Shown: positions 1-64,000 of the stretch, piece by piece | How the letters are laid out: every line of letters starts with the position of its first letter | Numbering within the stretch: position 1 is the first letter of the stretch | NCBI GenBank assembly: GCA_010909165.1 | Contig: VJWM01000106.1 | Coordinates: forward strand, 62,001-126,000 | DNA length: 64,000 bases | Reading direction: 5' to 3' | Source of the DNA: Anthoceros angustus | Lineage: Eukaryota; Plantae; Anthocerotophyta | The notes under the pieces: model-generated | Database searches by the model: none | Seen by the model: only the letters and a program-made list of their open reading frames with translations | Told to the model about the DNA's origin: nothing | Translations under genes and position numbers: made by a program

Positions 1-3000
1 CCTCAACAGCACGCAATGAGGCCCGCATGAAAAAGTTCGATGGTGGTGCTTGCAACCCTTATGGCCGGGAGGTGCCACAGAGATTCGCAAGTCTTTCAAA
101 TTGAGGTGGGGAGTTCTTCCATCAAACGTGAGGTGGAATGGTGCCTTGTCCACGGAGTTGAGAATGTGAAGTCACTCGTGATGCACGCAAAGCAAAGACC
201 TGAGGACTTCAATTGGGGAAGGTTTGCTAACTGCATGCACCGCAAATACTTTGCCATACCACGCAAGTTGGGTCAATTCGATGTCCTATCATGAGTAGTC
301 ATTGGTTGGTTTTCGTGGGACATAGAGGAGAATGTTATCAGACGGACTTGAGTGTGGCACAATGCAGATCGATGGAGGGGCTGTGTGTTCCTAGACACAT
401 AAGTGGACCACAGTTTGGGGGCAGAACCACTTCACCACCCCCAGCAGAAGCCACTAGGAGAATAACCCGGGCTCGACACGGAATTGTTAGCAATTTATCA
501 AGACGCTCATTTGCTTCATGATGGAATCAATTTTAATGCACATTGTCACTCATCGGTGCCTTGTTGCGTGATTAAGTCCGTGAACCTGGCCCATCTCGAG
601 CGAGGTTAGTGGCAAAGTTGGCAATCGTGGCTATGCATGGGCCTATCGCTGCTAGCATTGTGGCTGTGGTGGTCAATTATTGTTTTAATGCGGTGTGATT
701 GCGAATCTTTGTGCCCAATCGAGAGGGAGGCCCCATTGAAGCGAAGACGAACGGCCCCAAGCGGCGTGGGGATGGAGAAGAGGGTGTAGAGGAAAAGAAT
801 AAGCGAAGGAAGAACAAAGGGCCCCAATATCTTTGGACCGGTATGCCTCGTAATATGACGACCGGTATGCGTGGCTTTGCTAGTCGATGGTGCGCTGCAC
901 GAGCATCGACTGCAAACGTGCCTCCCTCTGCAAACGACGTTGGGTATCCGAGTCAATGAGTGTCCAGACCACTGCGAGGACGATTAGCTTGGTGGTGGAT
1001 AATATGACCTTTTAAATTGTTGTAGGCCATTCATTTATAACGAGGTCTACACCGGGTTACCTCTAAGGTTAATCCATATTTACAATTGTGGTAATTTGCA
1101 AATGGCGGAGTCATCAATTTGAATTTGAAAATGAAGTCTCCGAGCATAACGACGTGGTTTACAAACCGCACTGGCTGACTAGATTCATCCTTCACGACCA
1201 ATCGCGACAATACACGGAAAATGCAAATAGTGTGATGGGCGGCCCCACGCATGCATCTTCACTGGCCGATCGTGTGTGTGTAAAGACGGCGCTACCGCTG
1301 TCTCGTAGCGCCGTTTCACAAGGTGGGCACGTGCCTTTTGCCAAGAACGGAAAATGTGGCACACCGGCATAGTTGGACGAAATTCCACCGGTCGGGATGA
1401 GCGGGCCGGGGATCCCACCACTCCACTAATGGTTGAGCCGTCACTTGTCCCGGTTTGGACAACTTCCGGTTCCGTCACGGTGGGGCCCACCCACCCTAGT
1501 CGGTCAATGGCCACCGCTACCCTGTGCATCGTCAAGGAGATTCGATCCAAAACCGGCCGGGCCAAACGCTACATAATTCTCGAATATGATGTGTTTTGAA
1601 TGACGCCAAAAAACGTTTCGACAAACCGAGGCGTTATTGTTTAGCCCTTGCCGTTATTTTAGCGTCTTTGTGCCATCATAAGGGTAGATGCAAGCTTGGT
1701 GTTCCATACAAGTGTGCAACGGATGCAACACGGTTTTTGTCCACATGTGGACATGTTATTGAAGGAAAAATTTTAAATATTGTAATTTTGATCCGAATGG
1801 CTTGAAACTTTTCAGCTAAGAGTCACCCAAATGTCGGTGGTACACAAAAATTCCAGCGCAAAATAAGTAGGATTAGGCTTTGAACTATATTCACGGGTAT
1901 TCCCTTTGAAGGTAGCATACGGACCACTAGATATGGTACAGTGAGTCCACATCAAAAACGGGGAGAGAATATCGTATCAAAATTTGAATGTGCGTGTAGA
2001 TGTTCTCTCTCTTAATGGAAGAGGGAGTCTAGTTTTGTCAAAGAGTTTACGGTGGGGAACTCACTTAACATTTAAAATTCAAACCCTCCATACCCTCTTC
2101 GCCAAGGAGATGATGGGGCGTAACCACTTCACCACCCCCAGCAGGCCACTAGGAGAATAACCCGGCTCGACACGGAATTTAGCAATTTATCAAGACGCTC
2201 ATTTGCTTCATGATGGAATCAATTTTAATGCACATTGTCACTCATCGGTGCCTTGTTGCGTGATTAAGTCCCGTGAACCGGGCTGGCCCATCTCGAGCGA
2301 GGTTAGTGGCAAAGTTGGCAATCGTGGCTATGCATGTTCAGCTGCTAGGCTGTGGTGGTCAATTATTGTTTTAATGCGGTGTGATTGCGAATCTTTGTGC
2401 CATCAAGAGGGAGGCCCCATTGAAGCGAAGATAAACGGCCCCAAGCGGCGTGGGGATGGAGAAGAGGGTGTAGAGGAAAAGAATAAGCGAAGGAAGAACA
2501 AAGGGCCCCAATATCTTTGGACGGTATGCCTCGTAATATGACGACTGGTATGCGTGGCTTTGCTAGTCGATGGTGCGCACTTTACGAGCATCGATCGCAA
2601 ACGTGCCTCCCTCGCAAACGACGCGTTGGGTATCCGAAATCAATGAGTGTCCGGACCAGCTGCGAGGACGATTAGCTTGGTGGTGGATAATATGACCTTT
2701 AAATTGTTGTAGGCCATTCATTTATAACGAGGTCTACACCGGTTACCTCTAAGGTTAATCCATATTTACAATTGTGGTAATTTGCAAATGGCGGAGTGCG
2801 CTCAATTTGAATTTGAAAATGAAGTCTCTCGAGCATAACCAGACGTGGTTTACAAACCGCACTGGCTGCAGCCTAGATTCATCCTTCACGACCAATCCGA
2901 CAATACACGGAAAATGCAAATAGTGTGATGGGCGGCCCCACGCATGCATCTTCACTGGCCGATCGTGTGTCATGACGGCTACCGCTGGCTCTGTAGGCCG

Positions 3001-3382
3001 TCACAAGGTGGGCACGTGCCTTTTGCCAAGAACGGAAAATGTGGCACACCGGCATAGTTGGACGAAATTCCACCGGTCGGGATGAGCGGGCCGGGGATCC
3101 CACCCGCCGTTCCACTAATGGTTGAGCCCGTCACTTGTCCCGGTTTGGACAACTTCCCGGTTCCGTTCGCCGGTGGGGCCCACCCACCCTAGTCGGTCAA
3201 TGGCCACCGGCTACCCCAGGCATCGTCAAGGGAGATTCGATCCAAAACCGGCTGGGCCAAACGCGTCATAATTCTCGAATATGATGTGTTTTGAATGACG
3301 CCGAAAAAAACGTTTTCGACAAACCGAGGGGCGTTATTGTTTAGCCCTTGCCGTTATTTTAGCGTCTTTTGTGCCATCATAA
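1..3382. mobile_element. Left arm of carrier element C (host of element A; true left end outside the window; partly duplicated)
   Basis: Joins to 13671 onward through the ATAA TSD of element A. Repeat-like, with only a degenerate ORF fragment at 1-300. Confidence 0.45.
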
Positions 3383-3825
3383 GGGTAGATGCAAGCTTTG
3401 GTGTTCCATACAAGTGTGCAACGGATGCAACACGGTTTTTTGTCCACATGTGGACATGTTATTGAAGGAAAAATTTTAAATATTGTAATTTTGATCCGAA
3501 TGGCTTGAAACTTTTCAGCTAAGAGTCACCCAAATGTCGGTGGTACACAAAAATTCCAGCGCAAAATAAGTAGGATTAGGCTTTGAACTATATTCACGGG
3601 TATTCCCTTTGAAGGTAGCATACGGACCACTAGATATGGTACAGTTGAGTCCACATCAAAAACGGGGAGAGAATATCGTATCAAAATTTGAATGTGCGTG
3701 TAGATGTTCTCTCTCTTAATGGAAGAGGGAGTCTAGTTTTGTCAAAGAGTTTACGGTGGGGAACTCACTTAACATTTAAAATTCAAACCCTCCATACCCT
3801 CTTCGCCAAGGAGATGATGGGGCGA
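425..3825. repeat. Tandem duplication, ~1.7 kb unit (425-2121 / 2122-3825), spanning the left end of element A
   Basis: Both copies start aaccacttcaccacccccagcag and end gccaaggagatgatggggcg. Junction microhomology ggggc..aacc. Confidence 0.9.
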
Positions 3826-4224
3826 AACCGCTCTCTCCGCTCCGATCCCGGAAGGCTGCGGTCGGCTCACAGACACTTGTCACAGATCCTAAGTGGTTTG
3901 CTTGGCAAACAACTCAAGAGATGGCTCCAACGCAACAACGGGCGATGCCGACCGGTCGTGCCAAGCACGCCGCTTGGAAGCGTCGTTGGAGATGGCGAGG
4001 GAGCTAAACATGCGTGGTGTGGCGATTGCCACTCCAAGTGCTCCTCACCCACCGGCTAGTAGAGTGGCTTGTCACCACGGTGGGGCAATGATCAACAAAC
4101 ACCAGCTCAACCAAGTGAACGGGACAATGATCAACAATGCGCGGAAGAATTGTTGCCATCTCACCTTTTCGTATTGTGCATCCGTGGTCTCAAGAAAATC
4201 AGTCAGAGGGACACATGAAGTTCG

Positions 4225-7200
4225 GTGGCACCCGCCGCGCATCATCACGCTTGTCGCCCGAAAGGTCAAGGCGGTGTCGAGCGCGAAGGAGTTGCTCGAC
4301 ACCTCCGGTTTAAGGGGAGCCCTCCGACGAAGGCTGCGGTTGCTCGGGAGTTAGGGTCCTTCTTTTGCGGAGGACTCGTCACTTTAGTGGGCGTGGAGGA
4401 GGAGGATTTTGAGGCGTTCTCTACACTTCGCATTCAAGAGATTTCAGCTAAGGGGAGGAAAGCCGGACTCGAAAAGCCACAAATCAAGCTCGAGAACATC
4501 AGTCGCTATGAGGAGTCTACAAGTGTGCAAGTTGCGGACAAGTTGAGAGCTCGGCAAACTTTTCATGAACATTGTTTTGTCCAAGGATGTCATGCAAGAA
4601 GCGGGCGGCTGCCATGGGGCGTGTTCGGGGTCAATAGGCGAGTTGTGGCGCGGCATGTGCAAACCCTTTGCCAATTGGACATCGCGAGCAGGGGCCACCA
4701 ATGGTGCGGTGCAGGCGGAAGGTTAGATCAGTTCCTTGAGCACAACTGTGAGGGATTTAATTGTCCAGTTTTGGGAGAACTCCTCACGCCCTTCCTCGAG
4801 CTCCAAGGATGCCAGGCGGCATCGGGTGGCCCCGTTTGTGTATCGTACGCATATCACGCACTTCCTCGATACCTCACAGGTGAGCGCAAGTTGGGGTTTC
4901 CTTCGTTGTTTACCACATCATGGGTTCTGTTGTGTGGCTGTGTAGCGCTTGTGGCTGCTGGTTGGTCTGTGTGGAAGATGGTCCTAGCGCTAGTGGAGTC
5001 CTATCCAACATTGTGGCCTGCAGCAGCGCTTTCACTCACTGTCACTCGGGTGCAGCTAACACTGTCTCACACTAACAGTTGCCAGTGTCTCACACTGCAT
5101 GGTGCCGATGCCACCTGTGCTATTCAAGATGTCGCCGGCACTTTGCGAGATTACACTTTTAGGACAGCTTCATCACTTGATGGGGTTCATTGTCACAATT
5201 TGAAGTTGGCACCATACGCCGACCATGCCGCAGCTTGAAGTGTCCGTTGCACTTGCGTTGTTCTACGTTCGATGTAGTCTCTTACACTTGTGGTCCCTTG
5301 TTGTTTTGTGATGCAGAGTTCTTCCTCCGATTCAAGTCGATCCCGAGATCAAGATAGGCCGCGTGCCTTTGAGAGGTTGAAACCCTTCTACATCAAATCC
5401 TTGCAGGAGGCGGGCGTGTGTTCTGCGGTATCACGTTGAAATGGCATTTCTAAAGGATGCTCTCAACCAGCTCCGCGTGTCCAATCAAAGGTTCACTTGA
5501 GATCTACATGCTCATGTCCTTGTCTTTGTGTGCCAAGGGAAGGTGCTTTTCGGACGATTGCGCGTTGCTAGGCTCGCTGGGTTCACGCATGTATTGTGCC
5601 CTAAAGCACATGACGATGAATTCCATAAGCGGAAGTGTTTAATGGGGAATTGCAATCTTTGTGGGGTTCAGAAGCTAGGGCTTTGTCCTCAGGAGGTCAC
5701 AACAAACTTGTTGCCGTCTGCTACATTGAAGTGGCGTTGTTTTGAATACCACCACGTTGGGCGAATGAAGACGGCACTTCCAAGTCTCGAATCAAGCTTG
5801 TATACTGAAACTCACCCGTCTCGAAATGGTAGAGTTCCTAAAAGGCAAGTTGAAACATTTCATCACCCATGATTTTGTTCAATGGCAAGCTTATGAGTTT
5901 CGCAGATGTCTAGAATGGTTTCGTGAGGATGTCATCGTCTCTGGTGATTGATTTCTCACAAAACTACGCCTTCCAAGTGCGAGCGAGATCCAAAGCATGC
6001 ATTGGCATGATGAGTTACAATTCTTGTGCATGTTTCAGATATGAGAACTGGTCCAATTGTGGAGGAGGACCCGTTTTGCAACGTTGAAAAGTTCTACCAT
6101 TTTACATCGATGACATGCAACATGACACCCTTTTGTCCAAAGATTGTCTCATGCTACACTGGGAGTGGTTGCTGGGCAGCGGTATAGGAGACCACGGAGC
6201 ATTGGATGTGGAGTGATGGGGCTGCTTCCAGTTCAAGGCCCGCCTAGTTACTTTGTAGCCGATACCTAGCCTAATGGCGGATGCAATATGCTTTGGAGTT
6301 ACTTCGGGTCAGGACACGGGAAGGGAGAACATGACGGCGCGGGTGCCATCTTGAAGCGGGCGTTGAGAGCTGAAGAATTGTCTCCTTCCTCAGTGAGATT
6401 GCAAGGGGCTGCTGATGTGGTCAGTTTTTTGCGTAGCTCAATCTCTAACGGTGCAGCATCCTCGTACACCAATGGTGAAAGGCAGGTCAAGCGGCTGTTC
6501 TGGCTGATTGGGAAGACGGATGTCAATAGGAGACAAAAGTGGGGGTGTGCCTCGATCCCAGGTTCCAAGAGCATGCACTCCATTTATGGGTATTCTCAAG
6601 ATGCTTTGAATCCACGGGTGAAAATGAGACACTTGGCTTGCTTTTGTGGGGCTTGCATGGACTATGCAAAGATGTGAAACAAAGGCTCATCAGGAATCGC
6701 GCCATATATCGTTAAAGCCTCGGCGGTCGGCGGCGAGAGAATAGCAACTCGACAACGATGTGGAACATCGTTGGTTGATGACCACGTTGAGACAGCCACA
6801 CAGATCCGGTCGGCGATGAGGAAGCCTCGAGGACCTCATATATGGCGGCTCGGAGGTAGGCGATAACTTTGTTGTGGCTGCGGACGGCAACGAAGGTGCA
6901 ACTTTCTACGGTTAGGTGCACGTTGCTTCCCACAAACGATGTGGCAAGAACATGTCCTTGGAGCCTTGTACTTTCCTCCCGGCGATGATATTGTAGTGGC
7001 CAATATTACGGGGCTTGAGCGACGGTCATGTTTACACCCTAGACCGGATGAAGCGAGTGCATACTCCTGCACGCACACTTGCAAGTTTGCACTCTTCCAA
7101 GTGCGTAACGAGATCCAAAGCATGCATTGGCATGTTGATCGTGTTACAATTCTTGTGCATGTTTTCATATGAGAACTGGTCCAATTGTGGAGGAGGACCC

Positions 7201-8260
7201 GTTTGCAACGTTGAAAAGTTCTACCATTTTACATCGATGACATGCAACATGACACCCTTTTGTCCAAAGATTGTCTCATGCTACACTGGGAGTGGTTGCT
7301 GGGCAGCGGTATAGGAGACCACGGAGCATTGGATGTGGAGTGATGGGGCTGCTTCCAGTTCAAGGCCCGCAGCCTAGTTACTTTGTAGCGATACCCTAGC
7401 CTAATCGGGATGCAATATGCTTTGGAGTTACTTGGTCGACACGGAAGGGAGAACATGACGCGGGTGCCATCTTGAAGCGGGCGTTGAGAGCTGAAGAATT
7501 GTCTCCTTCCTCGAGATTGCAAGGCCGATGGCCGGGTCACGTAGCTCAATCTCTAACGGCAAAGATCCTCATACACCAATGGTGAAAGGCGCGCTCGCTG
7601 ATTGGGAAGACGGATGTCAATAGGAGACAAAAGTGGGGTGTGCCTCGATCCTGTGTTCCAAGAGCATGCACTCCATTTATGGGTATTCTCAAGATGCTTT
7701 GAATCCACGGGTGAAAATGAGACACTTGGCTTGCTTTTGTGGGGCTTGCATGGACTATGCAAAGATGTGAAATAAAGGTTTCATCAGAGGAATCGCGCCA
7801 TATATCGTTAAAGAAGCTCGGCCGAGCGTGAGAATAGCAACTCGACAACGATGTGGAACATCGTTGGTTGATGACCACGTTGAGAGCCCACACCGATCCA
7901 GAGAACGGCGGCGAGGAAGCCTCGAGGACCTCATACATGGCCCTGAGGTAGGCGATAACTTTGTTGTGGCTGCGGAGACTACGAAGGTGCAACTTTCTAC
8001 GGTTAGGTGCACCGTTGCTTCCCACAAAGATGTGGCAAGAACATGTCCTTGGAGCCTTCGACTTTCCTCCTGATGATATTGTAGTGGGCCAATATTACTG
8101 TGGGGCTTGAGCGACGGTCATGTTTACACCCTAGACCGGATGAAGCGAGTGCATACTCCGCAACGGTGCACACTTGCAAGTTTGCACTCTTCCAGAGTGT
8201 TAGATGGTCGTGAGGTATTTGAGTTAGACCCGGACACTTTAGAGACGCCGTTGTCTTTAT
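4225..8260 (+). pseudogene. Sola2-type DDD transposase of element A (frameshifted, intron ~4880-5317, 3' part duplicated; ends approximate)
   Basis: Motifs FERLKPFYIKSLQE, YHVEMAFLKDALN, DFSQNYAFQV..EIQSMHW, DDMQHDT, WMWSDGAAS.FK, WSYFGSGHGKGEHDGAGAILKR, SMHSIYG, MRHLACFCGAC. Confidence 0.8.
5970..8195. repeat. Tandem duplication, ~1.12 kb unit, within transposase A
   Basis: ttccaagtgc...agatccaaagcatgcattggcatg at ~5971 and ~7096. Junction microhomology cttccaa. Confidence 0.9.
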
Positions 8261-8490
8261 AAGGTCCTTGTTAGGAAGGGGCATCGAGGAAGACCCACTG
8301 CTTTGATTAGGGCTAAATCGTGTCTGCACACTTGCAAGTTTGCACTCTTCCAAATGAGTGTTAGATGGTCGTGAGGTATTTGAGTTAGACCCACACTTTA
8401 GAGACGCTCGTGTCTTTATAAGGTCCTTGTTAGGAAGCCGAGGAAGACCCACTGCTTTGATTAGGGCTAAATCGTGTCTGGCACACTTGA
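8168..8490. repeat. Tandem duplication, ~160 bp unit
   Basis: gcacacttg at ~8168, ~8326 and ~8482 bounds two copies of ...gttagatggtcgtgaggtatttgagttagacc... Confidence 0.85.
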
Positions 8491-9425
8491 GGCTTGACGC
8501 CAATTTTCATGGCCGATGTGGTGTTGATGGCACTCCGGTTGCATGGGCCACAAAATGGGTACACCACTTGCCATGTCTAGTGCGCAGACACACCCAGTGT
8601 TGTTGCACACGAAGGCACTTGTGAACTTTTGACTTCACCGCCATGTCTTAGTAAAAGGGACCATTTGGAAAGAAGTCGCTTGGCTTCCTCTCAAGAAGAC
8701 CCGTCTTTAGTCCCGTGGTGTGAAGAGCCATGGCGTGGTGGCGGCGAGCGGGCGGAGAAAGAGGGACCCGAGAGTTGCGGCAATGGTAGGTGTGATGGCC
8801 CGCCACCTCGTGTCGATCCCTAGTGTGCAGGGATTCTTGAGCAAATAGCGCCGGGCGCAATTCGGTCGAGTGCGCGAGCGATGATCCGGCAAGGTCAGCG
8901 GACTTGAGCGTCTTCAGCGTACTGCGGCGCATGAGCAGGCGGTAATCACCGATTGGCGGACCAGAGGAGGATGACCCCGATGTGACTCCTCCGACGGAAC
9001 ACCTTACAAGCGCGGACACCTCCAGAAATCCACGTTGCCGATGGGGGGGCCATTCCGCATGTGACTCGTGAGGGTTGAGTCTCAAGCTATACTGTGATGG
9101 TAGCTTGCCCATGTGTGGTACCAGACGCATTTGCGTCGCATGTAATCGCACAACTTCACTGGTCTCTACATGTATCTATGTTTTCAATCTATCCGAGAGC
9201 GGCGTTGTGACATAGCGAAACCCCGCGAGCAATGGTGGCAATTTTAGATCTATATTTCGACAATCTCCGCAAGTTCCGCAACACTAGTTGCCTAAGGACT
9301 CAAAAGTGTGTCACTTGGACTTGGATCTAATTTCTTCATCCAATCAAAACCCGAGAAGGTACCCTGCATTGATTCAATGTTTGTGAGCATGACCAACGTA
9401 ATGTAGCGTGATCTACAACACGACT

Positions 9426-12400
9426 CTACTTAGGCCGATTTGTACAAGCAGCCTTTAACATTGCCGTTGTTCGGATCCATCCGAACAATGGCACCTCGTT
9501 CTTCTTGGGCTCCATCTTCTCTTGTTCCTCGAGGAGGAACTTCGTCGCTTTCACCAAGCTTGCACGCAAGACAACCGGTGCCCCTGCCCCCTCGCTCAAA
9601 AGCTCATATATACCGGCTCCACTGCGGTAGTAGTTGCCCTCACCTCGGTGCCCTTGGAAGAGGGTCACTATTCCACACGTCCTCTCGATGTAGGCGCTAG
9701 CTTGTGAACTCCCCGACGCACTTCGTGACATAGAAGTCAACTTTTCATCATTTTCAGCCTCACCCACCATGTAGTTGTCCCCGCTCCAATTCCCGCACAC
9801 TTGGGTCCACAGTTCGCTACCACCTTACACCGGGTTGGCCGTTTGGCTTAGTTGTTTTAATCGTTGCCCTCGCTTGATCCCCTTGTTCGTCCTCCCTCTC
9901 CGCTCGGTGGAGTGCAGTGGTGACGATGGAGTGACTGCAAGGGTCTTGGTGCTGGAGTCACTTGATTACTCTTCTCCTTCTTTGTGATGGCTCGGATCCG
10001 CCGACTCTATGTCTATTTCTAGTGTCCCCTTTGCCACCTCAAGTACCGTATCTGCCACAGGTGCCACTTGAAACGACACCAACTCGAGCTGCCTTGACTT
10101 CACATCTAGTGCAGCCGCCTGATCGGACACCAACTCCAGCTGCCTTGACTCCACATCTAGTGCAGCCGCCTGATCGGACACCAACTCCAGCGGCCTTGAC
10201 TCCACATCTAGTGGTGCTGTTTGACTTGACACCAGTTCCACATCTAGTGGTGCCACTTGATCTAGCACCAACCCCACATCTACTGGTGTCAGCTCATTAT
10301 CCACTACCCTAATACCCAGCTCGGGAGGCACCAAAGGAGCACCCTGTGATGGCATGTTGACCACACTGATGGCATGTTCTTCCATGGCATCGCCGCCTCT
10401 AGTGCTTCCATAGCCTCCATAACGTCCAGGCAAGGGGCTGGCTCTTCGGCAACAATCGACTCATCACGGATCCCGTGTCGCTCCCCACTTGTGGCGTCTC
10501 TCCACATGCACGGTCTCGGCTTCCTCACGAGGGGTAGCAACCCCAACCCCGTCCTCCGGGGTACACCGCAATGGATCCCAACGATCCTTGCCCGCGAGAA
10601 GGAGTCATGTTAAATAAACTGCGTATTCTGGCGAGAACACGAGACCCACTACTTAGAAGGGCGCTTCTCGTAGCATCAGGAGACAACACAAAGCCACGAT
10701 CATGTCAAATCATGGTCGAATGCACCTCAAGAATGACCGAAATCCAAATCAGAACATAGGTACTGGAGATGCGGTGGCGGGATGTCTTGGCGAACACGGC
10801 CGAACTTTATCCAACTGTGAGGAGTCGGGATCTTTCACTAGATTGAAGAAATCGGACTCCCATTCCTTAACGATTCGGTTTGCCACCCTTCATTTTCACG
10901 CTTGAGTTTGGCGTTGTCCAACCTTTTTCGGGGTCAACCGAGCACCACAGTCTTGAGGGCACAAGTGTTTGTCATGCGCTGCGCCGCACGGCTCGTGGTA
11001 CATGTGCCCACAAGACAACAACACTTGTTCACGAAGCCAAAGTATCGCAATATAGGGACAAAAGCCGTTAGCCTTGTTGAGAAAGTGATAGGCATCTTTA
11101 AAGAAAAATGATTGCAGACTACCTTGAGCAAATTGGACAGGCATTAACGGGGATGGTTAGGGCACTCCGCCTCTCCAAGGGTGCTGGAGCCCATCCGGTA
11201 CCTTGCCTGACCCTCCGTCACATCCACCACGCACTTTAATTGAAGTGCACTCAGTGCGTTGCGGCCGGTCAACCACGATTGCGCCTATCTTGCTCGTATG
11301 TCTTGATGCGCCTCTGGCTAGCTCCTCCACCTTCGCAATGCTCCTTCTCTAGACCATACAGTTCTTGAAGTTGTTGCCCTAGGTGATTCCTCGCCGCTCG
11401 AAGATCGGTGTATCCTCCACCTCTTGTATAACTTGATGCGCTCTTCCATCTCCTGTAAACTTTTCGAATATCGAACGCCACTTCCCCAAGCCGTTGCTTC
11501 TCCTCAATTAGGGGGCTTTTGCTGCTTTGGCATTGGCAGACAGTGTCCCACCCAAAGCAATTGCAGTTATTGCGTCCTCCGCTCCACGGGCGAGGTGCTC
11601 AGTCAGGAGCTCTTGCAGCTCCGTCTGCTGAGTTGAGGTTCCCGCACCTGTCGCACACACAACACGGGGTCATTAGGGGTGACACAATGCTCACACCACA
11701 TAGCATAGCTGTAGGAGGACACCACACCTACTGTGCCATGTGCCACAGACAGGGATGCCATGTGCCACAGGTAATACCCTAGCATGCTCTAGGCGTCTCC
11801 GAACTTGGACTGGTGCACATCAAGCGGTCATAAAGGCATGCCAAGTGACACCCTGTTACTGGCATGGAGTGACACTAAACGGACCGAGGCCACAGAACTT
11901 GTTCGATGGGCGATTGATGATTGTACCCAAAGGCGCACTCTAGAAATCAAATATCACAAGCATAAAGGCAACACCTGACGCACCACTCTTGTCCACTACA
12001 ACAAAAATGATGTAAGTACTTACCATGCCTATTCCTTGCTGTGCCCTCATGTACCACGAGATCGACTTGCGTGACACTCCATCTCCAAGCAATCCATTTG
12101 CCTTCACCTTCTCCACCTTTTCTCCTCCGTGTCTTGGCGTGCTTCTCAATGCCTTTCTGGCCATCTTGTACTTGTTCCGGTCTACCATGACACCTCCACC
12201 TTCTCCATTACAATACCAAGGCACATAAGGCGAGGATCCTTTTGCCATCTATGGAGGGCCTCACCCCATATATATGGTAGGCAGGTCGTCCACCTTCCTC
12301 CACTCTTCATTGGTCAACTCGGTTTGCTTCCACTTGTAGCCCTCGTTGCATGGAGCTCCAAACCAAGACCGGATTGCGCCGCCCTCCAACTCGATCTCGC

Positions 12401-13570
12401 AAGGCCCCTCGGCGGGTCTCGAACATTGCACCCTTGAGACCGTAGCTGTCCGCCACGTCTGCCACGACCGAGTAGTTAGGGGCCTTTTGGGAGATCCCGG
12501 ATGGCATCTATTACTCCTCCTCCTTAGCGCCCGCCGCTCCTCCCTTCTTGCTTCTTTGCGCACTCCTACTATTAGATCTCCCCATGCCTTGCTAGGTTGA
12601 GACTCTTCAACCTCACCCGGTGGCACTCTCACCGGACTCCTCGCTCTCGGTTTTATGAGGATTCCACCCGTTGCCTCGGAAAACATACCACCAGATCCCA
12701 CCCAAGATACATACCACCGACATAGCCACACACTTAGTCACTTGCACACAAGTAGTCGGCCTCTTTAGCCAAACATACATGTAGTCTCAAACACAAGTCA
12801 TCCATGCTCGAAGTGCAAGTCTTGAGCAAGGTGAGTAGTGCTCGCGTGCAAGTGGCGAGCACGGTCGCTGCGGCAAGGCGATTCGATGCTCTTGCTCGGC
12901 AATCGCTCTCGGCCGCAGCGTGCTCGGTAATGGACCAGGTCGAGGCCGAGCCTTGAAACGCAGCGTCGCGTGCACAATTGCGACTCCCTAGTTACATGCC
13001 GTCACCACACAAAACCCTCACAACAACCCTCCATATGCGCTCATGCCACAACAAACATGCAAACAAGCACTGTACACCACAACAACCATCCGTGCTTCAA
13101 TTGCAAAGCTTGCACGCAACACAAAAGTCTTGAAGCACACTAGGGGCTACACAAAAGCATAGCCACTGCGCAACCTCACACACTCAGAAACCGTAGTTCA
13201 GGCGACTCTACGACCGGTGGTATCGAGGCTCTCTCTGCTCCCTCTTGCATCCGAGCAAGAGCCCAATTCTTGGGAGGTGTTCCCGCCTTCAACATCGCCC
13301 GGTGAGCCGCTTCCTCAAAAAAGAGCTGGCTCGAGGCCACAGAGGCATGGCTTGCGAAGAAGCCCAAACACACCTTGTTGCTCCGCTTCCTCCCTTTGCC
13401 GCTCCAAGCGAGTGAGCGGGTGGGCGGGCGCTTCCAAAATCAGTGTCTCTGGGCGGAAGGACGAGTCGTGCTACCTTACTCCCGGGCGTGAAGATGGCGG
13501 CAGTGGCGCTAGTCATCTTCATGCTCATCGTATGCACATATTTGAATAAAGAAAGTGATCCAAACCACAA
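9426..13570 (-). pseudogene. Convergent minus-strand cargo gene(s) of element A, including a RING-H2-like finger, a 17-aa repeat and a transposase-C-terminus-like domain
   Basis: Chain of minus-strand ORF fragments. FCPY(C)...LLSCGHMYHEPC...CPQDC at ~10940-11065. LELVSDQAAALDVESRQ repeats. GDNYMV...ATKFLL at 9426-9800. Confidence 0.5.
10070..10290 (-). repeat. 51-bp coding minisatellite (about 3 good copies plus degenerate ones)
   Basis: Unit ccaactccagctgccttgactccacatctagtgcagccgcctgatcggaca. Confidence 0.85.
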
Positions 13571-13670
13571 GTCGAATGCGAAAAAAGATTACTTAACTTC
13601 GATCCGAATCGAGTGTTGCATGGGTCACTTATTTTTTGATCACATTGTATACCATAGCTTGCTTTGACCC

Positions 13671-15683
13671 ATAAACAAGTGATGCATTGTAGTAGTGTTT
13701 GATGCCGCCAAGGCGCCCCTCCGACACCTCCCGCAATTTGCTGCCGCCGACGCGGCTCCTCCTCCTTTCGCTGCTGTAGCTCCCGCTTGTCGGCCATGGA
13801 GCTCCCCTCCGCCTTCGCAAATCGGGCTGCCACCTCCTCCAGAGCCCTCGCCCCGTCCATCCTTACCCGAGGTCCGCCACTTCTCCAGTGGCCAGTATCC
13901 GCCCGCCTCCCCTCGGCTTCCTCCGGCTCCTTCTTTAGCCACGCCCAACCCTTGATCGCTGCCTACTCTCCTCCGTCTCCGCGGCCGAGACGCCGACCGT
14001 CAAGTCTTTGATTCTTCCGCTGAGAATCCGTGTTGCTCCGACGCTGCCTTGGAGTTGCAGCCCAGGTGTCCTCCGCCCAGTCCCTTTCCGCCTTCTCAGA
14101 CGCTTCTCCGCTTCTTGCCACCTGGCGGTGAGGCAAGGGCACGGCGGTCCTGCGCCGGCTGGTAGGGTGCCTTCCGCCTCTTCGGTTCCCACCGAGTCCG
14201 CGGCCTGGGCGCTATTGTTGGTCTGGCCGGAGCCGGAACCAACTCCTCCCTGTGGCCTTCTCAAGGCTTACCGCCCGTGGGCAGGAGAAGGGATGTCCTC
14301 CACACTTCCCTAGGTGGCTAGGGGTCCGCTTAGACGATGGAGTCAGGAATCCTCCTGCCGTCCTCCCGACCCTCTGCTCCGGACCGACGGGCCCGCCTCC
14401 CCGCACTTCCCTTCGCCCGGTAGGGCGGCGAGCCCTTCCGAGTGCTCGCCTCGCCTCCTTCGTGAGGTTCGCCCCACACATGGATAAAGAACGGCGATAA
14501 CGCTCGATGAAGGTGGTTTCTCGCCTCCTGCGAGCCTCTGGTTGATCCAGCGAAATTATTCGCGGTCAGCATTTTCCTGGAGGTCGTGAGGAACACCAAA
14601 GAATTATCTCCAAGGTGGTCCACCTTGGTCAAGATGTTCCAAAGGGACTATAATCTCGCCATCGATCGCACCTCCTCGCCTGTGAGGTCCGACATCACCA
14701 CCTATTTGAGGATCGCTGCTCCGGTCGCAAGAAGGCCGCCGCCGCTTCCACCTTCCCTTCACCTGTGGGCCCGTACTTACTCCTCCCATTTCATCGGCGG
14801 TTGTAGATCGCCTCGAACCTCCACGGCCCACCTCCGGGTCCTCCTGGTGTTCTTGACGATTCTGGCCGCTTAACATTTTCCGGCATTCTCCAGGGTGACG
14901 CTATCAAAGGTCCGCACCCTGGAAAATGTCCAAAGTGCCATTCCTCCACCACCTCCTCCGCCTCCCCCACGATCAAGTGCAGGTAGCGCAGACGGCGATG
15001 TTGCCCACCCGCGCCATGGTTCTACATCTCCGCTTTGGTCCCATCCTTGCGCCCCGCCGCTTGGGGCTCTACACTCGTCCGCCCGCCGCTGGCCGCTGCC
15101 CACCGAGTTTCGAGCCGCTGGAGGGTGTGCCTGCGCTTAAAAGACAACGCCAGAGGCCGTGTTCGAGCGCAAGAGAGTGCGAAAATCGCCGCGAGGTTGT
15201 TTGAAAGTGATGACCTCCGCCCCGCTTCGCTGAATAACTGTCATGCGGGCGTCACGCCTGCAGAATCGCTTGAGGCCTCGCATGGCTTACCTCGCCTTAC
15301 GCCTGCCGCTGCATTCGGCCTTACGCCGCCTTGACGGAGAGTGAATACCACCTATAACGCCATCGCAACCCTACGCCCCGGCCCGCATGCGCTCACCACT
15401 GCATCACCCACGTGCTCACTGCCTAAATCACGCCAACTTCTAAGTTACTTTACTTGGTGTACTTATCCGCTCGACCCGAGTGGGGTCCTGACTTATCCCG
15501 ATACTCTGGCGTGGTCCCGAGGTCCTTCTGAGTGTGCCCTGAGTCCTTCCACCTACTCCGAGTCCTACTCGAGTACCCCGGAGTACACCCCGCTTGTTTC
15601 TCCTTCCGCCTTTACACTCCATACCTACGAAAAAAGCAAACCCAAATTTTATTTCCTAACCCCGGAGAGTCCGTCCACGAACC
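13671..15683. mobile_element. Right arm of carrier element C, abutting the truncated Gypsy integrase
   Basis: GC/C-rich segment between the right TSD of A and the point where integrase-like reading stops (~15684). Terminus ccgtccacgaacc only weakly resembles the Sola-like ends. Confidence 0.45.
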
Positions 15684-18281
15684 ATACTTGTTGGCCAACT
15701 GATATGTAACCGACGCTTGTGTTGCTTATCGCCAGGCGGGGTGGGGGATTTTCACCATACAGTAGTTTGAATGGGTCGGTGCCAAGCTGGCGATGCTTCA
15801 GCAGGCAATTCTAAAAGGGGAGGAATTCTTCCACCCTTTGCTTCTCATGGGTGAAATGACGAAGCATATCTTCTAGGACTTGGTTTTGTTTTTCTGATTG
15901 ACCATTTGACTCAGGATGGCATGTGGATGACAGGTGTTGCTGGATACCTAGGGTTTCACAAAAGGTCTGCCAGAATCTGGAGGTGAACTTGGTATCCCGG
16001 TCTGATACTATATTTTCAGGTAGGCCATGGAGTCGAAAGATCTCTCGGGTAAAAACCCCTGCAAGTTTGTGCGCTGTGAGGGTGGAGGATCGATGAAATG
16101 GCATACTTTGACACCTCGTCTATGACAACCCGACATCGCCTTCACCGCTTCGCACGGTAGGTGTGATGAAATCCATGGAGATGGACCTAAATCACGTAGG
16201 ATTTGAAGGTTGAGAAGACCGCTATTATCGGTGGTCACTCTTGGCTTGGCCGGGCATGATGCGTGAACGGACCCATCCGATGCAACTGAAGCAGCGGCCC
16301 CAAGAGAAGTGTTCCTTGACCCGAGCATAGGTCTTGTCGATTCTCGGGCAACTCGCAAGAGGTGAGTCGTGCAAGTCATGGAGTATGGACGTTTTACCTT
16401 GAGTTGGGAATCATCCGACCTCATGTAGATACAAAGGCCCTTCAAGGTATACACTTGTGTAAGGGCCGAGGTGTCCTCATGGCCTCAGGAGCGGTGTCTT
16501 GTATAACTTGTTCATGGTGGGGTCAACAGGAATGGCGTCCCGAACAATTCTGATGGTGTCTAGTTGGTTGGACATCATGGTGCACACCCTTCTGCTGAGA
16601 GCATCCGCCACGACATTAGAGGGGCCTGTTACGTACTTGATTTCAAAGTTGTAGTCTGCGAGATACTCAGCTCAACGCCGTTGCCTGGCGTTGAGGTTTG
16701 ATTGTGAGAAGAAATGTTGTAACGAGTGGTGACTCCAGATTGGTATACAAACCTGCTGGCCTAAGAGGTAATGTCGCCAAACCTTGAGTGCATGGACAAT
16801 ACATGCATTTCTTTGTCATGAATCGCATAGTTGAGTCGGGCACCTTGTAACTTCTTCGATTCAAAGCTATAGCCTTGCCATTACGAGATAGAAGCGCACC
16901 TAGTGCAAAATCGATGCATCCGTGTGAAGGTGTAGGGTGCACGAGGATGCTATAGCAGGGCCCCGGGCCGCCGAGGTCCTTCAAGGCCTCGAATGCTGCC
17001 GAGGCGGTTGCATCTCACTGCAGGGTCTTACTGGCTGATTGCTTGAGGGCATCTGTCAATGGAACTGCAATTTCTTTGAGTTACGGATGAGGCGATAAAA
17101 CACCATACCAAGGAACCAGGCTGTGTGATGGCTTGGGGGAGGGGCCATTCTAGTATAGCTTTGATCTTTCTAGGGTCAACCTTAATACCCCCGGAGCTGA
17201 TAACATGGCCCAGGTACTCGCACTCATTTTTCATGAAGACACACTTGCTCCGGCTTGGCGTGACTTGTTATTCCTAAGCATGGTGAATACTTGTCCACTA
17301 ATTTGAATGTGGGTTGTAGGTCTGCAGTATATCAAGATATCATCAAGAAAAACTTCCACCCCTTTTCCCAAGAGTGGTCTCAAAATCTCTTGCATGAGGC
17401 ACTGGAAGGTAGTCGGGCGTTAGTGGAGGGCATCATGTGAATTCAAAGTGGCCATGCCTTGTAAAGGCCGTCTTGAACTCATCACCCTCCTTGATCCGGA
17501 TTTGGTGGAAACCGAGGAGGTCGATTTTGGTGAAGTACCTTGACCCATGAAGCTGGTCTAGAATTTCATCTATTCTAGGCATCTCGTATACATTTCTGAT
17601 TGTGGCTCGATTGAGCCCTCTGTAGTCTATGCATAACCTCCAATTTCCATCTGGTTTTGCCACCAACAGGACAAGTGCACCAAAGGGAGACACAGACGGC
17701 CGGACGAACCCACTCTGTAAGAATTCATCAACTTGTCTTTTGATCTCTTCGTTTTCTGGAATTGAAGTTCTATAAGGTTGGATACTTACGGGTTTATGGC
17801 ATGGCAGGAGATCGATACCATGATCAATTGCCCGTCGGGGAGGTAGCTCAGTGGGTTCGGCGAAGATGTCAGCATATTCTTGTAACATCTCCTTGAAGTC
17901 ACCAGGCAACTTGGCCTCATCTTCCTTCGCTTGGGCTGCTCTGGACTCTGGTGTGCCATCTAGGGGCAACACCCTCTTAGCTATGTCTTGAAATTGCACA
18001 GATTTGTGAGTTTATTGAAAGCTGATACGGCGAACAAGTGCTTGTCCGGTACGTAGCGTTCTCCAGACATTACATATTGCTTACCGTCTATTGACAAGGT
18101 GGCTACGTTGTTATCCCAGTCTATGTTTAGGGCTCTGAAATGATACGCTAGCCAGGGCTTGCCAACTATGACATCATGGCAAAGCGTTGGCATAATACTG
18201 AACCTCAGGGTCTCTGCATAGCCTCCTGGGAAGGTGAGTTTTGCATCTGCCCACTGTTCCTCGTTAATGTTTCTACCGTCT
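15684..18281 (-). mobile_element. Ty3/Gypsy pol fragment (C-terminal half of protease, RT, RNase H, integrase), frameshifted
   Basis: [73 protein letters not shown]. Domain order PR-RT-RH-INT is Gypsy. Confidence 0.93.
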
Positions 18282-18285
18282 AGAG

Positions 18286-21200
18286 GGGTGTGAGCATGGT
18301 TAGGTGACCACTAATTTCGGAAACGGGCGAAACCGTCTCTAAGTGGTGTTTTGCATGACACACAGATTTCTTAACAATTGAAATTATGCCCATTTTGACC
18401 GATATTTTTAGGGCTATTCGCTTTTAACTTCATAGATATATTTAAATTTTTATATTTGGAAAATTAATTTATTTGATATATTATTAGATTAAGTCTTGCT
18501 ATATGTGGCGCCGACTACCGACTACCATTGGCGCATAATCTCGTGGTCGTAGTAAGGAGTCCGCTTCAGAGAATGATAAGTCTGGCTTGGCCGCTGCTTC
18601 GACCGATTCTCACCTTACTTTGTCCGCTCAACTTTAACACACGCAATCGCTTTGCGCCTAACCATCATAACGCGTTCACCGAAAAACCTTGTGGCCAAAC
18701 GCTTAAGGACCCGCTTTGCTCCAGATCGCTCCACGCCGGCCACTGCTCCTTTAGTCTCGGCCCTTCCTCATCACTCTACTACGCCATCAACCTTGGAAAA
18801 GAACGCAAGAGCACAACCGGACCTCCTCCGTGGCTCATCCGGGCTCCGTCCGGCTCTACACGCCTCCCGGAGTTCCTCCGGCCACACGCTCCTGACGCCG
18901 TCACGCCCGACGAACATCCCTGGGTCCGCTCTTCCCGCACACACCACCACCATGTTAGGGTCCGTCATCAGACCTTGACTGCCTCTTCGAGTGCCCGGCC
19001 AGACTCGTGACTCACGTTAGCATGAAGACACACAAAGGTCTGCAAGAAACGCGGCATCAACACCAAGTTCTATGGGTCCATGCATGGTTTGGTTATTCAC
19101 TATTAGTGGTAACAGACGAAACAAGGGCAACGTGTCACTTTTTGTCACCCTTAGAAGAATTTAAAATATCTCACAAATGACAACAATATTAGACTCCCTA
19201 TTTTTTGAGTGCTCTCAAGAGGTATTGTGAAGCACACTTACCAAGTCTCATCTTCATTGGATGGAGCATGAAGGATATAAAAAATGACAAAGCTCATAAA
19301 TAGTTTTAGTACAAGGATTTGAAAAGAAGGACCTTCATTCCGAGTTTGTACAATGTTGAAGCAAAGTTGTAGATAGTGTTGAGGTCTATAGAATTAGCAA
19401 AAGAAAACGTGAAAAATGATTCACCAGTAAAAATTAAGGATGATTTACTTCTTGAGAAAATCATGTGCTTTGCTAAAATAATTTTAGAAAAATATATGTA
19501 ATGAGATTTAATGAAAAGTGAAGTTAAAGAGTTTTACATACATGGGAATGTATATGAAAAATATGTATTCCATAAAAGTCATAGTATAAAAATTAATTGC
19601 AAGGTGAGAGCTAACCACAGATGTATGTAAAAAACGGGCAAAAAGTGGTCATTGACCGGGGTGAGGGTGATAAAGAGGTTCGGTTTGGCCAATCCTTGTT
19701 TTGGAGATAGATTTTGTATGATGGCATGATTGCTCATGTGAAGTGGGAGCGGGCCCTGGATGTGAAAGGCATTTAATGGAAGCGCGGTGCGGTGCGGGAA
19801 AGTGTGCGGGTGGGGTGGGTGCGGTGTTTGGGCTGGTGGGTGCGGGGTGGGTGTGGTGTGGCTGGAGGCGGGTGGGTTTTACTGGGTGGGGGTGCGGTGT
19901 GGGGTGGGTGGGTTTTAGGGTGGGTGCGGTGCGGTAAAAAGTGTTTGGGCTTTTAGGTGTGGTGCGGTGTGGGTGTGGGTGTGGTGGTGTGGGTGCAAAG
20001 GGGTTTTACGGTGGGTGCTACTGTGGGGGGGGTGCGTTTTAGGGTGGTGCTAGTGAGGAAAAGTAAGGGGCAGTGTGACTCCTGCGATCGGGTGGGACGT
20101 GCTAGAGAGGGTTAGTCAAGGAGGAGGGTAGCTTGGGGTGGGGAGGATGCAATGAATGTAGTCCAAGGGCGTGAAAACCTTCGCGCCAATTGACCGAGAC
20201 CATTAAAGATGTCTTCAGGGGTAGGCCAAACTGTGGGGACCTTTGAGGTCACAGGAGGTGGACTGCGGTAGGTTTTGAGGATGTCGAGGATTGAAGAATC
20301 ATAGTGTATGAGAAGTGCCCTTCACCTCTGAACGTCATATCAAAGGAAAGCCTTCGCTTTCAACCATCCATTTTTCGTTCAAAGGAGCCGAGGCGTAAAG
20401 CCAGAAGTTTTCGTGGGATGAATCACAATTGCAGTCATTGTAGGTTGAAAGACTAGAGTTCCGAGGAATGGCTGCGATGAGCATGTCCGACGATTTGTTG
20501 GATAAGTTGGAGTACTGCTATCTAGGCGGTGGTATCGAGCTGTCGAGCTTGAAGTGGAGCTTCTAGGCCTTGTTCTTGTGTGTAGGTACATGGCAGACCT
20601 TAATGGTGTCTTTAAGAACTAGCTATTTTTACAGAGCCACCGATTTGTGGAGGCAAGTACCGCAGATCATTTTTCACAACCTGTGGTCATTTCTGGCCTC
20701 GTGTTTGACAGCTCCATTCAGAGGTTTGTTGGACACTGTTGTTTTGCCATTTATGGCACTTCAACCTTCCTTCCTTCCCGAAGTTTTTTTCCGCTTCAAG
20801 GAGTGAACACCTCCGAATTCGCTCCCCCCTTGCGGATGGCATGGGTCATTTGTTGGACAATCAAGCTTGGCCGGTGCATTGGTATCAGAAATGTCGTAGT
20901 CGGAGCTTCAGGTTTGTCTTTTGTGTGTAGATGTGCGTGACCTTAAAGATCAAGAATGTCTTATGTATTCATCGAGCTTTGGAGGAAGTCCGCTTTGAGT
21001 ACCTGTGAGCGCTTTGCCTAAGGCCTGTACTGGAGGGGTGTGAGCATGGTTAGGTGACCACTAATTTGAACCAAGCGAAACCTCTAAGTGGTGTTTTGCA
21101 TGACACAGTATCTTAACAATTGAAATTATGCCCATTTTGACCGATATTTTTAGGGCTATTCGCTTTTAACTTCATAGATATATTTAAATTTTTATATTTG

Positions 21201-23760
21201 GAAAATTAATTTATTTGATATATTATTAGATTAAGTCTTGCTATATGTGGCGCCGACTTTCGGGTTGGGCGCACAATCTCGTCGTTGTAGTAAGGAGTCC
21301 GCTTCGAGAGAATGATAAGTCTGGCTTTGCCGGCTTCACCGATTCTCACCTTACTTTGCGTCCGCTCAACTTTAACACACGCAATCTGCTTTGCTAACAC
21401 TCATAACGCGTTCACCGAAAGCCGGGCTAAACGCTTAAGGACCCGTTTGCGTCCGTATCGTTCACGCACGTCACTCGTTCCTTTAGTCCGTTCCTCTCAT
21501 CACTCTCACTACGCTCATCAACCTTGGAAAAGAACGCAAGTGGCTACACAGTCCGGACCTCCTCCGTTGCTCAACCGGGCCTCTCCGTCCGGGCTCTGCA
21601 CGCCCTCCCGGAGTTCCTCCGGCTCACACGTTCCGGTCCGCTCGACGCTGGGCCGCTGCTCTGGACGAACACGGGTCCCCAGTCGCTCTTCCCTGCACAC
21701 ACCACCACACGTTAGGGTCCGTCACCAGACCTTGACTGCCTTGAGCCGTGCGCTCGACTCAGACTCACGTTAGCATGAAGACACACAAAGGTGCGCAGAA
21801 ACGCCATCAACACCAAGTTCTATGGGTCCATGCATGGTTTGGTTATTCACTATTAGTGTACAGACGAAACAAGGCAACGTGTCACTTTTTGTCACCCTTA
21901 GAAGAATTTAAAATATCTCACAAATGACAACAATATTAGACTCCCTATTTTTTGAGTGCTCTCAAGAGGTATTGTAAGCACACTTACCAAGTCTCATCTT
22001 CATTGGATGGAGCATGAAGGATATAAAAATGACAAAGCTCATAAATAGTTTTAGTACAAGGATTTGAAAAGAAGGACCTTCATTCCGAGTTTACCCATAC
22101 AATGTGAAGCAAAGTTGTAGATAGTGTTGAGGTCTATAGAATTAGCAAAAGAAAACGTGAAAAATGATTCACCAGTAAAAATTAAGGATGATTTACTTCT
22201 TGAGAAAATCATGTGCTTTGGCTAAAATAATTTTAGAAAAATATATGTAATGAGATTTAATGAAAAGTGAAGTTAAAAGAGTTTTACATACATGGGAATG
22301 TATATGAAAAATATGTATTCCATAAAAGTCATAGTATAAAAATTAATTGCAAGGTGAGAGCTAACCGTGTATGAAAAAGGGCAAGAAAGTGGTCATTGAC
22401 CGGGTGAGTGGTGATAAAGAGGTTCGTTTTGGCCAATCCTTGTTTTTGGAGATAGATTTTGTATGGCGGGCAGCGATTGCTCGCCGTCATGTGAAGTGGG
22501 AGCGGGGCCTCGGATGTGAAAGCGGCTTCAGAGCGGGTGCGGTGCGGGTGCGGTGTGGTGTGGAGTGCGGTGTTTGGGCTTTTAGGGTGTGGAGTGCGGT
22601 GTGGGTGTGGGTGTGGTGGGAGTGCGGTGTGGGGTTTTAGGGGTGGTCTGTGTAGTGTGGGTTTTAGGGTGTGGGTGCACGTGTGGGGGGGTGTTTGGGC
22701 TTTTAGGGTGGTGTGCGGGGTGGGTGGGGTGCTGGAGTGCGGGTTTTAGTGAGGAGTGTGGGGGTGTGGGTTTTAGTGTGGGTGCGGTCAGGTGTGGGGG
22801 TGCAAAAGGGGCGGTGTGACTCCATGACCGGGTGGGACGCTAGGAGAGGGTTAGCGTGAGGAGGGTAGCTTGGGGTGGGGGGGAAGATGGCGAACAATGT
22901 AGAGTCCGCGGCTTGTGAAAACCCTGGTCGTCAATTCGACCGCAGACCATTAAAGATGTCTTGTGGGGTAGGCCCCAAACCGTGGGGACCCTTTGGGCAG
23001 GGAGGTGGCTGCGTGGGTTTTGAGGAAATGTCAGAGGGATTGGAAGAATCGAAGGTGCAGAAGGAGGATGAAAGTGCCCTTCACCGGATGGAACGTCATC
23101 AAAGGAAAGTCCTTCGTTTGTCAACACATCCATTGCCAAGTCATAGTGTGGCGGCTCTTAAAGCTAGAAAAGAAGTATTCGTGGGATGAATCTAAATTGC
23201 GAGTCATTCTTTGTTGACAAGAAGACTAGAGTGTCAATCGAGGAATGGTCGTTAGATGGCAGTCGCGTCACGGGATTTTGTTGGATAAGTTGGAGGCAGG
23301 TTGTTGGTCTCGGTGGTATCGGGTTGTATCGGACCTTGAAGTGGAGCTTCTAGGTCTTGTTCTTTGTGTGTAGTGTGTATCGCGGTGACCTTATGGTCTT
23401 GAAGAACTCGCTATTTTTTACATAGCCTTGAGGCAAGCAATTACAGTCATTTTCACAACCTCTTGGTCATTTCCATTCGAGGTTTGTTGCTCCATTCAGA
23501 GGTTTGTTGGAAATCCGTTGTTTTGCCATTGGCAGAAACTTCAACCTTCCTTCCTTCCCAGTTTTTCCGCTACGGTTGATGAACACCGCCGAGGCATGTC
23601 GGCCGCCGGATGGGCATGTGGGAAATCATTTGTTGGACAAGTTGGAAGCATTTTTGGTCTAGGCGGTGGTATCGCTGGTTGTGAGCTTGAGTGGAGCCTA
23701 GGCCTTGTTCTTTGTGTGTAGTGTATGCAGTGTGACCATAGTCCCACGAAGAACTAGCTA
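18286..23760. repeat. Tandem duplication, ~2.75 kb unit (18286-21035 / 21036-~23760), starting exactly at the D left terminus and including the B left end
   Basis: gaggggtgtgagcatggttaggtgaccacta at 18283 and 21033. AT-rich parts near-identical; distal part of the first copy more divergent. Confidence 0.85.
19780..20050 (+). repeat. GT-rich low-complexity tract with TTTTAGGG-like units (also 22530-22800 and 25920-26030)
   Basis: Recurring ggttttagggtgtgggtgc and gtgcggtgtggg. Confidence 0.8.
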
Positions 23761-26700
23761 CTTCTATGTAACCACGAGCCTTGAGGAGGCAGCGGTGTCA
23801 CTGGTCATTTAAAGGAGTGTGATGTGATGTTTGCTTCAAGGCTGTTGATCTGGGGCCTATTAGCATATTGAGCAAGACATGTTGGCTCCCACACGGACAT
23901 CGATGTTGCCGATGCGCACTTGGCTTCTTCACCCCATGTACGCGCCGGGAGGACACTCAAGATGTAATTTTCTAAGAAACTTCAAGATGTCCCTGTGGTC
24001 GGCCTTTACTGCTTGCAAGTTAAGCGCTTGCTCCGTTGTTGAGCAATCAATCTGCGGTGTGGACCTAGCTTTCTGGAGCCGCACTAGATCACCTGGGCGA
24101 GTCACTCCTCTAATCTTTAGGTTCTACCTTTTGACCATGGTAAGGAGATGTCTTATGGACCTTGATTCTTGTCCTTTTGAAATGAAGGTTTGTGAAGTTT
24201 TGGCTTTCACAATTTTTGAAAGTTGACCTAAAGCCACGTGAGCGTTGGTGAGCCTAGGGCATAGCTTTTCACGGTGACCCTTGTTTAGAACTCACGCCCA
24301 TGGCGCCTTCAATAGTGCCGCAGCGTCGCGGAGAAGGCCGCGCAAACCGGGCATTGAGGCGAGGGCAGCGGAGAAGATTGCGTCGAGGCGATTCGGGCCG
24401 GGAGTTGCTAGCGGGTTGCGGCAAGGGAGGTGTCGCTTGGGGTGAAGTGCACACCTCGGCTAGAAGAAGTGCCGAGCTCCGTGTGGATGGTCAAATTGGG
24501 GCTTGGATGCTAGTTCTCCTTCACCACATGAAGGAGGAGGTTCCTCCGATCGGAGGCGTGGTCCAGACCACAGGTACCCCGGAGGGGGCCACCTAGGATT
24601 CCTTTCCTGAACCGCGTGGACATGGCTTCTGGGCTCTGCCCGTCTGCTGGTGATGGGCCAGCTCGCCTTCATCATCGAGCAGCGTTCGGGCTTGGCGAGC
24701 TCGGCGGCGGTCGCAGCGATTGCGGCACATCAGCGTGTGGGAAAAGCGGGCAAGTCAACTAGCTCGAGAGATTGGGCTCGTATTCCAGCGGACCCAAAAT
24801 ACACATCGACATGTAGCCGATATTACGCAACACTTGTTGACCTTGCCCATCAAGGCATGCAAGCTTCCATTCGGAGCCCAAAGAGATGGCTGATGTCTTT
24901 TGTTGTTGAAGAACATGAAGGCCGCACATTCACGGTTGAAGAATGTTCACCACAGACCACTTGCGGGCAAGCGTTCTTCAACATAATTTTGTCGAGGAAG
25001 TCACAGGACCTCGGTTGCAATCTATCCTTGGTCGTGCCATTGGTGTGGCAGGCGTGTGATCCGTTCGGCGTTGTGAATCTCGAGTGCGGATTACGTGCCA
25101 CATACATTTTGGGGGTGGCCATCGTCGATCGGATGTGTTGTCCACAAGTGCGAGATCTTGGTAAAGAAATTTTGGGAGCTTGCAAGCCGCCCCTCCTCAA
25201 ACACCAAGGATGCCAGCGCATGAGATTGCCCCAAAGGCGTTTGAGAAACACATAGTCCATTTCATGGACATGTCGCAGGTGACACTGCCAACCGTCATTA
25301 TTGCTTCATTGTCTGCCACATTGTTTGCTTCACTCCAGTACTTTGGTGTTCAGCACTTCCATTGTTGCACTGTTGCCATATACAGGCATTTTCATAGGCT
25401 TTCCACGCGCAACGTTGCTTCCCGATGGGATACCACAGGTGGAAGGTAGCGTCGAGCACTAACTAGGAAAATCTACATCCCGCATGTGTGCCCTTTTTGT
25501 TTGGTCAATTCTTTGTGGGAAACGGTGACTGCTGCGATCCGTGACATGGTGGTGCCTCACTTACAAGTGGTGTGGCGGATTGTGGATCGACGTCACTCTG
25601 AGTACCATCTGTCTTCTCGTGGACAGTGGACATTGGTGTGGAGAACTAGTGAATGGTGGGCACCCTCATTCTGGATGATGGTGTGGCGTTCATGTAGTTG
25701 GGGGTTTGCCTTTAGTGGATGTTGGTGGGTCCTAGTGTATGGTGGTCACCACCATCCATGTGGCTGGTGATGACCCTCTTACTGTGACTCTGAGTGGAGG
25801 GCACTGTCCCTCTTGGTGGATGTTGGTCTCCCTTTTAGTGGTTTGTGGTGTGTGTCTTGGTGGATTGTGGTTTGCCACAAAGTGGATGCTAGTGTGCCTC
25901 ATAGTGGAGGGAGGTGTGGGTGGGTGGGGGAGTGCGGGTGCGTGGTGCGGGTTTTAGGTGGGTGCGGCCGGTGTGTGGGGGTGCGGGCAGGTTTTAGGGT
26001 GTGGGTGCACTGTGTGGGGTGCGGTGGTGTGACTCCATACGGTGGGACGATAGGAGAGGGTTAGGTCTGTGAGGGAGGGTAGCTTGGGGTGGGGAGGAAG
26101 ATGGCGAACAATGTAGAGTCTTTGTGAAAACCACAGTCGTCAATTCGACCGAGACCATTAAAGATGTCTTGTGGGGTAGGCCCCAAACGTGGGGACCCTT
26201 TGGGCACCTGTGAGGTGACCGTAGGTTTTGAGGAAATGTCGAGGGATTGGAAGAATCGGTGCGAAGGAGGATGAAAGTGCCCTTCACCGGTGGAACGTCA
26301 TCAAAGGAAAGTCCTTCGTTTGTCAACACATCCATTGCCAAGTCATAGTGGTGAGGCTCTTAAAGCTAGAAAAGAAGTATTCGTGGGATGAATCACGAAA
26401 TTGCGGGTCATTGTCAGGTGTTGACAAGAAGACTAGAGTGTCAACTGAGGAATGGTACATTAGATGAGTTGTCACGACGGGATTTTGTTGGATAAGTTGG
26501 AGGCACCGTTGGTCTATACGGTGGTATCTGGTGTCGACCTTGAAGTGGAGCTTCTAGGTCTTGTTCTTTGTGTGTAGTGTGTATCGCGGTGACCTTATGG
26601 TCTTGAAGAACTCGCTATTTTCTCAGAGCCACCGAGCCTTCGGAGGCAAGTTACTCGGTCCACAACCTCTTGGTCATTTCCATTCGTGAGGTTTGTTGCT

Positions 26701-29065
26701 CCATTCGAGGTTTGTTGAAATCCGTTGTTTTGCCATTGGCGTAAACTTCAACCTTCCTTCCTTCCCGAGTTTTCCGCTGTTGATGAACACGCCGTGAATT
26801 TACGTGTCCGCCTTCACGGATGGGCATGGGAAATCATTTGACAAGTTGGACAAGTTGGGCGGTGGGTATGGTAGCTGTCGCTTGGGAGCTTCTAGGCCTT
26901 GTTCTTGTGTGTAGTGGTATGCAGTGACCTTAATCGTCCCACAAGAACTAGCTACTTATGTAACCATCGAGCCTTGGAGGCAAGCAGCCACCGTCATTTC
27001 CGAGTGTGACGATGTGATGTTTGCTTTCAAGGCCTCGTGTTTTGACAGCCCTATTAGCATATTGAGCAAGACTGACATGTTGGCTCCGCCATACGGACAT
27101 CGATGTTGCTGCGGCAAAGACTTCCGGCTTCTTCACCCCATGCATACGAGGAGGACACTCAAGATGTAATTTTCTACCAAGAAACTTCAAGATGTCCCTG
27201 TGGTCGACCGCAGCTTGCACGAAGTTCGCTCAACCGCTTGCTCCTGCTATTGAGCAATCAGGGTGTGGACCTAGCTTTCTAGGACGCACTAGATCCTGGA
27301 AATGAGTCCGCACCCTCCTAGGTGCTTGGCTTTAGGTTCTACCCTTTTGACCATGGAAGATGTCTTATGGACACGCTCGATTGTGTCCTTTTGAAATGAA
27401 GGTTTGGTCAAGTTTGGCTTTCACAATTTTGAAGTTGACCTAAAGCCACGTGAGCAGTTGGTGAGCCTAGGGCCTTTTCACAGTGACCCTTGTTTAGAAC
27501 TCACACCATGGCGCCTTCAACCAATGCCTGCACGCTTGGAGAAGGCCGCAGCTTGGGGCATTGAGGCAGAGGCCGGAGAAGATTCGGCGAGGCGAGGATT
27601 CTGAGTGGAAGGAAGCAAGGCGGGTTGCAAGGGAGGTGTGCAAGTGCACACCCTCGGCTAGAAGTGCCAGGAGCTCCGTGTGGATGGTCCGCAAATTTTG
27701 GGGCTTGGATGCTAGTTCTCCTTCACCACATGAAGGAGGAGGTTCCTCCGTCGGAGGCGTGGTCCAGACTGGTACCCGGAGGGGGCCACCTAGGATTCCT
27801 TTCCGAACCCAACGTGGACATGGCTTTGGGCCCGCTCTACACGTGGTGATGGGCCCGCCTTCATCATCGAGCAGCGGGCTTGGCGAGCTCGACGCTGCAG
27901 CCGGCTGCCGCACCACATCAACGCGTGGGAAAAGCGGGCAAGTCAACTAGCTCGAGAGATTGGGCTCGTATTCTGGAGCGGACCCAAAAATACACATCGC
28001 CCAGAGCCGATATTACGCAACACTTGTTGACCTTGCCCATCTTGAAGGCATGCAAGGTTCCATTCTGGAGCCCAAAGAGATGATGTCTTCTGTGTTGAAG
28101 AACATGAAGGGCACAGTTGAAGAATGTTCACCAGACCACTTGCGGGCAAGGAAAACGTTCTTCAACATAATTTTGTCCAGTAAGCACAGACCTCGGTTTG
28201 CAATCTATCCTTGGTCGTGCCATTGGTGTGACAGGCGTGTGATCCGCTCAGGGATGCAATGAATCTCGAGTGGATTCGTACATACATTTTGGGGGTGGAC
28301 GCTCCGATCGATGTGTTGTCCATGGGCGATGGTAAAGAAATTTTGGGAGCTTGCAAGCCGCCTCCTCAAACACCAAGGATGCCAAGCGCATGAGAATTGC
28401 CCCAAAGACGCGTTTGAGAAACACATAGTCCATTTCTGGACATGTCGCAGTGACACCAACCGCTCGCTAGTTATTGCTTCATTGTTCGCCACATTGTTTG
28501 CTTCACTCCTTTTGGTGTTGACTTCCATTGTTGTCTGTTATATAGCATTTTCATAGGCTTTCATGCAACGCGTTTCCGGATGGGATACCACAGGTGGAAG
28601 GTGTGCACTAGCCTAGGAAAATCGCCCCGCATATGTGCGACCTTTTGTTGTTTGGTCAATTCTTTGTGGGAAACCAGATGCTGGTATACCAGAATGTACA
28701 TGGTGGTCGCCTCACTTGCAACCGGTGTGGCGATTGTGGATCGACGGCCCGCCTCTCTGTGAGTACCATACAGTCCCGCTGTGTGGCGGTGGACATTGGT
28801 GTGGAGAACTAGTGAATGGTGGGCACCCTCATGGATGGTGTGCCGTTCATGTAGTTGGGGTTTGCCTTTAGTGGATGTTGGTGGGTCCTAGTGGGTGGTC
28901 ACACCATCCATGTGGCTGGTGATGACCCTCTTCTTGTGACGAGTGGAGGCACCCCTCTTGGTGGATGTTGGTCTCCCTTTTAGTGGTTTGTGGTGTGTGT
29001 CTTGGTGGATTGTGGTTTGCCACAAAGTGGATGCTAGTGTGCCTCATAGTGGAGGGAGGTGTGGG
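22700..29065. repeat. Tandem duplication, ~3.2 kb unit, inside B (duplicates an unknown coding region and transposase exon 1)
   Basis: ggtgtgactccat...ggtgggacg at ~22813 and ~26026. Both copies end gcctcatagtggagggaggtgtggg (~25920 and ~29065). Confidence 0.88.
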
Positions 29066-31228
29066 TCTTGCACGGTGGTGACCTTCCACGTTGGCGGTGG
29101 TCTACCTCATAGAGGATTCTACGCCTCTAAGTGGTTGGTGGCCTCCCTCATAGAGGATTGGTCCCTCTCGGTGGAAGGTCCGCCTCATAGTGGATGGAGG
29201 TCTTAGTGCATGGTGGTGAGCCTCAGCGGATGGTGGTCTACCTCATAGTGGATGGTGGCCTCAGACAGATTCTCCCCTTAGTGGAAGCTGGTCTTTCCCG
29301 ACATGCGAGGGTGGTGGGCCTCATAGTTGAGGGTGGTGTTCGCTTACTGGTGAATAGGGAGCCTCCTGGGCTGTGGTGGTGGCACTTATAATGGAGTTCA
29401 GAACTGGTGGCCAATGATAGCTTGATCAACAAGTTTTTGGGTCTGTACGGGTGGATGGCAGACTGAATTTTTCCTTCGGTTCAGAGAACAGCATCCTGGC
29501 ATCCAGATTGGACAAAGTGCATTTGAGAAGTTGAAGCCATATTTTGTGAAGAGCTTGCAGGAGAGGAATGTTTGTTGCTGCAGGTATCACGTGGAAATGG
29601 CATTTCTAAAGGATGCGCTGAACAGTTTGCGACATACCATTTCCAGAATACACCCTTGTGGAGGCTGCCCATGTGATTGCGGCGTTTGTCGCCCTGCAGA
29701 TGCCGCACCTCGGTGCAGGCCCCTACATCAAGCTATTCATCGGTGAGAGCATTGACTCGCACTTTGTGACAAAGAGGTGGATTACGAATGGCACAACTGG
29801 ATTTCGAACCGTGCACGCGTTGTATGGAGTGCGCTTTTGTCCTGTGGAAACCAGATTGACGTCATGCCGAATGTTACCATGAACTGGAGGTGCTTCCAGT
29901 ACCAGGTTGTGGGGAAAACAGTGGAGGGTGGTGACAAGAAGCGTATTAAGTTGGGCTTCATGGAGACACACCCCGTGGACATGGTTCTGTACTTGAAAGA
30001 CAAGTTGCGGGCTTTTATTTTGCATGATTTCGCAAAGGTGGTGGCACGGAATTTCGAAATGTGCAATTGTTTCCCAAAGATGTTGTCGTCAGCGTTTTGG
30101 ACTTCTCACAAAACTACGCCTTTGGTGTGCAGAACGAAATCCAGTCAATGCACTGGTATAACGACCAAGTTACAATTTTGGTCCTTGTTTTCTACAGACG
30201 GACACAGGAGGTTGATCCCGCTAACATTTGTGCTGGTATCCACAAGTATTATCACTTTTTTGTTAGTGACGACATGCTACACGATACCCTTTTTGTGCAG
30301 CATTGCTTGGGTCTCCATTGGCAGTGGATGCAGGGACTGGGTTTCGGGCCTCGAACATGGTCGATGGTAGATCCCGTTCAAGGCATGCCAACCATACTAC
30401 TATGTGGCGAGGTATCCAAGTAACAGGGGTGCAACATGTTATGGTCCTATTTTGGTAGTGGCCATGGGAAGGGTGAACACGATGGAGCTGGAGCCATTTT
30501 GAGCGTGCTGCGTGCGCAAGAGTCTACCGGAGCATGCGAATCGCCGGGCCGTTGTTGCATTTCTTCGCTCCACAATATCCGGAGGCGGCGATCGATCTCA
30601 CGGTGCACGGAGTGCACCGCACGTTCCCTATGATGTCAACCGCCGGGCAAAATGGGCTTGTGATGCCATTCCAGGCTCCAAGAGTTGTCATAGCATTTAT
30701 GGCTACGATGCTGCTGACCCAACAAAACTGAGAATGCGCAACCTGGCATGCTTTTGTGCTGCATGCATAGACAGCAATCATGCGGACTGTGAATCGGTAC
30801 CACATGCCGGATTGTGGGAAGACATCACAATACGTCCACATTCAGAGATTCAATTACGTGTTCAGACACGGCGACAACTTAGGCAGCAGATACCTTTCCA
30901 GGTTGTGGAAGCCATGCCGGCCGAGCAATGTCAGGCAGATGTTGAAGACGAGTCCGAAGATGTCACCAACATGGCGGAGATGCTAGAAGTGGGTGATAAT
31001 TTCCTTGTGTTTGCAGAGGTTGCAGATGAGGGTGCAACCTATTACCTCCCAGCAAGGACCACACCGCCTTCCTGCGACAATGTCCTTGGAGCGGACATAG
31101 GTTTATTCTTTGGAGACATAGTGGTCTGGGTCGATACGACAATGACAGGAGAGGCGGTTTCAGACACACTAGACCTGGGGCATGCCGAATGCATCCTTTC
31201 TCCGAGCAGTGGTGACATGCAAGTTTGA
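27500..31228 (+). pseudogene. Sola2-type transposase of element B (GT-rich intron ~28600-29484; start approximate)
   Basis: AFEKHIVHFW, FEKLKPYFVKSLQERNVCCCRYHVEMAFLKDALN, DFSQNYAFGVQNEIQSMHWYNDQVTIL, SDDMLHDTLFVQHC, WSYFGSGHGKGEHDGAGA, MRNLACFCAAC, VGDNFLV. Clear paralogue of transposase A. Confidence 0.82.
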
Positions 31229-31585
31229 CCTCACTCCACGCAAAGGGAGATTCGATGGTGTCTGATGTGCCACGACCTTGTCCAGACGATTTGTGATTTG
31301 GTGAGAGACCATCGATCCGGGAGGAATGGAGGAATGAAATGGGAAAAGATTCTTTGAATTTTTGGTGAGACCCGGATAGGAATTGTTGTTTGTGCCTTAT
31401 CCGACGTAATCACACAATGCTTGTCGATTGGAGAAGGCGCACAGGGAGATTACCTTCCACATCACCTCGGGTTTCTATTTGTGCGCTAAACTGGGTAAAG
31501 CATTCACGCTGTGTACGCTGATACGATTGCCTGGTTTCACTTGCTTCATATGCACCATTTTCACACGGATAGCCCTTTCTAGGCC

Positions 31586-32359
31586 ATGCCACCTATGTGG
31601 ATCGGATCGATGCCTTTTTGCGAGCACGTCATTTGCGTCCGGTCACATTATACTCCTATCACATTATCGACCATACCCCACGTACAACCACAACAAGCTG
31701 CTTCAATAAATGATGCACACGAGTTTGGGCTGGGCATCATACGTAGATTGAGCGTTTCAATCATCGATTATTCACGGATGAGCCACCATGTGGCGTTCCT
31801 CCGACCACTTTGCTCGATAACCCTTCACCCTCCCAGCGGTGCCTATCGCCAGACCCTTGCCACAGATACACTGTCGCGACGAGAGCCAAGCTCTCATGGC
31901 TTCCGGCGGTCGCGCATCGCTAACTCCCTCGCATGTGTCAACATCGGGGAACTTACAAGTTGCGATCGAGCGGAGGATGGTTCAGTGCATGCCTCGCGTC
32001 GACTCAAGGTGATCTTCCACCCCCTGAGGGATATGAGGCTGCACACTGGGAAGTGGCGAACGAGCGGCCTGGGGAAGGGGCCGCCGCACGTGGTAGGGCA
32101 AGAACATGGCTGGGCGGATTGGGGGAAGAGAACCTTGCCGATAGAGGAAACAAGAGGACTCGGAAGGCAACTCCACCCGGCTTCTCTTCACGAAATACGG
32201 CGAAATGTTGGGCATCATTGCAGAAGGCAACAGCGAAGCACGACTACTATGTCCAGGTGTTGGCGGTGGCTAAACGATGAGAACAATCCGGAAGAAAGAG
32301 CTCACTTCATGGACTGCTCCTATCCCCATAGAGCCCACCTCCTCATCATGTTCGAGTGA
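31586..32359 (+). CDS. Unknown cargo ORF of element B
   Basis: 257-aa ORF with no recognisable domain; probably frameshifted. Confidence 0.3.
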   Translation: MPPMWIGSMPFCEHVICVRSHYTPITLSTIPHVQPQQAASINDAHEFGLGIIRRLSVSIIDYSRMSHHVAFLRPLCSITLHPPSGAYRQTLATDTLSRREPSSHGFRRSRIANSLACVNIGELTSCDRAEDGSVHASRRLKVIFHPLRDMRLHTGKWRTSGLGKGPPHVVGQEHGWADWGKRTLPIEETRGLGRQLHPASLHEIRRNVGHHCRRQQRSTTTMSRCWRWLNDENNPEERAHFMDCSYPHRAHLLIMFE

Positions 32360-32899
32360 GTTGAGAGCTTTGTTCAAACTCGGCTTTGGGTGTTGTAGGA
32401 AGAAACCTTAGCTCCGCCTCGGAGTAATTGAGGAAGGACTGCTAGACATCTGCCATTGATATCGGGCATGGTTGGCGGTTTGGCCTAGCTTGCAGGTGTT
32501 CACTTGTTTATGCCCCATACTAGGGGGTGTTCCCATACTAGGGGGTGTTTCGTGCTGCATTATCGATAGGGTGAGCGTACAAAGAATAATCGGTATCATA
32601 TTTCCAATATATGGTCTGACACACTACCAGCATTCCCATGTTGACCGTGTGTAGCGCAACAAACCGATGTACGCGATGAGTGGATCTTGTGGATATTAAA
32701 AACAATGACGAAGAGTCTGTTTGGTAGTTTGGTAGTTTCTTGGTCTCGCTATTCTCGCAAGCCTTATCGCGGAGAGTCAGCTCCGCTACAAGTAAGCACA
32801 CAATACCAACACACACAAAACCAAGCCAAACGAAGACTAAACACACAAGGGAGTCACAACGGTTGACTCCCCACACATAGCAAAAACCCTGCAATCTCC

Positions 32900-35800
32900 T
32901 AGTATTCCACACTCTTCCTCTTCACTGTCATGCTAGAGGCGGCGGGCCAATCATCTGTAAGATCGGCCACGACTCGCACAGAGTTGTCATCTTCTGCTCG
33001 CAAATAGAAACAAGCAAAGAACAAAGAAATGTCAACATAATCAACTAACATACGGATGAAACCAACCAACACATGCCGCAAGCTTCCCTGTAACCGCCAT
33101 TCTTCAAGACGCTTCTCGCTTTGGGCTCCAACCAACAACGTTGACCTCCCTTTCTTCCAGCGCATTTCTATGTCTAGGTGGCACTTTGAATTCAAACCTT
33201 GCAAAGATAATCATACGCACAGGCAAAACAACTGGCAAAGGAGGCTTGTCATTCCCGAGTTTGTAAACTCCTTTCCCCTTCACGCTCATAGTAGATCCCG
33301 AACAACCATTTCGCCCGCCGCTGCCCTTCATACCACCTCGCCCTGCACCTTCGTCATGTCACCCATGGGCGCTTGTTGCATTTGATGATGTAAACGCTCA
33401 CCGCTTCTTGCATTTCGCCAACACCGCAGTTGTCCCTGTATGCAGAAGTAGTCCTCTTCAATCTCTTCATCTTATGCCTCTTCTTCCTCCTCTTGTCTAT
33501 GTTGTTTCGCACTGGTACCTTCCTAGCTCCTCTCTGATTTGCGCTTTGCTCCACCCGGTGTTAAATGACCCACTCGTGTCCAATGTATGTCCACCACCGC
33601 TACATCCTTCAAGGTCCAAAGATGGGTTCTCCAACATCAGAGAGGTAAGCAATGGTCGCATGAAGGAGCCTTCACACTATGGACATGTGCACCAACTTCC
33701 TCTGGGAGCACAGATGGCAATAGCTCTGAGTCGCCTTCTCATGGTCAAGAAGATTTGTTCGCAGCCTTGCCTTGCCGATAGCTCGATGTGGGATGCTCCA
33801 AGTGCGACCTCACCACAACTCGCTTGTGTATGGTCGGCACTGGCACATGGATGCCAAGCGACAAGATGGTATTCAGCAACACATCCCTAGATGCGTGGGG
33901 CTCAAGAGATGAAGGGACTACTATTATGTCCCCCCGATTGCTGAGATTGTGATGGCACGGGACCTGCAGCTAGGTCCAGAGGTTGTGATCATGTGACCCC
34001 CTCAAGTGCAACCACTTGATAGCTCATGTGGCCCCTCAAGTGCAACCACCGCTTTGGATTGTCGGGCTGTGGCTGGTTGTTCCTCCTTCGCACAACCGGA
34101 TGCGCCTTGCTTCTGATCACCCACATGTTCCACGGATGCTCCATCATTGCTGGATTCTCCATATGGTGTATACCTCCTAAAACGGCCATCATATCCACCA
34201 CCGCCTTCTCGCCAATAGCCAATACTTCACGGCAAGCGCTGTAGTCTCCCCATCGCGGGCCCTTTCTTGGTTGCCCACATACATCATCGATCGATGGAGT
34301 CCGCTCCACCATCACTACTTCTTGATTAATTGGACACATGGTCCCGATTTCCTGTGCCACAAATTGGCCACCACTTTTCTCGGCGGAGAGGCCGCTCAAC
34401 TGAACGCAATCCGAGATCGGGCGTGCATGCACTGTGTCCCTGCTCTCGGTGTGTCCAAAATGGCGAAAACCGTAGGGAAGAACTCACTGGTGATGCCGCC
34501 CGACGCAAGGGTGTTGGCAACATCAAAGAACTGCACTCTCCACCCCGACTTCCTAGTCCGCCTAAAACTACAATAGTGTCATAAAATTCAGCACCCCACT
34601 CCTCCAAGGGCTTCGCCTTCACCATGTTAGATGACACACACGTAGCACTAGAAGCCCACTTTGCCATCAACCATGTGCGGGAACCTCTAAGCCACAAGAA
34701 CGAAAAGCGTGCACCGCCTCCTCAAATGCTTGGTAGAGGCAAAAGTCGTGGTAGGAGTGTCCACAAGGAAGGAATGAAAAGTTATGTGCCCCATACCACG
34801 CACAAGGCCACTTCAAGTGGTTCTACTTCACCCACATGCACTTGATTAAGCATCCACTTCAACCTAGACCACTACAAACTGGCACCATGACATCTGCCTC
34901 CACTTGAACAGTGCCAGTGGAAGGTGGTCCACTGCACCATAACCAGTGCAGCTCTATAATTATCACTATCACGTGGAAGGTGCTCCAAAGCACCATAATC
35001 AGTGCACCACCATAACTACCACCTCACTTGGAGCACCATCCACTTGGAGCACACTGCACTATCACAGAACACGACAGCTAGTGGCCCACAACACATCATC
35101 CACTTGAGCGCACTATCATAGAACACGACCACCGGGTCCGATCACCACCATCCACATTCGGACCGACCACCACGATCGACACCATAAAAGACGGTAGCAC
35201 AACAAAGTAATGTGTCAGTACGCTCTGCAGCATCGTATACACATGGTGTACTATGCATTTATCCAAAATTAGGATTCGACCATTGATAAGAAAGAGGTGA
35301 CCAAACTTCATCACGCAACATACCGTACATAAGGGATGTATTCACTTCAACTCCCCAGACCTCTACAAAAGCGGGCTTCAATCCAAGCTGGTGGCCAAAG
35401 AGGCCTGCTGGTCGCCTCATCAAGGAAGATAGTTCACGGTGTGCGCTATGTCTTGCTCATGCGCGCCACCCCTTTTCTCCATATCTCCACAGACTCCTTA
35501 GCGGCAGCTATGGCAAGTTCAGACACCAAGCTCTCCCTTTTCTCCAAAGAACTAATCTTGGTTGTCTTCACTTCTTGACCGTTGACGCAGCCTCATACTT
35601 CTCAAGGCCGCCGCCCAACCCTTTTTCAGCTTGTCAACTTCCTCAGGACCTCCAAGAGAACTTTCTCTTTATGCTTCACCCGCTCAGAATAACTACAAGA
35701 TCCTCTAGAGAACCTGTGAAGGTGCCATGACGCTCTAAACATAGGCCAAGTCCTAGACTTGCTCTCGTGGCCACACACACCCCCCGTCCCTGTATGAATT

Positions 35801-36500
35801 GCGCAACCTCATCATGAGAAGTGGACTCCACGGATCTTTGGTCGCAGTTTCCACCATGGCTCGCTTTGTTTCAAGCTCTTCCCCGTCCCGATGGGCTGCC
35901 TGACCGCTCTCAAGAGGCTAGCACCTTGGACTCGAGCATGAGAGCGTGTCCGCTAATACTCTCCCAGAAGGTCCCCTCGCTTGACCGCCATCCACAAACA
36001 TATGTACCTCAACTTCCTAGTTGTCCTCCACAAGAACATCCTCGCACGCATCTTCTTTTTGTCAAGCCGCTCTTCAACCACACCTCGAAGTGCCTTTGTC
36101 TTGTCATAAGTGAACCACCAATGGAAACACCTTTCAACTTCTCCACACTCCAAGTGCCATCTTCCGAGGAATGAACTTCCCTCGAGGGCCGCCCGACACA
36201 CAATAACACAAATCATCAATGCTTTCCCACCTACTGGAAATCACCTTGCAACTTGCAACACGTCCGAGACCACTTGAATCCTTCTTCTTCCCACTATCGG
36301 CCCAAAACACACTAACGATGAACTCACACCCCAATAAGATCTTTGAATATCGTGAAATGTCCCTAACGTTGAAACCAAAGACTGAGTGTGCCATCTTCTT
36401 CTTTCCAGCCCCGACATTCAGGCTTTCCTTGCAACTTCTTGACATGTTCGGTCCTTTCACGCACCTCCGCCTTCTTCCCTTCCTCAAACAAACTCGCTCT
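32900..36500 (-). pseudogene. Minus-strand cargo ORF fragments of element B (unknown proteins)
   Basis: Chain of minus-strand ORFs (33104-33554, 33989-34697, 35953-36487) separated by CA-rich intron-like tracts. Confidence 0.35.
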
Positions 36501-39500
36501 TCAAAGTCACCATATTGTTAACTGGCCAACTAAAAGCGAAAACAGAGAAGCGCCAGAGCATGATGGATGGATCAAATCCATGAAAACGAAAACAACAACA
36601 GAAAACATCCTTCCATCTTTCACTCCCTTCTCCAGAACCACCACCAACATCCCTTCACCGCCACTTCTTTCTCCAATAAAGAGGTCCATCCCTGTGCCTG
36701 TGGCAGTCCATCTCCACCAAAGCCACCACATCGCTAGCCTCCAACCCGATCCACCACAAGGAGGACCATGACTCGAACTCACACTCAAAGACACCTCGGA
36801 CTGACACCTCCACCATTGGCACACCACAAACTCCGCAGAACTCAACTCGACACCTCCAACTCCGACACCTCCAAGCACACCTCCAACTCCGCACACCTCC
36901 TACTCCAAGACACCTCCAACCCCAACACAACTCCAACCCCAGACACCCAACTTCCATATTGCCACTCTCCTCCCAATTCACCACAAGAGCACCACCCATC
37001 GCCCCAACTCCCCAACTCAAAGCCTCCACTCCATGACACCCTTCACTCTACAACATAAAACCAAAGACATGATTAGCCCAATCAGTACACGTTACCATCA
37101 CCACACCGAATCAACACCTCCAACCCCACAAGACACCTAACCACTCCATATTGCCACTTGACAAGCTCCAATCCAATCAACCCGATCAAGACGAGTCCAC
37201 TTCCACCACATCTGAGGTCCACTCCCAACAAAAAGCCAAAACCTGACTTGCTCTACGTCACATGTTGCTCCCTCCCAATTCACCACAAGAGGGTGACCAC
37301 ACACCGTGATCATCCAAACAGCCTCCACTCCATGATTACAGATCGGCCTTCACTCTACAACACAAAACCAAACAGACATGATTAGCCCAATCAGGCGCAT
37401 CACGCTACCATCACCATGTGCACCGAAATCAATGTGAACCGCGTCAAGTGCACAAGCCGCTTTGTTCCGTCTCAAGCAATGACAATGGAGGCCTCTCAAA
37501 GTCGGGCCGCACGACGTTGTCACCACAGCCCCACGCTCAGACGCATGTCATCTCTGATGGTTGTGGGAATGGAACAACCAAGTCGTGAAGCAACTCAAAG
37601 GTGCTTGCCAGCGCCGCACCATCAAACAGCAGTCGCTTGGAACAACATGCCCATCCTGCCGACGCAATCGGATCACATCCAATTGTGTGACGCCAAGCTT
37701 CATCGAAAACACAGCCCCGGCGGCTCCCACATCCGGCTGGGCCATAGACTGCCTCCACTCCCCGAGGGACCGATAAGGCCGTGCACCTCACCGCCCATGA
37801 TCTCAGAGGGCCGACCCTCCAAGAGGGACCCATTTGCAGCTCTTTCCGCCAATCCTCGACCGCGATCTTCACGCCAAGACCAAAGCCTGGGAGCCTCGCC
37901 GCCAAAGTGAGTCCTCAGTGGAGTTAGGAGAACATGTGAAGGCGAAGGAACCTTCTCAGGCTCCCTCATGAGTCCATCGGGCAAGTAGAGTGACGGATCC
38001 ATACAAGCGCAAAAGTCCAATCAACCCGATCAAGACGAGTCCACTTCCACCACATCCGTGAGGTCGGCCACTCCCCAACAAAAGCCAAAACCCCACCTTG
38101 CTCTACGTCACTTGGACCGTGCCCATGGCTCCTCCCACCCAACAAGAGGGGCGACCGTATGTTCAATAATGGATGAACAGCTGGAAGGTGGCGAACGTGC
38201 TACTGCCGCCGTTACACACGGCCGCGCACTGGTCAGGCCACCACGCCGCCGGGAAAAGATGGGACAGGAGCACGAGGGCTGCGAGGGGCCGGACTCGACG
38301 CGCGAGGCAAAGGAAGCCCGCCGTCTCCACCTCGGCCAGTCCAGATCCAGCTACAGGCGGCCAAAGTCCGCAAGGGACATGTCCCTGTCCTGTGAGCGAG
38401 GTCAACCCTAAGCCGCCGCCGCCGTCTTCCAACACCTCCACCGCCCTCCCACACTGGCGCCATCCCACCTCCTCCCACACCTTCATCCTCCCCACCTCCT
38501 CCCACCCTAAACCCTCCTACCTCCTCCCACATCACCGCCCTCCCACATCGCCGCAAAGCATGCCTCCCACACCGCCGCAAAACTCGCCTCATCACTACGA
38601 ACCCCGCCATTCTCCAACACCACCATCAACTTCCCCATTCTCACACGTATTCCCCATCTACTTGGACCAAACCCCACACACACACACAGTGCAACTCATT
38701 TTATCTCGCTCCCACTTCCACAAAAGCAAGCGTAAGCCACAACTAAACCCACTAATTACGCTACACCAAACCGAGATATTTGAAGGCCTATGTGAAACGG
38801 ATTAAAAAAACCTGCTTTTACCACCACATGTACTAAGCAAGTTATCACTCCAATTTTGATGGAAGTGATGCACCTAAGCGTGCATAGACCCAGAAGATGA
38901 TTTATTCAGAGCAGCCTCAGCCCTCTTATACTACGCCCCAAGTCGGCGGCTTTATTACACCCCTATTCGAGCTGGTGGCTGCCCCAAGACGCCCTAATCC
39001 TACCGCCTACCATCCTATTCCTCCCTCTTATCTCCTTCACGGCGGTGGCCTGGAAGGTCCCGGGTCTGGCCTCTAGACAGGGTCCAATCTCCGTCTCCGA
39101 TAGCTATGGGCGCATCTAATCGGATGATCCGCGAGGCGGACCCTTCCTCTTCCCGAATCCTATCGTTGTTATGGCTGACGACCGCCAGCTACAACGCCCC
39201 CTCGGCCCCCGAGTGGGTCCTCCCTAGGGGCCACCGACCGACCGCCTCCCCCAGTAAGTCGAGGGACTCCTCCTTGCTTCCCGAGTCCGGGACCTCGGAT
39301 CCGGCCTCGACTCCCGAGTCCGAACTTGAGTTCCGCTTATTTCCGAGTCCGGCCTCACGGGTCCGGCCTCATCTTCGGGTTCGGACCTCGTGGTCCGAAC
39401 ACACGGGTCCGGTCCCCAAGCTCGGACCCCTTATCTGGGACCTTCATCGCTAGGCCCTCATCTCTACCCAATCACCCTTGTCTTGGGTCGGGTTGGTTCT

Positions 39501-39559
39501 CCTTCCGCCCCTTCAGTGGCCCCCACCTCTATCCTCCCAGTTGCGGTGGACTTACCTTG

Positions 39560-40400
39560 AGGTCCGCTATTGGCGTCTGCCCCGCTCCTCCCGAGGCTCT
39601 TCCCCGCTTGCCTCCAAACAGGCCACTAGGGTCCCTGCAGCCCCCATGTCCTTCATCCCTTCTGAGCCTTCCGGGTCCGCCTGCTTGTAGCGGCGCCGAG
39701 AGGCTTCCAATGCCTTAAGGAGCTCGGTGTGGTAATAGGCAAAATCCGAGTCAATTTCTTTGGATTGCCTCTTCCACATGTGCGGAGCACCATACTCCTT
39801 TCGCCATTGGTGCTCAGGAGGCCGTCTTTGTCTTCTTGGACCATCTCCCTACCCAGGTTCGGGTGGGCCGGGCGAATCTCGCGAGGCCACAAGGGGCGCC
39901 TCGGTCACCTCCACCTGCATTGTTGCTCCACGCTCGGCTCCGTCGTTTCCGCTCTGCTTTGCCCGGCTTACATAAGCGCGCTCCTTCCGCCTTCCTTATC
40001 TAGACCAGCGGCTTCTGCGTCGGTCTCCTCTCGCTCCCCTTCCGCCTTCCTTATATGGACCAGCTTCTTTTCTCGTCTGCTCTCGCTCCCCTTTCATCAC
40101 GGCCTTTAGCTCCGCCATCTCCCCTCTCCAGACGGTCGGGCAACTACCCGTGCGGTGCGTCTCGAGTCCTTCTCCATTTCGGCGTCCTCCTTGTTCCATC
40201 GCCTTACCTCCTCCGTTACAGCAGTGGGCCGCTCTATCTCGTTCGTGATCCGTGATCACGCCTGCAGATGCCATTCCGCTCAGGTAACTTGGAGCCGCTG
40301 ACTCGAGGTCTCTTGCGCTCTTCCATCTCCGCCATTTGCTCCACTTCGGCAGGTCCGGAGATCCTCCATCTCTCTGTCGGGCTTCCTTCTCCGGCATGGG
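39560..40400 (-). pseudogene. Charged/coiled-coil ORF fragments in the right arm of D
   Basis: MAELKAVMKGEREQTRKE..., EIDSDFAYYHTELLKALEASRRRYK. No transposase motifs. Confidence 0.35.
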
Positions 40401-40732
40401 TGGCCCGCACCACCTCCCCCCGCCTCCCCTCTCTTCAAATTAGCCGCGGCTATCCCTGCCGTCTCCCTCCACGGTTTCGATCACGCCCGATAGTGATCGC
40501 GGCTCGATCAACGGATGGCGAGGCTTAAGCGAAGTCCAGCGTTTGGTTATACGATCGGTTCCGGCCTTCACGAGACTAGAAAACACGCGGAGCGCCATTT
40601 TGTATGTTCCCGCGGAGGTTCCTTCCCGTGTGTAATTTTGAATTTCGGTGACACAGAGGCTGGTCCATGTGACCAAATGACACAACCAGTTTTTTTATGC
40701 TGCGTGCCACCAAAGCGTGCGGACACCCAGAG

Positions 40733-42332
40733 CCGTAATTATCGTGGATAACTGACCTGAATTGTGGATCTGTAGGCCTCTCTCTACGGCCACCCTGGAT
40801 ATGTAATGATGGCTGGCCCCAGAGTCCAGCAACGTTGTGGCTCTAGTCCCTTCTAGTCCCACTAAGAATTTGATGGGAATGTGATCCATGTGGCAAGCAT
40901 TGGCTGCACTGATCCCATAACATGCCTGCACATTGTCTTCGGATGGACCCTCTGTCATTTCTGTTTCTTCAGTCCTAACCGAATGTCCGCTTTTTGTAGG
41001 GGCTGGTGTGTTAGCTGAGCTCCTGGTAGTCTTACCAGTTTCCTTCAACCAAGTAATAAAATCCCTGCGAAAAGGACAGACTCTAGAACCATGTTCGGTG
41101 GACATACACGTGAAGCACATGTACTTCTCGTGATACTGCTGTTTCTCTTCGTCGGTGAGTATCTTGAACACCGGCTTCTTGTCCGTAGCATTGGCTGTCT
41201 TTCCCCACTTGGATTTGAAAGCTCCTGCAGACTCCAGATGTTTGTACTTATTAGTACTGTAGTTAATCGCAGCTTTCATGGCCTCACCTAGGGTGCTTGG
41301 ATTGGTTTGATAGACGTTTGCCCTCATGTCGAACTTCAGCCCATCGATGAACTTCTCGATTTTTTGTTCCTCGTCGAGATGTGGCATGTCCAGGGTGAGT
41401 TGGAGGAAGCTGTCACAGTAGTCCTGTACAGTTCCTTGCTGGAAGATGGTTCTGAACTGGTGGTATAGCTCCTTACGGTGGTTCACTGGCAAGAATTGTT
41501 GGAGAAATAGCTGTTTGAAGAAACCCCAAGAGTATACGGAGGGTTCCATTCCTAAGTCCACTTGCTTCTCCCGTTGGTGCCACCACCGGGCGTACCCTTC
41601 CAAGCTCATAACACAGAACTGAATTTTTTGAAGGTCATCCTCCTCACTGGCGGCAAGATATTTGTCCATCTTGTCCAGCCAGTCATGCACACTTTGTGCA
41701 TCCTTGATACCGCCGAACAAGTCTTGGTCTTGATCTTCCTTTGCAACTCCTTGTCAAGTTGCGCTCTAGGCTTGAACATCGTTTCTTCACCTTCTCCCAA
41801 CTCTGAGGTAGTCCTACCCTTTTGGCTCTCCCAGTGTTCATAGCACAACAGCTGTAGCCGCCTGACCAATGCCCGGATATCCTTATTATCCTTCTCACCA
41901 GGTAGGAGCTCCCACTCACTGCTCAGGATAGCTTCTTCACCTGGCCCCGACCGCGATTCACGATCTCCGCCTCGGGTCTCCTACACTCGGCAGCCTGGTT
42001 GTTGGGATGGTGAAGGCTGCTTCTCTCATTGACCGAGACGGTTGTTCCAAATGCACTGGTGGGGGAGTCGGTGTATCTGGTACAGGGACCGCTAGAGCCT
42101 GCAGCACTCCTTCTAGCTGCCGTTCAAGCCTGGTTTGTCCTTCTCCGACTCGCTCCTCCACCTTCTTGATGGCTTCTTCGACACTCTTCAACTTCAGATC
42201 CTGCCGCATCAAACCTGCAGATAATTCTTCACAACTCTTCTCCACACCGCAGGTGCGTCGTTCAACTTCTTGCAAGATGTCGCCCGCTGCTGCAAGTGCA
42301 TCGGTTTGGACACCTCCAACTCGTCCGTGCAT
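40733..42332 (-). mobile_element. Ty3/Gypsy gag and N-terminal half of aspartic protease
   Basis: Retrotransposon gag (WLDKMDKYL...QQGTVQDYCDSF...FIDGLK), CCHC knuckle CFTCMSTEHGSRVCP, protease LLDSGASHHYIS. Confidence 0.92.
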
Positions 42333-42599
42333 CTGATCTATCTCTCCTTCCGTCCATGCGTGGTCGTCGAGATCCTCTTCCTCTCCGCTCGCTGCCGCAC
42401 GGAGGGGCTCGGCGCATCACACCTTCACCCTGGTCTCTAGCGACCGTCTCTCTCCCATCTAGGTTCGACTCTTCCCAATCTGTGGTTTGTTGGAGGATGA
42501 GCCGCCTCCGCCGGCTTTGTCCTTCACTTTCCTTCCGGTCATGGGCCCCAACACGTTCATGCTTTGGTGAGGCCTTCACACCTGGGGTCGCATTCCTGC

Positions 42600-42611
42600 G
42601 CTTTCATGCCA
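42600..42611 (-). promoter_or_regulatory. Degenerate tRNA-iMet primer-binding site
   Basis: Minus strand TGGCATGAAAGC (9/12 to TGGTATCAGAGC), 1 nt after an LTR-like ...GACA end. Confidence 0.55.
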
Positions 42612-42612
42612 A

Positions 42613-43304
42613 TGTCGCCTATCAGTCGCCTTCTTCACTGCTGCTGGAAATTCGCCTCCCGACGTCCCGTTGGTTAACCAAATCGCTCATCCTTGCTGCG
42701 TGATGATCGAATTCGTGGACTTCCCAGATTTCTTGAATGATGAAATCAATCAATGGCAAGAGCTTTCAACTTCATTCCAAAGACTTGAGTATGCATGCGG
42801 ATGGTGGCACTGGCATTGGAGAGGCCAAATGGGAGGTTCTGGCGCCTGGCATTCCCTTCTACCTTCGCTCTTTTCTCCGCCTCTCTTGCTGGTCCTTCGG
42901 AACGGAGGTGTGTTGTAGATGCGTTACCCTTCAGCATCTCGAACCATTTTCTTCTAAGCCCAAGCCACACCAATCTGGTCCCCGATTTCCTGATCCAGAG
43001 ATGACAGAAAGGTTGGCTCGATACGCAAAATCACGTCTCGATCCTAAGGCAGCGTGAACTCTAGTTGGGCACAAGAATGGCTGCATTTACAGACGTGTCT
43101 TGGTCTCTTGTACATGGAGCGGGGTTCTGCCAAGAATCCCATTTCAACTACTTAATTACCCTCGGTTAATGTGAGCTGCGTATCCTCGCCGCTTCGAATG
43201 TCCACGTTTTGACCTAGGAAGGAGGTGGTACCTGAAGCTATCTTCGCCTTAGCACTCTCGCCGGGAATGCATGGCTGGTGAAATGCCATGGGTCACTTGT
43301 GACA
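42613..43304 (-). mobile_element. Putative 5' LTR of the Gypsy element (~690 bp)
   Basis: Bounded by tgtcgc...gtgaca (TG...CA inverted ends), next to the PBS. Base composition changes abruptly after 43304. Partner LTR is not in the window. Confidence 0.6.
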
Positions 43305-43339
43305 TTCCAACTTTAATAGCTTGTCCATATAACCCATAA

Positions 43340-44130
43340 ACTCTCTTTGAGTTTGATCTCTTGTAAAACGGTTTGTTTAAAACCTTGAAGTTCCTTAGTT
43401 AAGAAAAAGAAAGTGTTGTAAAAAGACGCAACATTACACTAGCAAACTATGTCCCACGATTTACAATGTGGTTTTCAATTGAAATTTTGATTATGAAATT
43501 ATTTTACTGATACTTGTTGTAAAAAAGATGGATAATTTTACAACATCTACATTTTACAACGCAAGTTACAAGGAGAAATCTAAATGATTTAAAATTTTAG
43601 TGACCCTAGTTGTAAAATGGACGTGGCCCTATACAACAAAAACTCTTTACTATGCAAATTACAACGCTAAATTAGAGATATTTTTAAAAATAAAATATTG
43701 TATTGTAAATATACATTCATGTGGTGTAAAAGCAGTGTTCTAAAATCCAAGCTATTGCTGTAAAAGAAGCCTCGTTGTAAAAAGCATATTCTGTGTTGTA
43801 AAAATCATTTTGTTTGTAAAAGATACTGTGTTGTAATTAGAGTAGACGACGTTATAAACCCCGAGTTGTAAAACATCCCTATCGTTGTAAATAGATATTG
43901 TATTGTAATTATGGCATCCCACGTTGTATAAACCCCATGTTGAAAACTATAGTATATTGTAATCTTGCAAACTCTCATTGTAAAAGCTCCTAAAGAGTGC
44001 CACATTGTCAAAATACACCATAAAAAAATACCCACATTGTAAAACATCAAACTCATGTTGTAAAGTGTTAAAATCTATACAAAAATAATACATGGGCTGA
44101 AAACCTCCGTTGTAAGATGAATAGACGTCT
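43340..44130. repeat. AT-rich region with many TTGTAAA / TTTACAA motifs (subterminal-repeat-like DNA transposon remnant)
   Basis: Numerous (g)ttgtaaa(a) and tttacaa motifs in both orientations. Confidence 0.5.
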
Positions 44131-44188
44131 AAAAACCCCCTCTCTCTAGTTTTGAAGGGGTAGTAAAGTACTGGTTTTCCTAGTATTG

Positions 44189-45245
44189 CTTATACAAGAT
44201 GCATATTCAAGATATCAACCTCAGGAAGCACCTATTCAACTCTCAGGTCATCCCGTCTACTATGCATGGTGCAGAACTCTGGGCCCTAATCTCCTGCCTT
44301 CTTCTTGGCCTAAGGTGGAAAAAGTACAGGCTTCTTTCCTTTATGCTCACATTACTTGTAAGCGCTCTACCCCTCTACGTATCCTTCTCTTTGAATTTGC
44401 CGCCTTTCCCTTAGAATTTGATGGCCTCTTCCGTCCAACCTCTTTCTATTATTGCCTCCACCTTCTTGACCAACAAAACCCTCACCTCCCTCTTTACCTT
44501 CTTCTTGCTTTTCGGTTGTCTAGATCTCTCTGGGCTGATGGCTCTATTTCTTGTTGGTATGCCAAAGCCTCCATGTGGCTGAAGCGATTCCACTTTAGTC
44601 CTTCTACTCTCCCTGTTTGACCACCCTTCAATTACTCGATCCCGCCCTCCACACCCTCTCTCTAACCACTTTATTTGTAAGGCAATCAAATTTCGATACC
44701 TTTGCCTTACTTGGAACCCTATTCCCTCTGCAGCTCCTCTTTCCACCAAGCTTCTTTACTATAAGGAGCTCTTTCGTGTGATCTCTCTCTCTAGATTCCC
44801 AAAATTGCCATGTTATCTTAGTTCCCCCATGTCTTTCAAGCTTCGCTCTTTAACTGGTCAAGTTCATGGCTCCATGGAGGAGATCGACCGCTAGCTAGAC
44901 CCGACCTCCTTGGGAAGACTTTTGGCTCTGTTCTTCTAATACGGAATGCAAAATGAAGTTTTTCTCTTTTACTGCCCTGCTTTTAACGACATGTGGGCCA
45001 AATACTCTATCCTTTTTTAGTGTGCAAGTTTTTCTCTGTAGCACTTTTTTTCCTCTGCCCTGTCTTTCTGAGATGCTTGATCACAGGCTGTCCTTGCTTG
45101 GCCTCCTATAACTTTCTTATCAATCTTCCACCTTTTATTTTTCCTATTTCTGTTTCTCTAGTCCTGCTTCGTTCAATTTAGCTGTAAAAGTTCTCCCATG
45201 TGCTTTTTCTATCGTAGTAGATATAATTAAAGTTGTTGCTGCTGT
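44189..45245 (+). mobile_element. 5'-truncated non-LTR retrotransposon (LINE) fragment
   Basis: RT C-terminal-like LFNSQVIPS.MHGAELWG...KVEKVQASFL...KRSTPLRILLFEF..FPL. Degenerate Cys motif (FYCPAF). T-rich 3' UTR, attaaa, then a gtt/gct tail. Confidence 0.7.
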
Positions 45246-45248
45246 TAT

Positions 45249-45304
45249 TGGTAGAATAGTACCGTGCCACGGTGTAGACCCGGGTTCGATTCCCGGTCAG
45301 TGCA
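45249..45304 (+). pseudogene. tRNA-Gly(GCC) 3' portion (5' portion probably at 44168-44188)
   Basis: tggtagaatagtaccgtgccacggtgtagacccgggttcgattcccggtcagtgca matches plant tRNA-Gly from the D-loop to the discriminator; the 5' acceptor strand is missing locally. Confidence 0.85.
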
Positions 45305-45628
45305 TGAGCAGTATCGGATGGAATAGTACGCAGTCCTCAAATCTTTTTCGTTGTGGAAAAGCACCCTCCCCGCTTCAAGAAGTCTGGAGAAAATCCATCT
45401 GAAACGGGAACCCAGCACACGGTCGGTTTTCTCTCTGGCTAGCGCAATCCGAGCGGATAAGGCCACCTCGTGTCCACGACGCTTGCATCCAGCATTTGGC
45501 AGCTCTTGGAAGGTAAGACTCGGTTTGGGCGACCGCAGGGCGTCGTTGTAATTCCCTCCAGCCGGATCTCACTCTGTTGGATCGTGTTTGAAGCAGGTGG
45601 AGAGGAGGAGTTGAAGCAGCAGGCAGCA

Positions 45629-46218
45629 ATGGTGTCCGCAGTGGCGAGCCCGGCGCACGTCGCTCTGCAGCTCTCGTCGGTGCACGCGCTGGGGGCAAAG
45701 CAGGGGGCGGCATCTCTGAGCTCCGGGAGCGGGATTGCGTGCGCGCCCAGACTCACCGCCTGCGCGGCCTCCACCTCCGGGGCCGGGCCCGGGTCCGGGC
45801 CCGAGGTGGCGGCCAATGTGAGCAGGAGGAATGCGGCATTGGGAGGACTGGCGGCTGTGCTGCTGGCAGCGGCGGCCCCGCGGCCCGCCGCGGCGGAGGA
45901 GCTGGTGGAGCAGTACCAGCGGGAGACGCAGGCGGTGATCGACCAGGTGCGGGGACGCTGGCCCTGGAGCGCGCTGACCCCGCCAAGCCCGACGCCGTGC
46001 AGTCGCTCAAGAAGGTGTCCAACAGCTGGGTGGCCAAGTACCGGCGCGAGAAGCAGGTGGCCGGCAGGCCCTCCTTCAGCAACATGTACTCCGTGCTCAA
46101 CGCGCTCTCCGGCCACTACATCAGCTTCGGCCCGACCTATCCCCTCCCCGCCAAGCGCGAGAAGCGCATCCTGGACGAGGTGCAGATCGCCGAGAAGGCC
46201 CTGGGTAGAGGCAGGTAG
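45629..46218 (+). CDS. PSB27: Photosystem II assembly/repair protein Psb27 (lumenal), intronless; one apparent homopolymer frameshift near 45950
   Basis: Transit peptide, RR Tat signal (SRRNAALGGLAAVLL), SNSWVAKYRREKQVAGRPSFSNMYSVLNALSGHYISFGPTYPLPAKREKRILDEV. Confidence 0.92.
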
Positions 46219-47730
46219 AGATTGAACGCCAGCCACACCATTCTTCTTGTGGTAGATGGAACGGAACGGTGCGCAATTCGCACTTCTCTGGTGATGGCAA
46301 CGTTTTGCGAAATCCCGCATCGTATGTGACTTGTGTCGATCGTCGGCGTGATAGCGCAGCTTGCGCAAGCATCGCTCTCGCCTTCAGGGTTTGTCCGCGC
46401 GAGGCTTGCTTGCCAAATTTGAACTTGTCGGACGGACGGACGCAAGACGCAACTTTACCTCTCCGGGCTGGGAAATGTGCTAAAACGTGCTGAAACTTCC
46501 TCCAGCAATATCTGTGTTTTACGGCCACAGGAAAGGAATACCCCGAGATCCTCCGAGATGTAGGAGAGGGCGGTATCAGCCGCGGGAGGGACACGACGAT
46601 GGAGCGCGGCGTGGTGGCCGTGAAGGCTGCGCAGCTGCTGTCTCCCCTCGCGGGTTCCGTTCATACTGCGCCGTCCGGTTCCAGCTGGGAAGCCTGTCTC
46701 GCATTAGAAACATCAGCAGCATCAGGAACATCAGCAGCATCAAGAACATCAGCAGCTTCAGTACAGGCACAAGCACAAGCAGGAGGAATGCGGCATTGGG
46801 AGGACTGGCGGCTGTGCTGCTGGCAGCGGCGCGGCCCGCGCGGCGGAGCTGGTGGAGCAGTACCAGCGGGAGACGCAGGCGGTGATCGACCAGGTGCGGG
46901 GACGCTGGCCCTGGAGCGCGCTGACCCCGCCAAGCCCGACGCCGTGCAGTCGCTCAAGAAGGTGTCCAACAGCTGGGTGGCCAAGTACCGGCGCGAGAAG
47001 CAGGTGGCCGGCAGGCCCTCCTTCAGCAACATGTACTCCGTGCTCAACGCGCTCTCCGGCCACTACATCAGCTTCGGCCCGACCTATCCCTCCCGCCAAG
47101 CGCGAGAAGCGCATCCTGGACGAGTGCAGATCGCCGAGAAGGCCCTGGGTAGAGGCAGGTAGAGATTGAACGCCAGCCACACCATTCTTCTTGTGGTAGA
47201 TGGAACGGAACGGTGCGCAATTCGCACTTCTCTGGTGATGGCAACGTTTTGCGAAATCCCGCATCGTATGTGACTTGTGTCGATCGTCGGCGTGATAGCG
47301 CAGCTTGCGCAAGCATCGCTCTCGCCTTCAGGGTTTGTCCGCGCGAGGCTTGCTTGCCAAATTTGAACTTGTCGGACGGACGGACGCAAGACGCAACTTT
47401 ACCTCTCCGGGCTGGGAAATGTGCTAAAACGTGCTGAAACTTCCTCCAGCAATATCTGTGTTTTACGGCCACAGGAAAGGAATACCCCGAGATCCTCCGA
47501 GATGTAGGAGAGGGCGGTATCAGCCGCGGGAGGGACACGACGATGGAGCGCGGCGTGGTGGCCGTGAAGGCTGCGCAGCTGCTGTCTCCCCTCGCGGGTT
47601 CCGTTCATACTGCGCCGTCCCGGTTCCAGCTGGGAAGCCTGTCTCGCATTAGAAACATCAGCAGCATCAGGAACATCAGCAGCATCAAGAACATCAGCAG
47701 CTTCAGTACAGGCACAAGCACAAGCAGGAG
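45821..47730. repeat. Tandem duplication, ~950 bp unit, bounded by AGCAGGAG microhomology
   Basis: agcaggag at 45821, 46778 and 47723; near-identical sequence between them. Confidence 0.92.
46599..47162 (+). CDS. Chimeric copy: DUF1997-gene transit peptide fused to the Psb27 Tat signal and mature domain (small indels present)
   Basis: Junction reads ...NISSFSTGTSTS|RRNAALGGLAAVLL... in one frame; ends IAEKALGRGR*. Confidence 0.6.
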   Translation: MERGVVAVKAAQLLSPLAGSVHTAPSGSSWEACLALETSAASGTSAASRTSAASVQAQAQAGGMRHWEDWRLCCWQRRGPRGGAGGAVPAGDAGGDRPGAGTLALERADPAKPDAVQSLKKVSNSWVAKYRREKQVAGRPSFSNMYSVLNALSGHYISFGPTYPSRQAREAHPGRVQIAEKALGRGR

Positions 47731-48950
47731 AAGTAGGACGACGTGGGGAGTGGAAGTTGCTGCTGCTGCTCTAGGGTCTGGATTCGGCGGGGATGGGGCA
47801 GCCAGGCGGAGGGGGAGGGTTGTTGCTGCTCGGGTTTCGGAGGAGCAGGTTGCCAGCAGTGAGGACTCCCACAAGGCGGGAAAGGACCCTCCCAGGGCGC
47901 ACCTCAAGGCCAGTAAGCTGGAGAAGCTCGTGTTGGAGGAGAGCCAAAGACCCCTCGGTGAGCAGCGGCAGTAGGCAATGGTGTTTGTCTTGTCATTGCT
48001 GCGGCTGATGAGCGCTGCTTGCCTGCGCAGCGGAGTACATGAGCCTCCCTGCTAGCCAGTATTCTGTCCTAGATGCGGAACGCATTGAGCGCGTTGATGA
48101 CAACACCTTCCTCTGCTATGTCTACCGCCTGAAGTTCTTCACGCTGGAGATTTGCCCTGTTCTCTTGGTCCGGGTGGATGAGAAACCCGATGGCTGCTCC
48201 ATCACTCTGCTCGCCTGTACAGTGAGTGCCTGACCCTCTCCACCACCATGGGATGATGGAGGGAAGGAAGGAATGAAGGCAGGGAGGACGGTACGTTGCA
48301 GCTCTAACGCTATGCTGGTTTCATGACTTGCAGCTGGATGGCTCCTCTCCCCTTACGACTTCAGAGAACGAGAAATTCAAAGGTAGAGGATGTGCTTCTG
48401 GTCTGTTTGCAACCTCCTTCCTCACTTGCTGAGACTGTACCCGAACTGATGTCCTGGTGATCTCGTCACGCAGCTTCCATGGTGAATAATGTGTCATGGA
48501 GAGAGAGTGAAGGGTCTCCAACAGCAAGAGAACTCGTTTCTGATGCCACCATTCAGGTAACACATTCATCAATTCCTGTGTCTTGTTCAAGTCTCCTTAC
48601 TGTTGGAGTGCCGTTTTGGTGCAATAGGAATTTTAGATTGCTTGTCCGATCCAGGTAACACTGGACATACCGTTTGCCTTTCGTGCACTCCCGGTGGAAA
48701 TTCTGGAAGGCACTGGGAACCAGGTGCTGGGCCAGGTGTTACGAGTCATGCTGCCCCGTTTCCTGGATCAGGTATGTTGCACAACTCTTCCACAAGTTTC
48801 GCTTGGGGTCTGCTGTGCGAAAGTGCGCCCCTCCTCACCATCATGATTTCTGTGCTCTGCTTTACCATTTGTTTGCAGCTTGGCAAGGATTACCGTGCAT
48901 GGGCTTCAGGGGACGCATCAAGGCAGCCTTTAGGAACAGGGGAGATCTGA
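47543..48950 (+). CDS. DUF1997 family protein, probably chloroplastic (about 6 exons)
   Basis: EYMSLPASQYSVLDAERIERVDDNTFLCYVYRLKFFTLEICPVLLVRVDE...QLGKDYRAWASGDASRQPLGTGEI; GT-AG introns. Confidence 0.85.
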
Positions 48951-49249
48951 TGCACGGCCTGGAATCCAATTTAAAATCTCACGTTAGCTAAACATTGCCG
49001 ACCCGATTTTGCCATGCCAGAAGCTTGGCTTGTGGATGACAGTTTGACTTGCACAAAGAATCTGGTTGCTCATAGCTGCACATGCACTCGAATTGCCTCG
49101 CGGCTGCCAAATTTACAGAGATACAACAGGCCCAAAATCTTTTCTCCCCTTCCTCGAGTAGGCATTTCAAGACATTCAGAAACTATGGATGACTGTAGGA
49201 CGCATACGGCATCCAAAGACCTCGCCAGCTTGAATTGCGTTCGTTTCTG

Positions 49250-51831
49250 TCAACAGCAGCTGGGGCTCCCGTGCAACAGTCTCTCGGTCATGCAGAGCAT
49301 CTGTCGGGGACTTCGATAATGGGCGATGACAAAACCATCCGCACAGCCTGTGTGGACAAAGTTATCGTTGTTGACGAAGTCCACTTCGCTTCCTGTCCGG
49401 TTGCGGAACTGTTGTATCCAAATACCCATCGCCACATCCTCAAGCTTAAAAGTCTGCCAAGATATTATATCCGAAATTAGTAAAAACCACGACTCCCAAG
49501 GCAGCTCCCGGGGGAGGAACAACAGAAAAGTTACCTGCAACTCTCCATGCTGGTGGCTATGTACAACGTAAGAGGCGATGTCCCGGGAGATCACGTAACC
49601 AGGCCCATGCGCCCACGGTGGATATATGGCGTCCGGGAATTCCTGCAAATGGAGGAAGGGGTGAACATTTAGTTTCCCAAGCGTAAGATGAACAACGACT
49701 AAATGCGTACCAGTCAGGCCGCAGAGACGATGACGAACTCGATTCCATACCTCCTCACTGACGAACCACTTGTCGTCCACAGTCCTGTGGGGTGTAGCCT
49801 CGAACTCCATCCGGCCGTACAGGATGCTCTTATGTGTCTTTGCAGTAATTACGGACGACAATACCTCATCAATGCGGACAAATGTATCATCATCCGTCTT
49901 CATCACAAAGTCTGCTTGAAGAACCTTGGTCTGACCATGACACAACAACAGTTCACATTCACACAAGGACAGAGAAGAGCAGGTAAGTAGATACTCTGAA
50001 CCCCACAAACAGAAGATAACAAGACATCAACTCACCCCAACTATGCACACAGCAAGAGTCTTGAGTGTTATCAGATGGTAGTAATCAATAAAGGGCATCA
50101 GCTGAACATCCCCATACGTAGTCGCTTCTATCCAGAGCTCCTTGTTCACTTGCTTGGTTTTGTGCTGCAGGGGCCAGGCAGAATGTTAGAGCCATCTAAC
50201 TTGCCGTTACTTTGTAGGTTACAGCCACTGACAGGCGTGTGGTGGTGGAAAATTCGCTGATGTGCTCACCAAGCCTACAAAGAAACGCACAGCCACCTTC
50301 CCGGATTTAACCTCCTTGGCTTGCATCCATGACCTCCGAATGGCCATTCTTCTGTCAAAATTGTTGCTAGTGGAAAAGACTCCAATTAACATGGTCAAGT
50401 TCGAATCTACAGGCAGTGAAGGTGCTTTCAGAAACTCTAGATCAAAAATACGGTCCAGGTCTTCAACGTATGGCAGCCCGTTCACCATCAAAGAAGAGGT
50501 TTGTATATCGCCTTTGACTTCAATGCCACTAACCAGCCAGGGCTCCAGATTCTGCAACAGACAACCTGTCAGAGGCTAAGGATCCACGGCTACCTAGGGC
50601 GGATGTGAAACATTTCCAAGCTTGCGTGAGATCCAACCTGTCTGTATGCGTAAGAGGTAATATGCTTGCCGTTGACAGTCATATGAAACCCCTCCAAGCC
50701 CACTCTCAGTGTAGCAGCGAATGGGTAACCCTCCACAAATGGAAACCAGACCTTCTCCTTCAATCCCCTTCCCGCGCCGACCGGCCACCTGCCTTCTCCA
50801 ACTCTCCTTTCCTCAGTCGGCTGCCCCACCTGACCGATACACTTACTCAGGCCATCCACTGCGGAAGAGAAGAAAGGCACATGCCGCGTAAGAACTCCGC
50901 AACTAGACATGCGAGTTAACATGTGTCATGATGAAAAGATCCCACAAACCTCACCTGTTCTGTTATCCTCCTTTCCCCCAGGTGCAGGGCACCGGTCCTC
51001 TTCTTCCCAGTCCTTCGCAAGCGTCCAGCTGTTCTGGACTATGACCGAGCTGTTGGTTAAAAGGTCCCCGTGAAGACGAACATTGTAGTGCAGAATGATG
51101 GGAGGGGCCTTCTCTCCCGGCAGCCTATCGCCGAGCAGATTGATTCGGAAGTCACCCAACAATCCTCGGGGGATGCCAACAACAGTAATTGACGAGTCCA
51201 CCACCAAACCACAAGGTATCTCCAGCACAAATTCGTCCCGTGACAGCTCACTAGAGTTCAACGAACTTACGGAGTAAGGGCACTGCTTTACTGCATCATC
51301 AGCTGTAGGAGTTGGCGCTCCAGCTGCCTTCTTTTCCTGCTTCACCTCATCGAGAAGAGATTTAATAGCCTCCATCCAGAGCAACAGCCCTTCCTCCATA
51401 GCGTTCATTGACTCAGGTAAGAGATCTGCCCGGTCTAGGATAGGACTCCAGTAAGGCCACACTCCTAGCATGGAACTGCTCAGAGAAGTGTTAACCTTCG
51501 ACACCGAGATAAGCTTGTCATTGAGCTCCATCACCTCTAGCAGATCGCCTGGAGTTAGTCTCGGTTTCTGCATCTCCGGAGGATAAGCCATCTGAACAAT
51601 CTCATCACTCTGCACGTTCAAAGGACTGTCATCAGCAGCCGATTTACTTAGCTGTTGTTCAGAGTCTGAGGATGCGGGCGATGACAATGCCCCATCATCC
51701 TGGGGGAGAGCTCCTCCCTGCCACAGGTAGAGAGAATTTCTGCCATCCCAAATGCCAGATGCCATCATACATAGGGCACAGACAAAGGCAATTGTCAGCC
51801 CCCCTACCAGCTTGCTCCTCAGCGTGACCAT
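49250..51831 (-). CDS. GALT1: GT31 beta-1,3-galactosyltransferase with galectin domain (GALT1/GALT3 clade), multi-exon
   Basis: [30 protein letters not shown]...[80 protein letters not shown]. Confidence 0.88.
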
Positions 51832-53408
51832 GGTTACGCCTTAAACCGCAGAATGCACCAGAGTCCATATACTCAGCAATGAGCCACAACTCTCATCCCT
51901 TCCCTCGCCCTCCCCCCTCAAATCCTGACCGACCACACCGGGAGGAAGCAATCCAAATCCAAACTCAACCCCTGCAGCTACTCCAGTCTCCCTATCCAGC
52001 CTTCCCAGCTTCCGACACCAATGCCACACACCTGCCAGCAACTCCTACCGACAGCCTCAACCATCCCGCCACTCTGCATCCGTTTCCAACTTACGTCAGC
52101 TCAGATCAGGCAACCACAAAACCGACTTCCCGATGCCGCACCACCCTGAGACGCTCTACACCAACCGAGGACCTGCGAATCTACCCGGGCTTCATACCCG
52201 CAGACGTAATCACAAAACACCTCAAATTCCCCTCCCTGCTTGCTCATATATAGCACACGAGGCACTCCTGTACCGAGATCTCGCCTGCAAATGCAACACC
52301 CCCATTCATCTCCCCCTCCATCCAGCCACGGCAACCGCCACGGCCTTACCCGGCCGGCATAATCACACCATTCCAAACCCGCTGGAATTCCTCCAGATCC
52401 GATCCCCAAGCCTCTAAACCCGCACACCTCAGCCTCGACAACAAATTCCACAACTCCGCAACACGGCACCCGGCCTCACACAGTGGAAAGCGCACATGGA
52501 ATTCCCGCCACTGTCAACCTCACCCCGTCTCCATCTCCAGTACAGCGGCGACTGAAGTCACGAGGCGAAAGGACACCGAATTGGCAGCAGATGCCGCTTG
52601 CTTGCCGCAGCCTGAACATGGACCGGGCTTCCATACGAGTTAGGAGCTGCACGGCAGGATTAGCGTCGGGACTATGAGCTGGTGGTCTCCACACCCGAGA
52701 CTGTTGAGGCGTCTCCGCCCTCGAGAGGTGATGGCCGCCCGCCTCGGTAATGCCTGGACAGGTGTGCCTGTTCTCCCGCACTGGCTCCGTCATTGGACCT
52801 CGTATTTGGACGTTAGGCGTTATGCTCCTTCGTGGACTAGCCGGCGGTCTCACTCTGCAAGTTTGGTCTTCCAAGACCGTAAGACTGGAATCGGCAGTAG
52901 GTAAAATCTCCACCTCCGCTCCGGATTGCCTGCAATTTACTCACATCACACTTTCTTACCGATCGTCTGCAGTATTCCAGCATCCAGGATTCCAGATCCT
53001 TCTTCTCCCGACTGTGCCTGTGCCAAGCGGCTGTCCAATCGCATCAATACCTTGCCGCATGGAAGATAAAATGCCTCTTTCTCTACGGTCTTTCTTTGCG
53101 CCCCCCAACGACTTCTCACCTTGTAAGCTTGGCCACAAATTTCTTTTGAATTACACTTCTTTTGTTGCATAACCAGCTTGCGCATCCAGCCATTTATCCT
53201 CATGGCTGTCTTCTGTAAAGATGTTTGTGTGAATTGATAGATTTATCAATTGAAATCAATCGTAGTGTAGTGTTGATGATAATGGTATCATATCCTCTTA
53301 TATTACTAATGTGCCTTCTTTTCTTCCACTTTCCTCTTATATGCGTGATCAACTTTCTCCATTTTTTTTTAATGATTAGCTTCTACATCCGCACTTCAAA
53401 ATTATAAG

Positions 53409-53832
53409 AGATCGTATTGCACTTCTTGTAATGTAACTTATGCAGAAATTCATGGTATAGACTGATAAATCTGCTTGTCCTTAGTTTAATATTGAAACAA
53501 TCTAAGCCATCACTGCTAACTAAAATTCTATAGAAAAATTAAAGTCTTAAATTATTTAGAATATAAGATTATGTCATAAATTCAAGTTCACCTATATTAT
53601 ATTAAATATTAAAATAAAAATAGGGGATCATATTGCACTTCTTGTAATGGTTACTTGTGCAGAAATTCATGGTATAGATCGATAAATCCGCTTGTCTTTA
53701 GTTTAATGTTGAAGCAATCTAACCCATCACTACTGACGAAACTATAGGAAAATCAAAGTCTTAAATTAGTTAGAATATAAGGTTATGCCATAAATTCAAG
53801 TTCACCTACATTATATTAAATATTAAGATGAA
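53409..53832. repeat. Diverged tandem duplication, ~216 bp unit (plus a 62-bp duplication at ~54025-54145 and short repeats at 54200-54350)
   Basis: gatc.tattgcacttcttgtaatg at ~53410 and ~53626; copies differ mainly by substitutions. Confidence 0.85.
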
Positions 53833-55425
53833 AATGTTTATTCTTGCATCATTATTGAAGGATTCAAAGTATATGATTCGTTCATTTATATGAGTTCATA
53901 ATTCCATACTCTATGTATGTACCTTCTATAAGTACTTAGTGTAGCTTCCTGAATAAGATTCTCTCTCTATTATTGAAGGGGCCTTCTTAGAGTCCTCCTA
54001 TGAACATTGAGTTAAACGAAGAGTTTGAGAAAGGAGTTAGATACCTCCAATTGTGATTAGGTAATACTTTCACAATGACATCCGAGCTTGAGAAAGGAGT
54101 TAGATACCTCCAATTGTGATTAGTTAATACTTTCACAATGACATCCTTTCTTCTGGATGGTTTTTCTTCTTATAATTTCTCCATTTTCTTAAGGAAATGA
54201 GATATTCCATAATTTGAGGACCAAGCCATGATTTGGAAGATCGGGAAAATCAAAGCCCTAATTTGGAAGATCAGGAAGATGAAAGCCATAATTTTGCTCC
54301 TATAAATCATAAGGAAGATCAAAGCTATAATTTGGCTCCTATATATCATCAAGTTATGGAAGCTTGTAGCTCATTTGTTGCTAGAAATATAATCTTCAAG
54401 AGCAATGGCTCAAGGGAGACACGTATTCCTCTAGTAAAAGGTCCAACCTGCAAGTATTGAACCAGTTAGAGACCTTAGGAAGACAAAACCCACAAGTTTA
54501 CCATGTCCTTTTCACACAAGGACCATAGATAAGTCTACATTAGAGACAATACTAAGGGAAAACCTACATCTTACTTATGTTTATTGTATTTTTTATGGTG
54601 AAGCTTTTACATATTTTATGAATTTACTTGTCCGTTTTGTTTCTGGTTAATGTGAATCGTTATTTTCTAAGCAGAATGTGTGGAGCTTAGTTGCTCCTTT
54701 TTACCTAGGGAGTGACCGAAGGAGTCTCCCTTTGCTGTCCTCTATCAGTGGCTTTCCCCATCAATTTCTCCCCTCAATAAAGTATATAATTACTTTATAT
54801 ATGTGAATCCTTGCGAATGAAATAAGTAAAGTAATGATAGACTTCCATGATTAACTCATTTGACTGCCACCCAAGATATGATATAGTGTGGATACTTCAC
54901 TTTTCTTCTTATATGTGAAGTAACTTTACAAGTCAATTTTAATTAAATATTTGATTAATTTTAACAAAAACAAAACTTTACAAGTCAAACTCATGGGAAA
55001 AGAACAAGATCGAGTTGATTTTATTCTTTACAGCTCATCCACAAAGACACATTATCATATGATAAATTAGGAATAGAGCTTCCGGATTCTAGGAATAAAA
55101 AATTGGAAGCTTTATGAATGAAAACCTAGAAGATTTGTCGTATGTGTAGGAAAGGAAAGATATCAAACCTTCCAAACTTTTAAAGATTTAAAGGTGATTG
55201 TTTTGAATATTTCTATATACGTATTTATGTGTTTTGTTGATAACCTTATTATTATGCGACATACATCTTATTCAACTTTTGAGCTATGAAACTCCTCACA
55301 TTCTTATATAGTGCTATGATCACAAAAATTATAACGGCTTTATAGTCTTATATTTGTGTTTGACGAGTCTAGTATTTTCGGTTCCAATGAGTAATAAATT
55401 ATACCTCATGGAGTCGTTCAAGTGC

Positions 55426-55977
55426 ATGAAAAATATTATTTTTGTTAATATTGTAGTGATTATGTTGTTCCGAATAAATCTGGTTAGAACTGAAACATCA
55501 ATAAATAGTCAAATAATTACAGATTGTGCAGGTCATTTGCCAAATTATCCAGAATCATACCGTCCATCAATATGGGCTGCAACATCCATACTTATCGACG
55601 AAGGGGAGGAAAATTTTCCAGAAGGCTTACCCCATGAAATGACTCTGTATTCTCAGGATACGACTCATACACTACCACTGTTTTGGGGTGTAGTGAATTG
55701 TTATACCCAAATATCTCAAGAGCAACATAAAATGATACTAGATGCCAAAGACAAACAGGAAGATGAAGCTCCTTCTAAACCAAATCCCGGAGAGAAACCG
55801 GAAGATGATGCTCCTACTAAACCAAATCCTCAAATGATCACTTCAGCCCAATGTAAAGCTTGTCTAATCACGCTCCGTGATAAACTTGCTCGTGAATGTC
55901 CCGATGCATCATCAGCCACGAGTTACTACATGACGGGTTGTTATATAACTTATAATTATGATTATTCATTAGTTTAA
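55426..55977 (+). CDS. Secreted single-DUF26 (Gnk2/ginkbilobin-2-like) cysteine-rich protein with a long insertion
   Basis: Signal-peptide-like N-terminus; WGVVNCY...CKACL...RECP....GCYITYNY fits the Gnk2 cysteine pattern. Alternative in-frame ATGs at 55387 and 55408. Confidence 0.72.
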   Translation: MKNIIFVNIVVIMLFRINLVRTETSINSQIITDCAGHLPNYPESYRPSIWAATSILIDEGEENFPEGLPHEMTLYSQDTTHTLPLFWGVVNCYTQISQEQHKMILDAKDKQEDEAPSKPNPGEKPEDDAPTKPNPQMITSAQCKACLITLRDKLARECPDASSATSYYMTGCYITYNYDYSLV

Positions 55978-56655
55978 AGAACCTTAAAATATATTTTAAT
56001 TATTGATGTTATAATTAGTACATATGTTCAACAAGTCACAAAGTGTATGAAGTTTTGAAATGGATGTCAGCACGGAGGGCTGCTGTAATGAGCTTTAGTA
56101 CCTGTCCGTCCTCAAGTTGCTATAAAAAGACTAAGTCTAGGTTTAAACGAAACCTGCATCCGCCTTCAAGATGCCAAAGGCCGTTGGTGCATATTCTTAT
56201 TTTATCCGAGAGACAAAAAAAACGGAACCCGATTCAAGTTCCTCATCAAGCTACCATGTGGACCACATGGGATGAAATTTTGCGTTCAGTCACCTGTAAA
56301 GGCAGATTCACAATCCGGCAAGTTTGAAGAGAGGTGTGACCAGCACGTTCGAGATAAGCCAATACAAGGAACCTTATGAGAAATAATACAATAACCCAAC
56401 AAATGGGTCTCACACTGCAAAGAAGCAAGGGGCTGGCTCAATCAAACCGGACATAGTTGTACAGAGTGGGCAACAATCATCTATCATCGCAGCTGTACAG
56501 GTCGTCAACCATGTCAAACACGGGGATGACGACTCACTCACGTTGTCCCTGCTCTACAAGCCTGAAGTTGCTCAAATCTCCGGAGTAATCCCACGTTCCA
56601 ACGAGAGTTGAGATCAAGTTCAGCAAAAGAATAAGCATACCATAGCCCCACCCAC

Positions 56656-59114
56656 TCACGCAAGATGCACTCCATCTGGAGCTCTTACTCCGTTCCGCGC
56701 TTGAGGGGGTGGAGCGCTCGGGGCTGTTGGAGGAGCAGCCCCGCCGTAGATGGGAGGCTTGCTGGAACCGGACCGGCGACCGGTTCTGCGAACAAATAAC
56801 AACCATAGAAGGATGCCCAGCAGAGCTCCCCCTGACACCAGTATGAGGCCCGAATATATCCACCTCGTGTACCTGATGAGCTTAGGGCACCTGGTGGTGG
56901 TGATCACTGTCAAAGTCTCCCGGACAAAGTTACAGTTCTCCAGGTCGGTGAGGATAGGCCCGTAGTAGGACAGATTGTTTGCGACGGTAACCCCTGTTGC
57001 AAGCTCTCTATAAACCTCAGGTGTCAACCTCCCCGGTGATGTGCATATGGTGCCGTTGAACTGGCAGACAAAAGGCTCCCAGACCTGTGCAGGCAACACC
57101 GCCCACATAGTCAGTACCCGATGGCCAAGGTCGGAATAACCTGAAAACAAAAGGACCAACATGCTTGGGCACCATACCGTGATGGCAGAGGAGAGATTCG
57201 CAGGCCCTGTTAAGCCCAGAAGAGGGACTAGCGGGCCTGAAGCATTGAAGGAGATGGCCGCCCGGGAGTTTGAAAAGGCAATCACTACGTTTGAGATGTT
57301 GACAACACTGTCTCTGTATGTTATCGTACGTTGCAGGGTCTGGTTTGCTTCGACAGGATTAACACAAGGTAAAATATCGTCGAGATTTGTCTGTGCTGCT
57401 GGATGTGTTGTCCATTCTTGCATAGCAACGCATGTATCTCCCATGGCACTGCACATGTCAGGCACCAAACGCTTAGAGGAAAGAAAGAGAGTGAAGGGCC
57501 TACCACTTCCCAAAAGAGAGGGCTACCATCCTGTCAAAGTAGCTTACGTACTTGTGTAAAAGGAGGAACACCCCCACCAAAATCCATGTCGCAGCAACCA
57601 GGAACCAGCCAATGAAGGAGAGCCTGATGAACGAACCAACGAAACGTGTGAACAAACTTTGCATTTACAAGAAGGAAACCAGAAAAGAGGTCAGGGCAAA
57701 CACACAGTAGGAGTAGTATGGGGCAGATTTTGCTTACACGTAAATAACTGAGAAGAAACCATATAAAGCGAAGACTGCCAGAGAGACAACAAGGCTCACG
57801 TCAGCGGTCGCTGAAGCCCATCCGAACAAAACAATAACGTTTGTGCGAGACACAAATTCAGCAGCACACTGCACTTACATAGTCCAATGAGCACCAACAA
57901 GACCATGACTCCCGCAACGATAATCAGCGCAAGGCGGCTGCGAAACGCAGAAGCGTGATCAGAATGGGACATCCAACCACTGGCTGAAACGAGAGAAAAG
58001 TACAGAAAACCCTTTGCCAGCGCACTTACACCCAGCCAAGAGCTTTGCGGATCTTGTGAGCGTTGTCATCCGTCTTCAGCTGTAGAGTGTTAGCTGAGCT
58101 TTTCAAGCTGTTCGACAGTGTAGTCAGCTCAGCCCGATCGTTGGGAGGCACAACGCTTTGATTCAGAACTTGCACACTTTCGACGGTCACCAAAAACGCT
58201 GACACGTTCCGCAGATTTCCCTGAGTGACTTCTGATTGACTCACAATGTAGTCCAAAGTACCCGTGGTTTCAGAATGAAATTTCTGCTGCCCATAGTAAA
58301 GCCAGGCCGCACCAGCACTGCACAGAGAACACCTCAATTCATCAGCCCTCGAACAGAGACACCATCCCCAGTAGCCCGAACCGCGTGAAACCCAACATCG
58401 TAAACTCACATGGCGGCAATAGTGAGCAGGATGAGAATAATCGCTGGAATGATGTAACTCGCGCGCCCGCCCTCGTACCGCTTCCTCAGCCGGTTCGGGC
58501 AGCAGCAGCAGCAAGTGCAGAGCAGGAGCAGCATGATCAAGCCCAGAATCAGCCATGCCGCGGCTATGATAAACCCGGGCAAGCCAGTCCATCCCACAGA
58601 CTATCAAACCAACAAACACACCAACAGTCAGTAGGGGAACAGTCACTGCCAGTGTTCAGAAGAAGAACAGAAGCCCAACTTGGCCACAACGTAGGCGGCC
58701 AGGTAGCAGCACGACTCAGCCCCTCACCGCCCAGTAGTGCGTGTTCCGAATGTCCCACCCGTCCTTGTACGTCTTGAATCCATCCGTGGGATCCCGCCTG
58801 TCCGTCCGGTTGGCAGCCAGAATCAGCGTCTGGTTAGTGGGAACCTGGGCGGCCTCAGCTGGAGCCGGGGCCTGCTTCAAGCTCCTGCCCACAATCCTGG
58901 ATTCCCAGCTCCCCCCACCTGCACCAAACCCAAAACTCCCCCCGTCAAACCCAACACCGCGACCAAGCACACGCCCCATCTGCCTCAAAACAGAACCACC
59001 CAACAACTCGTACCGGCAACCAGATCGAAGTCCGACACCCCTTGCACAGCAGCAGGAGAGCAAGCTAAAACGATCGCCGAGAGCACTAAAACGCCTGCTG
59101 CAGAGAGCACCCAT
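56656..59114 (-). CDS. Plant tweety-related multi-pass membrane protein, multi-exon (start approximate)
   Basis: LAANRTDRRDPTDGFKTYKDGWDIRNTHYWA, LYYGQQKFHSETTGTLDYIVSQS, GDTCVAMQEWTTHPAAQTNLDDILPCV, YGPILTDLENCNFVRET. Confidence 0.82.
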
Positions 59115-59974
59115 GTGCCCCCTCTGAGCGTCCCCATCTCCGCGCCCTCCAATTCGGCTCACTTCAGCCCGGCCCAGCCCAACCCAGCGCAGCGCAGCTC
59201 ACCGCAACGTCAGACGACACAATGCAATGCAATGCAATGCGGCGCAGAGGACAGCCGCCCTGACAGTGAAAGGCAGAGGATCGGGAGGTTCAAGCTCGGA
59301 AGGCCGCGGTACGGGAGGGCGGCTGGCCAGAGAGTGGGAGTCTGGAGCCCGGAAGAAGTAGCACCATCGGAACATGGGCGCGCGGGGTGGGGGGCCGGGC
59401 CGGGCTGGCAGCCGCGGGGAGGCCCACGCTGAGGCAAACCAGGATTGACAGCCACGGGTCCGGGACAGCCACTCACCCGGTTGCTCCACGAAACTGCGCA
59501 AGGGCCGTGGACGCAGTTACGCACCGCCGCTGTCGCGGTCCCCCGCGCAGTCCGCTGCCCGCGGTTTGAATTCCTGCCGTTTCCCAATTCCGCCGCCAAG
59601 TCCCGGTGTTGGCCACGTCACGTGATCGTGCACCATGTCAGCCGCGGCCCGTGCCTGCCCCGGCAGCAGGTGGTAGGCGGTCTCGGCTCATCCCAGCGGG
59701 CCCCACGCGCTTTCGGCTTTTCCAGCCGCGCATCCAGGTTGGACCAGGTGGAGGGGAGGCGCGGACACATATGCACGAGTGACTTGCGCGGTAGCAGCCT
59801 GACAGGAGTCGGACAGTCGGACAGTAGGACAAGACGGTTTTAATTCTTCTGTTAGCAAGGATGCTGTTTCATGTCCATACATGCATGCAAAGTTAGCGCT
59901 ACGGGACACGCAACATGCCTCGGGGAAGGAAGGGGGAAAAGCTGGAGGGCACAAAGAGGGGGGGAGGCGTGGCG

Positions 59975-61765
59975 TCACCGTCTGAGGCGGGCCTGGATGG
60001 CCTTGAACTGGGCGTGGGAATGGGCGAGGCATTCCACGCTCTTGCGCATGCTGGTGCACATGTTGGCCAAGGGGAGGACGGAAAAGGGTTCTTCGATGAG
60101 CACTCCCACCTGTAGACAGGACAGGTACAGCACCGGGTTGCGTACAGGGAAGGGAAGCGTGGTTCTGTAAATGTAGATATGTTATATGGAAGCAGTAATA
60201 CAGCTTGTAAAGCGATGAGAAGGAGGGGGAAGTTTTTGCACCTCGTCGATGCAGAAAAGGGCCGTGGAGCTGAGGAAGGTGGCGGGCACCACGGTCCATC
60301 CACACTGATCCCACAGCGCCAGCGGGAGTACCACATGCCAAAACACCAAGAACAAGGATGTCAACCTTGTGTAAGATACAGGGACAGGAGTACGAAAAAT
60401 GCGCTCGCATGCCCCCAAGTTGTCATGCAATTGTGTTACGTTGGCATCCTGCAAGGACGGGGTGTAGCTGGTAAGTGGGTTGTTAGGAGGCGGATGACGG
60501 ACTGCGACCTGCAACATAGGCTGTCCATTCTATCCAAATCGGGGGCAACTACTGCTAGTGTGAAAGCCAAGCATGTGGGCAGGGAGGGGTACCATGTCGT
60601 ACCCCTACCTGCAGGTACCTGCATTGATCAACAACTGACCATTAAAGCTAACTTCATGTCGCTTAATTGGCAGCTTTGGATGAGTCCTGATACCATCTGC
60701 AGCACATGGTTTGGTCGGTGGGCGGATGCCAGCAGGGAGGCCAACTCATCCTCGTCCAGCAAGTCCAGGAGCTCTTCCTCCAGCTTTTCCCCCGGCAACA
60801 GCTGATGCTTCAGGCAGAGGGGGAACGCCACCTGCGGGCCATTGACAGGTTGAGGAGATGTGAGAGGAGTACGTATTCCAGTGCTGTGACTCCGGGGAAG
60901 CCAGCAGTAATTCTCATCAGCGCAAAGCTTGCTTGATTGCTTGATTGTTTGCTTGGCGAGATGATGCGTACTGCTGAATCACAGCCCTTCCTGTCAGACA
61001 CTGTAGATTTTATGACACTGGGAGGAGGAGAAGGTGACCAGGTCTGACAATGTAATCCAGGAGGCGCCGGAGAGAGTCTTGACTTTCCACGTCGTTGATC
61101 CAAGACAGAGCCTGCCTCGCCAGATCCCTCGTCCTGTTGACATTGGAGCCCCAGGCTTTCCTTGCCTCATCAAACCTGCCGTAGCAGGCGTTGGTCCGGA
61201 ACACCAGCAGCAGCGCCAGCGCCGGGGCTGTGAACTGGAAGGGGAGAGTGGAGATGTGCAGAACCGGGATCCAGGCGGGGACCACCGACACCGCGCAATT
61301 GAACGCAGCCACCGCTGCGGCAATCAGTGTCAGGGCCAGCACCGGAGCCCTGAGAGAGAATAACACCCTGGGGCAGGAGGCTGAGAAGAGGTGGCGGACA
61401 TGGCGGCTGCTGCTCCTGTGCCTGCTCCAGTCATCGTGATCGTAAACTGTCTGCAACGAGGACAGCAACATGCACTCTGCACCCATCTTCTTCCTCCCAA
61501 ACCCTTGCTTTTGGCCTGGAGGAACAATTGTAGCCCCGGCAGCGGGAACGTCCATGTCCCAGAATGCATCCGACCCACATCCTTGCTCTGAGTGCGGCTC
61601 CGACGAAACCGCACACCGATATTTCTTGAGCTTCGATCCCTTGCCGAGCTCTTGCGGGAAGGCCCGTTGCCACTTCTTGCTGGATTTGAAGAGGCCGGGG
61701 GCGTCCTGCGACTGCGGCTGGGGCCTCATTGGCCGGGTGTGGAATAATGGCGTTCCCAGTGCCAT
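59975..61765 (-). CDS. Bestrophin-like (UPF0187) thylakoid anion channel, VCCN/BST family, multi-exon
   Basis: YDHDDWSRHRSSSRHVRHL, PFQFTAPALALLLVFRTNACYGRFDEARKAWG, GACERIFRTPVPVSYTRLTSLFL, IDEVGVLIEEPFSVLPL; transit-peptide-like N-terminus. Confidence 0.9.
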
Positions 61766-62710
61766 GTCCTCTGCAATTCAATCCCACACAATCGTCACGA
61801 CCCAGCAAAATGTTGATCCACGCCATTGCAATTGAGACCGGAATCTACCATCTGTGGCTTTCCCGGGCCGCCACGAGGCACTCAACCGCCGGGTCTTCCT
61901 CTTGAGAATCGGAATCACTGGCCATACCACAGGCTCGTCTTTTTGAGGCAATGTCATGGTCCCCGGACTTCCTGTCTCCCGCCGGAATGGCACAGGAAAG
62001 TAGCCCTAATTCTCGGGGTTAGCATTCAACCAGAAGCTTCTGGAGCAGTATTGCCAAACTTTAAGGCACATTCTAGACATTGGAGATGAAGTGCTTTTTG
62101 GGACAATACCAAGGGATTTGGACCACACAGAAAACGATGTACATATTCCTGGGTGACGACTTCTTTACTGGGCTTCGCAGGCTTGGCAACAGTGAAACTG
62201 CACCACAGACAGAGGGAAATAGAAGAAGACGGAAGTGCATAGGTCATCAATTTGAATTTCATGTCGGAAATAACAACTATTTACACAGGCTGTAAATCTT
62301 GATTCCCTTATCAAAAGGAGTGTGGTAGGCATCCATCTCCATCGGCAGGACACGACAAGGAAACACCTCAGTTCCGCAGCCCCCAGACGCAAGCGAAAGG
62401 CCTTGTAAATTCATGTGTCAGTAGGATGGCCTAAACCCTGGGCCATCAGCAGAACATCGAATGGAAATGTTGACCCGAAATCTGATACCGCAGGCCCAGA
62501 GCACTATGACTGCTATTAGAAACGAATCCCAACCCACCACGCCACCATGGCTGCTAGTGCTAACAGCTCAGGAAAGCTAAAGAATGAACATTGTGTCCTC
62601 CCCTTTCCTGCTTTGGGATATGTAGGATAGCAGCTTGCCTGGAGAGCATGCCATTTTTTTTTCCGAAGGGGGAAGCAGCCTTCTCAAACCCGCAACCCCT
62701 GCTTCCAGCT

Positions 62711-63709
62711 CTAGCTCGAATCGCAGTTCCATTTAGATGTCGGCACGCAGGACAGGTAGTGACACCACTTGCAGCCCTTGTTCGGATTCACGCCCTTGAA
62801 TAAAAGAATAATAGCTGCAGCATACCCGGCCACGAGAAGAACGGCGGCCAAGATCCAGAGGGCGTACTGGTACTTCTTGTGCTTGGGCTTCACAGGCTCT
62901 CCAGGCGCGGCATCACGCTTATGCACCCACCCGAACTGAGGCCGGACAAGCAACACGAACCCGAGCAGCAATCCCGACACGAAACCTCCGAGATGCGCGA
63001 AATTGTCCACGCGAGGCATCAGCCCGAACGCAAGGTTGACGAGGATGATGAAGAGCAGGGAGCAGAGAGCGGTGCAGCGCCGAGTGTAGATAGACCAATT
63101 CACCAACAGCTCCGCAAGCGTAGCCCCTAGGAGACCAAACAAAGCACCCGACGCCCCGACAGAGATCAATGTCCGACTGAACAGCGCCGACAGCAGACTG
63201 CCTCCAAACCCGGACAGCAGGTAGATCAACCCTATCCTGATGAAGCCAAACTCCTGCTCCAGCCGGAGCCCGATGAACAACAAGCCGAGCATATTGGCCA
63301 GCAGGTGGAACAGCCCTGCGTGCAACCACATACAAGTGATAAGCCGCCATCCTTGATACCGGTATACCACCAACTGCGTGTCCAACGCTCCAAGGTTGAG
63401 CAGCGTGTCCGAAGACGGCCCTAAAAGCGGATTCTCCCGCCACGGCTGGAAAGAGAACCTCTTCAACCACCTCGCGATGCATCCATTAGCCGAGTTGACG
63501 GGGCAATCGTTCTTGTACATAGTGATCACAAACATCACAACGTTCGCCAACACAAACACCGGAACCAGCCACGTCCACCAGGTCGTCGGCTTCCTGCTGG
63601 CAGCCATGGTCTCCCCTGATCCCTGAGGGGGAGGAGACAGAGGATAAACACCGTTTCCCTTCCCTCTCTTCTTCAATGACCCGCTCCTTTCCACGTCGCC
63701 CGAGCTCAT
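62711..63709 (-). CDS. Rhomboid protease (plant RBL1-type), intronless
   Basis: FSFQPWRENPLLGPSS, WRLITCMWLHAGLFHLLANM, catalytic GASG and HLGG, CHYLSCVPTSKWNC. Confidence 0.92.
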   Translation of the reverse strand: MSSGDVERSGSLKKRGKGNGVYPLSPPPQGSGETMAASRKPTTWWTWLVPVFVLANVVMFVITMYKNDCPVNSANGCIARWLKRFSFQPWRENPLLGPSSDTLLNLGALDTQLVVYRYQGWRLITCMWLHAGLFHLLANMLGLLFIGLRLEQEFGFIRIGLIYLLSGFGGSLLSALFSRTLISVGASGALFGLLGATLAELLVNWSIYTRRCTALCSLLFIILVNLAFGLMPRVDNFAHLGGFVSGLLLGFVLLVRPQFGWVHKRDAAPGEPVKPKHKKYQYALWILAAVLLVAGYAAAIILLFKGVNPNKGCKWCHYLSCVPTSKWNCDSS

Positions 63710-64000
63710 TCTCCTTGCTGTCCCCCGTCCAACCTCCACCTCCCACTCCCCCTCCTCCCAAACACACGAATTCCCCCGCGCCACAACACGCAGATGCACA
63801 CACGATCAAGCCAGCCGCAATTGCACGCGAAATCCGAGCCACACAGACAGCCAGCGAGCGCTCCCGCCTTTACATCCCTACACACGATCACTCATCTTCG
63901 TTCCACCACAAGGCGATCAATCAGCTGACGCGCTTTCCCCTCCCCGGCCGCGGATTTCAAATCTGGCACTTCAGTTCTGCTCCCGGACACGGCGAGCGGC

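Follow-up and report, generated by a model that had tools for sequence, protein, structure and literature searches.

A window of 64,000 nucleotides from Anthoceros angustus (contig VJWM01000106.1, positions 62,001 to 126,000) contains three related elements, called A, B, and C. Their extents and ends, in window positions, are as follows.

3383..13670, + strand: element A, a Sola2-type DNA transposon, with TIRs and an ATAA TSD
3379..3382, + strand: left TSD of A, ATAA
3383..3402, + strand: left TIR of A, with a GGGT-N4-GCA..GGT motif
13651..13670, - strand: right TIR of A
13671..13674, + strand: right TSD of A, ATAA
18286..40728, + strand: element C, of the same TIR family, with TSD AGAG on both sides; contains B
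21824..38891, + strand: element B, a Sola2-type DNA transposon with TIRs, nested in C

Element A is a TIR-bounded unit with GGGT ends and imperfect TIRs of 20 bp. ATAA lies on both flanks. The boundaries, termini, and TSD given for A in the preliminary description stand. The same description placed B at 21824-38891, with GGGT termini shared with A. These ends are correct, and the TIRs are of the same type as those of A. However, B has no TSD (the flanks are CTAT and AGAA) and sits inside C, a third element missing from that description. C contributes ~0.8 kb of its own sequence to the left of B, and 1.8 kb to the right. Its insertion site is a Gypsy protease gene, which C splits; the two protease flanks were translated separately. 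In the window, the terminal motif GGGT-N4-GCA-N-G-S-T-W-W-GGT has eight occurrences, against 0 in 200 shuffles, and all eight lie at element ends (duplicated ends included).

Note that the coordinates of A and B include tandem duplications of 1.1, 1.7, 2.7, and 3.2 kb, which are probably artefacts. Together with most of the frameshifts, these duplications look like long-read assembly error. As assembled, there are 18 frameshifts in the A transposase and 11 in that of B, and an intact accessory ORF cannot be read in either element. Our scripts read such breaks as X or as frameshift marks, and stop-free pieces were used as database queries. After de-duplication, A is ~9.0 kb (9,006 bp) and B is ~13.9 kb (13,865 bp). 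Both fit the range of 9-14 kb proposed previously.

Sola2 transposases with a predicted C-terminal BAH-like domain

The transposase genes of A and B are laid out as follows.

4489..4879, + strand: A transposase 5' exon, conserved part, up to the W..SP motif, with the start further upstream (78 bits, null maximum 21)
4880..5318, + strand: A transposase intron, GT..AG, acceptor fixed within a few bases
5319..7100, + strand: A transposase main exon, frameshifted as assembled
7094..8247, + strand: tandem second copy of the 3' part of the A transposase, probably an assembly artefact
24906..25287, + strand: B transposase 5' exon, first of two tandem copies, the second ending at ~28450 (57 bits, null maximum 22)
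28451..29461, + strand: B transposase intron, ~1 kb, with short tandem repeats
29462..31244, + strand: B transposase main exon, DDD core and C-terminal BAH-like domain, frameshifted as assembled

Both proteins carry DFSQNY, DDM.HDT, (W)SDG, and GHGKGEHDGAGA; the SDG motif of B is frameshifted as assembled. Against a profile of relatives, A scores 404 bits and B 392 bits. In each case, an intron follows the 5' exon, whose end coincides with that in relatives. The motifs, profile scores, and shared exon end confirm the intron-containing + strand transposase first noted from the sequence. The main exon of A encodes a Cys-rich region, the DDD core (DFSQNY / SDG / HGKGEHDG), a CxC knuckle, and a C-terminal BAH-like domain.

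Sola2, a group of the Sola superfamily reportedly described by Bao et al. in 2009, has 5'-GRG termini. A, B, and C all end GGG. TSDs of 4 bp flank A (ATAA) and C (AGAG), and B has none; a candidate TSD, ACAT, was found in the related loci L041 and L042. The motif order DF.EN, SD..H, SDG..FK, HGK..D is present, in comparison with the published Sola2_DFa-2 and PPa-1. The Sola2 group is characterised by a DDD transposase with DF.EN / SDG / HGK..D, short imperfect TIRs starting GGG or GAG, and a 4-bp TSD (PMC3627910). A and B share the DDD motifs and short imperfect TIRs, and A the 4-bp TSD. They differ in their streptophyte host, a conserved convergent RING accessory gene, and the TSDs ATAA and AGAG (A and C). 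We conclude, from the DDD motif order, GGG termini, and 4-bp TSDs (A and C), that A and B are real cut-and-paste DNA transposons of the known Sola2 type, as originally proposed. Pfam searches with ORFs from the window, and with 30 transposase relatives, returned nothing informative, and a PDB sequence search with the transposase was empty. Such an absence of Pfam and PDB sequence matches is expected for Sola (PMC5751038). By analogy with the family, the transposase would bind the bipartite TIRs, excise the element, and insert it with a 4-bp stagger. It may also mobilise non-coding derivatives, such as C, in trans.

For the C-terminal domain of the transposase, prediction gives a BAH-like barrel; the domain model has a pLDDT of 92. 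BAH-containing chains take the first nine places among the structural matches, and the best has a Z score of 7.1, under Z 8, with an rmsd of 2.5 over 86 residues. Tudor, chromo, and SH3 barrels follow close behind. Foldseek gave a probability of 0.99 but an E value of 0.12, and the BAH row in the Atlas has a TM of 0.53. The best BAH matches (Z 6-7) are the domains of AIPP3, EBS/SHL, ORC1, and DNMT1/MET1/CMT3 (PDB 7cce, 5z8n, 4dov, 7lmk, 4fsx), to which the shared transposon domain is only 8-17% identical, with Z below 8. Closer shape matches, with TM ~0.8, are mollusc and haptophyte proteins, one cluster of which has DUF7869.

A convergent accessory gene

The minus-strand coding DNA of A and B runs convergently with the transposase gene. 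Its features are listed below.

10930..11078, - strand: A accessory gene, RING finger, frameshifted (Pfam RING E 8e-4, below the curated cut-off; 30.6 bits, z 5)
9969..10460, - strand: A accessory gene, open low-complexity linker with a 51-bp tandem repeat
9502..9782, - strand: A accessory gene, divergent copy of the transposase C-terminal BAH-like domain (41 bits, null maximum 20, z 14)
34660..34830, - strand: B accessory gene, RING finger (Pfam zf-C3HC4 E 0.002, below cut-off; 37.7 bits, z 6)
33185..33453, - strand: B accessory gene, divergent copy of the transposase C-terminal BAH-like domain (30 bits, null maximum 20, z 8)

Hence, both cargos encode a RING and, ~1.3 kb on, a BAH-like copy, in the same order and with similar spacing. 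The RING segments match Pfam RING families at E 8e-4 to 2e-3, below cut-off, and frameshifts remove the first Cys pair of the C3HC4/C3H2C3 zinc-ligand pattern; a relative from Calypogeia has the full pattern. The BAH-like copies are 17-29% identical to those of the transposases at the amino-acid level, with no DNA match, and this is the only domain found duplicated from the transposase. Judged by its sequence, the copy is old. The preliminary description envisaged several kb of convergent coding sequence with accessory genes. The coding sequence is real and contains a conserved gene, but the evidence is for one such gene, not several. Each element thus has two evidenced genes and not more. By eye, SET-like, PHD-like (~33800), and C2HC-like (~32080) motifs were noted in B and set aside, being without Pfam support. 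Unrecognised viral hypotheticals, returned by an Atlas feature search with the A BAH-like piece, were judged to be chance matches.

A large Sola element with an opposite-strand gene has been published. Sola1-1_Ec32 of Ectocarpus is a 21.5-kb Sola1 with an opposite-strand ParB/methyltransferase gene (PMC12477816). A and B could belong to such a ParB/amino-methyltransferase-carrying family, given the similar broad layout, and 'VYPFCG', near 8560, superficially resembles methyltransferase motif I. However, the published element is a Sola1, and 117 stop-free cargo pieces gave no methyltransferase or ParB match in Pfam or PHROGs, at a sensitivity limited by frameshifts. Pieces of 8433-9175 matched no phage methyltransferase. 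We reject this very improbable assignment on the lack of domain matches in these three comparisons. With the same limit on sensitivity, no TnpB-type family (Fanzor/TnpB RuvC passenger) was found among the 117 pieces.

Relatives from Klebsormidium to conifers

An exhaustive homologue search with the B C-terminal ORF gave 106 matches; a word-index search with the same ORF gave nothing, and viral contigs held no relatives. The relatives found cover Klebsormidium, liverworts, peat-moss metagenomes, a fern, and conifers. We built a midpoint-rooted tree of the fetched relatives and two animal-like proteins, with no Repbase references. A and B, ~0.8 substitutions per site apart in their transposases, form one clade (100/99). 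This lies inside a plant-associated clade of 31 rows (100/99), among them Klebsormidium, Riccia, Calypogeia, and Cryptomeria. The suggested plant lineage of 9-14 kb Sola2 elements is supported, and the clade of A and B falls within a streptophyte-wide lineage.

Accessory genes were sought in a non-redundant set of 18 related loci, each with 7 kb or more of downstream sequence. Nine have a RING and/or the accessory N-domain on the opposite strand, one more has it on the same strand, and the gene was not seen in eight. Convergent RING genes occur beside relatives in Calypogeia, Riccia, and peat-moss metagenomes, without the BAH-like copy, which is absent from 21 related loci. A Calypogeia locus, found via the accessory protein, has a convergent transposase (493 bits); two of three RING-gene loci had no transposase in the DNA examined. 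The N-domain conserved in relatives' accessory genes was not detected in A or B, nor in C's own sequence, and its model (pLDDT 74) had no structural match above Z 3.8. Hence, orthology between the accessory genes of A and B and those of relatives rests on the RING and on position. Note that plain tblastx and blastx of cargo against related loci gave noise; frameshift-tolerant profile alignment alone gave signal.

These data bear on whether the minus-strand DNA is a neutral passenger, of the Pack-MULE type, made up of a RING gene captured from the host and an inverted, decayed remnant of transposase. The broken frames and the undetected N-domain are consistent with this, as is the pairwise score of 26 bits between the A and B cargos (null maximum 25). 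Conversely, RING and BAH-like domain keep their order and spacing despite the divergence of the transposases, and relatives have long open ORFs of 510-570 aa encoding N-domain and coiled-coil, with or without RING. Furthermore, only the BAH-like domain is duplicated, with no DNA similarity to the transposase. We consider a neutral passenger quite improbable. Nor is the cargo a set of unrelated nested insertions, the outcome that would have undone the initial proposal, because the domain pair is colinear in both elements, and relatives from liverworts or associated with peat moss also have the RING gene.

Proposed function and novelty of the two-gene elements

Our preferred explanation is likely to be correct: A and B are diverged, autonomous-type members of a streptophyte Sola2 lineage with two genes arranged tail-to-tail. 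The accessory protein itself may be a chromatin-associated RING E3-type regulator, a suggestion that we make tentatively. With its BAH-like domain, it would reach the chromatin, or partner surface, to which the transposase also goes. The RING could then ubiquitinate a silencing factor of the host, a histone, or even the transposase, and so counter silencing or tune transposition. A bolder version, which we rate as somewhat unlikely, is that an old Sola2 lineage has its own chromatin-targeted ubiquitin ligase, and that in the sub-lineage of this genome the ligase recruited a duplicate of the transposase's BAH-like reader, directing both proteins to the same chromatin mark. If so, this would be a reader-plus-RING module for anti-silencing or target selection, not described for any DNA transposon.

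Accessory proteins can also be required for transposition, as are the Myb/SANT protein of Harbinger and TnpA of CACTA. Here, the BAH-like domain would serve transposase assembly or target choice, and the RING would be structural rather than a ligase. The accessory gene does hold a copy of a transposase domain, and the tail-to-tail layout is conserved between clades of the transposase tree, even in the deepest plant branch (Riccia L016). Against this, an accessory gene is not seen in many relatives, and relatives lack the BAH-like copy. Furthermore, animal Sola2 elements are mostly single-gene; hence, this class of enzyme needs no accessory gene. We regard an obligate co-factor as unlikely.

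Several known systems resemble A and B in part. In plants, PIF/Harbinger (nuclease plus Myb/SANT), MuDR (mudrA/mudrB), and VANDAL (with the anti-silencing VANC) are two-gene TIR elements. Their second gene, often convergent, serves transposition or anti-silencing, but their transposases and accessory domains are unrelated to those of A and B. We know of no other accessory protein in which a domain of the transposase recurs alongside a RING. The Sola2-Fanzor1 elements DFa-1/2/3 and PPa-1/4/5, of Dictyostelium fasciculatum and Polysphondylium pallidum, were published in 2013. These are 10-15 kb long, with a second multi-exon gene, TIRs of 12-22 bp, and 4-bp TSDs (PMC3627910). They are similarly large Sola2 elements with a second gene and, like A, a 4-bp TSD. 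However, their passenger is a TnpB-like Fanzor nuclease, whereas A and B encode a RING and BAH-like protein, from an accessory gene conserved across distant hosts. Giant DNA transposons with accessory genes also include Plavaka PAG1-3 of Bostrychia (bioRxiv 2025.02.11.637652). For these, and for Sola1-1_Ec32, with its opposite-strand gene as here, the accessory genes are proposed to modify the element's own chromatin. Their transposases are Sola1 or EnSpm, and their ParB, DNA methyltransferase, SET, and 2OG-oxygenase domains were not detected in A or B.

Lists of plant DNA transposons already include Sola (PMC9804982, PMC12973397). Since large two-gene Sola elements (Sola2-Fanzor and Sola1-ParB/MTase) are also published, calling A and B an undescribed system was an overstatement. 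We found no published report, however, of the RING accessory gene or of a BAH-like domain common to both proteins. Should the accessory protein prove to be a RING ligase that reads chromatin, ubiquitination would join VANC, Myb/ALP, methyltransferases, and TET/JBP among counter-silencing tools. Sola2 transposases would also gain a testable role for their C-terminal domain, which is unannotated. Sola is regarded as a rare curiosity in plants. As the relatives span Klebsormidium to conifers, many with a conserved second gene, an entire lineage of two-gene elements is probably absent from, or mislabelled in, the standard repeat libraries for plants.

Element boundaries and nesting

Element A has GGGT ends at 3383 and 13670, with ATAA immediately outside each, exactly as the preliminary description proposed. 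Element B has ends of the same type at 21824 and 38891, also as proposed, and its flanks are CTAT and AGAA; comparing these revealed no target site duplication (TSD). When compared, the ends yielded a bipartite motif of 20 bp, in which GGGT and four variable bases precede GCA-N-G-S-T-W-W-GGT. This occurs eight times in the window, with none expected from 200 shuffles. Two of the eight matches define element C (18286-40728), overlooked previously, which has AGAG on both sides. When the flanks of C are translated one at a time, each gives one half of a Gypsy aspartic protease. Hence, B is nested in C, which in turn interrupts a Gypsy element. A deletion adjoining B, after insertion into C, or a mis-join would best account for B's lack of a TSD. 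Element A is 23 bp from a terminus ending at 13697, which we take to be CACTA-like, and appears to have inserted beside it. The other end of the CACTA-like element was not found within the window.

Elements interrupted by, or adjoining, A and C
~18285 leftwards, minus: protease-RT side of the Gypsy element split by C
~40729 rightwards, minus: gag-protease side of the same element
1-3382 and 13675-13697: CACTA-like element beside A, terminal CACTACTACAA on minus strand

Degenerate GT-rich or CA-rich repeats occur inside both ends of B (19780-20050, 22530-22800, 25910-26030, 36860-36950 and 38440-38590). Among them, GGTTTTAGGG units resemble telomeric repeats.

Assembly quality and probable sizes

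Tandem duplications, whose neighbouring copies differ mostly by indels, are found throughout the window, and one covers the host Psb27 gene. By its Psb27, galactosyltransferase-like and rhomboid-like genes, the host is a land plant.

Tandem duplications and host genes
418-3832, 5970-8199, 8167-8489, 18280-23640, 22705-29066, 45821-47730, 53404-53835: adjacent tandem duplications
62711-63799, minus: rhomboid-like protease ORF, intact, intronless, 362 aa
49250-51831 (minus), 61010-61765, 55354-58646: galactosyltransferase-like, bestrophin-like and membrane-protein genes, by eye, with short introns

If methylated plant repeats decay biologically, transitions should predominate. In pairwise comparisons of duplicate copies, indel events outnumbered substitutions (for example, 221 against 148), and transitions did not exceed transversions. 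Hence, we prefer unpolished long-read error to decay, and the duplications are probably assembly artefacts. Dropping one copy of each leaves 9,006 bp for A and 13,865 bp for B. The assembled transposases contain 18 frameshifts in A and 11 in B; given the indel-rich error pattern, these cannot be used to call either element dead. Within the window, unique host genes look clean and repeats are indel-rich.

The transposase and its relatives

The A and B transposases align in colinear blocks, and in one of these, 25 residues around GHGKGEHDG are identical. An exhaustive protein search returned 106 relatives; named hosts, from this and a follow-up search, are Riccia sorocarpa, Calypogeia fissa, Klebsormidium nitens, Cryptomeria, Taxus and Adiantum. 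We additionally fetched 80 metagenome loci, many from JGI Ga01162xx samples, presumably Sphagnum-associated. In the family consensus, motifs follow each other as in published Sola2 transposases, bearing out the original assignment. Frameshift-tolerant alignment covered both window transposases at ~400 bits and found a 5' exon. Since this exon ends at the relatives' splice position, the claimed intron is confirmed. In a midpoint-rooted tree of 33 cores, with no Repbase references among them, A and B are sisters (100/99) within a plant-associated clade (100/99), separate from two animal-like proteins.

The elements are insertions bounded by terminal inverted repeats, with 4-bp TSDs at A and C; A and B encode a DDD transposase and, convergent with it, a second gene that is conserved. 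Judging from the family, transposition would be cut-and-paste, by the Sola2-type transposase, which might also mobilise derivatives such as C in trans.

The accessory gene and its shared domain

A gene on the opposite strand recurs in related loci; its product starts with a conserved domain (the N-domain), continues with a coiled-coil or acidic stretch and ends in a RING. Of 18 non-redundant loci extending 7 kb or more downstream, 9 carry this gene, and one more has it on the same strand, as counted with profiles partly seeded from those loci. RINGs not used as seeds, in three of the loci fetched for comparison (L032, L034 and L046), nevertheless reached E-values of 1e-9 to 1e-15. In the reverse search, which started from the accessory protein, a convergent transposase was present at one of the three loci fetched.

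Both A and B carry a probable RING and, ~1.2-1.4 kb downstream, a second copy of the transposase C-terminal domain. Hence, the minus-strand coding DNA described earlier is real, but gives evidence for one conserved second gene rather than several.

Domains of the accessory gene
~11078-10930, minus: RING finger, A (z 5 against shuffles, weak independent Pfam RING match)
~34830-34660, minus: RING finger, B (z 6 against shuffles, weak independent Pfam RING match)
9782-9516, minus: C-terminal domain copy, A (41 bits)
33410-33185, minus: C-terminal domain copy, B (30 bits)

The C-terminal domain profile was built from 39 relatives; shuffles reached at most 20 bits and real control regions 22. A pairwise A-against-B scan recovered RING and domain copy, colinear, only marginally above noise. 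Profile searches did not detect the relatives' N-domain in A or B. The cargo copy is 17-29% identical to the transposase copies, which are 34-37% identical between A and B, and has no nucleotide match to them. The copy is therefore old, ruling out an assembly echo or recent inversion. A search of 21 related loci from other hosts did not recover it, so it was apparently gained within a sub-lineage.

The shared domain is modelled, with high confidence (pLDDT 92), as a beta-barrel with a C-terminal helix. In a VIA structural search, BAH-containing chains fill the top nine places: AIPP3 (Z 7.1), EBS (6.7), DNMT1 (6.7), then Rsc2, DIM2, MTA1, ORC1, ZMET2 and MET1. Foldseek also ranked BAH domains first, with non-significant E-values. 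Note that 'BAH-like' denotes shape, not function, because the best Z is below 8 and Tudor/chromo barrels rank close behind. Very similar domains (TM ~0.8) are present in unnamed proteins of molluscs and haptophytes, so the domain may be a general feature of Sola C-termini.

Tentatively, at somewhat below even confidence, we favour the accessory protein being a RING E3-type regulator. The BAH-like domain would recruit it to chromatin or the transpososome, and the protein may counter silencing or tune the transposase. An obligatory co-factor of transposition is a less likely reading, and neutral cargo an improbable one.

By eye, the B minus strand has Cys/His clusters, PHD-finger-like at 33600-33900 and C2HC-finger-like at 32000-32150, neither with Pfam support.

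Comparison with known systems

Sola is listed among plant superfamilies as rare and non-angiosperm (PMC9804982, PMC12973397). In amoebae, Sola2 elements reach 10-15 kb and carry two genes (PMC3627910), and A and B likewise have a second gene. Accessory genes also occur in red algal Plavaka elements (bioRxiv 2025.02.11.637652). Ectocarpus Sola1 has an opposite-strand ParB/methyltransferase gene (PMC12477816), whereas searches of 117 stop-free cargo pieces, their sensitivity limited by frameshifts, gave no match to a ParB, methyltransferase or Fanzor domain; membership of a methyltransferase-carrying family is hence very improbable. The preliminary description proposed an undescribed system. The feature is real, but large two-gene Sola2 and Sola1 elements are published; the literature searched, thin on subscription papers and Repbase Reports, contained no account of Sola elements with an accessory gene of RING or BAH-like type, which does not prove novelty.

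Other comparison loci vary this layout. A related 14-kb element (L041:4698-18696, and likewise L042) has GAG/GGG TIRs, a candidate ACAT TSD and an N-domain/RING gene whose orientation matches that of the transposase. Elsewhere, a convergent minus-strand ORF beside a related transposase (L004:6854-7270), with no Pfam match, has a SET-like motif (ARWLNH) by eye, and is possibly a different accessory gene of another sub-lineage.
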